Assembly (NCBI GenBank): GCA_963668185.1
Contig: OY764162.1
Coordinates: forward strand, 2,660,478 to 2,724,477
Source: Dehalococcoidia bacterium
GTDB taxonomy: Bacteria; Chloroflexota; Dehalococcoidia; Lucifugimonadales; G963668185
Length of the DNA stretch: 64,000 nucleotides
Direction of reading: 5' to 3'
Shown: in pieces, positions 1 to 64,000 of the stretch
Position numbering within the stretch: the stretch's first letter is position 1
Layout of the letters: every line of letters begins with the position of its first letter
The notes under the pieces: generated by a model
Seen by the model: the letters and a program-made list of their open reading frames with translations, nothing else
Told to the model about the DNA's origin: nothing
Databases searched by the model: none
Made by a program: the position numbers and the translations under genes

Positions 1-82
1 GACGGTGAACGGGCACACCACTACGTCTTAGGCACGGCGCAACACAAATCACGCATTCGAAATTAGAGCTATTGGAGGACCA

Positions 83-1213
83 ATGGACCTGAAGGAACTG
101 AAGGAACTGAACAAGGCCGAAGTAGGGAATATCCGGATAAAGGTCATCGGCGTCGGCGGCGGCGGATCGAACGCGGTGTCCAGGATGTACCGCGAGCGAA
201 TCGCCGGCGTCGAGTACATGGTGATGAACACGGACAAGCAGGCGCTGCTAACGTCCGACGTTCCCTCCAAGCTGAGCATCGGCGACGAGATTGCCGATGG
301 CAAGGGCGTCGGCGGCGACCCGACGAAGGGCACGACCGCGGCGGAGGCAAACGAGGAAGAGATCGCGGCAGCCGTCAGGGACCAGGACATGATCTTCGTG
401 GCGGCAGGCATGGGCGGCGGCACGGGCACGGGCGGCGCGCCCGTGGTGGCGAAGGCGGCGAAGGAGGCCGGAGCGCTCACGGTAGGCGTGGTGACGCGCC
501 CGTTCGCGTTCGAGGGCCTTCACAGGGCCCGGTCTGCCGAGACGGGCATCCGCAAGCTGTGCGAGTTCGTGGACACGCTGCTGGTCATTCCGAACGAGCG
601 CCTGCACCTGGTCTGCCAGGAGGAAGTGACCGCCGAGAACGCGTTCGACTTGGCCGACGACGTGCTCCGCATCGGCGTGCAGTCGATCGCGGAGTTGATC
701 ACGGGCATCGGCGACATCAACCTCGACTTCGCCGACGTGCAGGCCGTGATGAAGGACTCCGGCCCCGCGTGGATGTCGATCGGCATCGGCACCGGCGAGA
801 ACCGGGCGGCCATGGCGGCCGAGGAGGCGATCACGAACCACCTGCTCGACGTGTCGATCGAGGGCGCGAAGGGCGTGCTGCTGAACGTGGCCGGAAACGA
901 CGACCTGCTGCTGTCCGAGCTCAACGAGGCGGCTGAGGTCATCAAGCGCGAGGTTGACCCCGAGGCGAACATCATCTTCGGCATGGTCACGAATCCGAAG
1001 ATGGGAGACCAGGTCAGGATCACGCTGATCGCGACCGGCTTCTCGGGCTCCGAGACGATAGTGGACCCGAACAGCGGAATGCAGGACCTGCTGACGGCGT
1101 CGCTGCTGGCCGACGAGTCGGAACTGGACCTGCCGCCGTTCCTGCGGCGCACGGCCAGGTCTCGCCGGCTCGAGCCCGCGGCAACGGCGAACAGCTTCAG
1201 CTGGAACTTCTAA
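83..1213 (+). CDS. ftsZ: Cell division protein FtsZ
   Basis: GVGGGGSNAV N-terminal motif, tubulin signature GMGGGTGTGG, T7 loop GDINLDFAD, C-terminal peptide LDLPPFLRR; GGAGG RBS upstream. Confidence 0.97.
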   Translation: MDLKELKELNKAEVGNIRIKVIGVGGGGSNAVSRMYRERIAGVEYMVMNTDKQALLTSDVPSKLSIGDEIADGKGVGGDPTKGTTAAEANEEEIAAAVRDQDMIFVAAGMGGGTGTGGAPVVAKAAKEAGALTVGVVTRPFAFEGLHRARSAETGIRKLCEFVDTLLVIPNERLHLVCQEEVTAENAFDLADDVLRIGVQSIAELITGIGDINLDFADVQAVMKDSGPAWMSIGIGTGENRAAMAAEEAITNHLLDVSIEGAKGVLLNVAGNDDLLLSELNEAAEVIKREVDPEANIIFGMVTNPKMGDQVRITLIATGFSGSETIVDPNSGMQDLLTASLLADESELDLPPFLRRTARSRRLEPAATANSFSWNF

Positions 1214-1269
1214 CCTCACATAGCTAACCCGATTCCGCTCGTGTGATTCGGGCCCTCCTCTAGGTGGAG

Positions 1270-1293
1270 CGGGCCGCCAGGAATGGCGGCCCG
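1270..1293 (+). terminator. Hairpin downstream of ftsZ, possible intrinsic terminator
   Basis: CGGGCCGCCA-GGAA-TGGCGGCCCG perfect 10-bp stem followed by a weak T-rich tail (TTCTGCTT). Confidence 0.45.
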
Positions 1294-1368
1294 TTCTGCT
1301 TGCGCGCAGTACGGAATCCAAAGTGTTAATATGCGCGCCGCAATACTGAAGTCTCGAGGAGGGGGCTG

Positions 1369-2286
1369 GTGAGCGATAATTCAGACCAGGGCGGGCTACC
1401 ACTTCACGACGCCGCCAGAGCCATGGGCGTCGAGTTCACGCAGGAGTTCGAAGCCCGCGACAGGACCGTCGAGGCCAACGGCCTGACCTTCCACTACCTG
1501 GAGTGGGGAGACGCCTCGAATCCGCCGGCGCTGCTGCTGCACGGCTTCGCGCAGACCTGCCACTCGTGGGACTTCGTGTCGCTCTCGCTTGCCGACAGGT
1601 TTCACGTGCACGCGCTGGACCAGCGAGGTCACGGCGACAGTTCGTGGGCGCCCGACGGGGACTACAGCCCGGAGACGCAGCAGACGGACATCCACGGCGT
1701 GGTGGAGGCGCTGGACCTGCGGGACTTCCTGCTGATGGGGCTGTCCATGGGCGGCAGGAACTCGTTCACGTACGCGGCGAATCACCCGGAGCGCGTGAAG
1801 GCGCTGGTGGTGGTGGACGCGGCGCCGGAGAACATGGCGGCGGGCGGGCAGAACATCAGGCGCTTCGTGCAGGGAGACGACGAGTTGCCGTCTGTCGAGG
1901 CGTTCGTGGACCGGGTGCTGGAGTTCAACCCGCGCCGGGACCGGAGCCAGGTCAGGGGCAGCATACGCCACAACCTGAGGCAGCTTCCGAACGGCAACTG
2001 GACGTGGAAGTACGACAAGCTGCTGCGAAGCTCGAACCGGCCTCTCAGGGGAGACGAGGGTCTTTCGGAACGGCTGTGGGGGTACCTGGGGCAGCTTCAG
2101 TGCCCAACTCTCGTAGTCCGGGGGAGCCACAGCGACATCGTGGCGCAGAACACGTTCGAGGAGATGTCGCGTCGGATACCGCGCGGGCAGGTGGTGACGG
2201 TGGAAGACGCGGGGCACATCGTGCCGGGGGACAACCCGGCGGGGTTCCAGAAGGCGGTGCTGAGCTTCGTGGACGAGTTGGGTTAG
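1369..2286 (+). CDS. Alpha/beta fold hydrolase
   Basis: LLLHGF oxyanion motif, DQRGHGDS, nucleophile elbow GLSMGG, C-terminal His in AGHIVPGDNP. Confidence 0.9.
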   Translation: MSDNSDQGGLPLHDAARAMGVEFTQEFEARDRTVEANGLTFHYLEWGDASNPPALLLHGFAQTCHSWDFVSLSLADRFHVHALDQRGHGDSSWAPDGDYSPETQQTDIHGVVEALDLRDFLLMGLSMGGRNSFTYAANHPERVKALVVVDAAPENMAAGGQNIRRFVQGDDELPSVEAFVDRVLEFNPRRDRSQVRGSIRHNLRQLPNGNWTWKYDKLLRSSNRPLRGDEGLSERLWGYLGQLQCPTLVVRGSHSDIVAQNTFEEMSRRIPRGQVVTVEDAGHIVPGDNPAGFQKAVLSFVDELG

Positions 2287-2340
2287 GCGCCGGAGCGTCG
2301 TTCGCGGACAGACCCTTCGACAGGCTCAGGGCGAACGGAC

Positions 2341-2754
2341 TTACGTGTCACTAGATGGGGCGCCGGCCTGGCGGATGCGCTCGGCTGCCTGGAGCAGCGC
2401 GGCGAGGCCGCTTCGCAGCTTGTCTGGATCAACGGGCACGGGAGCGATTTCGCCGGACTGGGCGAGTTCCAGTATGTTCGCGGCGACGCCGGACTCGCGG
2501 CCTGCGGTGCGGGACTGCATGATGATGAGGTTGGTCATCGTTTCCTTGAGTTCCTCGATGGGGCTGTCTTCGCCGGCCCTTGGGAGGGCGGTCTGCAGGC
2601 CGGTCAGCAGGCCGAGGCGCATCTCGCCGAGGTCCGTCAGCAGGCGGACGAGGCGGGCCAGCACCTCGGCGCGCAGGACGTAGCGGCCGTCTTCTTCGGT
2701 TCCGGCGGCGGACAGGAAGCTATCGACTACGGACTCGTTATGGCTTGTGGTCAC
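2341..2754 (-). CDS. Hypothetical helical protein
   Basis: ORF with genome-like codon usage; start placed at GTG 2754 behind AAGGAG (the ATG at 2781 comes from a repeat hairpin). Confidence 0.6.
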   Translation of the reverse strand: MTTSHNESVVDSFLSAAGTEEDGRYVLRAEVLARLVRLLTDLGEMRLGLLTGLQTALPRAGEDSPIEELKETMTNLIIMQSRTAGRESGVAANILELAQSGEIAPVPVDPDKLRSGLAALLQAAERIRQAGAPSSDT

Positions 2755-2771
2755 GGTGTTGCTCCTTGGGG

Positions 2772-3092
2772 TTCCGTTCATGGTTCGACAGGCTCGCCAC
2801 GAACGGAACGGAGCGCTGGCTCGCCACGAACGGTCCGGGCAACATAACAGACTCGCTCTAAGGCGTCTCTCATTGACAGTCCTAGATTCTTCGCTGCGCT
2901 AGGAATGACAGTGGGCCGCGAGCGCCTGCCCTGTGGCGGGGGGGCCTCGGTGTAGGGGCCGTTCGCAAAGAGCCTGCCCCGAGTCCCTCGAGGGGGCCGC
3001 GCGCGCCCACTGCCATTCCGAGTCCCCCGAGAGCCTGCCCAGATCCCCTCTAGTCCCTTCCCCAGTCTGCTGGGGAAGGTTAGGATGGGGTC
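2772..3092. repeat. Composite cluster of four palindromic repeat families
   Basis: CCGTTCATGGTTCGACAGGCTCGCCACGAACGG type; reversed GTCATTCC type (about 2880-2915); GTAG hairpin at 2952 carrying a 24-bp insert; CCCTTCCCCAGTCTGCTGGGGAAGG type at about 3056. Confidence 0.85.
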
Positions 3093-3136
3093 TCCGGCGC
3101 ACGAGCACGCAAGCGCCGCCCACGAGGAGGCCCCGC

Positions 3137-5074
3137 ATGACCCGCACCCCAACTCCAACCGAGTTCCTGAACTTCCAGACCGTCTCAGACCCCCAGATCA
3201 CGCCGGACGGCGAAGCCGTCGCGTTCACGGTCTCCGAGCCGCTCATACACGACACCGCGCTGCCGAAGTCGTCCGTCTGGCTCGTGTCCACGGACGGCGG
3301 CGGCCCGCGCCGGCTCACTGCCGACGGCGCGACCTCGTTCGCGCCGCGATGGTCGCCGGACGGCGGGACGCTCGCCCTCATCTCGGACCGGGAGCGCGAC
3401 GGTCAGCCGCAGATCTATCTCATGCCCCGGCGCTTCGGCGAAGCCGTGCGGTTCACCGACATGCGCGGCGGCGTGTTCGGCGGCGCGCGCGGCGTCAGCC
3501 CGATGGCATGGTCGCCGGACGGCTCGAAGCTCGCGTTCATGGCCGACGACCCGATCGCCGAGGGCGACAAGCGCCGCGGCTTCCGCGGCCAGGACCCGGT
3601 CGAGTTCGAGAAGGCGCCGTCTTACACGCGCCTGTACACCGTCGACGCTTCCACCGGCGAGGTCGGGTGCGTATCGCCGCCGGGCCTGCAGGTCTGGGAG
3701 TTCGCGTGGTCGAACGACGGCTCGCGCTTCGCCGCCTCCGTCACGGACCTGCCCTTCGAGTCGGACTGGTACCTGTGCCGCCTCGCCGTCTTCGCGCCCG
3801 GCGGCCCCGCGACCACGCTGTACGACGAGGAGCGCGCCGTCTCCGCCCCGTCGTGGTCGCCGGACGACAGCCGGGTCGCCTTCACGTCGTCCCACTGGAG
3901 CGACAAGTACGCCCAGCGCGGCGGTGTCTTCATCGTCCCGTCCGCCGGCGGCCCGCACCGCGAGGTCACGGAGGGCCACCCCCACACGTACGGCTGGATA
4001 CGGTGGTCTGAGGACGGCAAAGAGCTCCTGCTGTCCGGCTCGCTCGGCAGCAAGTACGGCCTCGTGCGCGTCGGCCTCGACACCGGCGACTACGAGAAGG
4101 TGTGGTCGGAGCTGTGCACGTTCGGCGAGGCCAGCTACCCCGCCCTCACGGTGGACGGCGCGGGCCGCATCGCCCTCGTGAAGGAGGACTCCGGCAGCCC
4201 GCGCGACGTCTGGCTCGCCGCGCCCGAAAACGGCGGCTTCGCCATGACGCAACTCACGAACATGAACCCCAGCGCCGCCGACCTGGACATCGGCGTCACC
4301 GAGGAGATCATCTACGAGGGCGCGGACGGCTGGGAGATGCAGGCCTTCCTGATCAGGCCGAAAGACGCGCCCGCGGGCACGCCGCTGCCGATGATCGTGG
4401 ACATCCACGGCGGCCCCTCCGGCGCGCACCAGAACTCGTACGCGCCCGCCTCACCCTTCAACCACGCCGAGGCGCTGGCCGCTCTCGGCTACGCCGTCCT
4501 CAAGCCGAACCCGCGCGGCAGCAACGGCTGGGGCCTGGAGTTCACCGAAAGCAACCTCGGAGACCAGGGCGGCAAGGACTGGCAGGACATCATGCTCGGC
4601 ATAGACCACTGCGTCGAGCGGGGCATCGCCGACCCGGACCGCCTCGGCGTCACCGGCAACAGCTACGGCGGGTACATGACGATGTGGGCCGTCACGCAGA
4701 CCGGCCGCTTCAAGGCCGCCGTCGCAGGCATGGGCATCAGCGAGTGGCGCAGCTTCCACGGCGTCACCGAGATCCAGAACTGGAACACGATCTACTACGC
4801 CCACGAAGACCAGTACGACCCCGACGGCAAGTACCGCGCGTTCGCCCCGCTCGCCCACATCGACAACGTGACCACGCCCACGCTGGTACTGCACGGCGAA
4901 GTGGACCACGTCTGCCCGGTGGACCAGGCCCGCCAGTTCTACCGCGCGCTCAAGGACAAGCGCGTCGAGGTCTCGCTGTGCGTCTATCCCCGCGAACCCC
5001 ACGGCTGGCGCGAACGCGAGCACATGCGCGACATCGCAAACCGCACCGTGCGCTGGCTGGCGGAGCGGGTGTAG
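3137..5074 (+). CDS. S9 family peptidase (acylaminoacyl/dipeptidyl peptidase-like, beta-propeller plus hydrolase)
   Basis: PD40-like WSPDG repeats, IHGGP, NPRGS, nucleophile GNSYGG, terminal Asp/His (VDHVC, EPHG); start at ATG 3137 after GAGGAGG. Confidence 0.92.
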   Translation: MTRTPTPTEFLNFQTVSDPQITPDGEAVAFTVSEPLIHDTALPKSSVWLVSTDGGGPRRLTADGATSFAPRWSPDGGTLALISDRERDGQPQIYLMPRRFGEAVRFTDMRGGVFGGARGVSPMAWSPDGSKLAFMADDPIAEGDKRRGFRGQDPVEFEKAPSYTRLYTVDASTGEVGCVSPPGLQVWEFAWSNDGSRFAASVTDLPFESDWYLCRLAVFAPGGPATTLYDEERAVSAPSWSPDDSRVAFTSSHWSDKYAQRGGVFIVPSAGGPHREVTEGHPHTYGWIRWSEDGKELLLSGSLGSKYGLVRVGLDTGDYEKVWSELCTFGEASYPALTVDGAGRIALVKEDSGSPRDVWLAAPENGGFAMTQLTNMNPSAADLDIGVTEEIIYEGADGWEMQAFLIRPKDAPAGTPLPMIVDIHGGPSGAHQNSYAPASPFNHAEALAALGYAVLKPNPRGSNGWGLEFTESNLGDQGGKDWQDIMLGIDHCVERGIADPDRLGVTGNSYGGYMTMWAVTQTGRFKAAVAGMGISEWRSFHGVTEIQNWNTIYYAHEDQYDPDGKYRAFAPLAHIDNVTTPTLVLHGEVDHVCPVDQARQFYRALKDKRVEVSLCVYPREPHGWREREHMRDIANRTVRWLAERV

Positions 5075-5087
5075 GCAGGAGACACCC

Positions 5088-6653
5088 ATGGCAACTTACG
5101 ACACCATCGTCATCGGCGCGGGCTCCGCCGGCGCCATCATCGCCGCGCGGCTGTCCGAGGACGCAGGCCGCTCCGTGCTCCTCATCGAGGCCGGCCCGGA
5201 CCACCCCGACTTCGAGACCATCCCCAGCCACATCAAGTACGGCTACGGCCATGAAGAGCGGGCGTGGGCCAAGATTCTCGGCCCCGGCTCTGAGCACAAC
5301 TGGCGCTACACCGCCAGGTCCACCGACCTTGCCGAGCCTATGCCCGTGCCCAGGGGGAAGGCCACCGGAGGCTCCAGCGCCGTCAACGCCCAGATCTTCC
5401 TGCGCGGCGTGCCGGAGGACTACGACTCCTGGGCCGAGATGGGCAACGACGAATGGAGCTTCCGCGACCTCCTGCCCTACTTCCGCATGAACGAGACGGA
5501 CCTGGACTTCCGGGACGACTTCCACGGCGCGGACGGCCCGATCATCGCCAGGCGCTTCCCGGAAGACGAGTGGACCTACGACCAAACCGCCTTCTACAGG
5601 GCCTGCCTCGCCGCCGGCTACCGGGACTGCCCCGACCACAACGACCCCGACTCCACCGGCGTCGGCCCGTCCCCGTTCAACAACCCCAACGGCGTCCGAT
5701 GGAGCACCGCGATCGGGTACCTTGGCCCCGCGCGGCACCGCGTTAACCTGACGATCCGCCCCGAATGCTTCGTGCACGGCCTGATCGTCGAAGGCAACAG
5801 GGCCGTCGGCGCACGGGTGGAGAGCGGCGGCGAGCTGTTCGAGGTCCACGGCAACGAGATCGTCCTCAGCGCCGGCGCAATCGGCTCTCCCCACCTTCTC
5901 CTATTGTCCGGCGTCGGCCCGGCCGCCAACCTCGAGTCCGCCGGCGTCCCGGTCGTCCGCGATCTGCCCGGCGTAGGCCGCAACCTCCGCGACCACCCGC
6001 AGGTGTCGGTGCTGTGGAAGACGAAGGACGATTACAGGATGGACGCGGCCGGGCCCTATATCCAGCAGATTCTGCGTTACACCGCCGAAGGCTCGCACCT
6101 GCGAAACGACATGCTGATCATCGCGCTGTCGGCGGCCACTCGCGCTCAATACTTCGCCGACGATTTGGAACCTTTCGGCATCGGCATGATCTGCTCCCTG
6201 TACCTCGCTGCGGGAGCGGGACGCCTCGAACTTGCCTCGCCAGACCCGCACACGCAGCCCATGCTCGACTACAACTTCCTCGAAGAGGAGTTCGACCGCC
6301 GCCGCCTGCGCGAGGCGGTACGCATCTGCCTGGACCTCGCCCAACACGACGAAATCGCCGGCATAATCGAGGAGCGTTTCCAGCCCACAGACGCGGACCT
6401 GGAGTCGGACGACGCGCTCGACGAGTGGCTGCTGCGCCAGGCCACCACAAGCCACCACGTCTCCGGCACCTGCAAGATGGGGCCCGCCTCCGACCCCCTG
6501 GCCGTAGTCGATCAGCGCGGCAACGTCCACGGCATCGAAAACCTGCGCGTCGCCGACGCCTCCATCATGCCGGACTGCATCCGGGCCAACACTAACGTAA
6601 CATCCATGGTCATCGGCGAACGCATCGCCGACTGCATCCGGCAGGGCAAGTAG
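5088..6653 (+). CDS. GMC family oxidoreductase (choline dehydrogenase-like)
   Basis: GAGSAG FAD motif, PRGKATGGSSAVN, GVGRNLRDHP, HVSGTCKMG, LRVADASIMP. Confidence 0.93.
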   Translation: MATYDTIVIGAGSAGAIIAARLSEDAGRSVLLIEAGPDHPDFETIPSHIKYGYGHEERAWAKILGPGSEHNWRYTARSTDLAEPMPVPRGKATGGSSAVNAQIFLRGVPEDYDSWAEMGNDEWSFRDLLPYFRMNETDLDFRDDFHGADGPIIARRFPEDEWTYDQTAFYRACLAAGYRDCPDHNDPDSTGVGPSPFNNPNGVRWSTAIGYLGPARHRVNLTIRPECFVHGLIVEGNRAVGARVESGGELFEVHGNEIVLSAGAIGSPHLLLLSGVGPAANLESAGVPVVRDLPGVGRNLRDHPQVSVLWKTKDDYRMDAAGPYIQQILRYTAEGSHLRNDMLIIALSAATRAQYFADDLEPFGIGMICSLYLAAGAGRLELASPDPHTQPMLDYNFLEEEFDRRRLREAVRICLDLAQHDEIAGIIEERFQPTDADLESDDALDEWLLRQATTSHHVSGTCKMGPASDPLAVVDQRGNVHGIENLRVADASIMPDCIRANTNVTSMVIGERIADCIRQGK

Positions 6654-6662
6654 CTCCGCCCC

Positions 6663-6691
6663 TTGACATAACCGAACAGGTGCACTACCAT
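6663..6691 (+). promoter_or_regulatory. Sigma70-type promoter upstream of the lipoprotein array
   Basis: TTGACA (6663-6668), 17-bp spacer, TACCAT (6686-6691); ATG at 6698. Confidence 0.5.
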
Positions 6692-6894
6692 GAACTCATG
6701 TTCACAAGAAGCGGCCTCCATCACAACGCAGAATCCGGACCCGCAACCGCCGCGCGTTCCGTTTCGTTCGCGGTGAGCCTATGCAGTCCGTTCGTGGTGA
6801 GCCTGTCGAGCCATGAGCGAGCCGCGCGGCGCATGAGCTATGTCCTTACCCGGCCGGGACGCCTGCATCAGGCCAGTCGAGGGCCGCGCGTTCG

Positions 6895-7020
6895 GTGTCT
6901 CATAATTGTCTCATTTCGTCTCAGATCTGCTTCATTTCTGCCTCAAAAGCGTCTCAAAGCCGTCTCATCGCCACAGCCTCCCAGATACGGAATGAGACGA
7001 TATGAGACAAAATGAGACAC
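6895..7020. repeat. Helically phased GTCTCA array facing an inverted TGAGAC array
   Basis: GTCTCA or variants at 6897, 6908, 6918, 6929, 6940, 6951, 6962; TGAGAC at 6993, 7003, 7013. Confidence 0.85.
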
Positions 7021-7045
7021 TTCTTCGGGAGTTCAACGTCTCCGC

Positions 7046-7247
7046 CCTCACTGTCATTTCGAGTCCCTCGAGGAATCTAGGACGCCCCGCACTCCACCAA
7101 CGGCTTTCCTGGCGGCAAGCCACGCATTCGGCCAGGACAGGACGCATTCGGCAACGGCGCGTTTTGGATTCCCTTCGAGGGACTCAGGGCAGGCTCTCTC
7201 TCGATTCGCTCGATCGGAATGACAGGAGACGCGAGACAACAGCAATG
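7046..7247. repeat. About 200-bp REP-doublet-like leader, copy 1
   Basis: Bounded by CTGTCATTTCGAG and GGAATGACAG; closely similar to 11107-11306; ends at a lipoprotein start codon. Confidence 0.85.
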
Positions 7248-9134
7248 ACACATCGCGGCTACGTAGCGAGGTTACTATGTCTCTATCTGCCGACCCTCGT
7301 GTCCTGTGTGCTGTTGGCCGTTGTGTCCGCGTGCGGCACGGGCGACAGTGCGGTTTCTGGCGTCGAAACACCGGATCCTACAGCTACGGTTGAGATTGAG
7401 GACAACGCTGCGGTGGTCGGGGACATGATCATCCTCACGCCCACGGTTGAAGTTGAGGACGACAGCGACAGCGCGGCTTCCGGCGTTACGCCTGTCCCCA
7501 CACCGACGGCTGAGAACATATATCAACCTGTGAACGACGTCAGCGCGTTCGCAAGCGACACACCGACGGCTGAGGCCGATTCTTCGGCGGGGTATGACGT
7601 ATACATCAGCGGTGAATGGCTTGTGCCGCCCTCGCTGGATGAGCAGATCTTCATGTCGGACACGATCGTGCGGGCGACGCTGAAGTCTGCGACTTCGACG
7701 ACGGTGACTGCCCCAAGCGAGGGCGATGGATCGGTGTCATACCTGTCCGTGCATGAGTTGCGGTTCACGGTCCATGAGTACCTGAAGGGCAGTGGCCCAT
7801 CCGAAATACTAGTGGTTGCGCGGGGTGGCGACTATGGTAACGAAGCGTACGCGACGGTTGCGAAGGCGCGCGAGGCGGCGGACTGGACCATGTCACAACG
7901 AACCACGACGTGGGATGATCGCCAGGGAGTGCTCTTCCTGATGACGCTTGATGGTAGGGCGTTTTGGGACGGTACGCCAAGCCCGTACCATACCCAGTAT
8001 GTTCCGACCACTCCCGGGGGCGGCTCGGCATCATCAGCGACGACCACAGCGTTTGCGATATACACGGGCGCTCCTTACGAAGAGTGGTGGGTCTACACTG
8101 TCGATACGCTCAGCCGCGGGTGGCTGCCTATGGGATCTGCTCCGGCGGGCGGCAGCCCCGACAACGCGTCGGGAGCGGCCAGCGTATCGTTCATCGAGGA
8201 CGGTTCGAAGACACCGTATTCTACGGTCACGCTGGGGGAGATTCGCACCAAGATAACCGAGATGGCGGCCACACTGAAGGCGGGGGAGGGTATCGCCAGA
8301 TACCGTGAGTGCGTTCATCATAAGATTGGGCGGGAGCGGATGCGCCGGGCATACCCATGGACGCCGAAACAGTACGAGGCGACGCTGGCCTCCGGTTTGG
8401 CCGCAGGAACAGAAGCGTACAGAAGAAGAGATGGGGGTGAGCCAAAGCACCCGCTCTTCTACGTAACCGGCACGGACAAAGACTACTTTCAGGCCCCCAT
8501 CGTCGATGAGGACTCAGACCCGTACAACGGGTTCTTTCGCACGCTTTCCACCACGCGGCCACTGCTCGCAGGGACGTACAGCGTCAAGCATAACGTACAG
8601 GATTACGGGCAGGTACCCTGCAACTTCAAGCCGGACGATGCGTACTCTGAGTGGACAGTGACGGTCACCGCCCCCTCCGGCACGGTGCACGAGGCGTTCT
8701 TCGACCCGGCGTCCACGTTCCTGGGCGTCGGCGCGAGCGGGGGCGCGGGCGTGATCTCTCCCGCGTCGTTCAACGTCGGCGGCGCGACCACCACGATCAC
8801 GCGGATAGTAGTGTCGTTTGGCAGCATGGTCTCCATGCAGATATCGCCGTCCGTGTCGCTGTCCGGCAAGCACGTCGAGTTCATCAAGGTGGACGGCACA
8901 GTGGCCGCGAGGCTCTCGTTCGATAAGGGGGACCTTGGCGGCGGCATCGGCATCGACGGGGCCGGCGCAGGCAACGGCACCAGCACAGCGGAGTCGGCGG
9001 TGTCGGCGCAAGCGCAAGCGCAGATAGCCGCCGCGCTGGCCGAGGCGCAGGCCACGGGAAGCAAGATGTACTTCTGGTTCGTATCCAGCGCCCCGTGGAA
9101 GGCGGGGGACAAGCTGATGCTGCGCATACGGTAG
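7245..9134 (+). CDS. Lipoprotein of unknown function, paralog P1
   Basis: Signal peptide with lipobox VSAC; T/P/D/E-rich stalk; conserved SLDEQI, HELRF and HEAFFDP motifs and C-terminal WKAGDKLMLRIR. Confidence 0.85.
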   Translation: MTHRGYVARLLCLYLPTLVSCVLLAVVSACGTGDSAVSGVETPDPTATVEIEDNAAVVGDMIILTPTVEVEDDSDSAASGVTPVPTPTAENIYQPVNDVSAFASDTPTAEADSSAGYDVYISGEWLVPPSLDEQIFMSDTIVRATLKSATSTTVTAPSEGDGSVSYLSVHELRFTVHEYLKGSGPSEILVVARGGDYGNEAYATVAKAREAADWTMSQRTTTWDDRQGVLFLMTLDGRAFWDGTPSPYHTQYVPTTPGGGSASSATTTAFAIYTGAPYEEWWVYTVDTLSRGWLPMGSAPAGGSPDNASGAASVSFIEDGSKTPYSTVTLGEIRTKITEMAATLKAGEGIARYRECVHHKIGRERMRRAYPWTPKQYEATLASGLAAGTEAYRRRDGGEPKHPLFYVTGTDKDYFQAPIVDEDSDPYNGFFRTLSTTRPLLAGTYSVKHNVQDYGQVPCNFKPDDAYSEWTVTVTAPSGTVHEAFFDPASTFLGVGASGGAGVISPASFNVGGATTTITRIVVSFGSMVSMQISPSVSLSGKHVEFIKVDGTVAARLSFDKGDLGGGIGIDGAGAGNGTSTAESAVSAQAQAQIAAALAEAQATGSKMYFWFVSSAPWKAGDKLMLRIR

Positions 9135-9159
9135 GGGCGGGCCCGGCGTCCGCCCCTAC
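9131..9159 (+). repeat. GTAG-tagged hairpin overlapping the P1 stop codon
   Basis: GTAGGGGCGG...CCGCCCCTAC; the TAG of the tag is the P1 stop. Confidence 0.7.
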
Positions 9160-9179
9160 GACGGCAGGCACGAGGATAA

Positions 9180-11012
9180 GTGATGGACCACGGGCGGTAC
9201 ATTCCGGCGATGATCGCGGCCTGCGCACTGCTCGTCATCGTAACTGCATGCGGCACGAATGGCGACGACAGGGCGGTGGTCACACCCACGGCTGCGATTA
9301 AGGGCAATGGGACAACTATCGGCAGTTCAATCGACCCCACACCGACGGCTGATGCTGAGGAAAACGCCACAGAGGCTGGGAACTCGGTTGTCCCCACACC
9401 AACGGCTGATGCTGGTGGAGAGGCCGTAAGTTCGATCGAACCGATGCCAACCCCCATTGACATTGACCAGCTTCTGGCCGAGTTGTTTGCGAGCGACAAC
9501 ATCTCAGAATTAGAGACTTCGGGAGCCGTTACAGTGTCCCATAATCCGGCATGGAGTGTGCCGCCCTCGTTGGATGAGCAGATCTACTATTCGGATGTTA
9601 TCGCGCGCGCGTCGCTGAAATCTGCAACTTCGACGACAGAGAAAGTTGTCGGAGGGTATCAACCCGTGCATGAGTTGCGGTTCATCGTCCACGAGTACCT
9701 GAAGGGCAGCGGACCGTCCGAAATCCTGGTGGTCGCGCGCGGCGACGAGGACACGTACAAGACTGTCACGAAAGCACACGAAGTCGCTGGCTATACCATG
9801 TCTCGTCGAACCACAACGTGGGACAACCGTCAAGGTGTGCTCTTCCTGAGGACGCTCGACGGTTCGTCGAGATTTGTAGCTAGGTACGCCTCTGCAAACG
9901 CAACCGGAGCGGCGACCACCACGGCGTTTGCGATGTACTCGGGCGCCCCTTACGAAGGATGGTGGGAGCACACTGTCGATACGTTGAGCCGCGGGTGGTT
10001 GCCAGCAGGGGATGCCGCAGGTGGGAACTTGGAAGGTGGGGCGTCGGGCGCGTCCAGCGTGGTGTTCATCGAGGACGGCTCGAAGACGCCGTACTCCACG
10101 GTCACGTTAGGAGAGCTTAAGACCAAGATATCCGAGATGACGGCCACGCTGAAGGCAGGGAAGGACATTGCGGGGTACGAGGAGTGCATACGTCGCATGA
10201 TTGCGGGGGAGCGGAATTATCGCGCGACCAAGTGGGAACCACTGCAAATGAAAGTGTCTCTGGCTTCCGGTTCGTCGACCGGTACCGAGATCTTCAGGAG
10301 GAGAGATAACGATCGTGAACCGAAGTATCTAATTTACTACGTGACCGGCGCGGACAAGGACTACTTCCAGGCCCCCATCGTCGACGAGGACTCAGACTCG
10401 TCCAACGGGTACTTCTATACGCTCTCCACCACTCGCCCACTGCCCGCAGGGACGTACAACATCAAGCATCATCTGCGAAGTCCATGGCAGGTACCATGCA
10501 ACTTCAAGCCGGATCGCTCCAACTATGCGCAGTGGACGGTAACGGTCACCGCGCCGTCCGGCACGGTGCACGAGGCGTTCTTCGACCCGGCGTCTACGTC
10601 CCTCGGCGTCGGCGCGAGCGGCGGCGCGGGCGTCATCTCCCCGGCGTCGTTCAACGCCGGCGGCGCGACCACCACGATCACCCGGATCATAGTGTCGTTC
10701 GGCAGCATGGTCACCATGCAGATATCGCCGTCCGTGTCGCTGTCCGGCAAGCACGTCGAGTTCATCAAGGTGGACGGCACCATGGCGGCAAGGTTCTCGT
10801 TCGATAAGGGGGACCTGGGTGGCGGCATCGGCATCGACGGGTCCGGCGCTGGCAACGGCACCAGCACGGCGGCGGCGGTGACGGCGGAGGCGCAAGCGCA
10901 GATAGCGGCGGCGATGGCCGAAGCCCAGGCCACGGGAAGCAAGATGTACTTCTGGTTCGTGTCCAGCGCCCCGTGGCAGGCCGGGGATAAGCTGATGCTG
11001 CGGATACGGTAG
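9180..11012 (+). CDS. Lipoprotein of unknown function, paralog P2
   Basis: Lipobox VTAC; same architecture and near-identical C-terminal domain as P1. Confidence 0.85.
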   Translation: MMDHGRYIPAMIAACALLVIVTACGTNGDDRAVVTPTAAIKGNGTTIGSSIDPTPTADAEENATEAGNSVVPTPTADAGGEAVSSIEPMPTPIDIDQLLAELFASDNISELETSGAVTVSHNPAWSVPPSLDEQIYYSDVIARASLKSATSTTEKVVGGYQPVHELRFIVHEYLKGSGPSEILVVARGDEDTYKTVTKAHEVAGYTMSRRTTTWDNRQGVLFLRTLDGSSRFVARYASANATGAATTTAFAMYSGAPYEGWWEHTVDTLSRGWLPAGDAAGGNLEGGASGASSVVFIEDGSKTPYSTVTLGELKTKISEMTATLKAGKDIAGYEECIRRMIAGERNYRATKWEPLQMKVSLASGSSTGTEIFRRRDNDREPKYLIYYVTGADKDYFQAPIVDEDSDSSNGYFYTLSTTRPLPAGTYNIKHHLRSPWQVPCNFKPDRSNYAQWTVTVTAPSGTVHEAFFDPASTSLGVGASGGAGVISPASFNAGGATTTITRIIVSFGSMVTMQISPSVSLSGKHVEFIKVDGTMAARFSFDKGDLGGGIGIDGSGAGNGTSTAAAVTAEAQAQIAAAMAEAQATGSKMYFWFVSSAPWQAGDKLMLRIR

Positions 11013-11106
11013 GGGCCCATCTCAATCCTTCGAGGGACTCAGGGCATGCCTTCCCCAGCAGACTGGGGAAGAGGAGGGAGTCATGCTGCGGATACGGTAG
11101 GGGCGG

Positions 11107-11306
11107 CCTCACTGTCATTTCGAGCGCAGCGAGAAATCTTGGACCTCCCGCATGCCGCCAACCCCCGTCCCCGGCAAACCGCGCATTCGGCCAGGCCAGG
11201 ACGCATTCGGCAACAGGGCGTCTTGGATTCCCTTCGAGGGACTCAGGGCAGGCTCTCTCTCGCTTCGCTCGATCGGAATGACAGGGGGCGCGAGACAACA
11301 GCAATG
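11107..11306. repeat. About 200-bp REP-doublet-like leader, copy 2
   Basis: Homologous to 7046-7247, including the nested CTTCGAGGGACTCAGGGCAGGCTC module. Confidence 0.85.
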
Positions 11307-13127
11307 AAACGTTGCGGTTACGTCATCAGATTGCGGCGTTCTATCCTGCCGCCCCTCGCGTCCTGTGCGCTGTTGCTCATTGCCGCCGCGTGCGGTATGG
11401 GCGATAGTATGGTTTCTGACGGCGCAACACCAGTTCCTACAGCTACGGCTGAGGTTGAGGACGACGCCGGAGTGACCGGGGACACGATCGTCCCCACGCC
11501 TGTGGCTGAGGTTGAGGACGACAACGCAGCTTCCAGCGCAACACCTGTTCCCACACCGTCAACTGAAGCTGTGAACGAGAACGAGACTGAAGTGGACTCA
11601 GATGAAGTGTACGTGTACAGCGGAGGCCATACGCTCAAGAACCCCGCATGGTCTGTGCATCCCTCGCTGGACGAGCAGATCTTCAGGTCGGATGTGATCG
11701 TGCGTGCGACGTTGAAGTCGGCGACCTCGACGACGGAGAAGGTTGTTGGAGGATATAGGGCCGTGCATGAGTTGCGGTTCACCGTCCACGAGTACCTGAA
11801 GGGAAGCGGACCTTCCGAAATCCTGGTGGTCGTACGCGATAAGGAGGATGAGTACTCGCCGGACAGGTACGCCACAATAGCGAAGGCGCAGGAGGTGGCT
11901 GACAGTACCATGTCCCGTCGAAACACGGCCTGGGACGGACGCCAGGGGGTACTCTTCCTGAGTAAGCTTGATGGTTCCGGATATCTTGCTCGATATGCCG
12001 CTGCCACGTCCACGGCGTTTGCGATACGCACGGGTGCCCCTTACGAAGCGTGGTGGGACTACTCGGTCGATACGCTGAGCCGCGGGTGGCTGCCCGCGGA
12101 GAAGGCAGGCGGAAGCTCGGAAGGCGGGGCGTCGGGTGCGGCCAGTGTGGCGTTCGTCTCGGGTGGCTCCGGGTTCGTCACTGCCGGCGGCTCGATGACA
12201 GCGTACTCTACTGTCACTTCGTGGGAAATCAAGTCACGCATAGCCCAGATGGCGGCCACGCTGAAGGCCGGGCATGGCATCGCCGGGTACAGAGAGTGCA
12301 TTAACAACAAGATCACGCGGGAGCGTGTGTATCGCGCCAGAGTATCGTGGGCACCGACACAGTACACAGCGACGCTGCCCTCCGGTTCGGCGACAGGAAC
12401 AGAGGTGTATAGGAAACGGAAGACGTCCGCAGAGCCGAAGTACATCCAGTACTATGTGACCGGCGCGGACAAAGACCACTTCCATGCCCCGATCGTTGAT
12501 GAGGACTCCAGTGCGTATAACGGGTACTTCCGCACGCTTACCATCGCACGCCCGCTGCCAGCAGGCACGTACAGCGTCAAGTATCACATGTGGCATTTCG
12601 ACTATTTTCCTTGTAATTACAAGCCGGATAACAACTACTCGGAATGGACCGTAACGGTCACCGCGCCCTCCGGCACGGTACATGAGGCGTTCTTCGACCC
12701 GGCGTCTACGTCCCTCGGCATCGGGGCTAGCGGCGGTCAGGGCACCGTCTCCCCGGCGTCGTTCAACGTCGGCGGCGCGACTACCACGATCACGCGGATA
12801 GTAGTGTCGCTCGGCAGCATGGTGTCCATGTCGGTATCGCCGTCCGTGTCGCTGTCCGGCAAGCACGTCGAGTTCATCAAGGTGGACGGCACCATGGCGG
12901 CAAGGCTCTCGTTCGACGCGGGGGACCTCAAGGGCGGCATCGGCATCGGCGGGGCCGGCTCCGACACAGGCACCAGCACGGCGGAGGCGGGGGTGTCGGC
13001 GGAGGCGCACGCGGAGATAGCCGCGGCGATGGCGGAGGCGCAGGCCACGGGAAGCAAGATGTACTTCTGGTTCGTGTCCAGCGCCCCGTGGAAGGCGGGG
13101 GACAAGCTCATGCTGCGGATCCGGTAG
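11304..13127 (+). CDS. Lipoprotein of unknown function, paralog P3
   Basis: Start at ATG 11304 by homology to the P1 leader; lipobox AAAC; same architecture. Confidence 0.85.
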   Translation: MKRCGYVIRLRRSILPPLASCALLLIAAACGMGDSMVSDGATPVPTATAEVEDDAGVTGDTIVPTPVAEVEDDNAASSATPVPTPSTEAVNENETEVDSDEVYVYSGGHTLKNPAWSVHPSLDEQIFRSDVIVRATLKSATSTTEKVVGGYRAVHELRFTVHEYLKGSGPSEILVVVRDKEDEYSPDRYATIAKAQEVADSTMSRRNTAWDGRQGVLFLSKLDGSGYLARYAAATSTAFAIRTGAPYEAWWDYSVDTLSRGWLPAEKAGGSSEGGASGAASVAFVSGGSGFVTAGGSMTAYSTVTSWEIKSRIAQMAATLKAGHGIAGYRECINNKITRERVYRARVSWAPTQYTATLPSGSATGTEVYRKRKTSAEPKYIQYYVTGADKDHFHAPIVDEDSSAYNGYFRTLTIARPLPAGTYSVKYHMWHFDYFPCNYKPDNNYSEWTVTVTAPSGTVHEAFFDPASTSLGIGASGGQGTVSPASFNVGGATTTITRIVVSLGSMVSMSVSPSVSLSGKHVEFIKVDGTMAARLSFDAGDLKGGIGIGGAGSDTGTSTAEAGVSAEAHAEIAAAMAEAQATGSKMYFWFVSSAPWKAGDKLMLRIR

Positions 13128-13209
13128 GCGGGGCCGGCTTCTGCGCCTGCGCTACAATGCAGGTGTCGGAGCGGGACATTCGCTTTCGCGCAGACGTCGG
13201 AAGGGGACG

Positions 13210-14988
13210 ATGCTCTACATGCGGCACATTCTGGCGGCGACCGTGTGCTGTGCCCTAGTGGTTGCCATAGCTGCGTGCGGCACGGACGCCGATGGCGCCA
13301 CGCCTGCCGCTGGCGTCGAGGCTGGCCCAGCCTCGCCTAGCTCCACTTTCGCCACACCCACGGCTGAAGTCGAGGCAGATGAGGGTACTTCAGAGAGTTC
13401 GGTGATCTATTCGCCAGCCCCGTATGATGAAAGCGAGTCCTCTTCAGCGGACCCAGACGATGATGAGGGCGAGACTGAAGTGTACCAAACCCACGCACAC
13501 CGGAGCCCAGCGTCCTTTGCCTCGGCCTCGCTGGATGAGCAGATATACTATTCGGACGTGATAGCGCGCGCGACGCTGAAGTCGGCGACTTCGACGGCAG
13601 AGACTGTCCTTGGCGAAGGCGGCTCTGCCGCCACGTATCGGCCCGTGCAGGAGCTTCGATTCACCGTACACGAGTACCTGAAGGGAAGGGGGCAGTCCGA
13701 GGTATTGGTTGTCGTGCGTGGGGACAGGACGTACGCAACTGCCGCGACGGCGCGCGAGGAGGTGGACTTTGCCATGTTGTTCCGAAACACGACCTGGGAC
13801 AACCGCCAGGGAGTGCTCTTCCTGAGGACGCTCGACGGTTCGTCTAGATTTGTGGCTCGGTACACCTCTGCCAACGCAACCGGAGCAGCGACCACTTCCG
13901 CATTCGCGATGTACACGGGCTCCACTTACGAAGAGTGGTGGGACTATACCGTCGATGGGCTCAGCCGCGGGTGGCTGCCCGCCGGAGACGCTGCGGCATC
14001 TGGAAGCTCGGACGGGGTATCGGGCGCGGCCAGCGTGTCGTTCATAGAGGACGGCTCGGAGACGCCGTACTCTACAGTCACGTTGGGGAAGCTTAAGACC
14101 AAGATAGCTGAGATGGCGGCCACGCTGAAGGCCGGCGAGGGCATCGCAGGGTACGAAGAGTGCATGAAGATAAGATTTCGGCGTGAGAGGATACGCCGCA
14201 TAAATCCATGGACACCGCTTCAGTACAAGGCGACGCTGGCCTCCGGTTCGGCGACCGGGACAGAGGTCTTCAGAGAACGGAAAACCACTCCAGAGCCGAA
14301 GTATCTCCACTACTACGTGACCGGCGCTGACAAGGACTACTTCCAAGCCCCCATCGTCGATGAGGACTCAGACCCGTACAACGGGTACTTCCGCACGCTC
14401 TCCACCACCCGCCCACTGCCAGCAGGGACGTACAGCGTCAAGTTTAACTTACAGCATTACAAACACTTCCCCTGTAACTTCAAGCCGGATGACGCGTACG
14501 ATCAGTGGACGGTAACGGTCACCGCCCCCTCCGGCACGGTGCATGAGGCGTTCTTCGATCCGGCGTCCACGTTCTTGGGCGTCGGCGCGAGCGGCGGCGC
14601 GGGCGTCATCTCCCCCGCGTCCTTCAACGTCGGCGGCGCGACCGCCACGATCACGCGGATAGTAGTGTCGTTCGGCAGCATGGTCTCCATGCAGATATCG
14701 CCGTCCGTCTCGCTGTCCGGCAAGCACATCGAGTTCATCAAGGTGGACGGCACAGTGGCGGCAAGGCTCTCGTTCGATAAGGGGGACCTCAAGGGCGGCA
14801 TCGGCATCGGCGGGGCCAGCGCTGGCAACGGCACCAGCACGGCGGAGGCGGCGGTGTCGGCGGCGGCGCACGCGGAGATAGCCGCGGCAATGGCCGAGGC
14901 GCAGGCCACGGGAAGCAAGATGTACTTCTGGTTCGTGTCCAGCGCCCCGTGGAAGGCGGGGGACAAGCTCATGCTCCGTATCCGGTGA
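13210..14988 (+). CDS. Lipoprotein of unknown function, paralog P4
   Basis: Lipobox IAAC; same architecture. Confidence 0.85.
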   Translation: MLYMRHILAATVCCALVVAIAACGTDADGATPAAGVEAGPASPSSTFATPTAEVEADEGTSESSVIYSPAPYDESESSSADPDDDEGETEVYQTHAHRSPASFASASLDEQIYYSDVIARATLKSATSTAETVLGEGGSAATYRPVQELRFTVHEYLKGRGQSEVLVVVRGDRTYATAATAREEVDFAMLFRNTTWDNRQGVLFLRTLDGSSRFVARYTSANATGAATTSAFAMYTGSTYEEWWDYTVDGLSRGWLPAGDAAASGSSDGVSGAASVSFIEDGSETPYSTVTLGKLKTKIAEMAATLKAGEGIAGYEECMKIRFRRERIRRINPWTPLQYKATLASGSATGTEVFRERKTTPEPKYLHYYVTGADKDYFQAPIVDEDSDPYNGYFRTLSTTRPLPAGTYSVKFNLQHYKHFPCNFKPDDAYDQWTVTVTAPSGTVHEAFFDPASTFLGVGASGGAGVISPASFNVGGATATITRIVVSFGSMVSMQISPSVSLSGKHIEFIKVDGTVAARLSFDKGDLKGGIGIGGASAGNGTSTAEAAVSAAAHAEIAAAMAEAQATGSKMYFWFVSSAPWKAGDKLMLRIR

Positions 14989-14989
14989 G

Positions 14990-15130
14990 GCCCCATCTCA
15001 ATCTTCCCCAGCAGACTGGGGAAGAGGCCAGAGGCCCCACCCGGGCCACCCCTTGATTCCGGCCTTCGCCGGAATGACGATGGGGATAGGAGATTGGCGG
15101 TAGGCTCCAGCAGACTGGGGAAGGGGGCAG
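14990..15130. repeat. Repeat cluster between P4 and the ThDP gene
   Basis: Reversed CTTCCCCAGTCTGCTGGGGAAG copies (about 15004 and 15106) and reversed CGTCATTCCGGCGAAGGCCGGAATC (about 15055-15080). Confidence 0.75.
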
Positions 15131-15143
15131 AGGCCCCGGCCCC

Positions 15144-16862
15144 CTATGACCCCGTCATCTTGTACTGTGGCGCCACGCTGCCGCCTTCCGGGATTCCCAT
15201 GGGCATCCGCACGTCCAGGAGCATCGGGCGGCCCTCACGCGCTACGGTTTCCAGCGACTCGCTGATCGTGCTCTCCACGCTCGCCTCGTCGGTCACGCGC
15301 CGGCCCTCGACGCCGAACGCGTCGGCGATCGCCGCGGGGTCCATGCCCTGGAGCGCGACGAAGTTGTAGTCCCCGTTCCGGCTCATGAGTCCGCCTGAGC
15401 CTTGGAAGGAGTTGGCCACGATGCCGTAAGACTCGTTGTTGGGTATCACGTAAAGCACGGGTACGCCGTGATGGGCTGCCGTCCACATCGCCGAGTCCGC
15501 GTAGTAGAGCGAGCCGTCGCCCACGAGGCCGGCGACCGGCTTGTCGGGCGCGCCGAGCTTGGCTCCGACCGCCGCACCTACGCCGTACCCTTCCGAGCCT
15601 CCGGCCGGGCTGATGTAAACGTTGTTCCCGCCGTTTCCGCCCAGGATCTCGATGGGCGTTGCGAACTGCTCCATCGTGATGAGCCCGCCGCCCTGCTTCT
15701 CCATAGCCGCGTCGAGGGCGTCGGCCAGCACCCAGCCTCGCACCTTGTCCTGCTCCGGGCCTCTGCGCTGGGCGTCGCGCCGCCTTTCGCTTCGGACGTT
15801 TGCCGCGGCCTGCCGCGCCTTCTCCCGCCTCTCCTCGGCGTTTGACGGCGCGAGCTCTCCTTCGAGCAGTTCGTTGAGTCGCTCGACTGTCCGCAGTTCG
15901 TCGGCCAGTATCGCCAAGTCCAGGCCGGGGACGTTCTTCAGGTGGTCGATGCCTGAGCCGACGGCGAACGTCCTGTCCGCCCCTGCGTACGCCTGGTAGT
16001 GGTCGGCGCTCCATACCTTCGTCGGCCGGGTCCCGATGAAGGCGATGCAGTCCGGCTGCCACTCCTGGATCACCGAGTCGACCCGCCTCCCCGTATGCAG
16101 CGGGTGCTTGATCGAAACGCTTCTCATGTCGCCCGCAACAACGGCGCCCGCGTTGATCGCTAGCGCCGTCGTGGCCGCCTCGGCCCCGCTCTTCCACACG
16201 CCGTCGCCCACGCAGATCAGCGGTCGTTCAGCCCCTTGCAGGTACTGTGCGGCCTCCAGAAGATCGTCGTCCGAAGGCATGCCCGCTCTCACCTGCGGGA
16301 ACGGGCCCTCGGCGATCGTGGCGGTGGTCTGCGCATGACCCAGCAGCCGGTCGTACACCGCCAGGTGCACTGGCCCCACGGGCGGCGTCAGGGCCACTCG
16401 GATCGCCCGCTCCACCGCAGGAGCCAGCCCTTCGGCCTCGATCACCGTCCAGTTCGCCTTGGTGAACGGGGCCGAGATTGCCGTCGGCCCCACATTGTGG
16501 GTTACGTCCAGCTCCACGTAGTCGCCCCTGCTGCCCGTGTCGCCTACGAAGGTGATGATCACCACCGGCAGGCTGCCGCCCCAGACGTTGATGAGCTGCC
16601 CCAGGCACTGGGCGAGCCCGGCCCCAAGATGCACCGTCATAACTGCCGCGCCCTTTGAAGCCTGCGCGAAACCGCCGGCCGTGGCGGTCACGGAGCCTTC
16701 GTGCAGGCTGACGATGCCGTGAATGTCCGGATTCGAGTGAATCGCATCGAAGAACAGGGCTTCCCTGGAGCCGGGATTGTTGAAGACGTACTTGACGCCG
16801 CTGGCAACCAACTGCTCCACGATCACTTGGCACGGGTTGCCGGTGAACTGCCTTGAATCCAT
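15144..16862 (-). CDS. Thiamine pyrophosphate-dependent enzyme (benzoylformate decarboxylase/acetolactate synthase-like)
   Basis: VFNNPGSRE, LHEG catalytic Glu, ThDP motif GDGS...NNESYG; start placed at MDSRQF. Confidence 0.9.
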   Translation of the reverse strand: MDSRQFTGNPCQVIVEQLVASGVKYVFNNPGSREALFFDAIHSNPDIHGIVSLHEGSVTATAGGFAQASKGAAVMTVHLGAGLAQCLGQLINVWGGSLPVVIITFVGDTGSRGDYVELDVTHNVGPTAISAPFTKANWTVIEAEGLAPAVERAIRVALTPPVGPVHLAVYDRLLGHAQTTATIAEGPFPQVRAGMPSDDDLLEAAQYLQGAERPLICVGDGVWKSGAEAATTALAINAGAVVAGDMRSVSIKHPLHTGRRVDSVIQEWQPDCIAFIGTRPTKVWSADHYQAYAGADRTFAVGSGIDHLKNVPGLDLAILADELRTVERLNELLEGELAPSNAEERREKARQAAANVRSERRRDAQRRGPEQDKVRGWVLADALDAAMEKQGGGLITMEQFATPIEILGGNGGNNVYISPAGGSEGYGVGAAVGAKLGAPDKPVAGLVGDGSLYYADSAMWTAAHHGVPVLYVIPNNESYGIVANSFQGSGGLMSRNGDYNFVALQGMDPAAIADAFGVEGRRVTDEASVESTISESLETVAREGRPMLLDVRMPMGIPEGGSVAPQYKMTGS

Positions 16863-16945
16863 GAGTGTTTCCTCCAATCGTCGGGCCGGTGTTGCTGGAG
16901 ATGTTACGCGATTTCCGCTCGCTCGGCCCCCTTTTCGTCGAATCG

Positions 16946-18256
16946 TCACTCCAACTTCAGTATGGACGGATAGACTCTGACGAGGACTACCGTGTACACG
17001 GCCAGGGCTACCGAGCCGATGAACGTCGAGACCTGGACGCCGTACCACTCCGCCAGCGCGCCTGCCAGCAAAGCCGTAACGGGGAAGCCGCCCCACGTGG
17101 CCATCGAAAGTCCGGCGATCCGCCCGCGCATGTTGTCCGGGACGATCGCCTGTATGGCCCCGTTTGTGGCCGTGTAGAAGAAGCCCTGCGACCCGTTCAC
17201 CACCGTGAGCAGTATCATTCCGGCGATGAACCAGGGCAGAAGGGACACGGCGGCCATCGCTACCGTCGCGACGGCGGTCACCAGCAGGATCATCACTCCC
17301 CTGCGCCTGACGTTGCTGAGCGTGGCCAGCAGCGCGGCTCCAATCAGCATCCCCAGACCGCCGGTCAGGTAGAGGAGCCCAAGCCCGGACGGGCCTACGT
17401 TGTACACCTCTGCCGCATAGACGGGCAGCAGGCCCGCGATGAACGGGTACATGAACAACGGGGCCGAAAGCTGTAGGACCAGCAGAGCCAGCACGTTCGG
17501 GTTACCCTTGACGTACTTCGCCCCCTCGATCAGGCCCGCGATGGCTTCCGAAGGCCTGGGCTTTGGCTCGCCGGAAACGCGCACTCGTATCGTCAGGGCG
17601 ATCGCGGCGGCGATGAAGAACAGGACCGCCTCGGCAATGAGCGTCGGGCCCCCGCCTGCGTACTCGATCATCAGCCCGCCCAACGCGGGAATCGCCAGGC
17701 GCGTGGAAGCTCTGCCCATATTGGAAAGGGCGAACGCGTTGATCAGGCCTTTCCTGGGCACGCTGTTCGCGATAATCGAAGCGACCGCCGGCTCGTTAAC
17801 CGTCCAGGAGAAGCCCACGAGGAGCATGAACGCGATTATCTGGGCCTCGGCTACGTATCCGGTGATTACTCCCAGGCCAAGGGCCGCGGCCAGTCCGCCC
17901 TGGTAAGCGTAGATCGCCGCCAGCACCTTGCGGCGGTCCATGGCGTCCACCAGGAACCCGCCGAACGGGGACATGATGAGGAGCGGCACCGCCTCCAGGC
18001 TGGCCACGAGGCTGGTTATGAACGGCGACTTCGTAACGTCGTAGATCAGCCAGCCGATGACGACCTGCTGGAGAAAGTAACCCCCGCCCGCAAGTGAGAT
18101 GGTGACGAACAGCAACCTGAACGCGCCGAAGCGGAACGCCTCGAATGTTTGGGCAAGCGCCGGCAGGCCGGGGAACCTCGCTCTCGGCGCGTTCGGGAGC
18201 GCCTCCTCGCCCGGTGTCTGAGGCGGCTGGGGCGGAGTGGACGTGGTGTCTGCCAT
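16946..18256 (-). CDS. MFS transporter
   Basis: About 12 hydrophobic segments, GFLVDAMDRRKV motif A, DMRGRIAG. Confidence 0.9.
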   Translation of the reverse strand: MADTTSTPPQPPQTPGEEALPNAPRARFPGLPALAQTFEAFRFGAFRLLFVTISLAGGGYFLQQVVIGWLIYDVTKSPFITSLVASLEAVPLLIMSPFGGFLVDAMDRRKVLAAIYAYQGGLAAALGLGVITGYVAEAQIIAFMLLVGFSWTVNEPAVASIIANSVPRKGLINAFALSNMGRASTRLAIPALGGLMIEYAGGGPTLIAEAVLFFIAAAIALTIRVRVSGEPKPRPSEAIAGLIEGAKYVKGNPNVLALLVLQLSAPLFMYPFIAGLLPVYAAEVYNVGPSGLGLLYLTGGLGMLIGAALLATLSNVRRRGVMILLVTAVATVAMAAVSLLPWFIAGMILLTVVNGSQGFFYTATNGAIQAIVPDNMRGRIAGLSMATWGGFPVTALLAGALAEWYGVQVSTFIGSVALAVYTVVLVRVYPSILKLE

Positions 18257-18317
18257 TAGAGTTGGCGAATTATAAGTCGGAGCGTGTCCGTGCGGGCGAG
18301 ATCTTCAGATAAAGGCG

Positions 18318-19142
18318 CTAGGAGAACAGTGCGGCGGCCTCGGCCTCGCACCTTCTCCGCTCGGCGTCGGTCAGCGGCTCGTACGTCGAGGCCGTCTCGA
18401 CGTTCGACACGATCCTGTCCGGATAGCGCGCTCCCGGTATGGCTACCGATACCCTCGGGTCTGAGAGCACGTACCGGAGCAGCATGGACGGGGTCAGGAA
18501 CTCGTTGGCGTTCTCGCTGCTCATCCGGTTCCGTATCGCGCTCGTCCTCCCGGAGCCGCCGAGCGGCCTCATCACTATGACGCCAACATCCTCTTGCTCC
18601 GCTAGGGCCAGCAAAGGCTCGGACTCGGTGTAGAACGCGGAGTACTCCAGCATGACTGCGCCAAACTCGCCGGATCTGATCGCCCGCTCGACGATATCGA
18701 GGCTGTGCGAGGACACCGCGATGTGGCCGATCAGGCCCCTGTACTGCGCGACCTTCAGCCCGTTGAGCGCGCCGTCTTCGGCCATGACCTCGTCCCAGGC
18801 CTCCTGCGTGGAAACGTCGTGCAGATGGTAGAGCGCGATGTGCCTGCTGCCGAGGACGCTCAGGCTCCGGTCCACGTCGTACTGGACGCCGTTGATCCCC
18901 CGGCTCATAGACTTGGTTGACACGTACACGCCCGCGTCGCCTCGCTCGCGAAGCACCTGCCCCAGCAGGTACTCGCTGCCCTCGTACTCGCGGCCGGAGT
19001 CGATGAAGTTGATGCCCAGGTCAAGGGCTGTCTGTATGGTCGTCGAGCCTTCAGGGATCTGGGGCGTGTCCATCGCGCCCAGTCCCAGTTCGGTCACCAT
19101 CAGGCCGGTCTTTCCCAGCCGGCGCTCTTTAATGCGAGACAA
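18318..19142 (-). CDS. Aldo/keto reductase
   Basis: RRLGKTG...LGLG, FIDSGREY, STK, LYHLH, IAVSSH; TTG start after AAGGAGGT. Confidence 0.88.
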   Translation of the reverse strand: MSRIKERRLGKTGLMVTELGLGAMDTPQIPEGSTTIQTALDLGINFIDSGREYEGSEYLLGQVLRERGDAGVYVSTKSMSRGINGVQYDVDRSLSVLGSRHIALYHLHDVSTQEAWDEVMAEDGALNGLKVAQYRGLIGHIAVSSHSLDIVERAIRSGEFGAVMLEYSAFYTESEPLLALAEQEDVGVIVMRPLGGSGRTSAIRNRMSSENANEFLTPSMLLRYVLSDPRVSVAIPGARYPDRIVSNVETASTYEPLTDAERRRCEAEAAALFS

Positions 19143-19307
19143 GGCGCCACCTCCTTGTCGGCGTCCAGGTCCGGGCCGTGGACGCAAGCATAGCGCGAAC
19201 CGCGGCTCTGCGGACGCCGAAATGGGACGTAATTCATCCCAATTCCTGTTCGCGGTATTCAATCATCGGCTAGAATCGGGCGCAGCCGTTCGCAGAGGTG
19301 AAACTGG

Positions 19308-20960
19308 ATGACATCGGAAGCAGATCCCCGGTCACGGGACAAGGCATCGATCTATGGCAGGTACAACAAGCCTGAACGCCACGTTCCGGTCGTGGTCGTC
19401 GGCGCCGGCGTCGCGGGGACAGCCGCAGCCGTCGAGGCGGCCAGGGCGGGAGTCGAGGTGCTCCTGATCGACGAGAACCCCATAGACCTCGGCATGATGT
19501 CTCTGGACGTTCCGCTTTTCTTCGGCCAGCGCATGCTTACCACCGTTCAGAACAGGGCAAGCATGCTCCAGCGTCTGGTCCTGTCCAGCGAGGGCCTCGC
19601 CGCCGCTGAGGAAGCGGGCGCGGAGTTGATGCTCGGCCATTACGTCTGGGGGGCCTTTCGCAACTCGGCCAACGTGCGGGAGTTGGAAGGGCCGATGGTC
19701 GGCGTGGCCGACGAAGACCGCACCTGGTGCATCGGGTACGACAGGCTCATCGTCGCCGCCGGCGCCCGCGACATGGGCATGGCCTTCCCCGGTTGGGACA
19801 AGGCCGGCGTGATGGGCGCCAACGGGGCGTGGTCCCTCATCAGCCGATACCGCGCGCTCACCTCGCAGCGCATGGTGATCGTCGGCTCCGGCGACCTGGG
19901 CCTGAAGACCGCCGAGGCCGCGCTCGATAACGGAGTGGAAGTCGCCGCCATCGTAGAAGTCGAGGACCGCGTGCTGGGAGACGAAGACCTGGCGCGGAAG
20001 CTGCGTGAGCGCGGCGTCGAAATGCACACGTCGCACACAGTCGCGAGCGCCGAGGGCTCGGGCGATGAGGTCGAGGGCGTCCGCATCGTTCAGGTTGACT
20101 CCGGTCTCAGGCCGGTGTCCGGGTCGGAGAAGGCGCTGGAGTGCGACACGATTGTGCTCGCGATCGGGCTGGTGCCGAACATAGAGCTTCTGGCCCTCCT
20201 GGGCGCGGACACGCCGTTCAGGTCTGAGCACGGCGGCTTCTCCGCCACGGTCGACGAGTGGATGCGGACCAGCGCTCCAAACGTGTACGCCGCCGGCGAC
20301 GTGGCCGGCTGGCACGGCGCGATGGCGCTGGACGACGAAATCGCGGCTCAGCAGGGCCGCCTCGCTGGGATGGCGGCGGCGGAGTCGCTCGGCGCGGCCA
20401 CCGGGGAACAGGCCCGCGAGCTGCGCTCGGAGTTGGACAGGCTGAACGGCGCCTCCCCAGGTCCTGTGCACGGCCATTTCCGCAAGTGGATGGTCTCTCA
20501 GATCAACGCGGACGGGTGGGGAGCCTACACGTGTCTGTGCGAGGAGGTCACTCGCCGGGAGCTATGCGACGTGCAGCCGCCGAGGTACCTGGAGTGGCAA
20601 TCGGAGCAGATGAGCGCCCGCAGCCTTTCCACGCTCTTGGAAGACGGCCCGGTCAACCAGGACCAGATCAAGAGGCTCACCAGGGCGGGGATGGGCTACT
20701 GCCAGGGGAGGCGATGCCGCGAGCAGGTCTCGCTCCTGCTGGCCGAGGAAGCGGGGATCGACGTATCACAGATTCCCATGCCCACATACCGCCCGCCGGT
20801 CAGGCCGTTGCCCCTGCGCATCATGTCCGCGGAAGACGAAGACGAAGAGACCCGTGAGCATTGGACCGGTTGGTTCGGATTCGAAAGGATCTTCAGGTCA
20901 GGCGTTGGGGGGCTTGGGCCTCCTCCCGGCCGTCGCCGCCGGTGGAGGACTGTCCGATAG
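19308..20960 (+). CDS. FAD/NAD-dependent oxidoreductase with C-terminal BFD-like [2Fe-2S] domain (opine oxidase A/HcnB/sarcosine oxidase alpha-like)
   Basis: GAGVAG, LIVAAGA, VYAAGD, CLCEEVT...KRLTRAGMGYCQGRRC. Confidence 0.85.
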   Translation: MTSEADPRSRDKASIYGRYNKPERHVPVVVVGAGVAGTAAAVEAARAGVEVLLIDENPIDLGMMSLDVPLFFGQRMLTTVQNRASMLQRLVLSSEGLAAAEEAGAELMLGHYVWGAFRNSANVRELEGPMVGVADEDRTWCIGYDRLIVAAGARDMGMAFPGWDKAGVMGANGAWSLISRYRALTSQRMVIVGSGDLGLKTAEAALDNGVEVAAIVEVEDRVLGDEDLARKLRERGVEMHTSHTVASAEGSGDEVEGVRIVQVDSGLRPVSGSEKALECDTIVLAIGLVPNIELLALLGADTPFRSEHGGFSATVDEWMRTSAPNVYAAGDVAGWHGAMALDDEIAAQQGRLAGMAAAESLGAATGEQARELRSELDRLNGASPGPVHGHFRKWMVSQINADGWGAYTCLCEEVTRRELCDVQPPRYLEWQSEQMSARSLSTLLEDGPVNQDQIKRLTRAGMGYCQGRRCREQVSLLLAEEAGIDVSQIPMPTYRPPVRPLPLRIMSAEDEDEETREHWTGWFGFERIFRSGVGGLGPPPGRRRRWRTVR

Positions 20961-21108
20961 ACGTTAGGCGCGGTTCCGTTTCGTTCGTGGTGAGCCTGTC
21001 GAACCATGAGCGGGCTGCTGACCTCTATACTAGGTCGTCACCTATAACGAAACGGAAACGTATGCGCGCTGGCAATGACACGCTTGCGAGAGCAATCAGG
21101 AGGAAACG

Positions 21109-22263
21109 ATGGCACAGGTAGATGGAGCGACAGTCGTCGTAATCGGCGGCGGCGTGATCGGGCTTAGCTCGGCATGGTGGCTGGCCCGAAGCGAGGTCGA
21201 TGTCATCGTTATCGAGAGAGGGTTCGTCGGAGGCGAGGCTTCCGGGCGCAATGGCGGGCAGACGCTTCACCTGTACAGCCCGTTCGGCATGGAGGAACAG
21301 CGCCTCTGGCCGATGATGGACGAGATGCTCGGCTACCCCACCGAGTGGCACGTTGGCAACATGTCCGTCGGCTTTGACGAGGACTCGCTGGAGTTCCAGA
21401 AGCAGATGGTCCAGCGAGAGTTGGACATGGGCTTCAAAGCCGAGGTTATCGACGCCCAGCAGGTGAGGGAGCTCGTGCCTCTCATAAACAGGGACGTCGT
21501 AGGCGGAATCAAGCGGCAGCACGGCGGCCACGCCAATCCGCAGCGCACGGTGCAGGCGTTCGCGTGGGCGCTGCAGGACCTGGGCGGCCGCATATACCAG
21601 AATCACACCGCCACGGGGTTGACGGTTGAGGGAGACCGCGTCACTTCCGTGATCACCGACAGGGGCGAGTTCGCCGCCGATTACGTGATCAACGCGGCAG
21701 GCCCGTCCACGGGCATGATCGCCGAGATGGCCGGCGTGGATCTACCGCTCGCGCACGGACGCGTCGAGCAGATCGTGACCGAGCCGCTCCCTCCAATGTG
21801 GCCCGGCAACGTGGCCGGCAACGGCGTGTACGGTCGTCAGACCAAGCGCGGCAATCTCGCGTACGGCGGAGGCCCACACGAATGGATCGACGTCACCGAC
21901 CTGTCTGAGCCGGAGAAGCGCACGACGCCGCTAATCCGGAATCTGGCCCGCCGCGTGATGCACCTCTACGGCGAAGCGAGGGACCTTCGCGTCATCCGGA
22001 GTTGGGGCGGCGTCGTAGAGCAGACGCCCGACGGGCAGCCCGTTATCGACAGGCTGGACAACCCGTCCAACTTCATCATTGCCACCATGTCCAGCGTCGG
22101 CTTCGGCCTGTCGCCGGCCGTCGGCAGGGCAGTAAGCGAACTCGTCATCAGCGGCGAGGTGAGCTTCACGGACATCAGCGAACTGAGCATGAGCCGGTTC
22201 GCCGATGTTGGCCCCAACTGGCGGGAAGAACAGGGCTGGATTCCCGCCCCCCAGCGCGAATAG
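21109..22263 (+). CDS. DAO-family FAD-dependent oxidoreductase (opine oxidase B/HcnC/sarcosine oxidase beta-like)
   Basis: GGGVIG, ASGRNGG, INAAG, TPDGQPVI, GFGLSPAVG. Confidence 0.88.
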   Translation: MAQVDGATVVVIGGGVIGLSSAWWLARSEVDVIVIERGFVGGEASGRNGGQTLHLYSPFGMEEQRLWPMMDEMLGYPTEWHVGNMSVGFDEDSLEFQKQMVQRELDMGFKAEVIDAQQVRELVPLINRDVVGGIKRQHGGHANPQRTVQAFAWALQDLGGRIYQNHTATGLTVEGDRVTSVITDRGEFAADYVINAAGPSTGMIAEMAGVDLPLAHGRVEQIVTEPLPPMWPGNVAGNGVYGRQTKRGNLAYGGGPHEWIDVTDLSEPEKRTTPLIRNLARRVMHLYGEARDLRVIRSWGGVVEQTPDGQPVIDRLDNPSNFIIATMSSVGFGLSPAVGRAVSELVISGEVSFTDISELSMSRFADVGPNWREEQGWIPAPQRE

Positions 22264-22284
22264 CTCTATCGCTGGGCGGCTGCC

Positions 22285-23265
22285 TTAGCCGTCCGCGCCT
22301 GAAGTGTGCGCCACCGGCAGGGGTTCGGTGGGAGCGGCGATCTTCGCTTGCTCGGTCCTCTTCTTTATCCGTTTTGGCAGGCGGATCATTGCCTGCTTGG
22401 CGACCGAAGCTCCGTAGAGGAATATGATCGCGGCAGTCCAGGCGCCGCCCAGCAGGATTACCGCGGAGCTCAGGGAGCCGTAAACCGCGTTCCGTTCTCC
22501 CAGCAGGTCCGCCGACCAGAGGAACAGCAGCTTAATCGGCTCGTGGATGAACACCGCGGTGCACGCGCCGATTATCGGCCCGCGCCATCCGATCCGTACT
22601 CCCGGCGCGACCTTGTAAACGATCGCGAACGCGCATCCTGTGAGTACGAACGGGACAATCAGCGTAACGTACTCGATCATGCGAAGTACGGCGGGGTTGA
22701 AGGTGGGCGCCACCTCGTTCGCTTCCACCGCGTGCGCCGCAAGCCGGAACGCGATGCCCATTCCAATGGAAATCAGGAAGACTATGCTCATCAACGCGGT
22801 CACTACCAGGCCGGTTGCGCTGCTTACCGACCACGTCGGAGGCCTGCGTCCGTACACCCGGTTCACCGCTCGGCTTGCGGCCATGAAGAGCCCCAACGAC
22901 CCTATCAGCACGCCTCCCAGCGCCACCACGCTGGCAGCCACCCTGGCGTGGAAGAGCTGGTCCACGGCCGATTGCAGAAAGTCGCCGGACGTCGGGAGGA
23001 AGAAGATGACCATGTCGGTAATGGACCTTCGCAGGAACTCCTCGTCCACGAACGCAGACAACACCAGGATAGTCAAAGAGGCCATCGGGAACAGGGACAG
23101 AATCGTGAAGAAGGCCAGCGTCGCGGCCAGATCGGGCCCGTCGCGCCGCATGAGATGCACGAGGGCCGTCCAGAAGAAGCGGACCACGCGCCGCGCGCCG
23201 GCGCGGACCTGCGGCACATGGGTGTCTCGCAGGTTGGAGGCGATCTCTGCTCTGTCGATTCTCAT
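22285..23265 (-). CDS. YihY/BrkB family membrane protein
   Basis: AATLAFFTILSLFP, ASRAVNRVY, YGSLSSAVILL, FLYGA pattern. Confidence 0.85.
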   Translation of the reverse strand: MRIDRAEIASNLRDTHVPQVRAGARRVVRFFWTALVHLMRRDGPDLAATLAFFTILSLFPMASLTILVLSAFVDEEFLRRSITDMVIFFLPTSGDFLQSAVDQLFHARVAASVVALGGVLIGSLGLFMAASRAVNRVYGRRPPTWSVSSATGLVVTALMSIVFLISIGMGIAFRLAAHAVEANEVAPTFNPAVLRMIEYVTLIVPFVLTGCAFAIVYKVAPGVRIGWRGPIIGACTAVFIHEPIKLLFLWSADLLGERNAVYGSLSSAVILLGGAWTAAIIFLYGASVAKQAMIRLPKRIKKRTEQAKIAAPTEPLPVAHTSGADG

Positions 23266-23547
23266 GAGATTGACACAGAACGCAATGCGCCCCTTGCTGC
23301 GCGCGAGTCAGTTCGCTTGGATGCCGTGCGCAGCCCTGGGTCCGGTTGGTGCGGTGTGCTGTCCATTAGTTGATCGGGCATCAGAATAGCGCAAAACTCG
23401 GTCTCCTGTCACCTTGCGCAGTCCTTTCGTATCTGTTCAGACCCCGTGAGATGCAAGTCCGTTCGCCCTGAGCCTGTCGAAGGGCACGCCCTCAGCCGAC
23501 GCCCGTTATGGTTCGACAAGCTCCCGAATCCGCTCATGGTGGGCTTA

Positions 23548-23904
23548 TCAGTCTTCGGAATCGTAGTCGTACACGGCGGGCAGCGGCTCCTCCGCTCCGG
23601 CCCTTTGTACTTCCGAGCCCGGCCCTGAGTCATCCGCGAACCGGGCCATCGGAATCGCCGGCATGGTCATCACGTCCACGCCGGCGGACTGGCCGAGGTG
23701 GACGGAGTACCGCGCGACGGCCTCGTTGTCCGGCGCCTCCACGATGTTCACAAAATCGTAGCTGCCCAGAACTGCGTACACGCCAAGCAGATTTACGTCG
23801 GGCGACTTTATCTGCCGCTGGGCATGTAGCAGCGAGTCCGGCTCATGGGTCAGCTTCTCCCGCCCGTCAGGCAGCAGCTTCAGTAGCTGGATGAACGTTG
23901 GCAT
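23548..23904 (-). CDS. GYD domain-containing protein
   Basis: LGSYDFVNIVEAPD motif and typical length. Confidence 0.8.
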   Translation of the reverse strand: MPTFIQLLKLLPDGREKLTHEPDSLLHAQRQIKSPDVNLLGVYAVLGSYDFVNIVEAPDNEAVARYSVHLGQSAGVDVMTMPAIPMARFADDSGPGSEVQRAGAEEPLPAVYDYDSED

Positions 23905-23976
23905 TCTGGCACTCCTTCTAGGTCGTTACATAGGCTACTATGATTGGTGCGTGGAATCATCTTTGGAGAAGAGACA

Positions 23977-24522
23977 ATGAGCGCACGTCCCGCAAGAATG
24001 AGCGACGAAGCCGTCTCAGCCGCCACCGGCAGAGACTGGAGCGAGTGGTTCGCCGTCCTCGATGACGCGGGCGCCGCGAAGATGAAGCACGCCGACATTG
24101 CCCGCATGGTCGGCGTGCAGCACGAAGTCTCCGGCTGGTGGGCGCAGACCGTGACCGTGGAGTATGAGCGCGAGCGCGGCCTGCGGGACGTCCACCAGAC
24201 CGCGCGCGGCTACGAAGTCAGCGTGAGCAAGACGGTTCCAGCGTCCGTCGAGTCCCTGTTCGCCGTGTGGGACGACGACCGCCGGCGCGGAGAATGGCTC
24301 GGCGCGTCCATGAAATCCAGAAAGGCTAACCTGAACAAGTCCATGCGCTTGGAGACGGGTGAGCGCGGCAGCGACCTGTCCGTCAGCTTCTACCCCAGGG
24401 CGCATGACCGCTGTCAGGTCGTGGTCCAGCAGACCAAGCTCGCCGATCGCGATGAAGTAGAAGACCGCCGCGCCTTCTGGAAAGACGCCCTGGCACAGTT
24501 GCCGGATGCCGCCCAGCCATAG
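23977..24522 (+). CDS. DUF4287-like/SRPBCC-like hypothetical protein
   Basis: DEAVSAATGRDWSEW...HADIA...GWWAQTVTVEYER N-terminus and a START-like C-terminus. Confidence 0.65.
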   Translation: MSARPARMSDEAVSAATGRDWSEWFAVLDDAGAAKMKHADIARMVGVQHEVSGWWAQTVTVEYERERGLRDVHQTARGYEVSVSKTVPASVESLFAVWDDDRRRGEWLGASMKSRKANLNKSMRLETGERGSDLSVSFYPRAHDRCQVVVQQTKLADRDEVEDRRAFWKDALAQLPDAAQP

Positions 24523-24542
24523 TTCGTTCGCCGCAACCCCGC

Positions 24543-24604
24543 GTAGGGGCGCTTCGCGAAGCGCCCTCCCCCGTTCGTGGTGAGCTTGTTCGAACCATGA
24601 ACGG
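24543..24604. repeat. GTAG hairpin plus CCGTTCGTGGTGAGCTTG-type hairpin
   Basis: GTAGGGGCGCTTCGCGAAGCGCCC then CCGTTCGTGGTGAGCTTGTTCGAACCATGAACGG. Confidence 0.8.
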
Positions 24605-24621
24605 CACGTCCGCCCCTGCGT

Positions 24622-24650
24622 TTGATTCGAGACGCGCTCGCTCGTAGAAT
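24622..24650 (+). promoter_or_regulatory. Sigma70-type promoter for the GcvT-family gene
   Basis: TTGATT, 17-bp spacer, TAGAAT. Confidence 0.5.
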
Positions 24651-24727
24651 TCGGAGCAAGCCGTACACGCAGACCCCGCCGGGCTGTCGTGCGTACATAC
24701 GGACATCCATAGATTCAGGAGAAAACA

Positions 24728-25864
24728 ATGCCGCAGGTAAATCCAGACAGGACGCAGTTGTTGGGACCGCGTTACGTGTTCTCGCCCTACTTCGAGGCCA
24801 CGGAACAGGCCGGAGCCTTCCAGTACGTCCCTTACAATCGCGTCCATTGGCCCGTAAACTACGGCAACGACCCGGACGAGCAGTACAGCGCCGTCACCGA
24901 GCGCGTAGGGCTGATGGACGTCGCCTGCGAGCGCCCCGTAGAGATCCGCGGCCCGGACGCCCAGTCCTTCACCGACTACCTGTGCACGCGCGACCTCTCC
25001 ACCATCGGCGCTGACCAGGCGCGCCACACCGCCGTCTGCGAGCCAGACGGCACCCTCTACTGCGAGGCCATGGTCCTGAAGCTGGAGGACGATGTCATGT
25101 GGGTCTTCAACGGCCCCTCCGACTTCGACATCTGGGCGCGCGCCATAGCCGCCCACACCGACTACGACATCACGGAAATCCTCGTCACGAGAGTTGCCCC
25201 GATCGGTCTCCAGGGGCCGAGGTCCTACGACATCATGAAGGCAGTGGCCCCGGCAGCCGCCGACATGCGCTTCTTCCGCTGGGTGCGCGTTCCGATCGCT
25301 GGCGTGGACACCGTTGTCGTGCGGAGCGGATGGAGCGGCGAGTACGGCTTCGAGCTATGCCCCGTAAACGCGAGCGAGGCGATGGGCGTCTGGAATGCGC
25401 TCGTCGATGAGGGCGAGCAGCACGGCCTCATGATCACCAGCATGACCGGCCCCCGCTACGAGCGGGGCGTAACCGACACCACGCACGGCTGGAACCTCGG
25501 CCTGAACCCCTACGAAGCGCGGCTGGGCCGAGTGGTCAACCTGAACGCCGGCCCGTTCGTCGGCAAAGAAGCCCTGCAGCGCATCCATGACGAAGGCCCA
25601 AGCCGCAAGTCCGTCGGCTTGTTCCTGGACGTGGAGTCGCTCCCGCGCATGGAAGCGAACTGGCCCGTAACCTCCGAAGGCAGGAGCGCAGGCGTCCTTC
25701 TGGACTACACCTACTCCCGCATGTTCGGTCGCCACATCGCCCGCGCCCTCGTGGACGCCTCCATAGAGGTCGGCCAGACCATAACCATCCACCACCCGGA
25801 TGGCGAAGCCAGCGCCGAAGTCACGACCATCCCGTTCCCAGACTCCGGCACCGCCAAAGCCTGA
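24728..25864 (+). CDS. Aminomethyltransferase-family (GcvT/DmdA-like) folate-binding protein
   Basis: VGLMDVACERPVEIRGPDA, LQGPRS, RSGWSGEYGFE. Confidence 0.85.
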   Translation: MPQVNPDRTQLLGPRYVFSPYFEATEQAGAFQYVPYNRVHWPVNYGNDPDEQYSAVTERVGLMDVACERPVEIRGPDAQSFTDYLCTRDLSTIGADQARHTAVCEPDGTLYCEAMVLKLEDDVMWVFNGPSDFDIWARAIAAHTDYDITEILVTRVAPIGLQGPRSYDIMKAVAPAAADMRFFRWVRVPIAGVDTVVVRSGWSGEYGFELCPVNASEAMGVWNALVDEGEQHGLMITSMTGPRYERGVTDTTHGWNLGLNPYEARLGRVVNLNAGPFVGKEALQRIHDEGPSRKSVGLFLDVESLPRMEANWPVTSEGRSAGVLLDYTYSRMFGRHIARALVDASIEVGQTITIHHPDGEASAEVTTIPFPDSGTAKA

Positions 25865-25994
25865 ACCACTAATTCTTGAAAGGAGCGCCTCCTACCCCTG
25901 TCACTCCGAACACCCATACTGTCATTTCGAGCGAAGCGAGAAATCTAACAGTGCCCGTACGCATGACACGCTGCTCTCTGGCTGAGACCCTCGC

Positions 25995-26738
25995 ATGACC
26001 GCGGCGCCAGAATTCATCCTCGGCTTCGATCCAGGTGGACAGAAAGCCTTTGGCTGGAGCGTATGCAAACGGGACCGTGACGGCAGATTGTGCCGTGTGG
26101 AGACTGGTGTGGTGAGTAACGCCGAAGAAGCACTCTGTGCAGTCAAGGGGAAAGTTGGAGCCTCCAGAGTCTTGGCAACAGGCATCGACGCTCCATTACT
26201 CTGGAGCAAGAAGGGGAATAGAGAGATTGACCGCAAGATCAGATGCGAGTTGAGTGAGAAGTGTTTCGAGACACGCTGCCGGAAGAGAAGCAAGAGACAA
26301 GTGCACGAAACGGTTCAGCACATCAATAGTTTACGAGGTGCGTGCACAGTTCAAGGTGTCTTGCTGGCAAAGTATCTTAGCGAAGAGCATCCCCATGCAA
26401 AGATTACGGAGACGCATCCCAAGGCCTTGTCCTTTCTGCTAAGGTGCGAGTGCGAATGCTCGAAAGAGCACGAGTGTCAGGACGAATGCAGAGAGCTTTG
26501 TCGCTTGCTAGAAGCTACACTAGATAAGAAGAAAGTTGAGGAACACCAATGCGGAAAGGAGGAGCCCAAGCGAGACAGGCGCGATGCCGTCATTTCTGCG
26601 TATGCCGCTTGGTCAATGCTCAATCAACTTGAGTTGAAGCCCCATGACCGCACATGGAGTAATCTTTACGAGCAGGAACCCAATCCTCTTCGACCATTCG
26701 GCACTTGCGTAAGCTACTGGATGCCAATTACGCCATAG
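25995..26738 (+). CDS. DUF429-like predicted nuclease (RNase H-like)
   Basis: GFDPGG N-terminus, GIDAPL, ITETHP, RRDAVISAYAA; visibly lower GC than its neighbours. Confidence 0.7.
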   Translation: MTAAPEFILGFDPGGQKAFGWSVCKRDRDGRLCRVETGVVSNAEEALCAVKGKVGASRVLATGIDAPLLWSKKGNREIDRKIRCELSEKCFETRCRKRSKRQVHETVQHINSLRGACTVQGVLLAKYLSEEHPHAKITETHPKALSFLLRCECECSKEHECQDECRELCRLLEATLDKKKVEEHQCGKEEPKRDRRDAVISAYAAWSMLNQLELKPHDRTWSNLYEQEPNPLRPFGTCVSYWMPITP

Positions 26739-26753
26739 TGAGGAGCACTCCCC

Positions 26754-28148
26754 ATGACCCATCCTGACATCGCCCTGATGGCCCACCTGATGCGCCGCGC
26801 CGGCTTCGGCGCTCCCAGGACCGAGCTCGAAGCACGCGCCGCCGCCGGCTACGAGGCCACCGTCGAAGAGCTTCTGTCCCCCGAAGACCAGGAGCCGGTG
26901 GACATCTTCGAGTTCCTGCGCTACCACCCAAGCCACTGGAAGCCCGGCACCCTCGGCGGCGTCGGCCAGGCAAGCTGGGTGTACCGCATGATCGCCACCA
27001 ACGCGCCGCTCCAGGAGAAGATGACCCTCTTCTGGCACCAGATCTTCGCCACAGGCGTCTCCAAGGTCGACCACTACCACGAAGTAACCGCCATGGTGGA
27101 CATGTTCCGGGACATCGGCATGGGCAAGTTCCGCGACATCGTCACCGGCGTCGCTAAGAACCCGGCCATGATCTTCTGGCTCGACAACCACGAGAACCAC
27201 GCATACGCCGTCAACGAGAACTGGGGCAGGGAGCTTCTCGAACTCTTCACCATGGGCGTCGGCAACTACACTGAGGAAGACGTTTACGAGGCCAGCCGCG
27301 CCTTCACGGGCTGGACGATAACGCCCAACCTGCCGCGGTTCACCATGGGCCGGTTCGACTGGGAGTTTGAGTACCGCGACCACGATCACGACCACACGGA
27401 GAAGAACTTCCTCGGTCACACCGGCAACTTCAACGGCGAAGACGTGATCGAGATCATCCTCGACCACCCGCAGTGCTCCCGGTTCATCGCCCGCCACCTG
27501 TACAACTACTTCGTTGCGGACGAGCCGCAGGTCCCCGCATGGAACGACACGCCGCCCAGGGACCCGGAGGCCGTTGAGGCTATAGCCGCCGCCCTGCGAG
27601 AGTCGGACTACGACATGCGCCACGCCCTGCGTGTGCTCTTCAACTCGGACTTCTTCAAGGACGCCCGCTTTGCCAGGGTGAAAAGCCCGGCTGAGGCCGT
27701 CATCGGCGCCCTGCGCCTCGCCGGCGGCAACGACTTTCCCGGCCCCTTCATGGTCGACTACGCTGAGGCCATCACCAACATGGGACAGGAGTTGCTGAAC
27801 CCGCCCTCGGTTGAAGGCTGGCACACCGGCGTCGAGTGGATCAACACAGGCTCCTCGGTCAAGAGGATCAACTTCTTCGCGGAGGTCCTGGGCGACGTGG
27901 GCCGCCCCGGCATTCACGAAATGCTCACTCGATTGAAGGCCCGGGGCGAGCTTTCGCCCGACGAGTTCGTCGACGGCTGTCTGGACCTCATGGGCCCCGT
28001 CGAAGTGACCGAGGACACTCACCGCGAGCTTGTAGATCACGCCGCCCAGTCCGGCCCGGTCGACTGGACCGGCAACGGGGCGTCGGAGACGCGCTTCTCC
28101 GAGATGGTGCAGTTGATCGCGTCCACAAGAGACTACCAGTTCGCATAG
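26754..28148 (+). CDS. DUF1800 family protein
   Basis: HLMRRAGFG, LQEKMTLFWH, NENWGRELLELFTMG, PPSVEGW. Confidence 0.9.
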   Translation: MTHPDIALMAHLMRRAGFGAPRTELEARAAAGYEATVEELLSPEDQEPVDIFEFLRYHPSHWKPGTLGGVGQASWVYRMIATNAPLQEKMTLFWHQIFATGVSKVDHYHEVTAMVDMFRDIGMGKFRDIVTGVAKNPAMIFWLDNHENHAYAVNENWGRELLELFTMGVGNYTEEDVYEASRAFTGWTITPNLPRFTMGRFDWEFEYRDHDHDHTEKNFLGHTGNFNGEDVIEIILDHPQCSRFIARHLYNYFVADEPQVPAWNDTPPRDPEAVEAIAAALRESDYDMRHALRVLFNSDFFKDARFARVKSPAEAVIGALRLAGGNDFPGPFMVDYAEAITNMGQELLNPPSVEGWHTGVEWINTGSSVKRINFFAEVLGDVGRPGIHEMLTRLKARGELSPDEFVDGCLDLMGPVEVTEDTHRELVDHAAQSGPVDWTGNGASETRFSEMVQLIASTRDYQFA

Positions 28149-28192
28149 GGAAGCAGCGCCGTGACCACTCAAATCATCGCCAACACAATCAA

Positions 28193-28229
28193 CCCCTTCC
28201 CCAGTCTGCTGGGGAAGGCTGGGATGGGG
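28193..28229 (+). repeat. CCCTTCCCCAGTCTGCTGGGGAAGG-type hairpin repeat
   Basis: Same family as 3056, 41918 and the copies inside 50597-51850. Confidence 0.85.
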
Positions 28230-28267
28230 TTCTGCATCGCACGAATGGGATCCGGTGAGGTTCGCTA

Positions 28268-29299
28268 ATGGTTACTCAAATCATCGCCAATAGGGTTTAC
28301 GACTACAGTCACGCCATTGGCGGCAGGGACATGATGAAGCCGTACAGCCTCGCATTGGCGTCGGGCAACGTTCTGTACCTGGTGAATCGCCTCATCTCCG
28401 GCCTGGCGCAGGTCCGCGCGGGGGCCGGAATCCCTACACAGATCAAGAAGATCGACACAGGCGCCGCTCCGGGGCAGGAGGAACTTCTGGCGGAGTTCGG
28501 CGTCATGGGCGAAGGCGAAGACCAGGTCTATTGGCCGTCCGGCATCGCCTGCGACAGCGCCGGCAACGTGTACGTCGCCGACGAGTGGCGGAACCGCATC
28601 GCCGTGTTTGACGGTGACGGACGTTTCCTCCGCGCGTGGGGAGAGCAGGGGAGTGGCGAAGGCCAGATCCTCGGCCCGTCCGGCCTGCAGTTCGACGTCG
28701 ACGACAACCTGTACGTCGTCGATGGCCGCAACCACCGCGTCCAGAAGTTCACCGGCGGCGGCGAGCGCATCGGCGGCTGGGGATCGCAGGGCTCCGGCCC
28801 CGGGCAGTTCGACTCGCCCTGGGGCCTGACCATCGACCATAACGGCGATGTGTACGTCGCCGACCACAAGAACAACCGCGTCCAGAAATTCACGCCCGAA
28901 GGCGAGTACCTGATGGAGTTCGGCAGCTACGGCGAAAAAGTGGGCGAGTTGAACCGCCCCACAGATGTCGCCGTCGACCCGGACGGAGACGTCTACGTTT
29001 GCGACTGGGCCAACAACCGCGTCAACGCATACGACAGCGCCGGCGCGCCCATCACCACGTTCGTAGGCGACGCCGCCGAGCTATCGAAGTGGCAGCAGCA
29101 GTTCGTCGACTCCAACGAAGGCGAGAAGCTGGCTAGGCGAAGGGCAGTGGACAAAGAAATCGGCTGGCGTCTCGCCATGCCCACCGCCGTCGAGTTCCAC
29201 CCCGCCAATAACTGGCTCATCATCTCAGACTACCAGCGCGGCCGCTTCCAGATCTACGCCAAGCTAAGCGACTACGACGAACCTCAGTTCAACCTGTAA
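28268..29299 (+). CDS. NHL-repeat beta-propeller protein
   Basis: Repeated F/W..P.GIA.D..GNVYVAD..NHRVQKF units. Confidence 0.9.
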   Translation: MVTQIIANRVYDYSHAIGGRDMMKPYSLALASGNVLYLVNRLISGLAQVRAGAGIPTQIKKIDTGAAPGQEELLAEFGVMGEGEDQVYWPSGIACDSAGNVYVADEWRNRIAVFDGDGRFLRAWGEQGSGEGQILGPSGLQFDVDDNLYVVDGRNHRVQKFTGGGERIGGWGSQGSGPGQFDSPWGLTIDHNGDVYVADHKNNRVQKFTPEGEYLMEFGSYGEKVGELNRPTDVAVDPDGDVYVCDWANNRVNAYDSAGAPITTFVGDAAELSKWQQQFVDSNEGEKLARRRAVDKEIGWRLAMPTAVEFHPANNWLIISDYQRGRFQIYAKLSDYDEPQFNL

Positions 29300-29324
29300 G
29301 AGGTAAGAGGGGACGCCCGCATCA

Positions 29325-29698
29325 CTACGCCTCGGACGTGCCGTCCGTCCCGGCCAGCGCTAGAACGCCGTTCACGAAATCGTGCACAATCGCGCGGTCG
29401 TCCAAGATCTCGAACTCCTCCATGAAGTCGTGGTAGAAGTTGCGGTGAAACTTTTCCGCGGCGGCAAATCCGCCTCGTAGCGCTGGGTCGCCGGACTGGT
29501 CCGCAAGTTGCCGCACTGCCGTTTTCAGTGAGCGGTGACTTCCATCAGGCCATCCGTTGTTTTGTGCCGCTGCCATGACAGCATGAGAAGCGGCGCCCCA
29601 TAGCTTCTCGCAGGCTTGCAGCCGGTCTCCGACGCTGAATTCCTTGTCGGAGTCCCTCAAGAACGTTCTGGCGGTCTGGATATGCTCGACTGCGTTCA
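29325..29698 (-). CDS. PaREP1-family (HEPN-like) protein, copy 1
   Basis: QACEKLWGAASHA and AEKFHRNFYH motifs; start placed at MNAVEH. Confidence 0.75.
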
Positions 29699-29760
29699 TG
29701 GGATCAGGCCCCTCCATTTTCTTGCCTAAGCCAACACAGTTCATCTCTTGGCTTGGATTA

Positions 29761-29830
29761 TACCAAGCGCGGCCGCTTCCAAATCTACGCCAATCTAAGC
29801 GACTACGACGAACCCCAGTTCAACCTGTAG
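29761..29830 (+). pseudogene. Duplicated 3-prime stub of the NHL gene
   Basis: Near copy of 29231-29299 (RGRFQIYAxLSDYDEPQFNL stop) with a few substitutions and one indel. Confidence 0.85.
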
Positions 29831-29839
29831 CGCCCACCT

Positions 29840-30934
29840 TTACTCGATTACGTGCACCGGCTCGCCGACCACGTCCTCGCGCAGCGTCAGGCCCAGCCCC
29901 GGCGCGTCCGATGCCGTGATGTTCGGGCCGTCCCTCTCAGGAAAGCCGTCGGCCGTTTTCAGAGTCACGTAGTCCGTGAGGTCCGTGTAGCAGATCAGGT
30001 ACTTCGGGTCCGTGCTCGCCGCGAAGTGCAGCAGCGCGGAAGACACGATCTCGCTGCCCCAGGAGTCGTCCGGCACCACACTGATGCCCAGGTCCAGCGC
30101 AAGGTCTCGCATCTTCCTCGCCTTCGTCAGTCCGCCGACGCGCGCCACCTTGATCGCGATCATGTCCATCGCGCCAGCCTCGTACCCGCGAATGATGTCC
30201 TGCGGCGTCTCGATCAGTTCGTCCAGCTTCACCGGGAGCGGACACCGTCGCCGGAAGTCGATGCTCTCCTCCCACGTCAGGCACGGCTGCTCCATGATCA
30301 CCGGCAGGTCGCGAATCGCGTTCGCCACCGTGATCGCCTCCGTCAGTGTGTACCGGGTGTTCCCGTCCAGCAGCAGGATCTCGTCTGGGTTGAGAATGTC
30401 ACACACGGCCTCGATCGCTGGTATGTCCTGCTTGGGACTTCGGCCCACCTTCTGCTGGAACGCCCGGAAGCCCTCCGCCCGCTTCTCGAGACATGCGTCA
30501 ACAATCTCTTCCGTCGTCACCGGATACTCCGGCGGGAAGTAGATAGAGCGATACAGCGGCGCCTGCCCCTCGTACCGTCCGCCCAGCAGATCGCACACCG
30601 GCCGCCCCGTAGCCTGCCCCATGATGTCCCACAGCGCCATGTCCAGCGGCGACTTCACGTACAGGTCATGGCTGAAGAAGGCGTCCCACTTGCGGTTGAG
30701 CCGCTCGTAGTGGAACGGGTCCTCCCCGATGAGGTGTTCTGCGATTATCGGAATGCCCGCGATCGCCCCTTCCGCGAATCCGCGCATGTAATTCGCGTTG
30801 ATGGTGCACACCTCGCCGAGGCCGACGTGACCTTCGTCAGTTTCCATCTTCACGATTACCGTCCGACTCCCCCGCGAGGAGTTTTCCTTGAACGGCAGGA
30901 TTGCCGTATAGACCGATATCCTGGTTATCTTCAT
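29840..30934 (-). CDS. Mandelate racemase/muconate lactonizing enzyme family protein
   Basis: Q-x-K motif (FQQKVG), metal ligands in LDGN, MEQP and LDEL, AIKVARVGG; resembles the hydroxyproline/proline-betaine epimerase-dehydratase branch. Confidence 0.85.
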   Translation of the reverse strand: MKITRISVYTAILPFKENSSRGSRTVIVKMETDEGHVGLGEVCTINANYMRGFAEGAIAGIPIIAEHLIGEDPFHYERLNRKWDAFFSHDLYVKSPLDMALWDIMGQATGRPVCDLLGGRYEGQAPLYRSIYFPPEYPVTTEEIVDACLEKRAEGFRAFQQKVGRSPKQDIPAIEAVCDILNPDEILLLDGNTRYTLTEAITVANAIRDLPVIMEQPCLTWEESIDFRRRCPLPVKLDELIETPQDIIRGYEAGAMDMIAIKVARVGGLTKARKMRDLALDLGISVVPDDSWGSEIVSSALLHFAASTDPKYLICYTDLTDYVTLKTADGFPERDGPNITASDAPGLGLTLREDVVGEPVHVIE

Positions 30935-30944
30935 AAGTTGATCC

Positions 30945-32624
30945 TCACGCCAGCATGTACCGCCGGTTGAGCGGCACTTCCGTCACGGCCTGCGACGTTA
31001 CCGCCTCGCCGTCCACCGTCACCACTCGCTCCTTCGAGTCCACGCGCACCGCCGGGTAGCGCCGGTTGCGGACCATGTCATCGCGCGTCACGCCTCGAAC
31101 GCCGCGCACGGCCAGCAGCCTCCGCGCCGTCCGCAAACGCCGCGCCAACCCAAGCCCCAGCGACGCCTCCGACACGAACAACGCGCTCAGCGACGGCGCG
31201 GCCTCGCCCGACCCGCCGAACTGCGGCCCGTACGCCACCGGCTCCGCTCCGCCAACGCTAGCATTGCCCTCGCCCAGCGGCGCCCACGCGGTGAAGCCGC
31301 CCTTGATTACCTGCTCCGGCTTGATGCCGAAGAACTCCGGTCGCCACAGCACAATGTCCGCCATCTTGCCCGCCGCTATCGACCCCACGTAGTCCGATAT
31401 CCCGTGCGCGATTGCCGGGTTGATCGTGTACTTGGCGATGTACCGCAACACCCGCTCGTTGTCGTGCGCGTCCCTGTTCTCGTCCGCCTCCGCCTTCATC
31501 TTGTGTGCAAGCTGCCACGTCCGGCAGATCACCTCGCCGATGCGTCCCATCCCCTGCGAGTCCGAGTTGATGATCGGGATCGCCCCCATGTCGTGCAGCG
31601 CGTCCTCCGCCGCCATCGTCTCGCGCCGCAGCCTGTCGTCCAGCGCCGCCGCTTCCGCCGGGTCGTGCCTCCGCACGCCGTGGATGAGCGCCGTCATCGC
31701 GAAGTGCTCCCCGTGCGCGCCCACCGTGTACGGTATCGTTGGCGTCGTCGACGATGGGACGATGTTCCGCACGCCCGCCAGTTCCAGCACGTCCGGCGCG
31801 TGCCCGCCGCCCGCGCCCTCCACGTGGTACGCGTGCACGGTCCGACCGGCGATCGCGTCCACCGTCTCGTCCACGCGCGCCGACTCCTGCAGGCCGTCCG
31901 TGTGCAGCGCGACAGACACGTCGTGCGCGTCCGCAACCTTCAGGCACGCGTCGATCACGTCCGGGTACGCGCCCGTGTCCTCGTGCACCTTGAACCCGCA
32001 GGCCCCCGCCTCCAGGCTCTCTAGCATCGGCGCAGGATGCGTCGCGCTGCCCAGCCCTTGCAGCCCCACGTTGACCGGCATCCGCTCCAATGCCTCGAAC
32101 GTCCTGTGGATCTTGAACTGCGCGTTCTGCGACAGCCCGCCCCCTATCAGCGTGGTCATCCCGCTCGACACCGCCACCGGAATGAGCTTCGGCGTCACCA
32201 GGTGCACGTGGCTGTCCACGCCGCCCGGCGTCGCGATGAGTCCCGCGCCGAACCGGACCAGCGTGTTCGTCCCGATCTCCAGGTCCACGCCGTCCATGAT
32301 GTTCGGATTGCCGGCCCTGCCCACGCCCGTAATCAGCCCGTCCTTTATCCCGATGTCGCCCTTCATCACGCCCAGCAGCGGATCGATGATCAAGACGCCC
32401 GGGATCACGGTGTCGAGTTCGCTGTCGCCCGGCCTGCCGTGCCCCATCATCATCCCGGCCCGCACGTTCTTCCCCCAGCCGTACACAAGCTCGTTCCCGT
32501 ACTCCGCCAGATCCCGCTCCACCTCCACGATCAGGTTCGTATCGCCCAAACGCACCCTGTCCCCGGTCGTAGGGCCGTACTCCCGCGCATAGGTCTCTCT
32601 GTCGATCTCGTGAGCCAGCGTCAC
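30945..32624 (-). CDS. ureC: Urease alpha subunit, divergent
   Basis: DSHVH, FKVHED, LHTD, HAYHVEGAGGGHAPD, NSDSQGMGRIGEV. Confidence 0.88.
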   Translation of the reverse strand: MTLAHEIDRETYAREYGPTTGDRVRLGDTNLIVEVERDLAEYGNELVYGWGKNVRAGMMMGHGRPGDSELDTVIPGVLIIDPLLGVMKGDIGIKDGLITGVGRAGNPNIMDGVDLEIGTNTLVRFGAGLIATPGGVDSHVHLVTPKLIPVAVSSGMTTLIGGGLSQNAQFKIHRTFEALERMPVNVGLQGLGSATHPAPMLESLEAGACGFKVHEDTGAYPDVIDACLKVADAHDVSVALHTDGLQESARVDETVDAIAGRTVHAYHVEGAGGGHAPDVLELAGVRNIVPSSTTPTIPYTVGAHGEHFAMTALIHGVRRHDPAEAAALDDRLRRETMAAEDALHDMGAIPIINSDSQGMGRIGEVICRTWQLAHKMKAEADENRDAHDNERVLRYIAKYTINPAIAHGISDYVGSIAAGKMADIVLWRPEFFGIKPEQVIKGGFTAWAPLGEGNASVGGAEPVAYGPQFGGSGEAAPSLSALFVSEASLGLGLARRLRTARRLLAVRGVRGVTRDDMVRNRRYPAVRVDSKERVVTVDGEAVTSQAVTEVPLNRRYMLA

Positions 32625-32639
32625 TCCTCCTTCCTTTGG

Positions 32640-32678
32640 CCCCTTCTCCCCTACGCGGGAGAAGGCCGGGATGAGGGG
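32640..32678 (+). repeat. Hairpin repeat variant overlapping the ureB 3-prime end
   Basis: CCCCTTCTCCC-CTACGC-GGGAGAAGG-CCGGGATGAGGGG, same layout as the CCCTTCCCCAG family. Confidence 0.7.
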
Positions 32679-33049
32679 GAAACGTCCTCGTGCAGAAACC
32701 CCGCCTCTATCGCCCGCTCCACCGCAGCATCAGCGTCCGCCTCATCGAGCGCTCCGTTAACAAGCCCGTGGAACCCGTGCACGCGCCGCGCCCCGCCGAC
32801 ATCCACCAGCCGCACCCGCTTCCGCTCGCCAGGCTCCCAGCGAACAGCCGCACCCGCCGGTACATCGAGCCGCCTGCCGTACGCCGCTCTGCGGTCGAAC
32901 CGCAGCAGCCGGTTCGCCTCGAAGAAGTGGTAATGCGAAGTCACCGAAACCGCGTGTCCGGACGTGTTCTCCACCTCGATCGACACCGCCTCGCGCCCCG
33001 CGTTGCACAGGACCGTGCCCTCTCTGGTGAACACCTCTCCAGGCCTCAT
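32651..33049 (-). CDS. ureB: Urease beta subunit
   Basis: NAGRE, SHYHFFEAN, AYGRRLDVPAG.AVRWEPG, HGFHGLVNG. Confidence 0.9.
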   Translation of the reverse strand: MRPGEVFTREGTVLCNAGREAVSIEVENTSGHAVSVTSHYHFFEANRLLRFDRRAAYGRRLDVPAGAAVRWEPGERKRVRLVDVGGARRVHGFHGLVNGALDEADADAAVERAIEAGFLHEDVSPSSRPSPA

Positions 33050-33053
33050 GCCC

Positions 33054-33419
33054 TCATCCTTCCTGAGCTATGGAGAGAATCTTTTCGATGAAGTCCTCCA
33101 CCGATGGACGGGAGAACTGCAACTCTTCAAGTTCCATGAAACCGTGATAGAAGTTGGCGTGAAACTTCTCCGCGACGGCGAATCCGTCCCGTATGGAGTT
33201 GTCGCCGTATTCGATGCTGAGATCCCCCGCCGCCTTGCGCAGGGTGGCGTGAGTCCCGCACGGCCAGCCGCGCTGCCTGGCGACGGTTATCAGGGCCTGT
33301 GAAGCGGCGCCCCAGAGCTTCTCAGAACCCTGCATGTACTCTCCCACGGAAAACTCATGGTTCGCCCTTTCCAGAAATTCCCGCGCAGTTTCCGCGTGCT
33401 GCTCTACAGACATCACCAT
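33054..33419 (-). CDS. PaREP1-family (HEPN-like) protein, copy 2
   Basis: QGSEKLWGAASQA and AEKFHANFYH motifs; lies between ureA and ureB. Confidence 0.75.
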   Translation of the reverse strand: MVMSVEQHAETAREFLERANHEFSVGEYMQGSEKLWGAASQALITVARQRGWPCGTHATLRKAAGDLSIEYGDNSIRDGFAVAEKFHANFYHGFMELEELQFSRPSVEDFIEKILSIAQEG

Positions 33420-33440
33420 GATATGCCCCCTCGCTTTGCA

Positions 33441-33743
33441 CTACCGGATCGGATTGTCGATCACCACCAGCTTGTTCCCATCCGCGAAGTTCACCTCCAG
33501 CCGGATGCTGCTCACAAGCGACTCCACCCCATCCATCACGTCGTCCTTGGAAAGAATGCCCACCCCGCGCGTCTCGATCTCCTCGTAGCTCAGGCCCGCT
33601 CGCCCGTCCTCCAGCAGTTCGTCGCTGATAAGCGCCACCGCCTCAGGGTGGTTCAGCTTCAATCCCCGCGCTCTCCGACGACGCGCCATCTCCGCCACCG
33701 TGAAAATCGTAAGCCGGTCCATCTCCTTCGGCGTCAGCCGCAT
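33441..33743 (-). CDS. ureA: Urease gamma subunit
   Basis: MRLTPKEMDRL, ARGLKLNHPEAVALI, EVNFADGNKLV...NPI. Confidence 0.92.
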   Translation of the reverse strand: MRLTPKEMDRLTIFTVAEMARRRRARGLKLNHPEAVALISDELLEDGRAGLSYEEIETRGVGILSKDDVMDGVESLVSSIRLEVNFADGNKLVVIDNPIR

Positions 33744-33781
33744 CTGTCGCTCCTTGCGCCTGGATTCCGGGCGAACCTGCC

Positions 33782-33811
33782 TTGACTCCCCCGAATAGGA
33801 GGAGATACAAT
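33782..33811 (+). promoter_or_regulatory. Sigma70-type promoter
   Basis: TTGACT (33782-33787), 18-bp spacer, TACAAT (33806-33811). Confidence 0.5.
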
Positions 33812-33906
33812 CCTCTCAGGAATATTCCCTAGTGTCCGTCTTCAGGGGCGCACTCTAGGTTAGTATATCCACTGTAAAGCGGGGCGTTCGCAAGAGCGCC
33901 CCGCTT

Positions 33907-34350
33907 CTCCTTAGGACCTATTATTACCACTGCCTGCCGTATCACGGCAATCCTCCCACGGAGGACGAGCGCAAACGGTATTCGACGCAGAGAAGGTTCT
34001 TTGACTCCTTGGAGCGCCTACCCCGCTACAAGGTCAGACTGGGTCGGCTTGCGCGCCGCGTTGGCAAAGATGGAAGGCCGAGGTACTCGCAGAAGCGAGT
34101 CGACATCCTGCTGGGCGTGGACATGGTGCAGCTAGCTGCCAAGCAGGCGATTCAAGAAGCGGTGTTGCTGGCTGGAGACAGCGATTTCATCCCCGCCGTC
34201 GCCGCGGCCCAGTCCGAGGGCGTGGTGATCAGGCTGTTTCACGGACGACGCCCGCACAACGACCTGTGGCAAGTGGCTGACGAGAGGACTCAGATCACTC
34301 AAGACTTGATACAGTCGGTCTTGCTGGATCTCGCAACTTCGCAGGACTGA
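33907..34350 (+). pseudogene. 5-prime-truncated NYN/LabA (DUF88) nuclease
   Basis: Frame reads LLRTYYYHCLPY...QKRVDILLGVD...LAGDSDFIPAV; in-frame TAG at 33856 and no upstream FIDG motif or start codon. Confidence 0.7.
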
Positions 34351-34356
34351 GCGCCC

Positions 34357-35376
34357 CTACACATCCGCCACCAGCACCCACATCGGCGCCGCGCCCGCCG
34401 CGTACGTCTCCACGTGCGCGAGGCCGCCCGTATCCTGGTCGATCTCGTACACCGCTAGGTTCCCCGACTCCAGCCCCGACGCGTACAGGAAGCGCCCGTC
34501 CGGGTCCAGGCTGAACGCTCGCGGCACCGGCTCCGTCGGCACGATCGCCGTGCGCGTCAGCTGCCCCCAGTGCTCGTCCACCGCGAAGCACGCGATGCTG
34601 TTGTGGCCCCGGTTCGGCGCATACAGGAACCTGCCAGTGGACGCGATCTGTATCTGTGCGCACGTATTCTCGCCCTGATATCCGCGCGGCAGCGTCGATA
34701 CCGTACGCATGGGACTGAGCAACCCGTCGTAGATGCTCATCTCGTACGAGGTCACGCTGCTCCCCTGCTCGTTCGAGAAGTAGAACACGTTCATTCGCGG
34801 ATGGATGCAGAAGTGCCTCGGCCCCGCGTTCGGTTCAGGGGACAACTCCGGCTGAGTGTTCGGCGTCAGCCGCCCGGACTCCTGGTCGAACCCGTACTGC
34901 AATATCAGGTTCGGCCCAACGTCCCCCGCGATGTGCGGCACGAACGCGTACTGGTTAGCTGGGTCGGTCTGGATCGAGTGCGCCCCCTCGTACGTCTCGA
35001 TCTGCTGCACCGGCTCGGCCCCGCCTTCGCCGTCCAGCCGGTGCACCGTGACCATCCCCGCGAAGTAGTACGCGCCCATCAGGAACCGGCCTCGCTGGTC
35101 CGTCGCCAGGTAGCACGGGTCCGACGGCAACTCAATCGTGCCCACCGGCGTGAGACCCCCGCTCGCCGCGTCGATCCTATAGCTCGCCAGCCTGTTGTTC
35201 CCGCGCAGCCCCGCGTAGAGAAACTCCCGCCGCGGGTCGATGGCCAGCGGTGCCGGCCCGTCATTCGCGGCGGTGTCTCCGATCTTTGTCAGTCTCCCCG
35301 AGCCGCGGTCCGCCTCGTACGCCGCGATCCGGTTCTCGTCTTGAAGGGCCACGTAAACAAGTCTTGCCATGCCCAT
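34357..35376 (-). CDS. Lactonase-family beta-propeller (6-phosphogluconolactonase-like)
   Basis: PCYLATD, GAHSIQTDP, GPRHF, FLYAPNRGHNSIA, PRAFSLDP. Confidence 0.9.
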   Translation of the reverse strand: MGMARLVYVALQDENRIAAYEADRGSGRLTKIGDTAANDGPAPLAIDPRREFLYAGLRGNNRLASYRIDAASGGLTPVGTIELPSDPCYLATDQRGRFLMGAYYFAGMVTVHRLDGEGGAEPVQQIETYEGAHSIQTDPANQYAFVPHIAGDVGPNLILQYGFDQESGRLTPNTQPELSPEPNAGPRHFCIHPRMNVFYFSNEQGSSVTSYEMSIYDGLLSPMRTVSTLPRGYQGENTCAQIQIASTGRFLYAPNRGHNSIACFAVDEHWGQLTRTAIVPTEPVPRAFSLDPDGRFLYASGLESGNLAVYEIDQDTGGLAHVETYAAGAAPMWVLVADV

Positions 35377-35463
35377 TGCCTCCGGTATCTGTCGATTTAT
35401 TGCCGCCGGTCATTGTATGTTATCGGCTGAGCCGCGCCCTGCGGCAACCCATGGAGGTAGGCC

Positions 35464-37071
35464 ATGTCAGCCACCGTATCGTTCGAACCGCTCAGCCCGC
35501 TGTCGCTCCTGGAGAGAAGCGCCGCCGTTTACCCGGACAAGACCGCCATCGTCCACGGCGACAGACGTTACACGTACGCCCAGTTCCACGAGCGCGTCTG
35601 CCGCCTGTCGTCCGCTCTCAGGAAAGCCGGGGTAGGGAAGGGCGATCGCGTCGCCTTCCTCGTCCCCAACCTTCCCGCCATGCTCGAAGGCCACTTCGGC
35701 CCCCTGCGCGCGGGCGCGATCCTCGTCGCCATCAACATCCGCCTGTCCGCCCGCGAGATCGCGTACATCATCAACCACTCCGGCGCGAAGGTACTCGTGT
35801 TCGACACCGAGTTCGCTCCTGTCGTCCGCCAGGTCCGCCCCGACGTTCCCGGCGTAGACCTGTTCGTGCACGTCAACGATGGCGCTGGCATGGCGGACGA
35901 TATCCCCGGCCCCGACTACGAGTCGTTCCTGGCGTCCGGCTCGCCCTCGGACCCGAAAGTCCCGCTCGACTCGGAACTGGACACCATCGCGATCAACTAC
36001 ACGTCCGGCACCACAGGAATGCCCAAGGGCGTCATGTACCACGCCAGGGGCGCGTACCTCGCCGCCATCAGCGAGGCGCTGGAGATGGGCATAACATGGC
36101 GCAGCACATACCTCTGGACGCTGCCCATGTTCCACTGCAACGGCTGGTGCTTCACGTGGGGCGTGGCCGCCGTTGCCGGCACGAACGTCTGCCTGCGCCG
36201 CATCGACCCGGACTCGATCTTCGACCTCATCGAGTCCGAAGGCGTCACCCACATGTGCGGCGCACCGACGGTCCTTACCATGATGTACTCCTCGCCGTCC
36301 GCGGAGGGCCGCGATCTGTCCGGCCTCTTCATAGTCACCGCCGGCGCGCCTCCCGCCCCCCACGTCATCCGCACCATCGAGGGTATGGGCGCGACCATAC
36401 AGCACGCATACGGCCTTACCGAGACGTACGGCCCGCACACGCTCTGCGCCGACCAGCCCGGCTGGGACGAGCTTTCCGTCGACGAGCGCGCGAGGCTCAA
36501 GTCGCGGCAGGGCGTGCCATACCTGATGGCCGACCCCGGCCTGCGCGTGGTTGACAGCCACATGAACGACGTCCCGAAGGACGCCGAGACCATGGGCGAG
36601 GTCATCATGCGCGGCAACAACGTCATGTCCGGCTACTTCGACGACGCCTCCGCCTCCGAGAAGGCGTTCGAAGGCGGCTGGTTCCACTCCGGCGACCTCG
36701 GCGTCTGGCACCCCGACGGCTACATCGAGCTGAGGGACAGGGCAAAGGACGTCATAATCTCAGGCGGCGAGAACATCTCCACCCAGGAGGTCGAACGCGT
36801 CGTCATGGACCACCCCGCCGTCCTCGAGGTAAGCGTCGTCGGCGTCCCCGACGATCGGTGGGGCGAGACCCCCAAGGCGTTCGTCGTCAAGAAGCCCGAC
36901 GCCGAAGTGACCGAGCAGGACATCATCGACTTCTGCCGCGCCAACCTCGCCCGCTTCAAAGCCCCCAGGTACGTCGAGTTCGGCGATCTCCCCAAGACCG
37001 CCACCGGCAAGATCCAGAAGTTCGTCCTACGCGAACGCGAATGGGCCGGCCGCGAAAAACGCATCCAGTAA
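35464..37071 (+). CDS. Acyl-CoA synthetase/AMP-binding ligase
   Basis: YTSGTTGMPKG, YGLTET, GWFHSGD, DRAKDVIISGGEN, PKTATGKIQK. Confidence 0.93.
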   Translation: MSATVSFEPLSPLSLLERSAAVYPDKTAIVHGDRRYTYAQFHERVCRLSSALRKAGVGKGDRVAFLVPNLPAMLEGHFGPLRAGAILVAINIRLSAREIAYIINHSGAKVLVFDTEFAPVVRQVRPDVPGVDLFVHVNDGAGMADDIPGPDYESFLASGSPSDPKVPLDSELDTIAINYTSGTTGMPKGVMYHARGAYLAAISEALEMGITWRSTYLWTLPMFHCNGWCFTWGVAAVAGTNVCLRRIDPDSIFDLIESEGVTHMCGAPTVLTMMYSSPSAEGRDLSGLFIVTAGAPPAPHVIRTIEGMGATIQHAYGLTETYGPHTLCADQPGWDELSVDERARLKSRQGVPYLMADPGLRVVDSHMNDVPKDAETMGEVIMRGNNVMSGYFDDASASEKAFEGGWFHSGDLGVWHPDGYIELRDRAKDVIISGGENISTQEVERVVMDHPAVLEVSVVGVPDDRWGETPKAFVVKKPDAEVTEQDIIDFCRANLARFKAPRYVEFGDLPKTATGKIQKFVLREREWAGREKRIQ

Positions 37072-37196
37072 CCGACCCGGCCGAAACACGCGTGTAGGGG
37101 CGGTTCGTGAACCGCCCTGTGGGGTGACGGCGCCCATCCGCCCCCTTACCTCGTCTACCGCGTCGCTATCGCCATCATCTCAAGGTCGCGGCCATC

Positions 37197-38609
37197 CTAC
37201 ACAATAAGACTGATCGCCGCGCTCGCGATCCCTAGAAACAGCAGGAAGCCGATCACGTCCGTCACCGTCGTGACCAGCACCGCGGACGCCACCGCAGGGT
37301 CCAGCCCTACGCGCCGCAGGAACAGCGGCACCGCCGCGCCGACGCAGCCCGCGATCACCATGTTGCCGAGCATGGCTACTCCCAGAACCAGCCCCAGTCC
37401 CAGGTTCTGCTTCCAGAGTATCGCGATCGCCGCCACCAGCATGCCCAGCCACACCCCGTGCAGCAGCCCCAGCATCGCCTCCCGCACCAGCAGCCGGCGC
37501 GCCCCGATGCCCACCAGTTCCCCAAGCGCGATCGCCCGCACGATCAGCGTCAGCGTCTGCGTGCCGCCGATGCCGCCCTGTCCCGCGACCACCGGCAGGA
37601 ACGCCGCCAGCACCACCACCTGCGTCAGCGTCGACTCGAACAGCGCCACCGTTGCCGCCGCGAGAAACGTCGTCCCTAGGTTCACCGTGAGCCACGGCAG
37701 CCGCGTCCGCACCGAGTCGGACAGTGCGCCGTCCACCCTCTCGCCCGCCACGCTCGCCACCTGCTGCATCTGCCGCGTGTCCTGTTCCACCGTCGCGCCC
37801 AGCAGCGACTCCGCCAGAATCACGCCTTCCAGCCGGCCGTCCTTGACCACCGGCACCTGTGTCAGGTTGTAGTGCCTCTCAAGCCGGGCGCACTCCTCCG
37901 CTGGCGTGTCGGACGTCACCGTCGCCACGATTGCCGAGGCGATGTCCCGAACCGGTGTCGAGCCGTCCGCGAGCGCCAGGTCCACCATGCTGACCTGCCC
38001 TGCGAGCGCGCCGCCCTCTCCGACGGCGTACATGTGCGTGAGCTTATCCCGGTTCTCCCCGAACGCCCGCAGGCTCTCCCTCGCCGCCTCGGCCAATTCG
38101 CCCATGCCCACGGTCGGCAGCTCGGTCGACATCAGCCCGCCGGCCGTATCCGGCGAGTGGGCAAGAAGCTCGCTGGCCTCCTCAGGCTGCTCCAGCGACT
38201 CGGCCACTTTGCGGGTGGGCAGCATCGGCAGCCGGCGCAGTGTCGCCAGCGCCTGGCTCGGATGCACTTGGCTGAGCACGAACGTGAGTAGCTGCACCCC
38301 CAGCCGCGTTCCTACACGTCCCGCCACCACCGGGTTCATCTGCCGCAGCATCCACGACACCGTGTCCGGGGTCATGACCTGCACCATGGCCTCCCGGCCG
38401 CTTCGCGGCAGCCCCGCGACGATGCTTCCTATGTCGGCTGGATGGAGATACCGGATCCTCTCCCACGCCGAGCGCCCGTCTCCGGCGCTGAGCAGGTCCC
38501 GGACCTCGTCGGCGATGTCCTCCGCCTCTTCCAGCGAAATGGCCTGCGGCACAAAGGCCCCGGCTCCATGACCATGTTCGCCCCGAAACGTATTCTCGCT
38601 GTCGTTCAT
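37197..38609 (-). CDS. mgtE: Magnesium transporter MgtE
   Basis: HPADI, TAGGLM CBS pair, RLPWL.VN, GQGGIGGTQT, DPAVAS...TTVTD. Confidence 0.92.
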   Translation of the reverse strand: MNDSENTFRGEHGHGAGAFVPQAISLEEAEDIADEVRDLLSAGDGRSAWERIRYLHPADIGSIVAGLPRSGREAMVQVMTPDTVSWMLRQMNPVVAGRVGTRLGVQLLTFVLSQVHPSQALATLRRLPMLPTRKVAESLEQPEEASELLAHSPDTAGGLMSTELPTVGMGELAEAARESLRAFGENRDKLTHMYAVGEGGALAGQVSMVDLALADGSTPVRDIASAIVATVTSDTPAEECARLERHYNLTQVPVVKDGRLEGVILAESLLGATVEQDTRQMQQVASVAGERVDGALSDSVRTRLPWLTVNLGTTFLAAATVALFESTLTQVVVLAAFLPVVAGQGGIGGTQTLTLIVRAIALGELVGIGARRLLVREAMLGLLHGVWLGMLVAAIAILWKQNLGLGLVLGVAMLGNMVIAGCVGAAVPLFLRRVGLDPAVASAVLVTTVTDVIGFLLFLGIASAAISLIV

Positions 38610-38663
38610 GCTTGATCTCCGTGTAGCCTGGTTCTTCGTCGACGCTCCCCCATAAACGCAAGA

Positions 38664-38695
38664 ACGGTGCGGACCCCTTTCCGGCCCCGCACCGT
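38664..38695 (-). terminator. Hairpin after hsp20
   Basis: ACGGTGCGG...CCGCACCGT stem with TTCTT tail on the minus strand. Confidence 0.45.
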
Positions 38696-38724
38696 CCTAT
38701 GCTCGATGAAGCCGAAGCTGCCGC

Positions 38725-39201
38725 CTAGCTTCCGCCGCCCTCCAGCGTCGGCGCGTCTCCGACCTGCACCGTCAGCTGCCTCGCGCGCTTCTCCTCCGCC
38801 TTCGGTACCGTGATCGTCAGCACCCCGTGCTCGTATCGCGGCGCCACCTTGTCCGGCGCCACCGAGTCCGGCAGCCGCAGCGCCCGGTGGAACGACCCCG
38901 TCCTCCGCTCGCGCATGAGGTACGTGTCGCCTTCCTCCCGGTGCGACTCGGCGGTCTCGCCCTTGATCGTCAGCACGTTGTCCTCTATCGAGACCTGGAT
39001 GTCCTCCGGCGCCACTCCCGGCATCGACGCTCGGATCACCGTGTCGTCCCCGTTCCTCGTCACGTCCAGCGGCACAGCCCACGCCTCGATCTCAGGCGTC
39101 TCCGCCGGGTTCCGCGAAGAAGTGCCCACTCTCCGCCACAGCTTGTCCATCGCGTCCTGCATCTGCCTCATGTCGCTGAACGGGTCCCATCTCTGTACCA
39201 T
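38725..39201 (-). CDS. Hsp20/alpha-crystallin small heat shock protein
   Basis: WDPFSD, PLDV, ASMPGV, ERRTGSFHRAL.LP, YEHGVLTITVPK; start at MVQRWD. Confidence 0.93.
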   Translation of the reverse strand: MVQRWDPFSDMRQMQDAMDKLWRRVGTSSRNPAETPEIEAWAVPLDVTRNGDDTVIRASMPGVAPEDIQVSIEDNVLTIKGETAESHREEGDTYLMRERRTGSFHRALRLPDSVAPDKVAPRYEHGVLTITVPKAEEKRARQLTVQVGDAPTLEGGGS

Positions 39202-39314
39202 CTCCACATGTCTCCTTCTCGTCTTGACTCTTGCCGTATTAAGACCGTTCGCCCTGAGCTTGTCGAAGGGCCTTGCCGCCACATCGCAACCTCCTGACGT
39301 GCTATACGCCTTGA

Positions 39315-39343
39315 AGTATATGGCTTGATACAGTCCGTGTCAA
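39315..39343 (-). promoter_or_regulatory. Sigma70-type promoter of hsp20
   Basis: Minus strand TTGACA, 17-bp spacer, TATACT. Confidence 0.75.
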
Positions 39344-39344
39344 G
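39324..39344. promoter_or_regulatory. HAIR-like HspR operator
   Basis: CTTGATA-N7-TGTCAAG versus consensus CTTGAGT-N7-ACTCAAG; overlaps the hsp20 -35. Confidence 0.65.
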
Positions 39345-39380
39345 TCTATGTCTAGAACGCTACATGACACGGATACGCAG

Positions 39381-39409
39381 TTGACAAGCCGCTCGCCATG
39401 CGATATAAA
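39381..39409 (+). promoter_or_regulatory. Sigma70-type promoter of hspR
   Basis: TTGACA, 17-bp spacer, TATAAA; ATG at 39419. Confidence 0.75.
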
Positions 39410-39418
39410 CCACCTGCA

Positions 39419-39868
39419 ATGGCTATGAGACAGGCGCAGGGCATATACCTCATAAGCATGGTCGCCGAAACGCTCGACATGCACCCGCAGACACTCCGCA
39501 AGTACGAGCGCGCCGGCTTGGTCGAGCCGCTGCGTATGGGCACGCTCCGCACCTACTCCGACGAGGACATCGCCCGCCTCCGGCTGATCAAGCACTTCGT
39601 CGAGGGCCTGGGCCTCAACCTCGCCGGAGTCGAGATGGCCCTCTCCGTCACCAGCGATCTGCTGGAGCTTCGCCGGACGCTCGTCCGCGTGGCCGGCACC
39701 TCAACGGAGGTCGACCGCTCGCTCAGAAGGGTGGACCGCATGCTCGCCGGTTACGGCATCAGGGTCATAGACCGGAGCGCGCAGCACGACCCCCCCGGCC
39801 AAGAGACCACCGGCTACAGGCTGACCGTCAACGCCGAAGAGTCCGTCCACTTCACAGCACCCCGCTGA
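39419..39868 (+). CDS. hspR: MerR-family heat shock repressor HspR-like
   Basis: YLISMVAETLDMHPQTLRKYERAGL...R.YSDEDI...GLNLAGV; divergent from hsp20; start moved downstream of the promoter. Confidence 0.8.
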   Translation: MAMRQAQGIYLISMVAETLDMHPQTLRKYERAGLVEPLRMGTLRTYSDEDIARLRLIKHFVEGLGLNLAGVEMALSVTSDLLELRRTLVRVAGTSTEVDRSLRRVDRMLAGYGIRVIDRSAQHDPPGQETTGYRLTVNAEESVHFTAPR

Positions 39869-39869
39869 C

Positions 39870-40070
39870 CGCCCCAAATCCCCGTTCGCCCTCGTAGGGG
39901 CCGTTCGCGAACGGCCCTCCCCCCAACCCGTTCACCCTCGTAGTGGCGGGTCTCAGACCCGCCTTCCCCCGCAGATATCGCTGCCCGAAACACGCCCGTA
40001 GGCGCTGTTCCCGAACCACCCTCCCCCAAACCCCTTCACCCCCGTAGGGGCCGTTCGCGAACGGCCCTTG
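39870..40070. repeat. BIME-like tandem of four GTAG-tagged hairpins
   Basis: GTAG tags at 39894, 39940, 39998, 40044 with related C-rich linkers. Confidence 0.8.
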
Positions 40071-40077
40071 CCGCCCG

Positions 40078-41079
40078 CTATCCCCCCATCCGCCTCGCGA
40101 TCGCCGACGTCTCCACGCTCTCGGCCAGCAGCTTCGTAATCGCGTACACCGCCTTCGCGCTCGGCATAGGTACTTCCAGAATCTCGCCAATGTCGATCGG
40201 CGCGCCCACGACCGCGTCCAACTCAATTGACCGCGACGACTCCACGTCTTGAAGCATCGACGTCTTGTGCGGCCCCAACCCGCCCGCGATAACCGCCATG
40301 TTCTCGTTGATAGGCGTCGGCGCCTCCACCCCCAGCGCCTGGGCCACTTCGTTCCCCTCCTCCATCACCGCCCGCACGAGGTCCAGCACCTCCGAGTCCC
40401 AGCTAATCTCTCCGACGGTCGCCCTTGTAAGCGCGCTGATAGGGTTCATGCTCATGTTCTTCAGCAGCTTGTCCCATATCTCGGCCCGTATCTGAGGCGT
40501 CACCTCGCAGCGGACGCCCGCCGCCGCCATCGCCTCGGCCAGCGTCGAGCATCGCTCGCTCATCGCCCCGTCCGGCTCGCCTATCGAAATCTGGTTGCCC
40601 ATCAGGTGCTCCACAACGCCCGGCTCCGGCAACGAAGCCGCGAGGTCCGACACCACGCACCCGATCACGCGCTCGATTGGAATCTCCGCCGCCAGCCCGT
40701 CCGGGTCCAGCCGTTCCAGCATCGTCCCTTCCAGGTCGCCGCCGTGCCGCAGGAAGTACCACCACGGCATCCCGTTCTGCACCGTCACCACCGCCGTTCG
40801 CTCTCCCAGCAGCGGCGGCAGGCTCGGCGCAACCTCCGGCACGCTGTACGCCTTCACCGTCAGCAGCACGTAGTCCGCTGCGCCCGGCTCCCCGTAGTTG
40901 TCCGTCGCGCGCAGGCTTGTAGAAAAATCCCCGATCGGGCTCCGCACGGCCACGTCCCCCGCGCGCAGCGCTTTGAGTTTGCGCCCCCTCGCGATGAGCC
41001 ACGCCTCGTTCCCCGCCGCGCTCAGCTTCGCTCCCAGGTAAGTGCCTATGGCCCCCGCGCCAACAATCACGAACTTCAT
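40078..41079 (-). CDS. Ketopantoate reductase (PanE/ApbA) family protein
   Basis: GAGAIG, LTVKAY, VQNG, IWDKLLKN...NP, KTSMLQD...ELDA. Confidence 0.88.
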   Translation of the reverse strand: MKFVIVGAGAIGTYLGAKLSAAGNEAWLIARGRKLKALRAGDVAVRSPIGDFSTSLRATDNYGEPGAADYVLLTVKAYSVPEVAPSLPPLLGERTAVVTVQNGMPWWYFLRHGGDLEGTMLERLDPDGLAAEIPIERVIGCVVSDLAASLPEPGVVEHLMGNQISIGEPDGAMSERCSTLAEAMAAAGVRCEVTPQIRAEIWDKLLKNMSMNPISALTRATVGEISWDSEVLDLVRAVMEEGNEVAQALGVEAPTPINENMAVIAGGLGPHKTSMLQDVESSRSIELDAVVGAPIDIGEILEVPMPSAKAVYAITKLLAESVETSAIARRMGG

Positions 41080-41211
41080 TCCGCCAACCTCCGATCTCTA
41101 TATCTGCCGTTCAGCGCCGTGCTTCACCGATTGCGCTCACGCTGAAAGTATAAAGCCTTCGCATTCCGCAGGGGCCGAAAGCGGGTTAGAATCCCGGCGC
41201 AGGAGACGCCT

Positions 41212-41676
41212 GTGAAGAAAGTGTGGTCCGGGATAGTAGCCGTAGCCAGCGACTCCCTGGCATGGAAGGCGCTCTTAGTCGCAGCGTTGATCTACATCGC
41301 CTTGTATGTAGCGACTGACGTGTTGTTGGATAAAGACACCGCGGCTGGAGCTAAGGCCGCCGTACTCGCCCTTATTGCGGCGACCGGGATCGGCATCAAC
41401 ACGATCCCCGTAAGGGCGATGAAGGAGCCTAGCGTCCTAGACGATCAGGACACACCCCGCTGGATTCAACGGATGCGGAGATATCGAAGCGGGTTTGCGT
41501 CGGTAGTGGATGGCGTCGCAGTGGCCATACCTGCTACGGGCGGTTGGTTCGCCGCACAGCAATGGCTGCTGAGCGAAAGTACCGATAACTCATACTACGT
41601 GCTGATGACGCTGCTGGGCATGATAGCCCACGCGGGACTGTACCTCAGTCTAATGAGCCGGTTCCATCGGGGTTAG
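41212..41676 (+). CDS. Hypothetical membrane protein (about 4 TM)
   Basis: TAGAAT -10 and AGGAG RBS upstream; hydrophobic segments; lower GC. Confidence 0.65.
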   Translation: MKKVWSGIVAVASDSLAWKALLVAALIYIALYVATDVLLDKDTAAGAKAAVLALIAATGIGINTIPVRAMKEPSVLDDQDTPRWIQRMRRYRSGFASVVDGVAVAIPATGGWFAAQQWLLSESTDNSYYVLMTLLGMIAHAGLYLSLMSRFHRG

Positions 41677-41765
41677 ATTTTGAAATAGAGCCACACTCCC
41701 CAGGCAATCACGCTGAAGAACCCGATACTCCCCCAGATCATGCGCGTCTTCCGGTCCTTGTCCAT
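41673..41765 (-). CDS. 30-aa single-TM small protein
   Basis: MDKDRKTRMIWGSIGFFSVIAWGVWLYFKI; GGAGG RBS and TGnTATCCT extended -10 upstream. Confidence 0.5.
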   Translation of the reverse strand: MDKDRKTRMIWGSIGFFSVIAWGVWLYFKI

Positions 41766-41862
41766 GCTGCCCCTCCATAGTGCTAGGATAGCACACACCG
41801 CCGCGCCCGCCGGGGCAGTGCCAGGGTCTTTTCGTTTTCCGTTCGCCCTTGTATCTTGACTA

Positions 41863-41990
41863 TCCCTTCTCCCTTGAGAGCCTGCCCTGAGTCTGTCCAA
41901 GGGGTGAGAGCAAAAGTCCCTTCCCCAGTCTGCTGGGGAAGGCTAGGATGGGGTTTCCCCTCACCGTTCGCCCTGAACTTGTCGAAGGGC
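41863..41990. repeat. Composite repeat cluster
   Basis: Hairpin with nested 24-bp module (41878-41901), CCCTTCCCCAG type (41918), CCGTTCGCCCTGAACTTGTCGAAGGG (41964). Confidence 0.8.
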
Positions 41991-42039
41991 CACTAACCAC
42001 CAGCCACTAAAAACCAAAAACTAAAGGAAGGCACTCACA

Positions 42040-42960
42040 ATGACCGCCACCCGCTGGTACAAAGGCAACATCCACACCCACACCAACCTGTCCGACGGCG
42101 ACGCCACGCCCGAAGTGGCCGTCCGCTGGTACCGCGACCACGAGTACGACTTCCTCGTTCTCAGCGACCACAACCACCTCACCCTCTACGAGCACGCCGA
42201 GTCCGACTCCGGCGCGCCCCTGATGGTCCCCGGCGAGGAGGTCACCGTCGGCCTGCCGAACCCGGGGAAGCAGTACCAGATCCCCGTCCACATCATCGCC
42301 ATCGGCATCGACCGCATGGTCGAGCCCATCGACGCCGGCGACGTCGTCACCACCCTCCAGGCCAACATAAACGCCATCGCCGAGGCGGGAGGCATCTCCT
42401 CGATCGCCCACCCGAACTACCGTTGGGCCTTCGACCACCGCGAGATCGCCGCCGTCTCCGGCGCCGCCTGCATGGAGATCTTCACGCCGGACAGCAACAT
42501 AGACGGCGCGCCCGGCCGCTACAGCACGGAGCAGATCTGGGACAACGTCCTCTCCGCCGGGCGACCCATCTGGGGCGTCGCCGTAGACGATACCCACGAC
42601 TATTACGACTTCGCCCCCGGCAAGTTCAACCCCGGCAAAGGCTGGATCGTCGTCCGTGCCGCCGAACTCACGCGCGACGCCATCGTCGGCGGCATCGAGC
42701 GCGGCGACTTCTACGCCTCCACCGGCGTCGAACTCGACGAACTTGAAATCGACGAAGAAGGCATCAGTCTCCGCGTCCGCCAGAACGAAGACTGGGAATA
42801 CGCCGTCACCTTCACAGGCCGCGGCGGTACGACATTCGCCCAGACCGCCGGCCCCGAAGCCACCTACCGCTTCCGCGGCAACGAAGGCTACATCCGGGCC
42901 ACCGTAACCTGCTCCAACCCCATCAAAGCCTGGACCCAACCCGTCTTCCTGAGCGAGTAG
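42040..42960 (+). CDS. PHP-domain metallohydrolase (CehA/McbA-like), copy 1
   Basis: KGNIHTHT..SDG, SDHN, GEEVT, AHPN, VDDTHD. Confidence 0.85.
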   Translation: MTATRWYKGNIHTHTNLSDGDATPEVAVRWYRDHEYDFLVLSDHNHLTLYEHAESDSGAPLMVPGEEVTVGLPNPGKQYQIPVHIIAIGIDRMVEPIDAGDVVTTLQANINAIAEAGGISSIAHPNYRWAFDHREIAAVSGAACMEIFTPDSNIDGAPGRYSTEQIWDNVLSAGRPIWGVAVDDTHDYYDFAPGKFNPGKGWIVVRAAELTRDAIVGGIERGDFYASTGVELDELEIDEEGISLRVRQNEDWEYAVTFTGRGGTTFAQTAGPEATYRFRGNEGYIRATVTCSNPIKAWTQPVFLSE

Positions 42961-43023
42961 CAACACCCATCCCATCCGTCTGGGTGACGATTTGCAAATC
43001 GAAGCCGTTCAAGAGGAACGAAA

Positions 43024-43950
43024 ATGACCGGGACTCGTTGGTACAAGGGCAACATTCACACCCATACCGACCTGTCGGATGGCGACGCCACGCCCGAAGT
43101 CGCCGTCCGCTGGTACCGCGACCACGAGTACGACTTCCTCGTCCTCAGCGACCACAACCACCTAACCCTCTACGAACACGCCGAATCACAGTCCGGGCGT
43201 CCTCTGATGATTCCCGGCGAAGAGGTCACCGTCAACATCCCGAGGCCCGTCCGGGACCACCCTCTTCCGGCTCCCGTCCACGTCATCGCCATCGGCATCC
43301 GCAGGGTTGTCGAACCAATAAACACAGGCGATATAGTGACGACTCTCCAGGCCAACATCGACGCCGTCGCGGAGGCTGGCGGCATCTCCTCGATCGCCCA
43401 CCCCAACTACTTGTGGGCGTTCGATCACCGAGAGATCGCTGCCGTCAGCGGCGCGGCCTGCATGGAGATAGCCTCGCCGCACCGCAACGACAACGGCGCT
43501 CCCGGCCGCTACAGCACAATGCAGATTTGGGACAACGTACTCTCGGCCGGTCGGCCCATCTGGGGCGTCGCCGTCGACGACGCGCACAACTACTACGACT
43601 TCGGCCCCGGAATGTACAACCCTGGCAAGGGCTGGATCGTCGTCCGTGCCGCCGAACTTTCGCAGGACGCCATCGTCAACGGCATAGAGCGCGGCGACTT
43701 CTACGCCTCCACCGGCATAGAACTGGACGAACTGGAGACCGACGCCGAGGGCATCCGCCTCCGCATCCGCCAGCACGAAGACTGGGAGTACATCGTCACC
43801 TTCACAGGCCGCGGCGGTACGACATTCGCCCAGATCGCCGGCCCCGAAGCCACCTACCGCTTCCGCGGCAACGAAGGCTACATCCGAGCCACCGTAACCT
43901 GCTCCAACCCCATCAAAGCCTGGACCCAACCCATCTTCCTCAGCCAATAA
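43024..43950 (+). CDS. PHP-domain metallohydrolase (CehA/McbA-like), copy 2
   Basis: Tandem paralog of 42040-42960 with the same metal-ligand motifs. Confidence 0.85.
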   Translation: MTGTRWYKGNIHTHTDLSDGDATPEVAVRWYRDHEYDFLVLSDHNHLTLYEHAESQSGRPLMIPGEEVTVNIPRPVRDHPLPAPVHVIAIGIRRVVEPINTGDIVTTLQANIDAVAEAGGISSIAHPNYLWAFDHREIAAVSGAACMEIASPHRNDNGAPGRYSTMQIWDNVLSAGRPIWGVAVDDAHNYYDFGPGMYNPGKGWIVVRAAELSQDAIVNGIERGDFYASTGIELDELETDAEGIRLRIRQHEDWEYIVTFTGRGGTTFAQIAGPEATYRFRGNEGYIRATVTCSNPIKAWTQPIFLSQ

Positions 43951-43980
43951 CTGCGTCAACACAAGGGCTGCGTCGTCAAT

Positions 43981-44042
43981 GTAGGGGCGCTTCGCGAAGC
44001 GCCCTCCCCCTCGCCCCGTTCGCCCTGAGCCTGTCGAAGGGC
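43981..44042. repeat. GTAG hairpin plus CCGTTCGCCCTGAGCCTGTCGAAGGG
   Basis: Same two-part layout as 24543-24604. Confidence 0.8.
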
Positions 44043-44131
44043 CTCGCGCAAAACGCCGCCCGCCCTCACCGTCTATAATGCGCCCCCATACCCGAAACAC
44101 CCCGGCAGCGCCCGGCAAAGGAACAACCCGA

Positions 44132-45457
44132 ATGCCCACTCAGATCGAAGAACGCTTCATCCAACTGCACCCCAACTCCGCCGAGCGTTACGCCCAGTCC
44201 CGCGAAGTCTTCCCCGACGGAGTGACCCACGACGCCCGCCGCCTCAGGCCCTTCTCCCTGTTCTTCACCCACGCCGAAGGCCCCGCCAAGTGGGACGTCG
44301 ACGGCAACCGCGTCATCGACTACTTCGCCGGGCACGGCGCGCTGATCCTCGGCCACTCCAACCCCGCCATCGTCGAGGCCGTCACCGAGCAGATCACGAA
44401 GGCAACCCACCTCGGCGGCTGCGGCGACATGGAGAACGAGTGGGGCCGCCGCGTCAAGAACCTGATCCCCTCCGCCGAGCGCGTGCGCTTCACAAGCTCC
44501 GGCACAGAAGCCACCATGATGGCCCTCAAGCTCGCCCGCGCCTACACCGGCAAAGACAAGATCATCAAGTTCGAGGAGCACTTCCACGGCTGGCACGACT
44601 ACGTCGTCGTCGGCTCCGGGTCCGGCGGCGTCCCCGGCGCGACCGCCGGCACCGTGATCGTGCTCCCGCCCAACGACATCGGCCTCGTCGCCCAGGCCGT
44701 CCGCGATAACGACGTCGCCGCCATCATCATCGAACCCACCGGCGCGCACATGGGCGCGGACCCCGTCAATCCCGCCTTCCTGACCGAACTTCGCCAGCTG
44801 ACGGAGCAGGAGGGCGTCGTCCTCATCTTCGACGAAGTCGTGACCGGCTTCCGCACCTCGAAGGGCGGCGCGCAGGCCTTCTACGGCGTCACGCCCGATC
44901 TCACCACCATGGCTAAGATACTCGCCGGCGGCCTTCCCGGCGGCGGCGTCGCCGGCAAGGCCGAGATCGTGAACATGATCGAGAGTAGCGGCAACGCCCT
45001 GCACGACGCCGCCGAGCGCGTCTCGCACCCCGGCACCTTCAACGCCAACCCGCTCTCCGCCGCCGCCGGCGCGAAGGGCCTCGAACTCATCGAGACCACG
45101 CCCGTAAACGACACCGTCGACGCCATGGGAACCCGCCTCCGCGACGGCCTGAACGATCTCCTGTCCCGCATGGAGGTCCCCGGCTGCGCCTGCGGACACC
45201 CGTCAGCCGTCTTCCTGCGCCTCGGACTCGACCGCGAGTGCGACGGAGGCGCCCACTGCTCCGCCTCGCTCGAAGAGATGCACGCCGCCAGGAACGGCGC
45301 AGTCGAGTCCCAGCTGAACCTCGCGCTCCTCAACCACGGCGTCCAGAGCGGCACCCGCTTCCTGCTCACCGCCTCCCACACCGAGCAGGACATCGACACC
45401 ACCATAGCCGCCGCCGAAGCCGCCCTCCACGAAGTCCGCACTGAAGGCCTAATCTAA
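44132..45457 (+). CDS. Class III aminotransferase (glutamate-1-semialdehyde aminomutase-like)
   Basis: WDVDGN..IDY, RFTSSGTEAT, FHGWHD, LIFDEVVTGFR, PLP Lys in TTMAKILAGG, GTFNANP. Confidence 0.9.
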   Translation: MPTQIEERFIQLHPNSAERYAQSREVFPDGVTHDARRLRPFSLFFTHAEGPAKWDVDGNRVIDYFAGHGALILGHSNPAIVEAVTEQITKATHLGGCGDMENEWGRRVKNLIPSAERVRFTSSGTEATMMALKLARAYTGKDKIIKFEEHFHGWHDYVVVGSGSGGVPGATAGTVIVLPPNDIGLVAQAVRDNDVAAIIIEPTGAHMGADPVNPAFLTELRQLTEQEGVVLIFDEVVTGFRTSKGGAQAFYGVTPDLTTMAKILAGGLPGGGVAGKAEIVNMIESSGNALHDAAERVSHPGTFNANPLSAAAGAKGLELIETTPVNDTVDAMGTRLRDGLNDLLSRMEVPGCACGHPSAVFLRLGLDRECDGGAHCSASLEEMHAARNGAVESQLNLALLNHGVQSGTRFLLTASHTEQDIDTTIAAAEAALHEVRTEGLI

Positions 45458-45604
45458 GCGCCGCAGAACTGGTTGCTGTGCGATTCCGAGCGAATGTTCC
45501 CTCTAACTGTCATTCTGAGGAGCGCAGCGACGAAGAATCTAAGACTTCCCGCCCACAGCGTCACCGCCGCTAAGCCGTAAGTACCCCAGCAAGACGCCCG
45601 CCCC

Positions 45605-47251
45605 TTGGAAATCCACCAAGCACTCTTCTCTATAGGCCTCCTGATCGTCCTCGCGAAGCTCCTCGAAGGAATCTTCAAGAGGTTCGGACTCAGCTCCATC
45701 ATCGCCTACGCCGTCGCCGGAATACTGCTCGGCCCCGTCGGCGGGCTGGTCGGGCCTGGCCCCGAAGTGGAAGTCGTCCTCGGCATCGGCATCTTCATCT
45801 TCTTCTTCCTGATCGGCCTCGAAGAGCTTGACCTCCGGGGCTTCCTCGCCGCGATCCGCGGCCGCCTCTTCGTAGCCTCCATACTGTCAGTCGCTATTTC
45901 CCTGCTGGTGTCCCTCTCCGTAACTACCGACATCTTCTTCGATCTGGGCCTGGGCCTCAGCCTTACGCAGGCCCTCGGTCTCGCCGGAGTCCTGTCCCTG
46001 TCCAGCCTCGGGATCGTCGCCAACGTGCTGGTCGCCGAAGGGCGTCTGAGGGATCCCGTGGGCGTTCAGATCTTTACCGCCGTGATAATCGCCGAACTGA
46101 TCGCCCTCTCCGTCGTCGTGTTCGCCATCAGCGAGCACTTCTACTCCTCCGGCCCCGAACACACCCTGGACTGGCTCAGCGTCACCACTGTCATCGCCCA
46201 GATAATCGCGTTCACGGTCGTCACCTGGTTCGTGTCCACCAGGATTCTCCCGAAGGTCATAGTCGCCCTTCACCGCTTCATGCAGGTCCCGCAGCTCTCC
46301 TTCGGACTGCTGCTCGGCGGCCTGTTCCTCGTCGTAGCCGGGGCCGAACAAGTCGGACTGCACGGCTCCCTCGGCGCGCTGCTCTTCGGCGCCGCCCTGT
46401 CCATGCTGCCCTACCAGGTGCGGCGCGACATCATGCCCGGCATGAGAGGCGCCGCCGAGGGCTTTTTCGTCCCTCTCTTCTTCGCCTCCGCCGGCCTGCA
46501 ATTCAGCCTGGACTTCCTGGAGCTTGCGCCCCGCACCATAGTCGCGCTCACGTTGGTGCCGCTCGCCGGCAAGTTCGCCGCCTCCTTCATCAGCGCGTAC
46601 GTCACCCGCCTGAACGCGCCCCTGGCCACCGCCTCCGGCCTCATGGCCAAGGGCGTGGCCGAAATCGCGCTTCTCCTCCTCTTGCTTCAGACCGGCGCAA
46701 TCGACAAGGGAGTCTTCTCCCTGCTCATTCTCGTCATGTTCCTCTACATCCTGCTCACGCCGATGGGCATCAGCTACGCGATAAGAAGGTTGAAGCGCAC
46801 GGAGGCGTTCACTCAGGAAGACCCGATTCCGCCCTCGATGGAGCGCTTCGCGCTGGTCGACATCAAGGTCGACCACATCCTCGACCGCTCCAGGAGCCAC
46901 CCGGACCAGTCCCTGACCGTAAGGGCCTTCGCCGAGAACTGGCTGCTGCCCGAACAGCACGACTACGTCGTCGTCGATGACGGCAAGCTCGCCGGAATCG
47001 TGTCGCTCGGCATGTTGCGCTACCTGCCCCGCAGCGAGTGGGAACGCACGCCCCTGTCCAGAGTGCTCCGCAGGACCGCCCCTAACGCCTACTCCGGAGA
47101 CTACGTCGAAGACGTCCTGCAGCGCATGACCGAGAACTCCCTCACCGTACTCCCCGTACTGGACACCGACACCGACGAGTTCGCCGGCTCCATCTCAAGC
47201 CACGAAGTCCTCGAAATGATCGTAATCACATCCCAGGGCCGCGAAATCTAA
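45605..47251 (+). CDS. Cation:proton antiporter (CPA2) with C-terminal CBS domains
   Basis: GILLGP, FLIGLE, LFFASAG, GKF, KGVAE; CBS-like tail. Confidence 0.85.
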   Translation: MEIHQALFSIGLLIVLAKLLEGIFKRFGLSSIIAYAVAGILLGPVGGLVGPGPEVEVVLGIGIFIFFFLIGLEELDLRGFLAAIRGRLFVASILSVAISLLVSLSVTTDIFFDLGLGLSLTQALGLAGVLSLSSLGIVANVLVAEGRLRDPVGVQIFTAVIIAELIALSVVVFAISEHFYSSGPEHTLDWLSVTTVIAQIIAFTVVTWFVSTRILPKVIVALHRFMQVPQLSFGLLLGGLFLVVAGAEQVGLHGSLGALLFGAALSMLPYQVRRDIMPGMRGAAEGFFVPLFFASAGLQFSLDFLELAPRTIVALTLVPLAGKFAASFISAYVTRLNAPLATASGLMAKGVAEIALLLLLLQTGAIDKGVFSLLILVMFLYILLTPMGISYAIRRLKRTEAFTQEDPIPPSMERFALVDIKVDHILDRSRSHPDQSLTVRAFAENWLLPEQHDYVVVDDGKLAGIVSLGMLRYLPRSEWERTPLSRVLRRTAPNAYSGDYVEDVLQRMTENSLTVLPVLDTDTDEFAGSISSHEVLEMIVITSQGREI

Positions 47252-47263
47252 CAACGCGCCCCC

Positions 47264-47620
47264 TCACATATACAGCCTCGGCGCCGGCATCAACTCATGG
47301 TTCGTCGTATCCGCGATCAGCCCCAGCGATTGAAGCGTCGTCGCCCCAAGCAAGAACTGCCCCTCCTCCCCAAACACAACCGGACTCGGAGCCTCCACGC
47401 CATTCACCCGAATAAGAGCTGAACCAACCGGCATAGCCCTCTCCCGGCCGTCCGCAAGAGTGAAAGTCAACACCCGTGTCGGAGTCACCCCCACGCGCTC
47501 GCGCAGCAACGAGTCCGGCAACACCGTGAACGTAGCGCCCGTATCCACAAGCGCCTCCACCCACTCCGGCTCTCCGCCGTTCCCATTGCTCACCCCGACC
47601 TGCGCCTTGAAAACCCCCAT
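47264..47620 (-). CDS. Retropepsin-like (clan AA) aspartyl protease
   Basis: LVDTGA catalytic motif, LADG, LLGATTLQSLGL. Confidence 0.85.
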   Translation of the reverse strand: MGVFKAQVGVSNGNGGEPEWVEALVDTGATFTVLPDSLLRERVGVTPTRVLTFTLADGRERAMPVGSALIRVNGVEAPSPVVFGEEGQFLLGATTLQSLGLIADTTNHELMPAPRLYM

Positions 47621-47650
47621 GCTAAACGCCCATCTCCATAGATTTCACAA

Positions 47651-49072
47651 TCAGCCCGCGCTCAGTATAGACGAAAACGGCCGCGCCTCCTCGAACGCCG
47701 CCGACGCCGCGATCACTGTGCTCTCGCCCCCGAACCGGCCCACCACGTGCAGCCCGATCGGCAGCCCGTCAGAAGATAACCCGCACGGAACGCTGGCCGC
47801 CGTGTGCCCGATCATGTTGATCGGGTACGTGAACGGCGTATAGCCGCTGAACCAGTGCACCCGCTTGCCCGCAATCACCTCCGGCGGCTCGCCCACCGGG
47901 AACGCCGTCGTCGCCATCGTCGGGCTCAGCAGCACGTCGTACCGCTCGAACAGGTCCGCAAACTGCGCCTTCAGCACGTCCACGTACCCCAGCGCCCGCG
48001 CGTACTCCGTCCCCGTGACCGCCTTCCCCTGCTCGAAGAAGTCCCGCCCGTACTCCGTAAGCTCGTCCTCGCGCCCATCCACGTAGTCCGCGACTCCCGC
48101 GTACGCCGATACTTTGAACAGCGCCCAGAACGGCTCGAACGCGCCCTCCAGCGAAACGTCCGCCTCCTCCACCGAGCAGCCCATCTCCTCGAACGCCCGC
48201 GCCGCCCGCTCGCACGTCTCCGCCACCTCCGGGTCCACCGTCGCGTACCCGTAGTCCGCGCTCCAGCCGACCCGCAGCCCGCTCACGCCACGGTCAGCCG
48301 CCGCCAGGTAGTCCTCCGGCTCGTCCCGCAGCGACCCCGGGTCCTCCGCGTCGTACCCCGCCAGCGCCTGAAGGTACAGAGCCGCGTCCCGCACCGTCCG
48401 CGTCATCGGCCCCGACTGGCTGAACAGGTTCGCGACTCGCGGCAGCATCGGCGCGCCCGTCACGCGCGGCACCCGGCCCTGCGACGGCTTGATCCCGTAC
48501 ACCCCGCAGTAGCTCGACGGTATCCTGATTGAGCCCCCGCCGTCGCTCCCCGACGACACCGTGCACAGCCCCGCCGCCAGCGCCGCCCCCGCGCCCCCGC
48601 TCGACCCGCCCGGCGTCCGATCCGTGTTCCACGGGTTCCTGCCGTGGTCGCCCAGCCGGTTCATCGTGTGCCCCAGCAGCCCGAACTCCGGCGTGTTCGT
48701 CTTCCCCAGCATCACCGCGCCCGCGCTCAGCGTCCGCCGCACCACCGCCGAGTCCGCATCCGGCACCCGGTCCTCGAACAGCAGCGACCCGCTCGTCGTC
48801 CGCACCCCCGCCGTCATCTCCAGGTCCTTGATCGACACCGGCACCCCGTGCAGCGGCCCCAGCTCGTCGCCCCGCATCACCGCCGACTCCGCCTCCCGAG
48901 CCGCGTCCAGCGCCGACTCAGGCGTCACCGTAAGATACGAGTTCAGCGACCCGTCCAGCCGCTCGATCCTCTCCAGAAACACCTCCGCGACCTCCACCGG
49001 CGAAACCTCCCGCCGAGCGATCATCCCCCTAAGCTCCAAAGCCGAAACAAACGCCAACTCATCCTTAGTCAC
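47651..49072 (-). CDS. Amidase signature family enzyme
   Basis: GVPVSIKD, GKTNTPEFG, GGSSGG, GSDGGGSIRIP; GTG start at 49072. Confidence 0.92.
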   Translation of the reverse strand: MTKDELAFVSALELRGMIARREVSPVEVAEVFLERIERLDGSLNSYLTVTPESALDAAREAESAVMRGDELGPLHGVPVSIKDLEMTAGVRTTSGSLLFEDRVPDADSAVVRRTLSAGAVMLGKTNTPEFGLLGHTMNRLGDHGRNPWNTDRTPGGSSGGAGAALAAGLCTVSSGSDGGGSIRIPSSYCGVYGIKPSQGRVPRVTGAPMLPRVANLFSQSGPMTRTVRDAALYLQALAGYDAEDPGSLRDEPEDYLAAADRGVSGLRVGWSADYGYATVDPEVAETCERAARAFEEMGCSVEEADVSLEGAFEPFWALFKVSAYAGVADYVDGREDELTEYGRDFFEQGKAVTGTEYARALGYVDVLKAQFADLFERYDVLLSPTMATTAFPVGEPPEVIAGKRVHWFSGYTPFTYPINMIGHTAASVPCGLSSDGLPIGLHVVGRFGGESTVIAASAAFEEARPFSSILSAG

Positions 49073-49122
49073 ATCAATCACCTCGCCTTCCGTCAAACAA
49101 ACCGCGGCCCAATCCAAAAACC

Positions 49123-49222
49123 GTAGGGGCCGTTCGCGAACGGCCCAATCCCGCACGGCAGATTAACACCCCTCGACCCGCACTCCAGCATTGCCGTCAT
49201 ACCGGCGGGGGCCGGTATCCAG
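49123..49222. repeat. GTAG hairpin and CGTC hairpin upstream of DUF4268
   Basis: GTAGGGGCCGTTCGCGAACGGCCC (49123) and CGTCATACCGGCGGGGGCCGGTATCCAG (about 49195). Confidence 0.8.
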
Positions 49223-49308
49223 AGGGGCCGGGGGAACTCCGCCTCTGCTAAACTCCGTAGATATCCTATTGGCAGCTAGGTACGTCTGCCAACAAAGGAA
49301 AGCAAACC

Positions 49309-50265
49309 ATGACCAGTGTAGTAGAACTCGCAAACATCGAGAATGTCGATATTCGCCGTGCTTGGCCCAACGAAGCTTCGAACTTCACCCCATGGCTCGC
49401 CGAGAACCTCGACAGGCTGGGCAACGCCTTGGGCTTGGAATTGGAACTGCTGGGCCGGGAGGCAGAGGTAGGACCATTCAAGCTGGACATCCTCGCCCAG
49501 GAGACTGGCACTAATCGCAAAGTGATAGTCGAGAACCAACTTGAGATTACTGATCATAGTCATCTCGGACAGTTGCTCACATACGCCTCAGGGTACGATG
49601 CTAAGGTTATCGTATGGGTAGCTGGTCAGTTTAAGGACGAGTACCGCCAAGCCCTGGACTGGCTGAATCAGCTATCGCCAGAGGACATCGAGTTCTTCGG
49701 AGTCGTTGTCGAACTTTGGCAAATTGGAGATTCTGCGCCTGCTCCGCACTTCAAAGTCATCTCATCACCCAACGACTGGCAAAAGGACTGGCAAAAGGGC
49801 AGGATGAGCCCAACTTCTGCCCCGTCGGAACGCAACGAACGCTATCGCAGATTCTTCCAAGACCTTATCGATACCCTAAGGCAAGAACACGGATTCACGA
49901 ATGCGCGAAAGGGGCAGCCACAGAATTGGTATACCTTTTCGTCTGGCGTCAGCGGATTCAATTACTCAACTTTCTTTGCATCTGACAATATGGCTAAGGT
50001 AGGAATCTACATCGACTGTGGCCAGAAGGAGCAGAATGAGGAGTACTTCGAGCAATTGAGGGAGCAGCAGGATTCGTTGGGCACGACCTTCGACGAACCG
50101 CTGCAATGGCTCAGACTGGACAATCGACGAGCATGCAGGATCGTGGTTCAAACTCCCGGTAGCATTGACGACGACGATGAAGCTCTAAATCACATCCACG
50201 ACTGGATGATCCAGAACGTCATGAGGTTCAAAACTGTCTTCGGTCCCAAGCTAAGCGAACTCTAG
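49309..50265 (+). CDS. DUF4268-domain protein with PD-(D/E)xK-like N-terminal domain
   Basis: FTPWLAEN, LDILA...VIVENQL..TDHSHLGQLLTYA, C-terminal PQNW, GIYID, L.W.RLD; lower GC. Confidence 0.8.
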   Translation: MTSVVELANIENVDIRRAWPNEASNFTPWLAENLDRLGNALGLELELLGREAEVGPFKLDILAQETGTNRKVIVENQLEITDHSHLGQLLTYASGYDAKVIVWVAGQFKDEYRQALDWLNQLSPEDIEFFGVVVELWQIGDSAPAPHFKVISSPNDWQKDWQKGRMSPTSAPSERNERYRRFFQDLIDTLRQEHGFTNARKGQPQNWYTFSSGVSGFNYSTFFASDNMAKVGIYIDCGQKEQNEEYFEQLREQQDSLGTTFDEPLQWLRLDNRRACRIVVQTPGSIDDDDEALNHIHDWMIQNVMRFKTVFGPKLSEL

Positions 50266-50281
50266 TCACAGCCCACCACGT

Positions 50282-50465
50282 GCAGGGGGCGCTTCGCGAA
50301 GCCCCCGCCCTCTCCAGAACCCCGTCATTCCGGCATTCACGCGCCAGCGTGAACCGGGGCCAGCCGGAATCCAGCAGGGCGGGCGGGGCCACCGCCCTTC
50401 CTCCTGTCATTCCGATCGAGCGAAGCAGCCCTCTGTCGTTCCGAGTCCCCCGAGGAACCTACAGC
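50282..50465. repeat. Composite repeat cluster with branched CGTC hairpin
   Basis: GCAG/GTAG-type hairpin, branched hairpin 50323-50374, CTGTCATTCCGATCGAG and GAGTCCCCCGAGG pieces. Confidence 0.8.
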
Positions 50466-50560
50466 CTCACGCCCTCCACAAACGCCCGCCCCCATCAACC
50501 AACCGCCCGTCCGCTCCCCACTCGCCACTATTCACTATCCACCATCCACTCCCCCTCCCC

Positions 50561-50589
50561 TTGACACACTGGTACGCGCCCGCTATCCT
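50561..50589 (+). promoter_or_regulatory. Sigma70-type promoter, probably leaderless transcript
   Basis: TTGACA, 17-bp spacer, TATCCT; ATG 7 nt after the -10 at 50597. Confidence 0.7.
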
Positions 50590-50596
50590 AGAACCC

Positions 50597-51850
50597 ATGG
50601 ATACCGGAGCGCACACCATATCACCAATACAACGCATCGTCCGAGAAGAAACCGACGACGGCAGACTCATCGTCCGTTTCCTAGTCGCCGCCATGCAGGA
50701 CCAGATCCGCGGCGCCAAGCCCTACCACAGGCTAGACGCCGCGCGCCAACTCATCAAACTCGGCTTCGAAGAAGCCAAAGAGTTCGCCTCCATCAAACCC
50801 CTTCCCCAGTCTGGCGGAGCCTGCCCCGAGTCCCTCGAGGGGGAAGGACGGGATGGGGCTCCCACAGACACCCTCGACACCACCGGCCTAAACCCCGACC
50901 TCGCACGCTTCATACGAGCCGAGACCGACGGAGGACGTCAAGCCATACGATTCCTCATAGACGTCATGCTAGGCTTCATGCCCGGCTTCGGCCCCCACCA
51001 CCGCATAGACGCCGCCAAAGAACTGCTGCGCCGAGGCTTCGACGACGCACCCGGCCCCCTAGACCACGACACCTACGCCGACGCAGAACTAAACCCCCTT
51101 CCCCAGTCTGCTGGAGCCTCCCTCAAACCCCTTCCCCAGTCCGCTGGAGCCTCCCTCAAACCCCTTCCCCAGTCTGCTGGGGAAGGCCGGGATGGGGTTC
51201 CCGACATCCTAGCCGGCTACGAACCCCCGTACTCCAACACATACGGCCACAGCGGAGACACCGGCTTCGACAATCGAGCCGTCTCCAAAGCGACAGACGC
51301 CCTGCTGGACGCCGTCGGCAGGCGCCCGACGCCCCCGGACCCCAGAGTCGTTTACCCCTCCAAACGCGGCAGCATCATCATACACAACGGAGAGGAGCAC
51401 TACTTCAGCGAACACGCCCGGCCGGCCGTCGAAAGGTCCATAGCGGCCGGCGAAATCATAGACGCGGTCAAGCGCATCCGCGAATCATGCCGCGGCCCCA
51501 TCCGCATCGCGTGCCGCCACGGCACAGCATCCTGCGACTGCGAATCCGACCCCTGGGCCGAACACCCCAACGACCCGCACGCCCCCGGCGCCGAACCCCC
51601 CGACGGCTCACCCGACCCGTCTGACCCCTTCCCCAGTCTGCTGGGGAAGGCCGGGATGGGGTCCTCCGACAACCCCTCCGTCATTCCCGCGAAGGCGGGA
51701 ATCCATCCGCCCGAACCCGCCGAAGTCGAACCCGACCCGTCTGACCCCTTCCCCAGTCTGCTGGGGAAGGCCGGGATGGGGTCGGCCGGCGCGTCTCACA
51801 CCGAACCCGCCGATGACCCACCCGCCACCCCGGCAGAAAACCCGCCCTGA
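50597..51850 (+). CDS. Hypothetical protein with duplicated helical domain and in-frame repeat insertions
   Basis: Two copies of RxETDxGRxxxRFL...HRxDAAxxLxxxGF; repeat-derived peptides KPLPQSAG, PFPSLLGKAGMG, ACPESLEG, VIPAKAGIH. Confidence 0.65.
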   Translation: MDTGAHTISPIQRIVREETDDGRLIVRFLVAAMQDQIRGAKPYHRLDAARQLIKLGFEEAKEFASIKPLPQSGGACPESLEGEGRDGAPTDTLDTTGLNPDLARFIRAETDGGRQAIRFLIDVMLGFMPGFGPHHRIDAAKELLRRGFDDAPGPLDHDTYADAELNPLPQSAGASLKPLPQSAGASLKPLPQSAGEGRDGVPDILAGYEPPYSNTYGHSGDTGFDNRAVSKATDALLDAVGRRPTPPDPRVVYPSKRGSIIIHNGEEHYFSEHARPAVERSIAAGEIIDAVKRIRESCRGPIRIACRHGTASCDCESDPWAEHPNDPHAPGAEPPDGSPDPSDPFPSLLGKAGMGSSDNPSVIPAKAGIHPPEPAEVEPDPSDPFPSLLGKAGMGSAGASHTEPADDPPATPAENPP

Positions 51851-51861
51851 TGCCCTCAGGT

Positions 51862-51940
51862 GTAGAGGCGCTTCGCGCCGCGCCATCTGTCATTCCCGCA
51901 TTCCTGCGACAGCAGGAACCCGGGGCTGGCGGGAATCCAG
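51862..51940. repeat. GTAG hairpin plus branched CGTC hairpin
   Basis: Homologous to 50282-50374 with compensatory stem changes. Confidence 0.8.
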
Positions 51941-52044
51941 TTGAGCGGGGAGTCACGCCTTCCAACCGCCGCAACGGCGGAGGAGTGTTACACAGGGGGC
52001 GGCCTGTGTAACATCGTGGGTGGGCGCGTTATAGACTGCCGGCC

Positions 52045-52422
52045 TCAGTTCGTGATGTACGTGTGCGTGATGACTTCCCAGACGTGGCCGTCTGCGCACT
52101 CGAAGTAGAAGCCGCGCCCGTTGTGCTCGTAGTTGATCTTGCCGTCCGTTCGAGAGCGCGGTCCGCTCCCGTAAACGACTCCCTCGTCCTTGATGCGCTG
52201 CAGGACCTCGTCGAACTCCTCGTCAGAGGCCAGGAAGCAGTAGTGGTTGGACTGCGGGTTGTCCGAGTTGTCGAAGTCCAGCGTCAGCATGTCGTTGACC
52301 TTGACCGGCGCGAAGTGCCCCCACGGCCCTTCGTACGTGAGCCCGAACAGCTTGGCGATGAACTTAGCGGACTTCTCCTTGTCGTAGGCCGGAACGATCG
52401 TGTGGTCTAGCTGCAATGCCAT
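52045..52422 (-). CDS. VOC/glyoxalase family protein
   Basis: LDHTIV...DKEKSAKF, HYCF, GRGFYF...GHVWEVIT. Confidence 0.88.
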   Translation of the reverse strand: MALQLDHTIVPAYDKEKSAKFIAKLFGLTYEGPWGHFAPVKVNDMLTLDFDNSDNPQSNHYCFLASDEEFDEVLQRIKDEGVVYGSGPRSRTDGKINYEHNGRGFYFECADGHVWEVITHTYITN

Positions 52423-52488
52423 GCGGCGCCTCCTGGGTGTACCGTTTCGTTAGTGGTAAGCTTGCTGAAACCGTTCGTGAGGAGCAAA

Positions 52489-52626
52489 ATGCGCAAATTG
52501 GTCCCCACTTTGCTGATTCTCCCGCCGCTCATTGGCATTTTTGCGGTTACGATCTGGTTCTCAATGAAGAACTTGGAATGGGCATTCAGGTTGGTCACGG
52601 GCATTATTTTCAGCATGTGGGAATAG
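52489..52626 (+). CDS. 45-aa hydrophobic small protein (not in the ORF track)
   Basis: MRKLVPTLLILPPLIGIFAVTIWFSMKNLEWAFRLVTGIIFSMWE; GAGGAG RBS 4 nt upstream. Confidence 0.45.
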   Translation: MRKLVPTLLILPPLIGIFAVTIWFSMKNLEWAFRLVTGIIFSMWE

Positions 52627-52628
52627 CT

Positions 52629-53261
52629 CTAGAACCCTTGAATATCCACTCCGATGGACACCATGTACATGGCGACCATGATAGCGACAATAAGGCCTGC
52701 TACAAGCCACGAGTACGCGATGATAAAGGGGACCAAGTAGCCGTAGTTCAGTGCGTCTGGGATAGTTGTATCGTCAATTGACGAATTCCGGAAATGCACT
52801 TCGTCGTACCTGTCCGATCGGTACATTCGATAAAGCCATCTGGCTGATATGAACATCGTGACTCCGCAAGCCAAAGTTAAGGCTCCGAGCAACACAGTTG
52901 CGAAGATTGCAGAGCCAATGCTTGCATCAGGAGCGACGTATCCGGTCTCAGTGCCAAGTGTGTACTCCCAAATCCACATGCTCTCCAAAGCAAATCCCGC
53001 AGCTGCTCCGATGCAGATTGCGTAGGCGAAGAAGTAGATGACCACCATGGCAGCGGAAGGGAGGCAGCGCCCGAAGATTCGAGCAACCACGTAAGGCCAA
53101 GGGAAGATGAACGCGCCAAAAGCCATGCCAGCCACAGCGAACTGCAAGACTTCTCGTTTCCTGACGAACGCAAATGTCGTGCAGAGTAGGCAAGAGACTA
53201 TTGCTGTCACTGCCCCTGCGGTGGCCAGCAGAGCTAGGGCAAATATGGTCATTATGCCCAT
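52629..53261 (-). CDS. Hypothetical polytopic membrane protein (about 5-6 TM)
   Basis: Multiple hydrophobic segments; lower GC. Confidence 0.65.
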   Translation of the reverse strand: MGIMTIFALALLATAGAVTAIVSCLLCTTFAFVRKREVLQFAVAGMAFGAFIFPWPYVVARIFGRCLPSAAMVVIYFFAYAICIGAAAGFALESMWIWEYTLGTETGYVAPDASIGSAIFATVLLGALTLACGVTMFISARWLYRMYRSDRYDEVHFRNSSIDDTTIPDALNYGYLVPFIIAYSWLVAGLIVAIMVAMYMVSIGVDIQGF

Positions 53262-53280
53262 GCGCTACGCTCCACGAGGC

Positions 53281-53517
53281 TTAAGGTGTAATGGGAGAGA
53301 CGATATCGCCGTGAATCTGGATGATGTCCCGGTAGCGTCCGAATGGGGTGCTTGGCTTCTTACTGTAAGGCGCCAACTTGGAGACAGGCCGGCCGTGCTT
53401 GGTGATCACGATCTCTTCGCCGGTCTCCGCCACCTCGTCCATAAGCTTCAGGCACCTTGCCTTGAACTCGGATGCCTTGATCGTCCGGGAACTTGTGATA
53501 CTGCTGTCTTTGGGCAT
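53281..53517 (-). CDS. Phd/YefM family antitoxin
   Basis: IKASEFKARCLKLMDEVAETGEEIVITKHGRPVSKL. Confidence 0.85.
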   Translation of the reverse strand: MPKDSSITSSRTIKASEFKARCLKLMDEVAETGEEIVITKHGRPVSKLAPYSKKPSTPFGRYRDIIQIHGDIVSPITP

Positions 53518-53581
53518 CGTTCACCGCCCTCTGTGGTGTGAACGCAATCTTAGCATGGCGATGGACGCCACCCCTCAGCCG

Positions 53582-56326
53582 TCAGTCCGCCACGGGCGCA
53601 GGCTCCCTCGCGCCGCCCGGCTCCGCCGCCGCGGGGTCCGCGTCCGGCTTCATGATGCGCACCGCGCAGACCTTGTACTCCGGGATCTTCGAGTCCGGAT
53701 CCAGCGCCGAGTTCGTCAGGAAGTTGGCGGCGTGATCCCGCAGCTTCACGAACGGCACGAAGATCTCGCCCGCGCGCTGCTTCTCGGTGTACAGCACGCG
53801 GCCTTCCAGGTCCCCCCGGCGTGAGCGCACCCGTATCCACTCGCCGTCCGCGGCGCCGTACTTCTCGCCGTCCGCCGGATTCATCGCCACCTCTAGCTCT
53901 GGCGACCGCGCCATCAGCCTGTCCGCGCGCCGCGTGATCGTGCCGCCGTGCCAGTGGTACAGGACGCGGCCCGTGTTGAGGATCAGCGGGAACCGCTCGG
54001 ACGGCAGCTCGTCCGCCGCCGGCCCCTGGTCGAAGGCGACGAACTTGGCGCGGTCGCCGCGCGGGAAGTCGGTCTCGTACAGGTAGCGTGTGCCCGCGTG
54101 GTCCGGGTCCGGGCACGGCCACTGGATGCCGCCCGCGTCCAGCCTGTCGTAGTCGATGCCGGCGATTATCGGCGTCAGTCTCGCCATCTCGCCCCAGATC
54201 TCCGAAGGATGGCCGTACGCGAACTGGCCCTCCACGCCGAGGCCGAGCTTCGCGCTCAACCGGCGCGCCGTCTCGCAGACGATCTGCCAGTCCGGCTTGC
54301 TGACCCCCGGCGCATCGACGGCCTTGCGCACTCTCTGTACCCTGCGCTCGCTGTTCGTGAAGGTGCCGTCCTTCTCGGCGAAGCTCGCCGCCGGCAGCAC
54401 GACGTCGGCAACCTCGGCGGTCTCGTGCATGAAGATGTCCTGGACGACGAGGAACTCCAGGTTGGCGAACGCCTTCTCGGCGTGGTGTAGGTCCGGCTCG
54501 CTCAGCAGCGGGTTCTCGCCGGTGACCCAAGCGGCCTTTATGCGACCGTCGAGCATTCCGTTGACGATCTCGGTTGCGACCAGGCCCCTCTCGCCGGGCA
54601 GCGGACCGCCCCACGCGCCTTGGAACTTTTCGAGGTTGGCGGCAAGGGCCTGGTAGCCGGGGAAGTTGTCCGGCAGGCAGCCCGCGTCGCCGCAGCCCTG
54701 CACGTTGTTCTGCCCCCGCAACGGTGAGATGCCGTTGCCCGGCTTGCCCAACTGTCCCGAAAGGAAGGACAGGTTCAGCAGGCCGTGCGCGTTCGCCGTG
54801 CCCATCGTGTGCTGCGTGATGCCCATGCCCCAGATCAGGCAGGAGCCGCTGAACGGCGGACGCGCGTACATCCGCGCCGCCTCCGCAATGTCGTCGGCGG
54901 AAACGCCGGTGATGCCGGAGACGTAGTCGAGTTCGTACTTGTCCACGACCGAGAGCCACTCGTCGAAGCCCTCAGTCCTGTTCTCGACGAACTCCTGGTC
55001 CCACAGGCCCTCGTCCAGGATGACCTTGGCCATGCCGTTCAGCAGGGCAACGTCCGTGCCCGGCCTGGGCCGGAGCCACAGGTCCGCGAAGTCGCACATG
55101 TCGATGCGGCGCGGATTGATGACGACGAGCTTCGCGCCGCGCTCGACTACTGCCCGCCGCATCCGCGAGGCCGCGACGGGGTGGTTGGAGTTGGCGTCCG
55201 AGCCGATGATGACGAGGCAGCCCGCGTCCTCGTAGTCGGCGTACGAGTTGCTGGTCGCGCCGCTGCCGAGCGCGGTCAGCATCGCCTCCACCGACGGCGC
55301 GTGGCAGAGGCGGGTGCAGTGGTCGATGTGGTTGGAACCCATGACGAGCCGAGCGAACTTCTGCTGGACGTAGCCGTCTTCGTTGGTGCACTTGGCCGAG
55401 CAGAAGGTGGCGAAGGTGTCGCCCCGGTACGCGGGCAGACGCTCGGCAATGACGTCCATCGCCTCTTCCCAAGTGGCGGGCGTAAGCTCCCCGTTCCGCC
55501 TGACGAGCGGCGTGGTGAGCCGGTCCTTGTGGTGTACGAACGTGTACCCGAAGCGCCCCTTCACGCACAGCATCCCGAGGCTCGACTGGTTGTCGGGATC
55601 GTCCAGCATTCGAAGGATGCGGTCGTTCTCGTCAACCTCCGCCTTGATGCCGCAGCCCACGCCGCAGTATGGGCAGACCGTGCTGACGGTCCTGACCGGG
55701 TTGGGCACGGGCGCCTTAAGCTCGATCGCCCCGGTCGGGCAGACGGAAAGGCACTGGCCGCAGGTCGTGCAGACCGACTCCAGCAGCGGCCTGTCCATGA
55801 ACGTGCCGATGCGCGCGTCCGTCCCTGAGCCGAGAACGTCTATCGCGCCGATGAACTGGTGGCCGTCCTGGCACGCCTGCGCGCAGCGGCCGCACATGAT
55901 GCAGTCCGACATGGCGATGTTGAAGACCGGGTTGCTCGTGTCGATGGGCTGCCTGTCCCGGCCCGTCCAGCGCGGTGCGCTGAGGCCGTGACGCTCGGCG
56001 GCGATGGTCAGTTCCTTGTACTCCTGGTGCCCGTTCGGTTCGAGCATCGCCATCGTGAGTTCGAGCACGCCGCGCCGGAGATCGACGGTCTCCTCGGCGT
56101 CGGTGCGTACCTGCATGCCGTCGGCGGCGGGCACCGAGCAGGAGGCCGGGAACCCGCGAACGCCGTCGATCTGCACGAGGCAGGTGCGGCAGGCGGCGAT
56201 CGCGTTCATGTCCGGGTCCTTGCAGAGTTGCGAGATGTAGATGCCGGACGCGTTTATCGCGTCCAGCACGGACGAGCCTTCGTCCACCTCCACCAACTTG
56301 CCGTTGACGGACAGCGTCACTGCCAT
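53582..56326 (-). CDS. fdhF: Formate dehydrogenase alpha subunit (Cys-type, Mo/W-bisPGD) with N-terminal Fe-S domains
   Basis: [2Fe-2S] C..CRTC..C, two CxxCxxCxxxC, CPYCGVGC, HCTRLCHAPS, LRGQNNVQG, PEYKVCAV. Confidence 0.92.
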   Translation of the reverse strand: MAVTLSVNGKLVEVDEGSSVLDAINASGIYISQLCKDPDMNAIAACRTCLVQIDGVRGFPASCSVPAADGMQVRTDAEETVDLRRGVLELTMAMLEPNGHQEYKELTIAAERHGLSAPRWTGRDRQPIDTSNPVFNIAMSDCIMCGRCAQACQDGHQFIGAIDVLGSGTDARIGTFMDRPLLESVCTTCGQCLSVCPTGAIELKAPVPNPVRTVSTVCPYCGVGCGIKAEVDENDRILRMLDDPDNQSSLGMLCVKGRFGYTFVHHKDRLTTPLVRRNGELTPATWEEAMDVIAERLPAYRGDTFATFCSAKCTNEDGYVQQKFARLVMGSNHIDHCTRLCHAPSVEAMLTALGSGATSNSYADYEDAGCLVIIGSDANSNHPVAASRMRRAVVERGAKLVVINPRRIDMCDFADLWLRPRPGTDVALLNGMAKVILDEGLWDQEFVENRTEGFDEWLSVVDKYELDYVSGITGVSADDIAEAARMYARPPFSGSCLIWGMGITQHTMGTANAHGLLNLSFLSGQLGKPGNGISPLRGQNNVQGCGDAGCLPDNFPGYQALAANLEKFQGAWGGPLPGERGLVATEIVNGMLDGRIKAAWVTGENPLLSEPDLHHAEKAFANLEFLVVQDIFMHETAEVADVVLPAASFAEKDGTFTNSERRVQRVRKAVDAPGVSKPDWQIVCETARRLSAKLGLGVEGQFAYGHPSEIWGEMARLTPIIAGIDYDRLDAGGIQWPCPDPDHAGTRYLYETDFPRGDRAKFVAFDQGPAADELPSERFPLILNTGRVLYHWHGGTITRRADRLMARSPELEVAMNPADGEKYGAADGEWIRVRSRRGDLEGRVLYTEKQRAGEIFVPFVKLRDHAANFLTNSALDPDSKIPEYKVCAVRIMKPDADPAAAEPGGAREPAPVAD

Positions 56327-57946
56327 TCAGCCACCTCCCGATTCGATTCTGTTTTCGAACGCGTCTCCGAAGAAATGTAATGCGCTCAGCACGGGATTGC
56401 CCGCAAGCTGGCCCAGGTTGCACAGCGAGGCGGCGTTGATCACGTTCGCCAGGTGTTTCAACTCCTCCATGTCCTCGCTTGTGCCGGAGCCTGAAATCAC
56501 GCGGTCCAGCGCGGCCACCTGCAGCGGCGTGCCCTCGCGGCACGGCGTGCACTTGCCGCACGACTCGTCGGCGTTGTAGGCGGCCAGGTCTCGGACCACG
56601 TCCAGCACGTCCAGCCGCTCGTCGAGGGGGACGACGCCGCCCGCGCCGAGCATAACCCCGGAGTCGTGGAGCGATCCCGGCATGATCGGCGTGTCGATCA
56701 TGTCCGCGGACATGACGCCGCTTGAGGGGCCGCCGACCGCGAGCGTGGTTATCGAGCGCCCGGACTCCGGGCCGCCGCCAACGTCGTGAATCAACTCGCG
56801 CAGTGTCGTGCCCATCGGGGCCTCGACCATGCCGGGACGCCTGACCGAGCCGCTGAGGCTGATCAGCTTCGTCCCCCGCGCATCCCCGGAGCCGACGGCT
56901 GAGTAAGCGTCGCTGCCGGCAGACAGGATGTACGGCGTGGAGGCGATGGTCTCGGCGTTGTTGATGACGGTGGGCCGCGCCCACAGCCCGGCGATGACCG
57001 GCAGCGGGTCCTTCATGCGGGGCTCGCGGCGCTTGCCTTCCATCGTGTTCAGCATGGTGGTCTCGTCCCCGCAGACGTAGCCGCCCGCGCCGCGCCTGAC
57101 CTCGGCCTCGACGGCCCAGCCGGAGCCGAGCACGTCTCCGCCGACAAGCCCCAGCGCACGGGCCTGGTCGATCGCGTTCTGAACGCGCTGCGCCGACAGG
57201 TTCGCCTCGGCGTTGATGTACAGATATACCTGGTCCAGCCCGGCGGCGTACGCGGCGATCAGGCAGCCCTCCAGTAGCTGGAAGGGGAGCCCTTCCATGA
57301 GGTGCCTGTCCTTGAAGATGCCCGGCTCGCCCTCCTCGCAGTTGACGACGAGATACTTCGGCCTGCCCGGATTTGACCTCGCCCCGCGCCACTTGATCGC
57401 GGCCGGGAAGTACGCGCCGCCCCTGCCGCGCAGGCCGGAGTCGGAGACGGTCTCGATCACGTCTTCCGGCGCGCCCGACAGCGCCTTGGCGAGGCCCTCG
57501 AAGCCGCCCTCGCCGATGTACTCGTCCACGCCGACGGCGTCCACTTCGCCCATGCCCCTGGTTGTCGCCCGGTGCTGCGGGGCGAAGAACTCCTCAACCT
57601 GCGCGCCAACGTCCGGGTTCACCGGCTCGCCGCCGCCATTCGCCGCGCCGGCAACGATGGAGGCCACGTCGTCGAGGGTTACGCGGCAGTGTCGTATCTG
57701 GTCGCCGTCCGCCGTCGTCACGAGCGCCTGCGGCCCGGCGAAGCACGCGCCGTCGCAGCCTGTGGTGACTACGTACGCTGTATCGGGCAACCCGGCTTCG
57801 ATATCCCTTGCTACTTCTGCCGCGCCGACTGCCTGCGAGCAGTGGCCGACCTGTACCGCGATCCGGGTCTTCCCGGCGCGAGCGTCGAGGCGCTCCCGCG
57901 CGGACGCCGCGATGCGCGCGAAGGACTGCGCCGCCTTCTCGCTCAC
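56327..57946 (-). CDS. NuoF/FdsB-like NADH-binding flavoprotein subunit with N-terminal thioredoxin-like Fe-S domain
   Basis: GLRGRGGA.FP, EGEPG.FKDR, GAGGYVCGDET, ESCGKCTPCREG...SLC; GTG start overlapping the upstream stop (GTGA). Confidence 0.9.
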   Translation of the reverse strand: MSEKAAQSFARIAASARERLDARAGKTRIAVQVGHCSQAVGAAEVARDIEAGLPDTAYVVTTGCDGACFAGPQALVTTADGDQIRHCRVTLDDVASIVAGAANGGGEPVNPDVGAQVEEFFAPQHRATTRGMGEVDAVGVDEYIGEGGFEGLAKALSGAPEDVIETVSDSGLRGRGGAYFPAAIKWRGARSNPGRPKYLVVNCEEGEPGIFKDRHLMEGLPFQLLEGCLIAAYAAGLDQVYLYINAEANLSAQRVQNAIDQARALGLVGGDVLGSGWAVEAEVRRGAGGYVCGDETTMLNTMEGKRREPRMKDPLPVIAGLWARPTVINNAETIASTPYILSAGSDAYSAVGSGDARGTKLISLSGSVRRPGMVEAPMGTTLRELIHDVGGGPESGRSITTLAVGGPSSGVMSADMIDTPIMPGSLHDSGVMLGAGGVVPLDERLDVLDVVRDLAAYNADESCGKCTPCREGTPLQVAALDRVISGSGTSEDMEELKHLANVINAASLCNLGQLAGNPVLSALHFFGDAFENRIESGGG

Positions 57947-58407
57947 TGCCGCGCTCCGGCGATCAGCGCCCGGACCGACTCTACGGTCGCGCGCCCATGC
58001 CAGCGGTGGTCGAACTCGACGGCGGGAGCGACGCCGCACAGGAAGCCGCACTCGACCTCCTCGAAGGTGATCGCGCCGTCGGTCGTCGTCTGGCCGGACG
58101 GCAGGCCGAGGTCGTCGGAGACCGCGCTCGCGATGTCGCGTCCGCCCTGCTGCCAGCACGGCAGGCCGGTGCATACGCGCAGCACATGAGCGCCCGGCTT
58201 GTCGATGCGCAACTCGGTGTAGCTGGTGGCCGCGCCGTACACCTCGCTGGCCGGCATCCCGAGGTGCCATCCGACCACCTCCATGCCCCAGTCGGGCAGA
58301 TGGCCGAACTGCTCGTGCAGGAAGTGCAGCGCGGGCAGAAGCTGGCCGTGGTCACGGGGAAACCTGTCCCGCAGCGCCCTGCGAAGGGTCCTCTGGTCTG
58401 TGATCAA
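57943..58407 (-). CDS. NuoE/FdsG-like [2Fe-2S] subunit
   Basis: LLPALH...GHL, SEVYG.ATSY, CxxxxC (CTGLPC) and CxxxC (CGFLC) then AP. Confidence 0.88.
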   Translation of the reverse strand: MITDQRTLRRALRDRFPRDHGQLLPALHFLHEQFGHLPDWGMEVVGWHLGMPASEVYGAATSYTELRIDKPGAHVLRVCTGLPCWQQGGRDIASAVSDDLGLPSGQTTTDGAITFEEVECGFLCGVAPAVEFDHRWHGRATVESVRALIAGARQ

Positions 58408-58486
58408 TACATTCTCAATAGGGGAAGGGCCAGACGTACTGGCACGCCCGGATTGCCGCAAACCCTATATCAACGCCCCCGATTGT

Positions 58487-60313
58487 TCAAGAAAAGGCGT
58501 GCAGGGGCAGGCCGAGTTCGGCCAGCTTCCCGTCTGGGATGAGGCCGTCGGCAGTCCAGCCGCGGGCGCGATAGTAGCCGTCGATCATGTCGTCTAGCTC
58601 CCGCCGCGTCAGGCGCACGCCCTTGACCGGCGCGTCTGAGAGGGCCTCGGACAGCGCGCGTGGCGGCAGGCCGTCGTCGGCTCGCGTCCAGCCCTCGCGG
58701 ATGTTGAACAGCTTCCTGAGATTGTTGATGCGCTCGCCCGCCTTCCTGAGATCGTCGGCCGATGTTTGCCAGCCGGTCACGTGGCCGTAGATCTCGGCCG
58801 ACTCCTCGTACAGGTCGTCGAACGCCTTCCTGAGGAACTTGCACCAGATCAGGGAGTCCAGCACTGCCGAGAAGTCCTCGCCGTCGGCGGTGATCTTGCC
58901 GCGCCGCTCATCCACCGCAAGCCTGTCCACGTGCGCCGAGAAGTCGGCCTCGTACGCCGACGATCTGTTGTGGCACGCGCCACGCGTGCTGACCGCTAGG
59001 CCCAGCGCCATGGTCTTGAGCGATCTCGGCTCGTAGCCCGGCATCTCCAGGCCCTTCACGTGCATGGCCCAGTCTTCGGAGCCATGGCCGATCTTGCGAG
59101 AGGCGTCGCGCACGCCTCCGGCGAGCAGGTCGCCGATGCCGCGCCGCTCCGCGATGAGCCGGAGGGCGGCGGCTAGCGCGTCGGCGTTGCCGAATCGAAG
59201 GTCCAGGCCCCCCGTGTCTTCCGAAGTCAGGATGCCCTTCTCGAAGCACTCCATCGCCCACGCGACGGTCGCGCCGGCGCTGATCGTGTCCATGCCGGCG
59301 TCGTCGCAGTAGTGGGAGGCGCGTATCACGGCGTTGGCGTCGGATACGCCCACGAGCGGGCCGAGGGCGAAGCTGCTCTCGTACTCCATGCGCCCCCGAG
59401 ACTGCTTGCCGCCGTCGGTTGTGACGACGATCTGCTCGCAGCCGATGGTGCAGTTCGCGCAGTGCGCGTTGCGGACGTGGTGAGTCGTGCGCAGTTCCTC
59501 GCCGCTCACGCCTTCCGCGCCGTCGAACGTCGCCGCGCTGAAGTTGCGGGTGGGCAGTGAGCCAAGGCGGTTGAACACGAGCATGTTCGCGACCGTGCCC
59601 ATGTTGCGGTACTTCTCGGTGGCGTCGCCCAGGCTTCGGCGGGTCAGGTCGGCGCCTATGCGCCGCAGCGCGTCCGGAGCGTGCACCGGCACGGATGCGC
59701 CGCCCTTGACGGCGATGGCCTTGAGGTTCTTCGACCCCATGACGGCGCCCGTTCCCGTGCGCCCAGCTTGGCGGCCCCCGTCGTTGCTGATGCTGGCGAA
59801 CCGCACCAGGTTTTCGCCGGCCGGCCCGATGCAGGCCACGCGCACACCCCGGCCAAGCATGTTCTTGACGGCGGCCTCCGTATCGCCCGTGCCGAGCCCG
59901 GCAAGGTCGGCGGCGTCCTCGAATCTGACTCCGGCCTCGTCTATAACGAGCAGAGTTGGACTTGCCGCGCGGCCCAGGATGACGACGGCGTCGCAGCCGG
60001 TCTTCTTCAGTTCGGGCGCGAGGAAACTGGACGATAGCGAGTCGCCAATGAACCCGGTGAGCGGCGACTTGGCGGCGACGGCGAACTTGCTTGACGTCGT
60101 GAGCCTGCTCCCCACGAGGGGGCTGGTGGCGAAGATGAGCGGGTTGTCCGGGCCGAGCGGGTCGGCCCCCGCAGGGCAGAACTCGTAGAGCAGGTACGCG
60201 GCAAGGCCCGCCCCGCCTATGAAGTCCCTCAGCACGCGCGAATCCAGGGACTCCCACCTGCTGGACGAATCGGAGAGATCTACGACCAGTATCCTGCCGT
60301 TGTAACCGAACAC
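58487..60313 (-). CDS. aor: Aldehyde:ferredoxin oxidoreductase (AOR/WOR family)
   Basis: GYNGRIL.VDLS, KSPLTG, GPAGENLV, GRTG.GAVMGSKNLKAI, CANCTIGC, GMDTIS, KGLEMPGYEPR. Confidence 0.92.
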   Translation of the reverse strand: MFGYNGRILVVDLSDSSSRWESLDSRVLRDFIGGAGLAAYLLYEFCPAGADPLGPDNPLIFATSPLVGSRLTTSSKFAVAAKSPLTGFIGDSLSSSFLAPELKKTGCDAVVILGRAASPTLLVIDEAGVRFEDAADLAGLGTGDTEAAVKNMLGRGVRVACIGPAGENLVRFASISNDGGRQAGRTGTGAVMGSKNLKAIAVKGGASVPVHAPDALRRIGADLTRRSLGDATEKYRNMGTVANMLVFNRLGSLPTRNFSAATFDGAEGVSGEELRTTHHVRNAHCANCTIGCEQIVVTTDGGKQSRGRMEYESSFALGPLVGVSDANAVIRASHYCDDAGMDTISAGATVAWAMECFEKGILTSEDTGGLDLRFGNADALAAALRLIAERRGIGDLLAGGVRDASRKIGHGSEDWAMHVKGLEMPGYEPRSLKTMALGLAVSTRGACHNRSSAYEADFSAHVDRLAVDERRGKITADGEDFSAVLDSLIWCKFLRKAFDDLYEESAEIYGHVTGWQTSADDLRKAGERINNLRKLFNIREGWTRADDGLPPRALSEALSDAPVKGVRLTRRELDDMIDGYYRARGWTADGLIPDGKLAELGLPLHAFS

Positions 60314-60365
60314 GTCTGCCTCAGAGGTTTAATCGCTATAGCAGCATTGTACCTAACGCCGTTCG

Positions 60366-60677
60366 CTAGCCCCCGGAAAGGCTGGAGAAGAGCAGCAGCG
60401 CGTCGCCGTCGGCGAGGGACACCGGCTCGTCGGCAACGAACAGGTTGCCGTTCAGGTTGAATGTGTAGCTGGGCGCGAGGTCCGCGCCATCTTCGCGTAT
60501 GGCCACGCCGACTAGCTCAGGGCAGGCGCCGGCGAGGGCGCGCGCCACGTCAGCGCGGCGGGACCGCGCGGGCACGGCGACGTCAACGGCGGCGCGCCCG
60601 TAGGCGAGCCGGGCTGAGCCGAACAGCTCCACGGCGACGCGGACGGAGGGGCGTTCAGGACGGTGCGCGGTTTCCAC
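60366..60677 (-). CDS. moaD: MoaD/ThiS family sulfur carrier
   Basis: VELFG, beta-grasp pattern, C-terminal SGG; adjacent to AOR and mobA. Confidence 0.75.
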   Translation of the reverse strand: METAHRPERPSVRVAVELFGSARLAYGRAAVDVAVPARSRRADVARALAGACPELVGVAIREDGADLAPSYTFNLNGNLFVADEPVSLADGDALLLFSSLSGG

Positions 60678-60789
60678 TTGCGATGCCTTGGGCTTTACGG
60701 CCTACTGGAGATTCAATATCTTCCAACTGTACCGCCGTTGATAGTCTGCCTCGCTCCATATCGCACCCCACTCGACGTTCTTCCCCGCG

Positions 60790-61587
60790 CTACGTCGGTC
60801 TCTGCAAGGCCAACGTGAGCCATGCCGGCAATGCTGCCCGGGGGTTCTCGTTCCAGTCCAGCAGGCTGTCGTCAGTTCCCGGCAAGTACGAAAAGCCTTG
60901 CCAGAATCTTGAGTCGCCGGCGGGACTCTCCAAGATTCGCCGTAGGATGAACCCCGCGGTCGTCAGAGGGTTGAGAATGTCTGCAAGAGTCCAGTTGAAC
61001 CTGAATGCACCTTCCTTCCGGTCCTTGAAAGGCCCGGTTTCCCAATATGGTTTTGCAACCTCAATCGGTAGAACCTGGTCTTTCCAAGGACGCTGGAAGG
61101 GGTGGATGTCGTAACAAACGTAGTGCCCGCCTGGCCGCAGGATGCGATACATCTCACTGAAGACCGCCTGCAGGTCTGCAATCCAAACGAAGAATCCGTT
61201 GGATGAGAAGACCAGATCGAACTCCGCGTTCCCGATAAGACTTAGATCGGCGGCATCAGCCTGCACAAACTTGATTGGCAACCTCAGGTGTCCCGCTCGT
61301 TTCGAGGCTACCGCCAGGCGCCGCTCGGAGATATCTACCGAGGTGACATTTGCTCCCATCCCGGAAAAAGCGAAGGCAGCGTGGTTGTCCCCACTACCAA
61401 CAATGCATACGTCTTTGCCAGGCACTGCACCGACGACCTCGCGAGCCAGTCCAAGCCCGCCTCCTGCGAAGGCTATGTCAGGATCGGAAGGGCAGCGTTG
61501 CCAAAGCCCGCCTTCTTCTTCAAGCTCCTCCCACCACTCCGCGACCTCGTTCCAGTACCGCCGGTTGGCTTGGTGCCTAGTACTCAT
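60790..61587 (-). CDS. Class I SAM-dependent methyltransferase
   Basis: VCIVGSGD motif I, VTSVDIS, FDLVFS, RILRPGG; codon style differs from its neighbours. Confidence 0.85.
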   Translation of the reverse strand: MSTRHQANRRYWNEVAEWWEELEEEGGLWQRCPSDPDIAFAGGGLGLAREVVGAVPGKDVCIVGSGDNHAAFAFSGMGANVTSVDISERRLAVASKRAGHLRLPIKFVQADAADLSLIGNAEFDLVFSSNGFFVWIADLQAVFSEMYRILRPGGHYVCYDIHPFQRPWKDQVLPIEVAKPYWETGPFKDRKEGAFRFNWTLADILNPLTTAGFILRRILESPAGDSRFWQGFSYLPGTDDSLLDWNENPRAALPAWLTLALQRPT

Positions 61588-61609
61588 TCAGGCGTTTCGC
61601 TCCCATGCT

Positions 61610-62227
61610 CTACACCCACCGCTCCTCGGCTGCCAGCGCTTCGCCACGGTCGAGGTCAGCCTGGGTGTTCACGTTGAAGAAGCTCAAACGGTCCGGATCT
61701 AACTCCGCGACTTCCGACTCCGAGACAGACCTGACGCGCACGTCCTTGAAGAAGCCGGCGATCTTGAACCGACCGGCTTCGAGTCTGGGCCGGATGTGTT
61801 CGAGGCACGCCTTGCCGTAGAGGGCGTGGGTGGGTTCCGGCCTGCCGTCAAGCTCCGGTACAACCACGTCGAAGCCTGGCCGCAGCGCCATCAGTCGCCG
61901 CAGCAGCGCCACGTTCAGGAACGGCATGTCGCAGGCGACGACCAGCCCCCACGCGGAGTTGGCGGCGTGAAGCCCGGTGTAGATTCCGCCGAGTGAGCCG
62001 CTGTCCGGGTATGCGTCGGTAACTACGCGCACGTCCGAAGGCAGCGGCAGGGCAGCCGCCTGCTCCATGTTGGCGACTACAAGGACGGTCTCGTCGGCAA
62101 CTTCACCGACGCGGCTGAGCACACGGTCGATCAGCAACTCCCCGCCGACGCGTTCGAGAGCCTTGTTCCTGCCGAGCCGTCGGCTCAACCCGCCCGCGAG
62201 CACAATCGCCGTCAGATCAGCGTCCAT
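61610..62227 (-). CDS. mobA: Molybdenum cofactor guanylyltransferase
   Basis: LAGGLSRRLGRNKA, GSLGGI, VACDMPF, EPTHALY, FFNVNT. Confidence 0.92.
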   Translation of the reverse strand: MDADLTAIVLAGGLSRRLGRNKALERVGGELLIDRVLSRVGEVADETVLVVANMEQAAALPLPSDVRVVTDAYPDSGSLGGIYTGLHAANSAWGLVVACDMPFLNVALLRRLMALRPGFDVVVPELDGRPEPTHALYGKACLEHIRPRLEAGRFKIAGFFKDVRVRSVSESEVAELDPDRLSFFNVNTQADLDRGEALAAEERWV

Positions 62228-62286
62228 ACCCCTACTTTAGCCTGTCCGGGCAGCAATTGCCGACAGTTCCGGACGGATGGTGCGGG

Positions 62287-63018
62287 CTAACGCCCCTGCG
62301 AGAGCCGGTCGATCAGGCGCTGTGGCAGTCCGGCGTCTGTCATCTTGCGCTGCGTCTCAGCCACGTCGTACTCGGTACGGTGATGGTAGATCGCGCCCTC
62401 GTCGGAGTCGTAAACGGCGTAGCTTGCCCTGGGATCGCCGTCCCTCGGCTGTCCCACCGAGCCGGGGTTGATCAGCATCCTTTCGCTGCCCAGAGACACC
62501 GGGGAGTCTTCCGGGAAGGTGACGAACGCCGTCGAGTTCTCGACGGGCACGCACAGGAACGGGACGTGCGAGTGTCCCAGGAGGCACCAGTTGGTGTCGA
62601 AGTGCAGGAAGCTGACCACCGCGGACGCCTGCGAAACGACGTACTCCCAAACGGGGTCGCGCGGGCTTCCGTGCACCAGGGTGAACTCGCCCTGTTCCAC
62701 CTTCAACGGTTGGGCGGCCAGGGCCCCCGCTTGCTCCGGGTCCAGCTGGGCTGCGGTCCACCTGTTCGCCTCGGCGGCGTACTGGTTGAAGGCCTCCACG
62801 CTGAGGCGGCCGGCCGCCGCGAGGTCGTGATTGCCTGCGACGGCGATGTGCTCGTGCTTCTGGAGCAGCCTCAGGCATTCGACCGGGTCCGGCCCGTAAC
62901 CGACCAGGTCGCCCAGTGACCAGATCTGGGAGAAGCCGCCGCGCCGCGTCGCGTCGTCGATAACGCTGGTAAAGGCTTCGAGGTTTGAGTGGACGTCCCC
63001 GACTATGAGCGCTCTCAC
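62287..63018 (-). CDS. Metallophosphoesterase (calcineurin-like)
   Basis: GDVHSN, LGDLVGYG, GNHD, VHGSP, GHSH, NPGSVGQPRD. Confidence 0.92.
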   Translation of the reverse strand: MRALIVGDVHSNLEAFTSVIDDATRRGGFSQIWSLGDLVGYGPDPVECLRLLQKHEHIAVAGNHDLAAAGRLSVEAFNQYAAEANRWTAAQLDPEQAGALAAQPLKVEQGEFTLVHGSPRDPVWEYVVSQASAVVSFLHFDTNWCLLGHSHVPFLCVPVENSTAFVTFPEDSPVSLGSERMLINPGSVGQPRDGDPRASYAVYDSDEGAIYHHRTEYDVAETQRKMTDAGLPQRLIDRLSQGR

Positions 63019-63134
63019 TGGACTCCTTGTTGAGCACTGTCCGAATGTGAACCTATAATACATTCGCATCCATCACATCACTATCGGGCAGGCGACCGCT
63101 GTCAGACCAAAGCTCACCCACCGAAGACCGCCTC

Positions 63135-63611
63135 GTGCTGGAGGTCGTGACCGGCTCGCCGGAGGAAACTCGCGAGGTGGGCGCGATCATGGCCAGGAAC
63201 GCCATGCCCGGCCACGTGTACCTGCTGGTGGGCGATCTAGGCGCGGGCAAGACGTGCCTCACGCAGGGCATCCTCATGGGGCTCGGCGGGAACGAGTACG
63301 CCCGCAGCCCCACGTTCGTGCTGACGGCGGAGTACGAGGGACGGCTGCGGCTCTACCACTTCGATCTGTACCGCTTGGAGTCGGCGTCCGAGCTCCTGGA
63401 CCTTGGAATAGACGAGTACCTGGAGGCCGGCGGCGTCTGCGTGATCGAGTGGGCGGACCGTTTTCGCGAGTGGTTGCCGGCCGGCGCGCTGGACGTGAGC
63501 ATCGGCAGCCTCGGCGAGTCGCGCCGCCGGTTCGTCTTCAGCGGCCCGCGAAGCACGTACGGCGGCCTGATGCGCGAACTGGCCTCGGCTGCGAGCGGCG
63601 CGCCGGCCTAG
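63135..63611 (+). CDS. tsaE: tRNA threonylcarbamoyladenosine biosynthesis ATPase TsaE
   Basis: GDLGAGKT, SPTF, YHFDLYRL, VIEWAD. Confidence 0.95.
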   Translation: MLEVVTGSPEETREVGAIMARNAMPGHVYLLVGDLGAGKTCLTQGILMGLGGNEYARSPTFVLTAEYEGRLRLYHFDLYRLESASELLDLGIDEYLEAGGVCVIEWADRFREWLPAGALDVSIGSLGESRRRFVFSGPRSTYGGLMRELASAASGAPA

Positions 63612-63619
63612 GGCAGACG

Positions 63620-64000
63620 ATGCAGTTGCTCATCGACACCTCGACGAGGTACGCGGCGGTTGGGCTGTCGGTCGACGGCGAACTCATCGCCCACACGGCG
63701 TGGCTTTCCCAGCAGAACCACTCGGTGGAGTTGATTCCGGCCATCCGGCGGCTGATGGAATCGCGCGGCGCCGAGGTTGACGACCTGAGCGCGGTCTTCG
63801 CTGCAAGAGGCCCCGGCGGGTTCAGCGCGCTCCGGGTCGGGCTGACCACGGCGAAGGCCATGGCCATAACGGCAGAGTTGCCGCTGGTCTCGATCGGCAC
63901 GCTGGAACTCGAGCTGCACCCGTACCGATGCCTCGGACGCCCGGCGTGGGCCGTCATAGACGCGGGCAGGGACATGCTGTACGTGGGCAGGTCCGAGGGC
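63620..64000 (+). CDS. tsaB: TsaB (partial, runs off the window)
   Basis: My translation: MQLLIDTST...HSVELIPAI...GPGGFSALRVG.TTAK; follows tsaE. Confidence 0.9.
   Translation, partial: MQLLIDTSTRYAAVGLSVDGELIAHTAWLSQQNHSVELIPAIRRLMESRGAEVDDLSAVFAARGPGGFSALRVGLTTAKAMAITAELPLVSIGTLELELHPYRCLGRPAWAVIDAGRDMLYVGRSEG

What the first reader, a model, noticed from the sequence alone, without database searches (positions are those of the whole stretch)
2970..50840. A 23-24 bp module nested inside other palindromic repeats, with a filled/empty site pair
GAGCCTGCCC(C/T)GAGTCCCTCGA(G/A)G occurs at 2970-2993, 7173-7196 (rev), 11028-11050 (rev, 23 bp), 11232-11255 (rev), 41878-41901 (variant) and 50817-50840. 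Each copy interrupts the stem of another repeat, and at least three host families are involved (GTAG, GTCATT, CCCTTCCCC). After P4 the site reads CCCATCTCAATC|TTCCCCAGCAGAC (14992-15016), whereas after P2 the same site carries the insert. No target duplication is evident. At 50817 the 24 bp keep the reading frame (ACPESLEG). Inference: a minimal element that targets hairpin DNA, mobilised in trans.
Basis: partly seen in the sequence, partly recalled or inferred. Interest (0 to 1): 0.72.

Follow-up and report, generated by a model that had tools for sequence, protein, structure and literature searches.

The report
24-base insert nested in hairpin repeats
A 24-base DNA unit occurs about 90 times in this Dehalococcoidia genome as an exact insertion inside other short palindromic repeats; this makes it a rare ultra-small mobile element, and how it is copied is unknown.

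Summary
GAGCCTG[CT]CC[CT]GAGTCCCTCGA[AG]G occurs 6 times in the window (0 expected) and about 92 times in the 2.78-Mb genome. Its edges are sharp, and the flanks are otherwise unrelated.

About 90% of copies lie inside other short palindromic repeats, in at least 9 host contexts. They sit at a purine|GG step, usually where the host loop meets its 3' arm, and always in one orientation relative to the host. No target duplication is seen.

Exact 24-bp filled/empty pairs exist in three settings: among dispersed repeat copies, among about 21 paralogues of a 1.4-kb gene, and at orthologous loci of sister species. All four genomes of the genus carry the element. One sister species holds the identical 24-mer in diverged copies of a different host family.

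It therefore behaves as a discrete, trans-dependent insertion unit. The closest analogue is Elhai's 'small dispersed repeats' of Nostocaceae.

The enzyme is unknown. RAYT/Y1-HUH genes are absent from two of the four carrier genomes. IS110-type elements, present in all four, insert into the same host repeats, but their CT-core signature does not fit the module's junctions.

The parts
2970..2993 (+). Module copy, C..G subtype (GAGCCTGCCCCGAGTCCCTCGAGG). It sits in a GTAG-type host (D'): GTGTAGGGGCCGTTCGCAAA | module | GGGCCGCGC.
3031..3051 (+). Degenerate or truncated module (GAGCCTGCCCAGATCCCCTCT). It follows the 5' half of a FamE hairpin (CATTCCGAGTCCCCCGA|) and abuts a FamA repeat.
   Evidence: read directly from the and output
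3052..3092 (+). Empty FamA repeat (AGTCCCTTCCCCAGTCTGCTGGGGAA|GGTTA|GGATGGGGTC) upstream of the S9 peptidase gene. At the same place in the three sister genomes, the sequence next to the FamA tail is a sibling module or its remains (G001: GAGCCTGTCCTGAGCGAAGCCGAAG; G003 and G002 more degenerate).
7173..7196 (-). Module copy, T..A subtype, at the loop/3'-arm junction of an E2 hairpin (host 7166-7225, minus strand): GTCATTCC-GATCGAGCGAATCGAGAGA | module | GGAATCC. It lies in the 5' leader upstream of lipoprotein paralogue P1.
11028..11051 (-). 23-nt variant (AGGCATGCCCTGAGTCCCTCGAAG) inside the FamA' repeat after P2 (host 11015-11074). This is the filled state.
11232..11255 (-). Module copy, T..A subtype, in the E2 hairpin upstream of P3 (host 11225-11284). 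It is paralogous to the 7173 copy.
14989..15027 (-). Empty FamA' repeat after P4 (CCTCTTCCCCAGTCTGCTGGGGAAG|ATTGAGATGGGGCC on the minus strand). It is the empty twin of the P2 site.
   Evidence: 42 genomic matches to the exact 12+12 joined flanks
41878..41901 (+). Diverged module (GAGCCTGCCCTGAGTCTGTCCAAG) between CCCTTCTCCCTTGA and GGGTGAGAG (F-like host). At 41839-41863, just upstream, is CCGTTCGCCCT+TGTATCTTGACTAT. That string is a FamB 5' half joined to what looks like the left end of an IS110-family element.
50817..50840 (+). Module copy, C..G subtype, in the loop region of a FamA repeat (A-pos3). It is in frame (ACPESLEG) within the multicopy gene X.
50597..51850 (+). Gene X, one of about 21 paralogues. 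It has no Pfam or NCBIfam match. Its linker regions carry in-frame FamA, FamC and module insertions. The paralogue alignment supplies the clearest filled/empty comparisons.

Best explanation
The 24-mer is a non-autonomous, ultra-small insertion module. Its anatomy is a 7-nt head, GAGCCTG, followed by a small hairpin: stem YCCY, an 11-nt loop GAGTCCCTCGA, then RG. The stem is completed by the GG of the target.

The hairpin belongs to a genome-wide superfamily in which 5-bp stems covary around conserved 11-nt loops. Host families B and E belong to the same superfamily.

Shown: the unit is added as exactly 24 nt (23 in one variant), without target duplication, at a purine|GG step. That step lies at the loop/3'-arm junction or in the 3' tail of other palindromic repeats. 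The orientation relative to the host is always the same.

Inferred: it is copied from existing copies and placed by a trans-acting, sequence- or structure-specific DNA strand-transfer activity. That activity probably acts on single-stranded or extruded hairpin DNA.

Once inside a host family, the module also spreads passively, with host-repeat amplification and by gene conversion between repeat copies.

The enzyme is not identified. Y1-HUH (RAYT) is unlikely. IS110-type recombinases that use the same repeats as targets are the only candidate seen in all four carrier genomes, and that link is weak.
For: Discreteness: sharp edges and unrelated flanks, and 81 independent loci judged by distal flanks.

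Exactness: 25 of 91 copies have exact 12+12 empty twins, with the insert length always 24, or 23 for the variant.

Many hosts: A-pos1, A-pos2, A-pos3, A', B, C, D', E, E2, plus the D head and family F.

Junction rule: position -1 is A in 70 copies and G in 20; +1 is G in 86 of 91; +2 is G in 69 and A in 22.

Paralogues: in the ~21 X copies, homologous flanks extend well beyond the host repeat while the 24 nt are present or absent. This holds at several sites. One FamA copy shows three states: empty, pos3-filled and pos1-filled.

Orthologues: G003 is filled and G000 empty at a locus where the neighbouring FamC and FamA' are conserved. A second case involves FamB.

Species spread: the element occurs in 4 of 4 genomes of the genus, with 77, 24, 47 and 21 copies, and in 0 of 35 other genomes of the order. 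G017 has only a fixed relative.

Key point: in G002 the identical master 24-mer sits in many mutually diverged copies of another host family (F), with no co-conversion of the adjacent host bases.

Superfamily stem covariation, including G.T pairs, is shown.
Against: No enzyme was found. RAYT-like genes and gene X both have the wrong phyletic pattern.

Module subtype correlates with host class. T..A occurs in A-pos1, A-pos2, A' and E2; C..G occurs in A-pos3, B, D' and E. So a limited number of founding insertions, followed by spread as composites, could explain much of the copy number.

Filled and empty states are scattered over the X paralogue tree. This shows that gene conversion moves the insert without transposition.

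Chimeric copies exist, with the left half of one host and the right half of another.

The module's own hairpin is no more stable than shuffled sequence (z = -0.8 and +0.2).

No population-level polymorphism data exist. In G017 and in 7 metagenome contigs the sequence is a fixed part of one larger repeat.
Confidence: 0.55

Rival explanations
1. No dedicated enzyme is involved. The 24 nt are copied from another repeat by replication template switching, or microhomology-mediated repair, at stalled hairpins. The shared ...GA(A)|G... and ...GARG|GG microhomologies guide the two switches.
For: The left flank plus the first module base usually reads (C)GA(A)G, like the module's own 3' end CGARG. The base at -1 tends to equal position 23 (41 A/A and 16 G/G against 29 and 4; Fisher p = 0.0045). 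A-pos3 copies carry small extra changes in the host loop (CTGCTG to CTGGCG, CTGCG or CAGCG). Half-repeat stutters occur at the same places, such as the 33-nt FamA and 21-nt FamC 5'-arm arrays.
Against: Both ends are the same to the base in about 80 loci, 9 or more host contexts and 4 species. Only 1-4 nt of microhomology is available, and no donor-flank bases are carried along. Ectopic double template switches are not expected to be this uniform.
Confidence: 0.2
2. The unit is not independently mobile. A handful of ancient composite repeats (host plus module) were amplified as wholes. Homologous recombination or gene conversion between repeat copies then produced today's filled/empty pattern and the chimeras.
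For: Subtype-host association. Scattered states on the X tree, and an identical rare variant (TCCGTCGAAG) at the same X site in three distant paralogues. Chimeric copies exist. The sequence is a fixed composite in G017 and in the metagenome contigs.
Against: It does not explain how the same 24 nt entered 9 or more unrelated hosts, and three different positions of FamA. In G002 identical modules lie in strongly diverged F-family copies whose adjacent bases differ, so conversion tracts that include host arms are excluded there. The host spectrum differs between sister species.
Confidence: 0.12
3. The module is mobilised, or originally generated, by the IS110-family (DEDD, bridge-RNA-guided) recombinases of these genomes. 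These recombinases use the same hairpin repeats as their insertion targets.
For: PF01548 is present in all four module-bearing genomes (2, 4, 11 and 3 copies).

The elements sit inside the host repeats, flanked by CT cores. The sites are: the FamA/F tail GGTT[AG]GATGG, which is the module's pos2 step within 1 nt (G002, 3 copies); FamB at GTTCGCC[CT]GAGCCTG; and the FamE tail at GGAAT[CT]CAGACG.

The 7 nt immediately right of the FamB crossover are GAGCCTG. That is exactly the module's conserved head, which sibling modules share.
Against: The family also occurs in 9 genomes of the order that lack the module, and is absent from G017. The module junctions cannot be parsed as element plus duplicated CT/AG core (worked through). 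The module's joined ends (..CTCGARG|GAGCCTG..) do not resemble the IS donor junction (..ACAGTTG-CT-TGTATC..). A 24-bp double-stranded circle is physically implausible as a donor.
Confidence: 0.08
4. A REP-associated tyrosine transposase (RAYT, Y1 HUH) moves the module as single-stranded DNA.
For: Two RAYT-like ORFs are present (C1:1030279-1030989 and 2121588-2122136), both with HUH and Y motifs. Their best NCBIfam match is REP_Tyr_transpos, at E 2e-17 and 8e-16. Features that fit an ssDNA mechanism: no target duplication, fixed orientation, and an orientation bias of all repeat families that tracks regional GC skew.
Against: Neither gene is flanked by the module. RAYT2 is flanked by the GTAG-type FamD repeat. 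The module lacks a GTAG head. No Y1_Tnp match at all was found in G002 (47 copies, 21 identical to the master), G003 or G017. Homologues do occur in 7 genomes without the module.
Confidence: 0.05

Closest known systems
[quoted passage not shown] 2008, Genome Res 18:1484. The paper is not held in the library, so details are from memory plus PMC4390886 and PMC5861425.
   Same: Units of 21-27 nt, dispersed and hairpin-capable. They are found as precise insertions inside otherwise conserved sequence, including other repeats. SDR5 inserts between the 3rd and 4th base of the HIP1 palindrome (PMC4390886). Nesting occurs, there is no coding capacity, and the mechanism is unknown.
   Different: A different phylum (Dehalococcoidia, Chloroflexota). 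PMC5861425 states that no SDR-like repeat was found outside Nostocaceae among HIP1-rich cyanobacteria. The sequence is not known to be related to the SDRs (not compared; their sequences were not at hand). The target here is a purine|GG step at the loop/3'-arm junction of several REP-like families. The module is itself a member of the hosts' hairpin superfamily.
REP / REPIN elements with RAYT transposases (Nunvar 2010; Bertels and Rainey 2011, PMC3116915)
   Same: Short GC-rich extragenic palindromes in hundreds of copies. A RAYT-like gene flanked by a GTAG-headed repeat (FamD) exists in this genome.
   Different: The module has no GTAG head and is not next to a RAYT. It is found in genomes without any Y1 transposase. 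It is an insert within repeats, not a stand-alone REP doublet.
Bacterial interspersed mosaic elements (BIMEs) of E. coli, and IS elements that target REPs (IS1397; IS621/IS110 family with bridge RNA, Durrant 2024 and Hiraizumi 2024, from memory)
   Same: Mosaic combination of short palindromic units and linker motifs. IS110-family elements insert site-specifically into the repeats, here with CT cores.
   Different: BIME motifs are not known to occur as exact present/absent 24-nt inserts within palindromic units. The module's junctions lack the CT-core signature.
Rickettsia palindromic elements (RPE), from memory
   Same: Palindromic repeats tolerated in frame inside protein-coding genes. Here 24 nt adds 8 residues to gene X.
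   Different: RPEs are 100-150 bp. Most copies of this module are intergenic and nested in other repeats.

Membership tests
SDR-type very small mobile repeats (Elhai 2008) | Dispersed unit of about 21-27 nt with sharply defined ends | tested here: met
   24 nt. Information content collapses at both ends. About 92 copies.
SDR-type very small mobile repeats (Elhai 2008) | Occurs as a precise insertion within otherwise conserved sequence, including other repeats or palindromes, with empty counterparts | tested here: met
   Exact empty twins, filled/empty paralogues, filled/empty orthologues.
SDR-type very small mobile repeats (Elhai 2008) | Hairpin potential | tested here: inconclusive
   The stem YCCY/RGGG covaries (41 C-G, 37 T-A, 4 T.G, 9 C.A), and superfamily stems covary. 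However, the folding energy is no better than shuffles.
SDR-type very small mobile repeats (Elhai 2008) | Sequence membership in SDR1-8, or occurrence in Nostocaceae | not tested
   The organism is a Dehalococcoidia MAG lineage, so it lies outside Nostocaceae. It is filed as 'works like', not as a member of those sequence families.
REP/REPIN-RAYT system | Conserved 5' GT[AG]G tetranucleotide preceding the palindrome | tested here: not met
   The module starts GAGCCTG. GTAG belongs to host family D.
REP/REPIN-RAYT system | RAYT gene flanked by the repeat, and co-occurring with it across genomes | tested here: not met
   Flanks of both RAYT-like genes lack the module. No Y1_Tnp in G002, G003 or G017.
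Classical MITE | Terminal inverted repeats and a target-site duplication | tested here: not met
   The ends GAGCCTG... and ...CTCGARG are not inverted repeats. There is no duplication, only 1-2 nt of boundary ambiguity.
IS110-family minimal derivative (bridge-RNA donor) | Identical core dinucleotide (CT) at both junctions, and ends resembling an IS110 LE/RE | tested here: not met
   IS copies show CT cores with TGTATC.../...ACAGTTG ends. The module junctions do not parse that way.
IS110-family minimal derivative (bridge-RNA donor) | Recombinase present wherever the module is present | tested here: inconclusive
   Present in G000-G003, absent from G017, which holds only a fixed relative. Also present in 9 module-free genomes.

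The most novel reading that the evidence does not exclude
The module and its GAGCCTG-headed siblings are the donors of an unrecognised transposition chemistry. In this reading, a 24-nt single hairpin is excised or copied and then ligated into the loop/3'-arm junction of other DNA hairpins. The enzyme would be either not yet annotated as a transposase, or an IS110/bridge-RNA recombinase working on single-stranded mini-donors. That would make it the smallest defined mobile DNA unit, and a second, independent instance of the unexplained cyanobacterial SDR phenomenon.
Probability: 0.2. Interest if true: 0.85.

Novelty: new member of a known kind. Interest (0 to 1): 0.6.

Why it matters
Mobile units of about 24 nt have so far been described essentially once, as the SDRs of Nostocaceae in 2008, and their mechanism has never been solved. 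This report describes a second, unrelated lineage showing the same behaviour.

The material here may make that old question tractable by comparative genomics and biochemistry, for four reasons:
- Four single-contig genomes are available.
- The host spectra differ between sister species.
- Filled/empty orthologues exist.
- A defined junction rule (purine|GG at hairpin loop/3'-arm junctions) is available.

The element also shows how short repeats remodel coding sequence (8-residue in-frame inserts in a 21-copy gene) and intergenic hairpins. It links these repeats to IS110-type, RNA-guided recombinases, which use them as landing sites.

Tried and rejected
1. RAYT/HUH driver: rejected on phyletic pattern and gene flanks.
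2. Gene X as driver: it holds 26 module copies, but its distribution does not match. It is absent from G017, nearly absent from G001 and G002, and X-like N-terminal domains occur in the module-free G024 and G025. The enrichment is explained by its high density of host repeats.
3. TnpB: not present in the genus.
4. Rfam: no family matches the window, the repeat array at 2700-3200, or the metagenome composite.
5. A replication-strand explanation of the module's 69:23 minus-strand bias. All repeat families co-vary in orientation with regional GC-skew sign, so the module's bias may simply be inherited from its hosts. The origin could not be placed: dnaA is at 1.946 Mb, while the skew extremes are near 0.08-1.26 Mb and 2.67 Mb.
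6. A 2-nt core-duplication (IS110-like) parse of the junctions: it fails by one base.
7. An 11-mer-based 'inside repeats' metric was uninformative in this GC-rich genome. It was replaced by 14-mers.
9. Elhai 2008 could not be read.
10. A search for a larger parent element, with a module head and tail separated by cargo: none was evident.
Full report
**Setting.** The window is C1:2660478-2724477 of a single-contig 2.78-Mb genome with 64% G+C. A sister genome of the same genus is a record titled 'MAG: Dehalococcoidia bacterium ... chromosome 1' (OZ220745.1). The organism is therefore an uncultured Dehalococcoidia (Chloroflexota) lineage.

The genome is crowded with short GC-rich palindromic repeats. 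For this report I named the families as follows:
- FamA: CCCTTCCCCAGTCTGCTGGGGAAGGnnnGGATGGGG, about 340 copies. Variant A' has the tail GATTGAGATGGGG. A related family F is CCCCTCTCCC..GGGAGAGGGCTAGGGTGAGGG.
- FamB: CCGTTCGCCCTGAGCCTGTCGAAGGGC, about 220 copies, with the variant GTGGT...ACCAT.
- FamC: CCGTCATTCCsGCGnAGGCsGGAATCCA, about 220 copies.
- FamD: GTAGGGGCGCTTCGCGAAGCGCCCCTAC.
- FamE: CTGTCrTTCCGAGTCCCCCGAGGAAyCT.
- E2: GTCATTCCGATCGAGCGAAGCGAGAGAGGAATC.

Genome-wide there are 91 copies at <=4 mismatches. The nhmmer scores are bimodal: 92 hits reach 20 bits or more, a handful lie between 14 and 20, and below that come only FamB and FamE relatives.

The unit is discrete. Information content is high over the 24 positions and falls to background one or two bases outside. 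Pairwise identity is 86% inside the module and 35% in the neighbouring 24 nt. Judged by the distal flanks, the copies represent 81 independent loci.

**Where it sits.** 82 of 91 copies have at least one flank in a >=8-copy repeat (14-mer criterion). The figure is 16% for random intergenic points and 6% for random genomic points. The host contexts and their copy numbers are:

| Host context | Copies |
|---|---|
| FamA loop (A-pos3) | 18 |
| FamA 3' arm, GGGGAA\|GG (A-pos1) | 14 |
| FamA tail, GGyTA\|GGATGGGG (A-pos2) | 9 |
| FamB, GAGCCTGTCGAA\|GGGCC | 9 |
| FamE, CCCCCGA\|GGAAy | 7 |
| GTAG-type D', GTTCGCAA\|GGGCC | 7 |
| FamA' (23-nt variant) | 6 |
| E2 | 4 |
| FamC tetraloop, GCGAA\|GGCGGG | 2 |
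| Other (mostly D head GTA\|GGGGC, family F, chimeras) | 15 |

The junction rule is simple. Position -1 is a purine (A 70, G 20), +1 is G (86 of 91), and +2 is a purine (G 69, A 22). In hosts B, C, E, E2 and A-pos3 this step is the boundary between the host loop and its 3' arm. The orientation relative to the host is invariant, and there is no target duplication.

**Filled and empty sites.**
1. Dispersed copies. 25 of 91 copies have exact 12+12-nt joined-flank twins elsewhere in the genome. The inferred insert is always 24 nt (23 for the AGGCATG variant), with 1-2 nt of boundary ambiguity.
2. Paralogues. The ORF at 50597-51850 is one of about 21 copies of a 1.4-kb gene, called X here, that are 82-92% identical. 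In their alignment the 24 nt are present or absent at several sites, while homology continues on both sides well beyond the host repeat. At one FamA copy the paralogues show four states: empty, pos3-filled, pos1-filled, and a 33-nt half-repeat duplication. The reading frame is kept; the insert reads ACPESLEG or SLSRVPRG.
3. Orthologues. At a locus where the flanking genes, a FamC copy and a FamA' copy are all conserved, G003 is filled and G000 is empty. A FamB case is similar. Upstream of the S9 peptidase gene, G000 has an empty FamA. At the same place in the three sister genomes, the sequence next to the FamA tail is a sibling module or its remains (G001: GAGCCTGTCCTGAGCGAAGCCGAAG; G003 and G002 are more degenerate).

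**Distribution.** The module is in all four genomes of the genus, with 77, 24, 47 and 21 copies at <=2 mismatches. It is in none of 35 other genomes of the order. One further genome (G017) has only a related sequence that is a fixed part of a FamB-like element, GCCCT-GAGCCTG-TCCTGAGGCTCTCGAAGGGGGAAA-TCGA-AGGGG.

In G002 the identical master sequence lies mostly in family F. The F copies involved differ from one another right up to the junction. It also occurs there in FamC, FamA and E2-like hosts, and directly after a sibling module. This is the strongest argument that the 24 nt arrive on their own, rather than by amplification or conversion of a host-plus-module composite.

Outside these genomes the exact 24-mer was found in only 7 metagenome contigs. 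There it is again nested at CGA|GGGA, but as a fixed part of one longer repeat. It was found in no viral contig.

**Anatomy.** The module reads GAGCCTG + YCCY + GAGTCCCTCGA + RG, followed by the target's GG. Genome-wide, 11-nt loops (GAGCCTGTCGA, GAGTCCCCCGA, GAGTCCCTCGA, GAGCCCGTCGA) are closed by at least six different 5-bp stems:
- GCCCT/AGGGC
- ATTCC/GGAAT
- GTGGT/ACCAT, with a G.T pair
- GTGGT/ACCAC
- GTTCC/GGAAC
- GTCCT/AGGAT or AGGAC

Pairing and loop sequence are therefore what is conserved, and the module is a member of this superfamily. Within the module, positions 11 and 23 covary (41 C-G, 37 T-A, 4 T.G, 9 C.A), but this amounts to two subfamilies. The hairpin is not more stable than shuffled sequence.

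Sibling modules share the head GAGCCTG but carry other hairpins, for example GAGCCTGCCCCGTACTCCGATACGG and GAGCCTGCCCTGAGCGCAGCCGAATG. They occupy the same kind of site.

**Mechanism.** What is shown is a discrete 24-nt gain or loss at purine|GG steps of hairpin repeats. It recurs in many hosts and species, with no duplication and a fixed orientation. What is inferred is how it is placed.

A RAYT/Y1-HUH driver is unlikely. The two RAYT-like genes are not flanked by the module; one of them is flanked by the GTAG repeat FamD. G002, G003 and G017 have no Y1 transposase at all. Gene X and TnpB also fail the phyletic test.

IS110-family transposases are present in all four genomes. Their elements sit inside the same repeats, flanked by CT cores:
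- in the FamA/F tail at GGTT[AG]GATGG, which is within 1 nt of the module's pos2 step;
- in FamB at GTTCGCC[CT]GAGCCTG, so the 7 nt right of the crossover are exactly the module's head;
- in the FamE tail.

This is a real lead, but three facts weigh against it. The family also occurs in nine module-free relatives. The module's junctions do not show a duplicated core. Its ends do not resemble the IS ends.

Gene conversion clearly moves the insert among copies of a host. States are scattered on the X tree, and an identical rare variant occurs in three distant paralogues. Subtype-host association and chimeric copies show that hitch-hiking and recombination contribute to the pattern.

I therefore commit to this reading: a trans-dependent, precise insertion of a defined 24-nt unit, followed by secondary spread through conversion and host amplification. 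I put it at about 0.55. Enzyme-free template switching is at about 0.2 and pure composite amplification at about 0.12.

**Comparison and novelty.** The behaviour matches Elhai's small dispersed repeats: 21-27 nt, and precise insertion into palindromes and other repeats. SDR5 enters HIP1 between bases 3 and 4 (PMC4390886). These have been reported only from Nostocaceae (PMC5861425). The element here is a new, unrelated instance in Chloroflexota, with a different target rule. It is not a REP/REPIN, a MITE or an IS200/IS605 derivative by their defining features.

**Limits.** The Elhai paper was not readable. The sister species are only about 85% identical in coding DNA, so few intergenic orthologies can be aligned. 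Gene calls were crude (GC3-based).

Noticed in passing
window 50597-51850 and about 20 other loci of the genome (e.g. C1:911781-913148, 2465716-2467651): A roughly 21-copy gene family (X, about 420 aa, 82-92% nt identity). It has two tandem ~55-aa N-terminal domains and a Cys-rich C-terminal domain, and no Pfam or NCBIfam match. Its linkers are built from in-frame repeat insertions (PLPQSAGEGRDG, PFPSLLGKAGMG, VIPAKAGIH, ACPESLEG). G003 has about 25 copies. Homologues of the N-terminal domain alone are multicopy in two other families of the order.
   Followed up: partly
G002:C1:375.4, 1738 and 2471 kb; G000 C1:146.4-147.6 kb and 2628.4-2629.6 kb; G003 2243 and 804 kb: IS110-family elements (left end TGTATCTTGG/TGTGTGATG..., right end ...ACAGTTG) are inserted with CT cores into FamA/F tails, into FamB (GTTCGCC-CT-GAGCCTG) and into the FamE tail (GGAAT-CT-CAGACG). 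It appears that related elements have been retargeted to different repeat families.
   Followed up: partly
window 41839-41863; also C1:189.6 kb: CCGTTCGCCCT+TGTATCTTGACTAT is a FamB 5' half fused to about 14 nt that match the IS110 left end, followed directly by a FamA or F repeat. It looks like a scar or recombination product of an IS110 event.
   Followed up: no
whole genome (200-kb bins): The orientation of all oriented repeat families co-varies regionally with the sign of GC skew (Fisher p = 1e-9 to 0.03). Switches lie near 0.4, 1.2 and 2.6 Mb. dnaA lies at 1.946 Mb, away from any switch. The cumulative-skew maximum, at about 2.67 Mb, falls inside this window.
   Followed up: partly
genome-wide FamC copies (e.g. 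flanks of gene X, window ~50323-50374 and 51888-51940): In about 35 copies the FamC tetraloop (GAAG, GCAG or GGAG) is replaced by a 29-nt inner hairpin with covarying stem (TTCACGC/GCGTGAA, TTCCTGC/GCAGGAA, TTTCCGC/GCGGAAA). Arrays of stacked 5' arms, with periods of 21-25 nt, also occur in front of a single loop and 3' arm.
   Followed up: no
window 7245-9134, 9180-11012, ~11300-13127, 13210-14988: Four tandem paralogous lipoprotein genes (signal peptide plus a Cys lipobox). They have no Pfam family and highly conserved C-terminal halves. P1 and P3 share a long repeat-laden leader. Related leaders occur at C1:569 kb and 599 kb.
   Followed up: no
window 10995-11016 and 11083-11104: A 22-bp direct repeat (CCCCTACCGTATCCGCAGCAT on the minus strand) brackets the filled FamA' repeat after P2. 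The FamA' unit therefore looks like an insertion with a long duplication, or a recombination scar.
   Followed up: no
metagenome contigs Ga0187781_10375279, Ga0187783_10064062 and 5 others (L078-L084): The exact 24-mer is a fixed internal part of a different repeat of at least 150 nt (...CCATTCACCGAGGCCCGCGCGAAAATCGGGCGGGGTGGCGCGGTCCGA|module|GGGATCTCGGCGCCGG...GGTCCGGTTTTTTCTTGG). The source organism is unknown, and there is no Rfam match.
   Followed up: partly
C1:1030279-1030989(-) and C1:2121588-2122136(+): Two RAYT-like HUH/Y1 genes score below the NCBIfam cut-off. The second is flanked on both sides by GTAG-type FamD repeats, a classical REP-RAYT arrangement.
   Followed up: partly

What the first reader, a model, noticed from the sequence alone, without database searches (positions are those of the whole stretch)
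6895..7020. Helically phased, inverted hexamer arrays (7 x GTCTCA facing 3 x TGAGAC)
Spacings are 11, 10, 11, 11, 11, 11 bp on the left (5 perfect, 2 degenerate copies) and 10, 10 bp on the right. The outer about 28 bp of each side form an inverted repeat (GTGTCTCATAATTGTCTCATTTCGTCTCA versus the reverse complement of TGAGACGATATGAGACAAAATGAGACAC). One-turn phasing puts all sites on one face of the helix, as in iteron, centromere or transposase-end arrays (established). No cognate protein is visible in the window. Inference: a cooperative protein-loading or looping site controlling or mobilising the downstream lipoprotein cassette.
Basis: partly seen in the sequence, partly recalled or inferred. 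Interest (0 to 1): 0.65.

Follow-up and report, generated by a model that had tools for sequence, protein, structure and literature searches.

The report
Promoter, translated leader, foldback repeat cassette
The phased GTCTCA/TGAGAC arrays are real, but they are the two arms of one copy of a dispersed cassette (own promoter, a short translated reading frame with no conserved protein, and a foldback of phased 7-base units) found dozens of times in a few uncultured Dehalococcoidia lineages, and apparently undescribed.

Summary
In detail: seven (T)GTCTCA units at 10-11 bp face three TGAGAC(A) units at 10 bp (6896-7019).

The site is not specific to the lipoprotein genes. It is one of at least 24 modules in this 2.78-Mb genome, and congeners carry 19-54. 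Every module has the same plan:
- a sigma70-like promoter, TTGnCn-GAAC-N5-TGCTAnnAT;
- an ATG at the predicted +1;
- a 90-390 nt unconserved leader;
- about seven TGTNNCA units at 11 nt, then a 13-nt spacer;
- the invariant core CCAGCTACGRA;
- three TGNNACA units at 10 nt, then a T-rich tail.

The NN dinucleotide differs between module types and species, and it covaries between the two arms.

The new result concerns the ATG frame. It stays open to the core in 63 of 73 modules (16 stops, against 91 and 86 in the other frames). There is no coding signature, and the conserved DNA is read in all three frames.

My best reading (about 0.45) is a portable promoter plus leaderless translated leader, whose foldback acts on the RNA as a translation-sensitive terminator or attenuator. 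The main rival (about 0.25) is a cooperative DNA-binding protein. The two OmpR-type regulators shared by the genus do not track the heptamer changes.

The parts
6663..6691 (+). Module promoter: -35 TTGACA (6663-6668), 17-bp spacer holding the family's GAAC element, -10 TACCAT (6686-6691).
   Evidence: 10/12 match, and the only promoter-like site in 6500-7400. The same TTGnCn-GAAC-N5-T(G/A)CTAnnAT promoter precedes sister copies. Homology among close copies begins exactly here.
6698..7015 (+). Leaderless short ORF of 105 codons. The ATG lies 6 nt after the -10. The frame reads through the leader, two REP-like inserts and the whole left array, and stops at the TGA of the third TGAGAC.
   Evidence: same frame as listed ORF 6680..7015. 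Family-wide, the ATG frame is open to the core in 63/73 modules against 24 and 31 for the other frames, with 16 stops against 91 and 86.
6757..6830 (+). REP-like repeats (GTTCGYGGTGAGCCT...) inserted in the leader. They are not part of the conserved module.
   Evidence: present in copies E, 191090, 2459515 and 394760, absent from 2580689. The ORF stays open across them.
6896..6967 (+). Left array of seven heptamers at 11-nt period. L1 6896-6902 and L2 6907-6913 are TGTCTCA. L3 is 6917-6923, L4 6928-6934 (GCTTCA), L5 6939-6945 (GCCTCA), L6 6950-6956 and L7 6961-6967.
   Evidence: The same slot-specific pattern appears in the sister copies aligned.
6968..6980 (+). GC-rich spacer of fixed length (13 nt, occasionally 14) and variable sequence.
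   Evidence: Read from the aligned copies.
6981..6991 (+). Core CCAGATACGGA (family consensus CCAGCTACGRA). This is the element best conserved across all heptamer types and across families of the order.
   Evidence: invariant columns C, A, G, T, G.
6993..7019 (+). Right array of three inverted heptamers at 10-nt period: R1 6993-6999, R2 7003-7009, R3 7013-7019 (TGAGACA). It supplies TGA in all three frames.
   Evidence: Consensus A-TG-NN-AC-A-R-A-A repeated three times. Pairing L1:R3 93.9%, L2:R2 84.2%, L3:R1 64.8%, with compensatory changes.
7020..7026 (+). T-rich tail (CTTCTTC). It is weak in this copy; sister copies have GATTTTT or CATTTTT.
   Evidence: positions +30 to +32 after the core are T in 82, 67 and 60% of 73 modules. 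At least 4 T in 6 nt occurs in 41/73, against 31/299 control windows.

Best explanation
The arrays are the two arms of a foldback that ends a self-contained cassette.

Shown:
- The cassette starts at a strong sigma70-type promoter of a module-specific kind.
- An ATG stands at the predicted transcription start, so the transcript would be a leaderless mRNA.
- The reading frame from that ATG is kept open by selection through an otherwise unconstrained leader and through the left array.
- The frame does not encode a conserved protein.
- The heptamers of the left and right arrays covary as a nested foldback, best at the outermost pairs.
- The foldback is usually followed by a T-rich tract.
- Modules stand at conserved places in front of diverse genes, and most have no second promoter between them and the gene.

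Inferred:
- The cassette works on the RNA as a portable promoter plus a translation-sensitive terminator or attenuator.
- When ribosomes that loaded at the 5'-terminal AUG cover the left array, the right arm finds no partner and RNA polymerase reads on into the downstream gene.
- When the leader is not being translated, any free left units pair with the right arm next to the T-tract, and transcription stops or the RNA is processed.
- The surplus of left units (seven for three) gives alternative pairing registers, so the stem is prevented only by dense ribosome traffic.

In the window, this cassette (6663-7026) would supply the promoter and leader of the lipoprotein gene cluster.
For: Family and architecture.

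Promoter:
- In the window.
- 21 promoters of this type occur in the genome; 18 have ATG and 1 has GTG exactly 5-6 nt after the -10, and all are followed by short ORFs.
- Homology among close copies starts at the -35 and ends at the last heptamer.

Translation:
- 73 non-redundant modules from 6 genomes show 16 stops in the ATG frame against 91 and 86 in the other frames (4804 codons each). Shuffles give 137 +/- 11.
- The ATG frame is open to the core in 63/73 against 24 and 31.
- GC by codon position is flat (0.63/0.61/0.66, against 0.71/0.49/0.77 in genes).
- The core is read in all three frames (22/31/20).
- Paralogues B and F read the array in different frames.

Foldback:
- 81% of cells are paired against 24-43% for slid partners. 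The covariation score is 0.303 against 0.132 +/- 0.012 in shuffles (0 of 500 reach it). Four Watson-Crick pair types occur at column 13:131.
- L1:R3 is better paired than L2:R2, which is better than L3:R1.

T-tract.

Function in place:
- At least 7 of 24 modules have a module before the same gene in a congener.
- Only 2 of 38 have a strong second promoter within 170 nt downstream.
- About 17 of 24 downstream genes are co-oriented.

Precedent: leaderless short ORFs acting as attenuators in mycobacteria (bioRxiv 10.1101/834739, found).
Against:
- The T-tract is weak or absent in many G000 copies of the GTCTCA type, including the window copy.
- A terminator whose 5' strand lies about 115 nt upstream is atypical.
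- About 7 of 24 modules point at a convergent gene, and one such site is conserved in a congener.
- Non-Watson-Crick cells are more often A:C (28) than G:U (11) on the sense strand, and the antisense strand folds at least as well. So there is no strand-specific sign of RNA pairing.
- Spacers between heptamers do not covary consistently.
- Covariation between arms would also arise if both arms were sites for one protein.
- Some hybrid modules do not pair in mirror order (L076, L088).
Confidence: 0.45

Rival explanations
1. The arrays are cooperative binding sites on duplex DNA for a winged-helix or similar protein. Units lie on one helical face, seven in one direction and three in the other. 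Bound protein would act as a roadblock, operator or looping site for the module promoter.
For: - Strict 11- and 10-bp phasing, and a spacer of fixed length but free sequence.
- The unit consensus TGNNACA with A-rich 3-4 bp spacers resembles OmpR, PhoB and MtrA half-sites (own knowledge).
- All left slots, not only those that would pair, carry the module's heptamer type.
- A:C exceeds G:U on the sense strand.
- Earlier notes e1-2419485 and e1-3358895 are leads only.
Against: - At least 7 heptamer types exist, with 3 or more in one genome, and orthologous sites switch type between species.
- The genome has only 3 OmpR-type DNA-binding domains.
- The two regulators shared by all four congeners have near-identical recognition helices, differing only I/V and R/K, so they do not track the switches.
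- The hybrid kinase-regulator was not found in G002, which has the most modules.
- The arrays lie about 200-320 nt downstream of the only promoter rather than at a -35, and only 2/38 have a strong promoter behind them.
- The conserved ATG and the open frame are left unexplained.
- A protein that reads only TGT..CA would not explain why NN matches between the arms.
Confidence: 0.25
2. The module is a selfish foldback repeat (MITE- or REPIN-like), copied in trans by a host-encoded enzyme such as the RAYT-like HUH transposases. The core would be the recognition or cleavage site, and the promoter merely a passenger.
For: - Copy number varies from 13 to 54 promoter-pattern hits per genome within one genus.
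- The window's site is not occupied by the same module in three congeners.
- Heptamer types are species-specific, as REPIN populations are.
- The reverse complement of the core contains GTAG.
- Both Y1_Tnp genes of the genome lie within 300 nt of a module.
- Promoter reuse is documented in prokaryotes (PMC3575422).
Against: - No target-site duplication was seen at the sites inspected.
- I noticed no near-identical copies with unrelated flanks, though I made no systematic search.
- The unit begins at a -35, not at an inverted repeat.
- GTAG lies inside the loop, not at the foot of a short palindrome.
- RAYT no. 2 is flanked on both sides by classical GTAGGGGCGCTTCGCGAAGCGCCC REPs, a motif with at least 58 copies in the genome, and these are its likely cognates.
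- Modules are kept at the same sites across species with about 83% coding identity.
- The ATG, open frame, core and arms are retained while the leader is randomised, which indicates selection on function.
Confidence: 0.15
3. Each module is a stand-alone gene: either a small protein whose C-terminus is built from the repeat, or a small RNA with a repeat-rich 3' domain that titrates a factor or pairs in trans.
For: - Each module has its own promoter, an open frame, a foldback and a T-rich end.
- Some modules face convergent genes.
- An 11-nt repeat gives the same 11-residue periodic peptide in every frame (inference).
- Two minimal copies consist of the promoter fused directly to the right arm.
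Against: - There is no coding GC signature.
- Paralogues use different frames, and the conserved core is read in all three frames.
- Peptides are unconserved and of low complexity.
- There is no Rfam family match.
- The minimal copies sit directly in front of co-oriented genes.
Confidence: 0.1

Closest known systems
Ribosome-mediated transcription attenuators, especially leaderless short-ORF attenuators of mycobacteria (bioRxiv 10.1101/834739) and the pyrBI leader of E. coli (own knowledge)
   Same: - A short ORF sits upstream of the regulated gene and starts at the 5' end of the transcript.
- Its translation, not its product, is what matters.
- The ORF overlaps a hairpin that is followed by a T-rich tract.
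   Different: - There are no runs of regulatory codons and no identifiable antiterminator.
- The stem is built from phased heptamer repeats, with seven alternative 5' partners for three 3' units.
- The same cassette serves dozens of unrelated genes.
- Function is untested.
OmpR/PhoB-family response-regulator site arrays (ompF F1-F3, Pho boxes; own knowledge)
   Same: - Heptamer-like units with A/T-rich spacers occur in head-to-tail rows at 10-11 bp.
- The unit consensus is TGNNACA.
   Different: - The arrays lie downstream of the promoter, inside a translated leader.
- Two opposed rows covary.
- There are many heptamer types without matching changes in the two regulators shared by the genus.
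REP/REPIN elements with RAYT transposases; MITEs that carry promoters (Correia elements); 'mobile promoters' (PMC3575422, PMC8049555, PMC3733652)
   Same: - The elements are dispersed, intergenic and hairpin-forming.
- Sequence types are species-specific and persist over long periods.
- The elements can supply promoters.
   Different: - The unit starts at a -35 and contains a maintained ORF.
- No terminal inverted repeats bound the whole unit, and no target duplication was seen.
- GTAG is not at the foot of a short palindrome.
Plasmid centromere and iteron arrays (parC/ParR of R1, tubC/TubR; own knowledge)
   Same: Rows of short repeats one helical turn apart, arranged in two blocks around a central segment.
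   Different: - There is no adjacent par or rep gene.
- There are 24 or more loci on one chromosome.
- The central segment is not a promoter.

Membership tests
OmpR/PhoB-type regulator binding-site array | Tandem half-sites of about 7-10 bp at 10-11 bp spacing | tested here: met
OmpR/PhoB-type regulator binding-site array | Sites lie upstream of, or overlap, the -35 of the regulated promoter | tested here: not met
   The array lies about 200-320 nt downstream of the only promoter-like site. Only 2/38 modules have a strong promoter within 170 nt behind the array.
OmpR/PhoB-type regulator binding-site array | A cognate regulator whose specificity matches the site | tested here: not met
   The genome has three Trans_reg_C domains. 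The two regulators common to all four congeners keep near-identical recognition helices (only I/V and R/K differ) while heptamer types change. Other classes of protein were not tested.
Iteron / centromere (parC-like) array | Adjacent cognate rep or par gene; one or a few loci per replicon | tested here: not met
   Neighbours are a GMC oxidoreductase and lipoproteins. There are 24 or more loci in the chromosome. There is no match in plasmids or phages.
MITE / transposon ends | Terminal inverted repeats bounding the whole unit, and a target-site duplication | tested here: not met
   Homology among copies starts at the -35, 230 nt before the first heptamer. No duplication was seen at the flanks. 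No orthologous empty site could be aligned, so the duplication test is weak.
REP/REPIN with RAYT | GTAG (or CGTC) tag at the foot of a 20-40 nt palindrome; RAYT gene flanked by its own REPs | tested here: inconclusive
   GTAG is present only on the opposite strand, inside the loop. Both Y1_Tnp genes lie within 300 nt of a module, but RAYT no. 2 is flanked by classical GTAG REPs.
Leader-peptide (ribosome-mediated) attenuator | Short translated ORF in the leader | tested here: met
   By sequence statistics only.
Leader-peptide (ribosome-mediated) attenuator | Terminator hairpin with U-tract, and a competing antiterminator | tested here: inconclusive
   The stem covaries. A T-tract is present in 41/73 modules but is weak in the window copy. 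No antiterminator was identified, and the simple terminator scan does not call it.
Leader-peptide (ribosome-mediated) attenuator | Control codons related to the regulated pathway | tested here: not met
   Peptides are unconserved, the frames differ, and the downstream genes are unrelated.
Any Rfam RNA family | Score at or above the family's gathering threshold | tested here: not met
   best hits 14.9 and 14.7 bits against gathering thresholds of 84 and 53.4.

The most novel reading that the evidence does not exclude
The cassette is a new kind of gene-control device: a ribosome-traffic gauge. A leaderless leader ORF runs over seven interchangeable 5' pairing units. The three 3' units next to a T-tract can be left unpaired, and the polymerase released into the gene, only if several ribosomes cover the whole left array. 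Carried on a portable promoter to 25-55 genes per genome, it would tie a large and evolvable regulon directly to translational capacity. The two free bases of each heptamer would be an address that evolves in concert within a genome and may be read by a trans-acting RNA or protein.
Probability: 0.2. Interest if true: 0.8.

Novelty: new variant of a known kind. Interest (0 to 1): 0.6.

Why it matters
If the reading holds, it gives three things:
- a compact, portable promoter-plus-leader unit that bacteria have spread to dozens of unrelated genes;
- a clear case in which selection keeps a reading frame open without keeping any protein;
- a terminator-like stem built from phased repeats with redundant pairing registers.

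It would add a mechanism to the short list of ways in which transcription is coupled to translation. It would also show how a regulon can be assembled by copying a cassette.

The cassette is small (about 360 bp), so it can be tested in a laboratory host or in a coupled in-vitro system, although the organism itself is uncultured.

If the protein-binding rival is right instead, the family is a large set of sites for a regulator, still unidentified, whose specificity changes between sister species.

Tried and rejected
- Rfam search of 6500-7400 at E up to 10: only chance-level hits.
- Coding repeat: rejected, because paralogues read the array in different frames and there is no GC3 signature.
- LexA (GAAC-N4-GTTC) operator idea for the GAAC element: the only intergenic matches of note are the module promoters themselves, and none sat obviously beside an SOS-type gene among the neighbours listed.
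- Sense-strand wobble test for RNA pairing: not supportive. G:U-type against A:C-type mismatches were 32 against 67 with spacers and 11 against 28 in heptamers. The test is confounded by related copies.
- Folding of both strands: both fold well, so folding is not informative.
- RNAalifold within the GTCTCA type: almost no variation, so no test.
- Orthologous empty site for the window copy: the flanks are too diverged to align, and congeners carry other modules or none there.
- Trans-acting 'right-arm only' RNA idea: the two minimal copies are simply 5' ends of downstream genes.
- RAYT link: weakened by the classical REPs flanking RAYT no. 2.
- OmpR-type regulators as readers of the heptamers: recognition helices are essentially unchanged across species.
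- SARP idea: the 799-aa protein is a hybrid kinase-regulator, not a SARP.
- Plasmid and phage collections: no match.
- Strict core pattern in 400 other genomes of the class: none. Sensitivity is only about 12% per module.

Full report
**1. The observation**

The sequence and a hexamer search place GTCTCA at 6897, 6908, 6918, 6951 and 6962. Degenerate GCTTCA and GCCTCA lie at 6929 and 6940. TGAGAC lies at 6993, 7003 and 7013. The outer units form an inverted repeat of 18 nt at 94% and 24 nt at 88% complementarity.

Eight of the window's 18 hexamer hits lie in 122 bp, and the hexamer is otherwise rarer than expected (18 found against 32 +/- 6 expected). The unit is really a heptamer: TGTCTCA on the left, TGAGACA on the right.

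**2. It is one copy of a family**

A scan of the whole 2.78-Mb genome found the same roughly 125-bp arrangement elsewhere. The degenerate 3rd and 4th units fall at the same positions in most aligned copies, and a conserved motif (CCAGMTACGRA) sits before the right arm.

A search anchored on that core found at least 11 GTCTCA-type copies. It also found sister types with the same plan built from other heptamers: TGGGACA/TGTCCCA, and TGT(A/C/G)ACA with its complement.

About 90-390 nt upstream of almost every copy lies a promoter of one particular kind, TTGnCn-N5-GAAC-N5-T(G/A)CTAnnAT. An ATG follows 5-6 nt after the -10. Without asking for the ATG, 21 such promoters exist in the genome. Eighteen have ATG and one has GTG at that place, and none precedes a long gene directly.

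In the window the promoter is TTGACA 6663-6668 / TACCAT 6686-6691. It is the only promoter-like site in 6500-7400. The ATG is at 6698.

Among the closest copies, homology begins exactly at the -35 and ends at the last heptamer. The leader tolerates REP insertions.

**3. Distribution**

- GTCTCA-type arrays are abundant in one congener (G001, record OZ253485.1, 'MAG: Dehalococcoidia bacterium'). They are present in G003 and were not found in G002.
- The promoter-plus-ATG pattern occurs 13, 28, 54 and 19 times in the four congeners. It occurs 12, 10, 4 and 2 times in four other families of the order. The reversed control pattern gives zero everywhere.
- Those other genomes carry the same plan and the same core with yet other heptamers: TGGAACA, TGTTGCA, TGTCAGA and GTAACG.
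- A strict core pattern found nothing in 400 further genomes of the class, at about 12% sensitivity per module.
- There is no match in Rfam, plasmids or phages.

**4. The new result: a translated frame without a protein**

I collected 73 non-redundant modules from six genomes. Over 4804 codons per frame:

| Measure | ATG frame | Other two frames |
|---|---|---|
| Stop codons | 16 | 91 and 86 |
| Open from ATG to core | 63 of 73 | 24 and 31 of 73 |

Shuffled sequence gives 137 +/- 11 stops (smaller sets).

Yet several things argue against a conserved protein:
- GC content by codon position is flat, 0.63/0.61/0.66, against 0.71/0.49/0.77 in long genes.
- The leaders are not alignable between types.
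- The invariant core is read in all three frames (22/31/20).
- Paralogues B and F read the array in different frames.

In the GTCTCA type, three TGAGAC units at 10-nt spacing put a TGA in every frame. Thirty of the 73 frames end inside the right arm. The window's frame (6698-7015, 105 codons) ends at the TGA of the third unit.

The simplest reading is that translation of the leader matters and its product does not.

**5. The two arms pair**

I aligned 28 modules of six heptamer types and counted the nested structure L1:R3, L2:R2, L3:R1.
- 81% of cells are paired, against 24-43% when the partners are slid.
- The covariation score is 0.303, against 0.132 +/- 0.012 in shuffles (0 of 500 reach it).
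- One column pair shows four Watson-Crick types (GC 7, AU 6, UA 6, CG 5).
- Pairing falls from the outside inwards: 93.9, 84.2 and 64.8%.
- A blind test in a script gave 141 of 168 Watson-Crick cells at the two variable positions, against 68 on permutation.
- L1 and L2 are the left units closest to the complement of the right arm.

After the last unit comes (C/G)(A/T)TTT. At least four T in six occur in 41 of 73 modules, against 31 of 299 control windows.

The tail is weak in the window copy and in most GTCTCA-type copies of this genome.

**6. Place and neighbours**

The GMC oxidoreductase upstream of the window's module has orthologues in three congeners at 82-85% identity. None of them has this module behind it:
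- G001 has a TGTNACA-type module in the opposite direction.
- G002 has a TGGAACA-type module about 1 kb away.
- G003 has none within 1.5 kb.

By contrast, at least seven other modules of this genome have a module in front of the same gene in a congener, often of another heptamer type (sequences). So sites persist while the module's type changes. This could come from concerted evolution, from replacement by gene conversion, or from co-evolution with a trans factor.

Downstream genes are diverse and mostly co-oriented (about 17 of 24 by crude gene calls). Only 2 of 38 modules have a strong second promoter behind them. This fits a role as the genes' promoter and leader. About seven modules face convergent genes, which does not fit that role.

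**7. Rivals tested**

(a) A protein on duplex DNA. The phasing and the unit consensus TGNNACA look like OmpR/PhoB half-sites (own knowledge; also the reading of earlier notes). The following count against it:
- The genome has only three such DNA-binding domains.
- The two regulators shared by all four species keep near-identical recognition helices while the heptamer types differ.
- The hybrid kinase-regulator was not found in the species with the most modules.
- The arrays lie far downstream of the promoter.

Another class of protein is not excluded.

(b) A selfish foldback moved by RAYT-like enzymes. Both Y1_Tnp genes lie within 300 nt of a module. However, one of them is flanked by classical GTAG REPs, a motif with at least 58 copies in the genome. 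No target duplications or sharp insertion ends were seen.

(c) A stand-alone small protein or small RNA. This is unlikely for the reasons in section 4, but it is not excluded.

**8. What weakens the preferred model**

- No transcript data could be consulted.
- There is no excess of G:U over A:C on the sense strand, and both strands fold.
- The stem's 5' strand is far from the T-tract.
- Some hybrid modules do not pair in mirror order.
- Covariation between the arms is also what one protein reading both arms would produce.

**9. Verdict**

It is wrong in treating the site as specific to that cluster or as a centromere, iteron or transposon end.

The best-supported description is a portable promoter / leaderless-ORF / heptamer-foldback cassette. 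It most likely acts on the RNA as a translation-sensitive terminator or attenuator (confidence about 0.45). I found no published description.

Noticed in passing
window 6654-7020, with genome copy at C1:2459515 (- strand): In G001 the GMC oxidoreductase gene is followed by the gene that, in this genome, lies behind the module copy at 2459515, 208 kb away and inverted. That copy follows a lipoprotein-gene tail. This fits a large inversion by recombination between two inverted module copies.
   Followed up: partly
genome C1:731990-732055 and C1:758930-758990 (outside the window): Two minimal modules. The module promoter is fused directly to the right arm, so that the +1 ATG is the ATG of the first ATGAGAC or ATGTTAC unit. 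Each sits just upstream of a co-oriented gene (a DNA methylase-like gene and a rhodanese-like gene).
   Followed up: partly
genome C1:1030279-1030989 (-) and C1:2121588-2122136 (+): The genome's only two RAYT-like (Y1_Tnp, HUH) genes each lie within 300 nt of a module. The second is flanked on both sides by classical REPs (GTAGGGGCGCTTCGCGAAGCGCCC), a motif with at least 58 copies in the genome.
   Followed up: partly
window 6757-6830 and 7020-7240: Other repeat families are nested around the module. GTTCGYGGTGAGCCT... REP-like units sit inside the translated leader without breaking its frame. A CTCGAGGGACTC-type palindromic repeat lies between the module and the lipoprotein start, and recurs before the third paralogue (about 11020-11300).
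   Followed up: no
L098, L101, L104 (Duncaniella MAG), L095 (Sodaliphilus), L107 (Cyclobacteriaceae), L103 (Nitrososphaeraceae): Unrelated genomes hold rows of TGAGACAAAA at 10-nt period. In the Bacteroidota cases these face rows of GTCTCA, or an 11-nt repeat (CTGCTCAAAT x 9). The layout resembles this one, and the origin is unknown.
   Followed up: no
G003: Hybrid histidine kinase-response regulator proteins of about 800 aa with a C-terminal OmpR-type domain number 1 in this genome, 2 in G001, none found in G002 and about 9 in G003.
   Followed up: no
L052 (G044, another family of the order): The same GAAC-N5-TGCTAnnAT promoter type stands about 60 nt before a tRNA gene. The promoter type may therefore be older or more general than the foldback module.
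   Followed up: no
whole window: Outside the array, GTCTCA/TGAGAC is about three-fold rarer than dinucleotide shuffles predict (10 hits against 32 expected in 64 kb).
   Followed up: no

What the first reader, a model, noticed from the sequence alone, without database searches (positions are those of the whole stretch)
25995..61587. Series of single-gene, compositionally foreign cargo genes between host genes, with no mobility gene
DUF429 (25995), PaREP1 (29325, 33054), NYN remnant (33907), membrane gene (41212), aspartyl protease (47264), DUF4268 (49309), membrane gene plus Phd (52629-53517) and methyltransferase (60790) each interrupt host-like runs, in two cases apparent operons (ure, mob-moaD). 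Many are nuclease or TA-type families, several abut hairpin repeats, and some have duplicated neighbour ends. Inference: a distributed one-gene cassette acquisition route using hairpin repeats and short homology rather than IS or integron machinery. This, with the nested repeats, is my best candidate for an undescribed system.
Basis: inference. Interest (0 to 1): 0.62.

Follow-up and report, generated by a model that had tools for sequence, protein, structure and literature searches.

The report
Scattered selfish-gene islets, recombinase-free insertion
Ten small, compositionally odd genes really are species-specific add-ons wedged between conserved genes, but they are separate gains of toxin-antitoxin and defence-type genes at reusable sites, not one cassette system, and hairpin repeats play no detectable part.

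Summary
All ten listed genes sit at the stated coordinates. Eight belong to the stated families, and the other two are multi-pass membrane proteins with no family match. All have low GC3 (4th-23rd genome percentile). All ten vary among three same-genus genomes, while only 3 of 27 flanking genes do (p=8e-7). Two sit inside conserved gene strings (ureA-ureB; MoaD-like-mobA). No transposase, integrase or reverse transcriptase lies in the interval.

REP-like hairpins are depleted, not enriched, beside low-GC3 genes genome-wide (12.3% vs 18.0% of intergenic regions, p=1e-4). Only 2-3 of the 10 cargo genes abut one, which is the background rate. The inserts share no common ends.

One cargo gene, PaREP1 at 29325-29744, has a 64-68 nt duplication of its neighbour's 3' end, and one relative holds the empty site. 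Genome-wide, 23 genes have such flanks against 0.35 expected. Seven empty sites were verified.

This matches "insertion with long target duplication", described for restriction-modification genes and still mechanistically unsolved. The rest fits mobile-element-free hotspots: six of nine sites hold different cargo in congeners. It is a new member of known kinds, of moderate interest.

The parts
25995..26738 (+). DUF429 gene, GC3 0.57. It is absent from this site in G001 and G002. G003 holds a 43%-identical allele at the same site.
29231..29298 (+). Direct repeat copy 1: the last 64-68 nt of the NHL-repeat gene, ending inside its stop codon. The first A of the insert recreates TAA.
29299..29760 (-). 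462-nt insert holding only the PaREP1/HEPN-like gene (29325-29744). G001 has the empty site.
29761..29829 (+). Direct repeat copy 2: the non-coding duplicate of the NHL gene's 3' end with the native TAG. It is 94-95% identical to copy 1.
33054..33419 (-). Second PaREP1 gene, inserted ORF-precisely between ureA and ureB. It uses the old ureB ribosome-binding region, and its stop lies 4 nt before the ureB start. No flanking repeat.
33908..34350 (+). 5'-truncated NYN nuclease gene. G003 has the full 203-aa gene plus a PaREP1 at this site. G001 has a HigA-like antidote gene and G002 a Gp49/HigB-like plus antidote pair.
41212..41676 (+). 154-aa membrane protein with 3-4 hydrophobic spans and no family match. 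Absent from all three relatives. A composite REP array lies 161 nt downstream (41837-42000).
47264..47620 (-). Retropepsin-like aspartyl protease, one of 8 paralogs in the genome. Present in G001 (64%) and G002 (76%), absent from G003.
49309..50265 (+). DUF4268 gene, a full-length match to the PADLOC single-gene defence candidate PDC-S11. Absent from all relatives. REP hairpins lie on both sides, and it sits at a synteny breakpoint.
50561..51850 (+). orf429, a member of a roughly 21-copy gene family of unknown function with REP hairpins read in frame. It is not a recognisable mobility gene.
52629..53261 (-). 210-aa protein with five hydrophobic spans, occupying the toxin position downstream of Phd. 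Absent from all relatives. G002 has a PIN toxin there instead.
53281..53517 (-). Phd/YefM antitoxin gene. Its ortholog (76%) and upstream region are shared with G002 only.
60790..61587 (-). Class I SAM methyltransferase between the MoaD/SAMP1-like gene and mobA. Absent from all relatives. G003 has an AAA_33 kinase-like gene at the same site.

Best explanation
The interval is ordinary chromosome of an uncultured bacterium. Earlier scan notes, unchecked here, place it in Dehalococcoidia-class Chloroflexota. Its genome is peppered with one- and two-gene accessory islets.

Most of the ten genes are selfish or defence-type: two HEPN-like PaREP1 genes, a decayed NYN nuclease, a Phd antitoxin with a swapped partner, a PDC-S11/DUF4268 defence candidate, DUF429 and a retropepsin-like protease. 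A methyltransferase and two small membrane proteins complete the set.

They are independent gains of different ages, not parts of one system.

New genes enter without any dedicated recombinase, by illegitimate joining of short foreign DNA into the chromosome (inferred). When the two joints overlap, a stretch of target is duplicated. This is shown for PaREP1 at 29325, where 64-68 nt of the neighbour's 3' end are duplicated and an empty site survives in G001. It is shown for at least six more inserts elsewhere in the genome.

Selection keeps only the events that leave both neighbours intact. That would explain why the duplications cover stop codons, start codons or promoters (inferred).

Once a site is occupied it is tolerated and reusable. 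Cargo is then exchanged, replaced or lost, probably by homologous recombination in the conserved flanking genes (inferred). The evidence for reuse is that six of nine sites hold different cargo in congeners.

REP-like hairpins simply populate intergenic DNA and take no detectable part.
For: Variability. Cargo genes vary in 10 of 10 cases and flanking genes in 3 of 27 (p=8e-7).

Genome-wide pattern. 25% of called genes have GC3 below 0.76, in 371 runs of which 229 are singletons, spread evenly along the chromosome.

PaREP1a scar. A 64-68 nt direct repeat of the NHL gene's 3' end flanks a 462-nt one-gene insert. G001 is contiguous across the predicted empty site. The duplication ends within the stop codon, and each copy has its own later changes, which fits duplication of the recipient's own sequence.

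The same scar genome-wide. 23 genes have non-REP flanking direct repeats of at least 24 nt, against 0.35 expected. Of these, 14 are low-GC3 (p=2.8e-4). Empty sites are contiguous in relatives for 7 inserts. The cargo is PIN (three times), Phd, ParD, DUF2442, PLDc_2+DpnI_C, PaREP1 and the aspartyl protease.

No enzyme in sight. The inserts share no termini. G000 has only two Xer-like tyrosine recombinases, both orthologous in all four genomes, no reverse transcriptase, and only weak Y1-transposase hits.

Site reuse. Other toxin-antitoxin and defence genes occupy the same junctions in relatives. Overlap between G000 and G003 is 6 sites, p=0.003.

Precedent. Hotspots free of mobile elements that turn over by flanking homologous recombination are described in PMC5635113. 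Insertion with long, variable target duplication and no mobility gene is described in PMC2853133.
Against: Nine of the ten window genes carry no insertion scar, so their mode of entry is inferred, not shown.

The available relatives are only about 80-87% identical in DNA. Junctions cannot be resolved to the base, and recombination tracts in the flanking genes could not be tested.

Four cargo genes are shared with one or two congeners, so some of the 'presence' may be ancestral with loss elsewhere.

Accessory genes here are far more dispersed (371 runs of low-GC3 genes among about 2500 called genes) than the roughly 1% of regions reported for classical hotspots.

Low GC3 is only a proxy for foreign origin, and my gene calls are home-made.
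Confidence: 0.68

Rival explanations
1. A dedicated, distributed one-gene cassette acquisition route uses the dispersed hairpin (REP-like) repeats as recombination or priming sites.
For: DUF4268 has REP hairpins on both sides, memb1 has an array downstream, and DUF429 has a degenerate hairpin upstream. The genome carries about 945 REP-like intervals and two weak Y1-transposase-like hits.
Against: REP-like repeats are depleted next to low-GC3 genes (12.3% vs 18.0%, odds ratio 0.64, p=1e-4). They are not enriched beside singleton low-GC3 genes (24.7% vs 30.8%). Seven of the ten cargo genes have none nearby. Empty sites in relatives also hold REPs. Insert termini share nothing.
Confidence: 0.04
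2. A real cassette life cycle built on the long target duplications. The flanking repeats let a one-gene unit loop out as a small circle carrying one repeat copy, transfer, and re-enter the homologous site of a naive genome by a single crossover. Selfish toxin-antitoxin and nuclease genes would then spread as integrase-free cassettes. This is the cycle Kobayashi's group proposed for restriction-modification units.
For: There are 23 duplication-flanked genes against 0.35 expected, enriched for low-GC3 genes, and the ten small inserts typed carry PIN, Phd, ParD, PLD-nuclease, HEPN-like and similar genes. Two such units, with their repeats, are retained in three of the four species. One site carries three copies of its repeat. 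The cycle is discussed in PMC2853133.
Against: Only 1 of 10 window genes has the repeats. Units shared across species can be explained by vertical descent. Selection for intact neighbours explains the position of the repeats without any cycle.
Confidence: 0.12
3. No insertions at all. The genes are ancestral to the genus and were differentially lost. Low GC3 reflects low expression or relaxed selection, not foreign origin.
For: The aspartyl protease is present in 3 of 4 genomes. DUF429 and NYN are shared with G003, and Phd with G002. NYN is visibly decaying. G000 is the smallest of the four genomes and has lost the AI-2E transporter gene between mgtE and hsp20.
Against: The target duplication with an intact empty site proves insertion for PaREP1a and at least six others. 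Six cargo genes are unique to G000, which would need three independent clean losses each. The relatives' ureA-ureB spacer of 22-24 nt with its ribosome-binding site looks primary. Different unrelated genes sit at the same sites.
Confidence: 0.1
4. Worn-down remnants of integrase-borne islands. The direct repeats would be attL/attR cores and the single genes would be what is left after internal deletion.
For: The repeat lengths (27-124 nt) lie within the range of att identity blocks, and duplications of a gene's 3' end are typical of integrative elements (own knowledge; discussed in PMC2853133).
Against: G000 has no integrase other than two conserved Xer-like genes. The inserts are 276-1113 nt and carry no integrase fragment. 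Every repeat is a different, unique sequence at an ordinary gene end, not a tRNA gene.
Confidence: 0.05

Closest known systems
Insertion with long (and variable) target duplication (Nobusato et al. 2000, Gene 259:99; Furuta, Abe and Kobayashi 2010, PMC2853133)
   Same: A short foreign segment with no mobility gene is flanked by direct repeats of more than 30 bp that are unique in the genome. Both repeats align to a single copy at the empty site of a relative. The repeat often overlaps the 3' end of the neighbouring gene, and the insert's GC content is below the genome average. PaREP1a (64-68 nt) and at least six other inserts in this genome meet these points.
   Different: The class was described for restriction-modification units, mostly in naturally competent Proteobacteria. 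Here the cargo is single toxin-antitoxin, HEPN-like, PIN, PLD-nuclease or protease genes of 0.3-1.1 kb in a Chloroflexota genome, with 23 candidate cases in one 2.8-Mb genome. Nine of the ten window genes lack the scar.
Horizontal-transfer hotspots free of mobile elements, turned over by homologous recombination in flanking core genes (Oliveira et al. 2017, PMC5635113)
   Same: Variable genes lie between conserved syntenic core genes. No integrase or transposase is nearby. Different gene families occupy the same junction in related genomes.
   Different: Here the variable spots are many and tiny: one or two genes each, in 371 runs of low-GC3 genes. They are not concentrated in about 1% of intervals. 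Elevated recombination in the flanks was not testable with four genomes at about 82% identity.
Integron gene cassettes
   Same: One promoter-less gene per unit, often a toxin-antitoxin or unknown gene, inserted without a transposase of its own.
   Different: There is no IntI-type integrase (only two Xer-like recombinases), no attI or attC, no array, and no shared cassette ends. The sites are scattered through the chromosome.
REP/REPIN-RAYT systems and IS200/IS605-derived palindrome-associated elements
   Same: The genome carries several high-copy palindromic repeat families (up to about 350 copies of the core 12-mer).
   Different: The repeats are not enriched at cargo junctions. No clear Y1 transposase is present, only hits of 22-23 bits. 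Most cargo genes are not bracketed by hairpins.

Membership tests
Insertion with long target duplication (Furuta 2010 criteria) | The insert is absent from a related genome whose flanks align on both sides (an empty site). | tested here: met
   For PaREP1a, G001 is contiguous across the predicted empty site (query 2119-2765 in one hit). The same holds for six other inserts. For the other nine window genes the site is empty in at least one relative, but the junctions are not resolvable to the base.
Insertion with long target duplication (Furuta 2010 criteria) | Direct repeats longer than 30 bp flank the insert, and both align to the single target copy. | tested here: met
   PaREP1a has 64-68 nt repeats, 94-95% identical, both aligned to the relatives' NHL gene 3' end. 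This is NOT met for the other nine cargo genes of the window, where the longest flanking repeat is 12 nt or less.
Insertion with long target duplication (Furuta 2010 criteria) | No mobility gene in or beside the insert, and the repeat is not a dispersed repeat. | tested here: met
   The 462-nt insert holds only the PaREP1 ORF. The repeat's 12-mers have fewer than 15 copies in the genome. Neighbours are an NHL-repeat gene and an enolase-superfamily gene.
Insertion with long target duplication (Furuta 2010 criteria) | The cargo is a restriction-modification unit (as used in the published screen). | tested here: not met
   The cargo is PaREP1/HEPN-like. Elsewhere in the genome only one case is restriction-like (PLDc_2+DpnI_C); the rest are PIN, Phd, ParD and others. 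This criterion defined the published search, not the mechanism.
Mobile-element-free transfer hotspot (Oliveira 2017) | High turnover of accessory genes between the same pair of core genes across genomes, with no integrase or transposase. | tested here: met
   Six of nine occupied junctions hold different cargo in congeners. No mobility domains were found.
Mobile-element-free transfer hotspot (Oliveira 2017) | Excess homologous recombination or phylogenetic incongruence in the flanking core genes. | not testable with these tools
   Only three congeners at about 80-87% nucleotide identity are available. No closer genomes were found.
Integron cassette | An IntI integrase with attI, and an attC at each cassette end. 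| tested here: not met
   There are only two tyrosine recombinases, both conserved in all four genomes. Insert ends share no motif.
REP/RAYT- or IS200/IS605-type hairpin-guided mobilisation | Hairpin repeats at the element's ends, and enrichment of those repeats at mobile junctions. | tested here: not met
   Repeats are depleted beside low-GC3 genes (odds ratio 0.64, p=1e-4). Y1_Tnp hits score only 21.7-23.3 bits.
PADLOC PDC-S11 (single-gene defence candidate), for the DUF4268 gene | A full-length match to the PDC-S11 profile. | tested here: met
   E=6.8e-116, residues 1-315 matched to profile positions 1-312 of 318. Pfam DUF4268 E=1.4e-28. Defence activity itself is untested.
Type II toxin-antitoxin pair (Phd/YefM with toxin) | An antitoxin gene directly followed by a cognate toxin gene. 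| tested here: inconclusive
   The Phd match is clear. The downstream partner here is a five-span membrane protein with no family match, whereas the orthologous Phd in G002 is followed by a PIN toxin.

The most novel reading that the evidence does not exclude
In this lineage, small toxin-antitoxin, HEPN, PIN and nuclease genes may spread as integrase-free cassettes through insertion with long target duplication. The duplicated target would act as a portable address: it lets the unit loop out as a circle and re-enter the same locus in naive relatives. That would make a route known only from restriction-modification genes, and never explained, into a general mobility mode for selfish genes. This genome, with 23 candidate events and no integrase or reverse transcriptase, would be an unusually clean natural record of it.
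Probability: 0.12. Interest if true: 0.6.

Novelty: new member of a known kind. Interest (0 to 1): 0.38.

Why it matters
How bacteria gain single genes when no transposase, integrase or phage is involved is still poorly understood. This genome has no tyrosine recombinase beyond two Xer-like genes and no reverse transcriptase (one IS481-family element is active elsewhere), yet it carries hundreds of one-gene islets. At least seven have verified insertion scars with long target duplications.

The finding extends a route described for restriction-modification systems to toxin-antitoxin and other selfish genes, in a distant phylum. It also removes a tempting but wrong link to hairpin repeats.

It opens no new mechanism by itself. 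The organism is uncultured, and the mechanism behind the duplications stays inferred.

Tried and rejected
1. Hairpin involvement. I mapped REP-like repeats as 12-mers with at least 40 copies (945 intervals) and tested their adjacency to low-GC3 genes. They are depleted, not enriched.

2. Flanking repeats for each of the ten cargo genes. Only PaREP1a has one.

3. Shared termini or inverted repeats among the 13 duplication-flanked inserts. None were found.

4. orf429 as a hidden mobility gene. It has about 21 diverged copies (78-92% nucleotide identity) and no hit in Pfam, NCBIfam or PDB. Its neighbours are not enriched for low-GC3 genes (13 of 42). I left it as unknown.

5. Closer relatives, for base-level junctions. 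The genome-contig scan with orf429 found nothing. The metagenome scan with ureC found only relatives at 59% identity or less. The exact-protein look-up of ureA found nothing.

7. Retroposition. No reverse transcriptase is present in G000, so I gave this little weight.

8. Integrase remnants. G000 has only two Xer-like recombinases.

9. Case c1764 looks more like a partial tandem gene duplication than a foreign insert. I do not count it as cargo.


Full report
**What the window is**

The window is positions 2660478-2724477 of a single-contig genome of 2.78 Mb and 64% GC. TsaE, MerR and similar genes mark it as bacterial. Earlier scan notes call it an uncultured Dehalococcoidia-class Chloroflexota; I did not check that. 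I called genes by codon-position GC and ORF length and annotated every gene between 22 and 64 kb with Pfam.

**Checking the observation**

- DUF429
- PaREP1, twice (with a weak HEPN hit)
- a C-terminal NYN fragment
- a gag-type aspartyl protease
- DUF4268
- Phd
- a class I methyltransferase

The two 'membrane genes' have no family match but carry 3-4 and 5 hydrophobic spans. GC3 of the ten genes is 0.57-0.75, against 0.81-0.92 for their neighbours. That is the 3.7th to 23rd percentile of 2504 called genes. The neighbours are ordinary metabolic genes: glycine-cleavage T, DUF1800, ureABC, a lactonase, an acyl-CoA ligase, mgtE, hsp20, panE, an aminotransferase, an amidase, formate dehydrogenase, aldehyde:ferredoxin oxidoreductase, mobA and tsaE.

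**Comparison with relatives**

Three same-genus genomes, G001 to G003, each a single contig, were found. I fetched their syntenic regions.

Gene order from brkB to the amidase, and from fdhA to tsaE, is conserved. Protein identities are 75-95% and DNA identity about 80-87%. All ten cargo genes vary:
- Both PaREP1 genes, memb1, DUF4268, memb2 and the methyltransferase are absent from all three relatives.
- DUF429 is absent from G001 and G002. G003 has a 43%-identical allele at the same site.
- NYN is full-length in G003 only.
- Phd occurs only in G002.
- The protease is in G001 and G002.

Cargo varies in 10 of 10 cases and host genes in 3 of 27, p=8e-7.

The ureA-ureB spacer is 22-24 nt in every relative. 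Here it holds a whole PaREP1 ORF. That ORF has taken over the old ureB ribosome-binding region, and its stop codon lies 4 nt before the ureB start. The gap from the MoaD/SAMP1-like gene to mobA is 62-82 nt in G001 and G002, and here it holds the methyltransferase.

No transposase, integrase or reverse transcriptase domain occurs in the interval.

**Is the window special?**

It is not. Genome-wide, 25% of called genes have GC3 below 0.76. They fall in 371 runs, 229 of them singletons, spread evenly along the chromosome.

The relatives carry their own small low-GC3 inserts, often at the same junctions:
- The ureA/lactonase gap holds a HigA-like antidote gene in G001, a Gp49/HigB-like plus antidote pair in G002, and a full NYN plus a PaREP1 in G003.
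- The NHL/enolase gap holds a 440-aa DnaJ-membrane protein in G003.
- The MoaD-like/mobA gap holds an AAA_33 kinase-like gene in G003.
- The fdhA-adjacent site holds Phd plus PIN in G002 and an epimerase in G001.

Six of the nine occupied junctions are reused. For G000 against G003 that overlap has p=0.003.

**Testing the hairpin idea**

The genome has several palindromic repeat families. I mapped them as 12-mers with at least 40 copies, which gave 945 intervals.
- Intergenic regions next to a low-GC3 gene carry such a repeat in 12.3% of cases, and other intergenic regions in 18.0% (odds ratio 0.64, p=1e-4). The deficit holds within every length class and every gene-orientation class.
- For singleton low-GC3 genes the rate of a repeat on either flank is 24.7%, against 30.8% for ordinary genes.
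- In the window only DUF4268, memb1 and, weakly, DUF429 lie near hairpins.
- At least six host-host junctions have hairpins and no cargo.
- The relatives' empty sites also contain them.

**Testing the 'duplicated neighbour ends'**

Only one of the ten genes has this feature. The last 64-68 nt of the NHL-repeat gene (29231-29298) recur at 29761-29829, 94-95% identical. They bracket a 462-nt insert that contains nothing but PaREP1. G001 has the uninterrupted site.

The alignment shows that the duplication ends after the second base of the stop codon. The first A of the insert recreates TAA, and the downstream copy keeps the native TAG and the native continuation. Each copy has its own private changes relative to the congeners. 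This fits duplication of the recipient's own sequence at insertion, followed by drift.

**The same scar genome-wide**

I scanned all genes for non-REP direct repeats of at least 24 nt and at least 85% identity between their two flanks.
- 23 genes have them, against 0.35 expected from non-matching flank pairs.
- 14 of the 23 are low-GC3 (p=2.8e-4).
- 15 are under 300 aa.

I took the 13 small cases with repeats of 27-116 nt and built the predicted empty sites, each with one repeat copy and the insert removed. I searched these against the three relatives. Seven are contiguous in at least one relative. Two units (a protease paralog and a ParD-like gene) are present with their repeats in G002 and G003 and empty in G001.

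The duplicated stretches cover a stop codon, the sequence just after a stop, a start codon or a promoter-like stretch. Both neighbours therefore stay intact.

The cargo is PIN (three times, one with Phd), Phd, ParD, DUF2442, a PLDc_2+DpnI_C nuclease, PaREP1 and the protease. The inserts share no terminal sequence. One case, c1764, is better read as a partial tandem duplication.

**Enzymes that could act in trans**

G000 has only two tyrosine recombinases, each with an ortholog in all four genomes (Xer-like). It has no reverse transcriptase and only 22-23-bit Y1-transposase hits. One IS481-family element of 1132 bp, with at least 9 copies at 99.8-100% identity, is active, but none lies in the window.

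orf429 (50561-51850), next to DUF4268, belongs to a family with these features:
- about 21 copies here and about 25 in G003
- only 1-2 N-terminal-domain copies in G001 and G002
- copies 78-92% identical in DNA
- no Pfam, NCBIfam or PDB match
- REP hairpins read in frame

Its neighbours are not enriched for low-GC3 genes (13 of 42). I cannot call it a mobility gene.

**Comparison with what is known**

Furuta, Abe and Kobayashi (PMC2853133) describe 'insertion with long target duplication', following Nobusato et al. 2000. In that class, restriction-modification units with no mobility gene are flanked by unique direct repeats of 46-423 bp. The repeats align to a single copy at the empty site and sometimes overlap the 3' end of the neighbouring gene. 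The mechanism is unknown. PaREP1a and the other verified cases meet every structural criterion. They differ in cargo and phylum. A later review still lists the route for restriction-modification systems only (PMC3874152).

Oliveira et al. (PMC5635113) show that many transfer hotspots lack mobile elements and turn over by homologous recombination in the flanking core genes. That fits the site reuse seen here, although the spots here are unusually small and numerous.

Earlier notes of this scan pointed me to the Kobayashi papers and reported similar scars in other genomes. I used them as leads and then read the paper myself.

**Mechanism**

What is shown:
- gene gain at defined sites with empty-site controls
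- long target duplication in a minority of events
- no shared ends
- no integrase or reverse transcriptase in the genome
- no hairpin association

What is inferred:
- Entry is by illegitimate or homology-facilitated joining of short foreign DNA, with overlapping joints producing the duplication. A replication template switch would leave the same scar.
- Selection filters for events that spare the neighbours.
- Later exchange happens by homologous recombination in the conserved flanks.

**Verdict**

There is no hairpin-guided system and no single 'system' at all. There is a real recombinase-free insertion signature of a known but unsolved kind, here extended to toxin-antitoxin and defence-type cargo. 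I rate it a new member of known kinds and of moderate interest.

Noticed in passing
window 50561-51850 (plus upstream repeat array 50286-50468): orf429 belongs to a gene family with very uneven copy number among congeners: about 21 copies here, about 25 in G003 (many with one in-frame TGA), and only 1-2 N-terminal-domain copies in G001 and G002. The N-terminal domain of about 165 aa, with two helix-rich repeats, is also multi-copy in two more distant genomes. REP hairpins are translated in frame. No family or PDB match.
   Followed up: partly
window 49157-52044: The amidase | DUF4268-orf429 | glyoxalase junction is a synteny breakpoint. In G001 and G002 the two blocks lie about 160 kb apart. 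The DNA that follows the amidase in G001 maps about 630 kb away, inverted, in this genome.
   Followed up: partly
window 52629-53517: Partner swap in a toxin-antitoxin locus. The orthologous Phd gene, with its conserved upstream region, is followed by a PIN toxin in G002. Here it is followed by an unrelated 210-aa protein with five membrane spans, 19 nt downstream.
   Followed up: partly
window 38610-38724: All three relatives have a roughly 400-aa AI-2E family transporter gene between mgtE and hsp20. Here the gap is 115 nt, so this smallest of the four genomes has probably lost the gene.
   Followed up: no
window 42040-43950: The tandem CehA/McbA-type metallohydrolase paralogs (84% identical) vary in copy number: one in G001, two here and in G002, and three to four in G003.
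   Followed up: no
genome C1:387491-388621 and at least 8 other sites (outside the window): An active IS481-family insertion sequence of 1132 bp, with at least 9 copies at 99.8-100% identity and terminal inverted repeats. None lies in the window.
   Followed up: partly
genome C1:1151416-1154138 (outside the window): Nested selfish genes. A Phd-PIN pair is inserted with a 78-nt duplication into the 3' end of a gene whose tail looks PIN/VapC-like by eye (not run against Pfam). Right beside it, a PLDc_2+DpnI_C nuclease gene (GC3 0.53) is inserted with a 42-nt duplication. Empty sites for the nuclease insert exist in G001 and G003.
   Followed up: partly
genome C1:2365241-2365805 (outside the window): One duplication-flanked insert carries a third, degenerate copy of its 31-nt repeat just inside the insert. 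This may mean repeated use of the same target.
   Followed up: no
L012-L013 (G002:1886666-1890824): G002 has a 4.1-kb low-GC insert between the enolase-superfamily gene and ureC. It holds a 652-aa protein that looks von Willebrand-type by eye (not run against Pfam) and two smaller genes, and includes a duplicated fragment of the enolase-superfamily gene.
   Followed up: no
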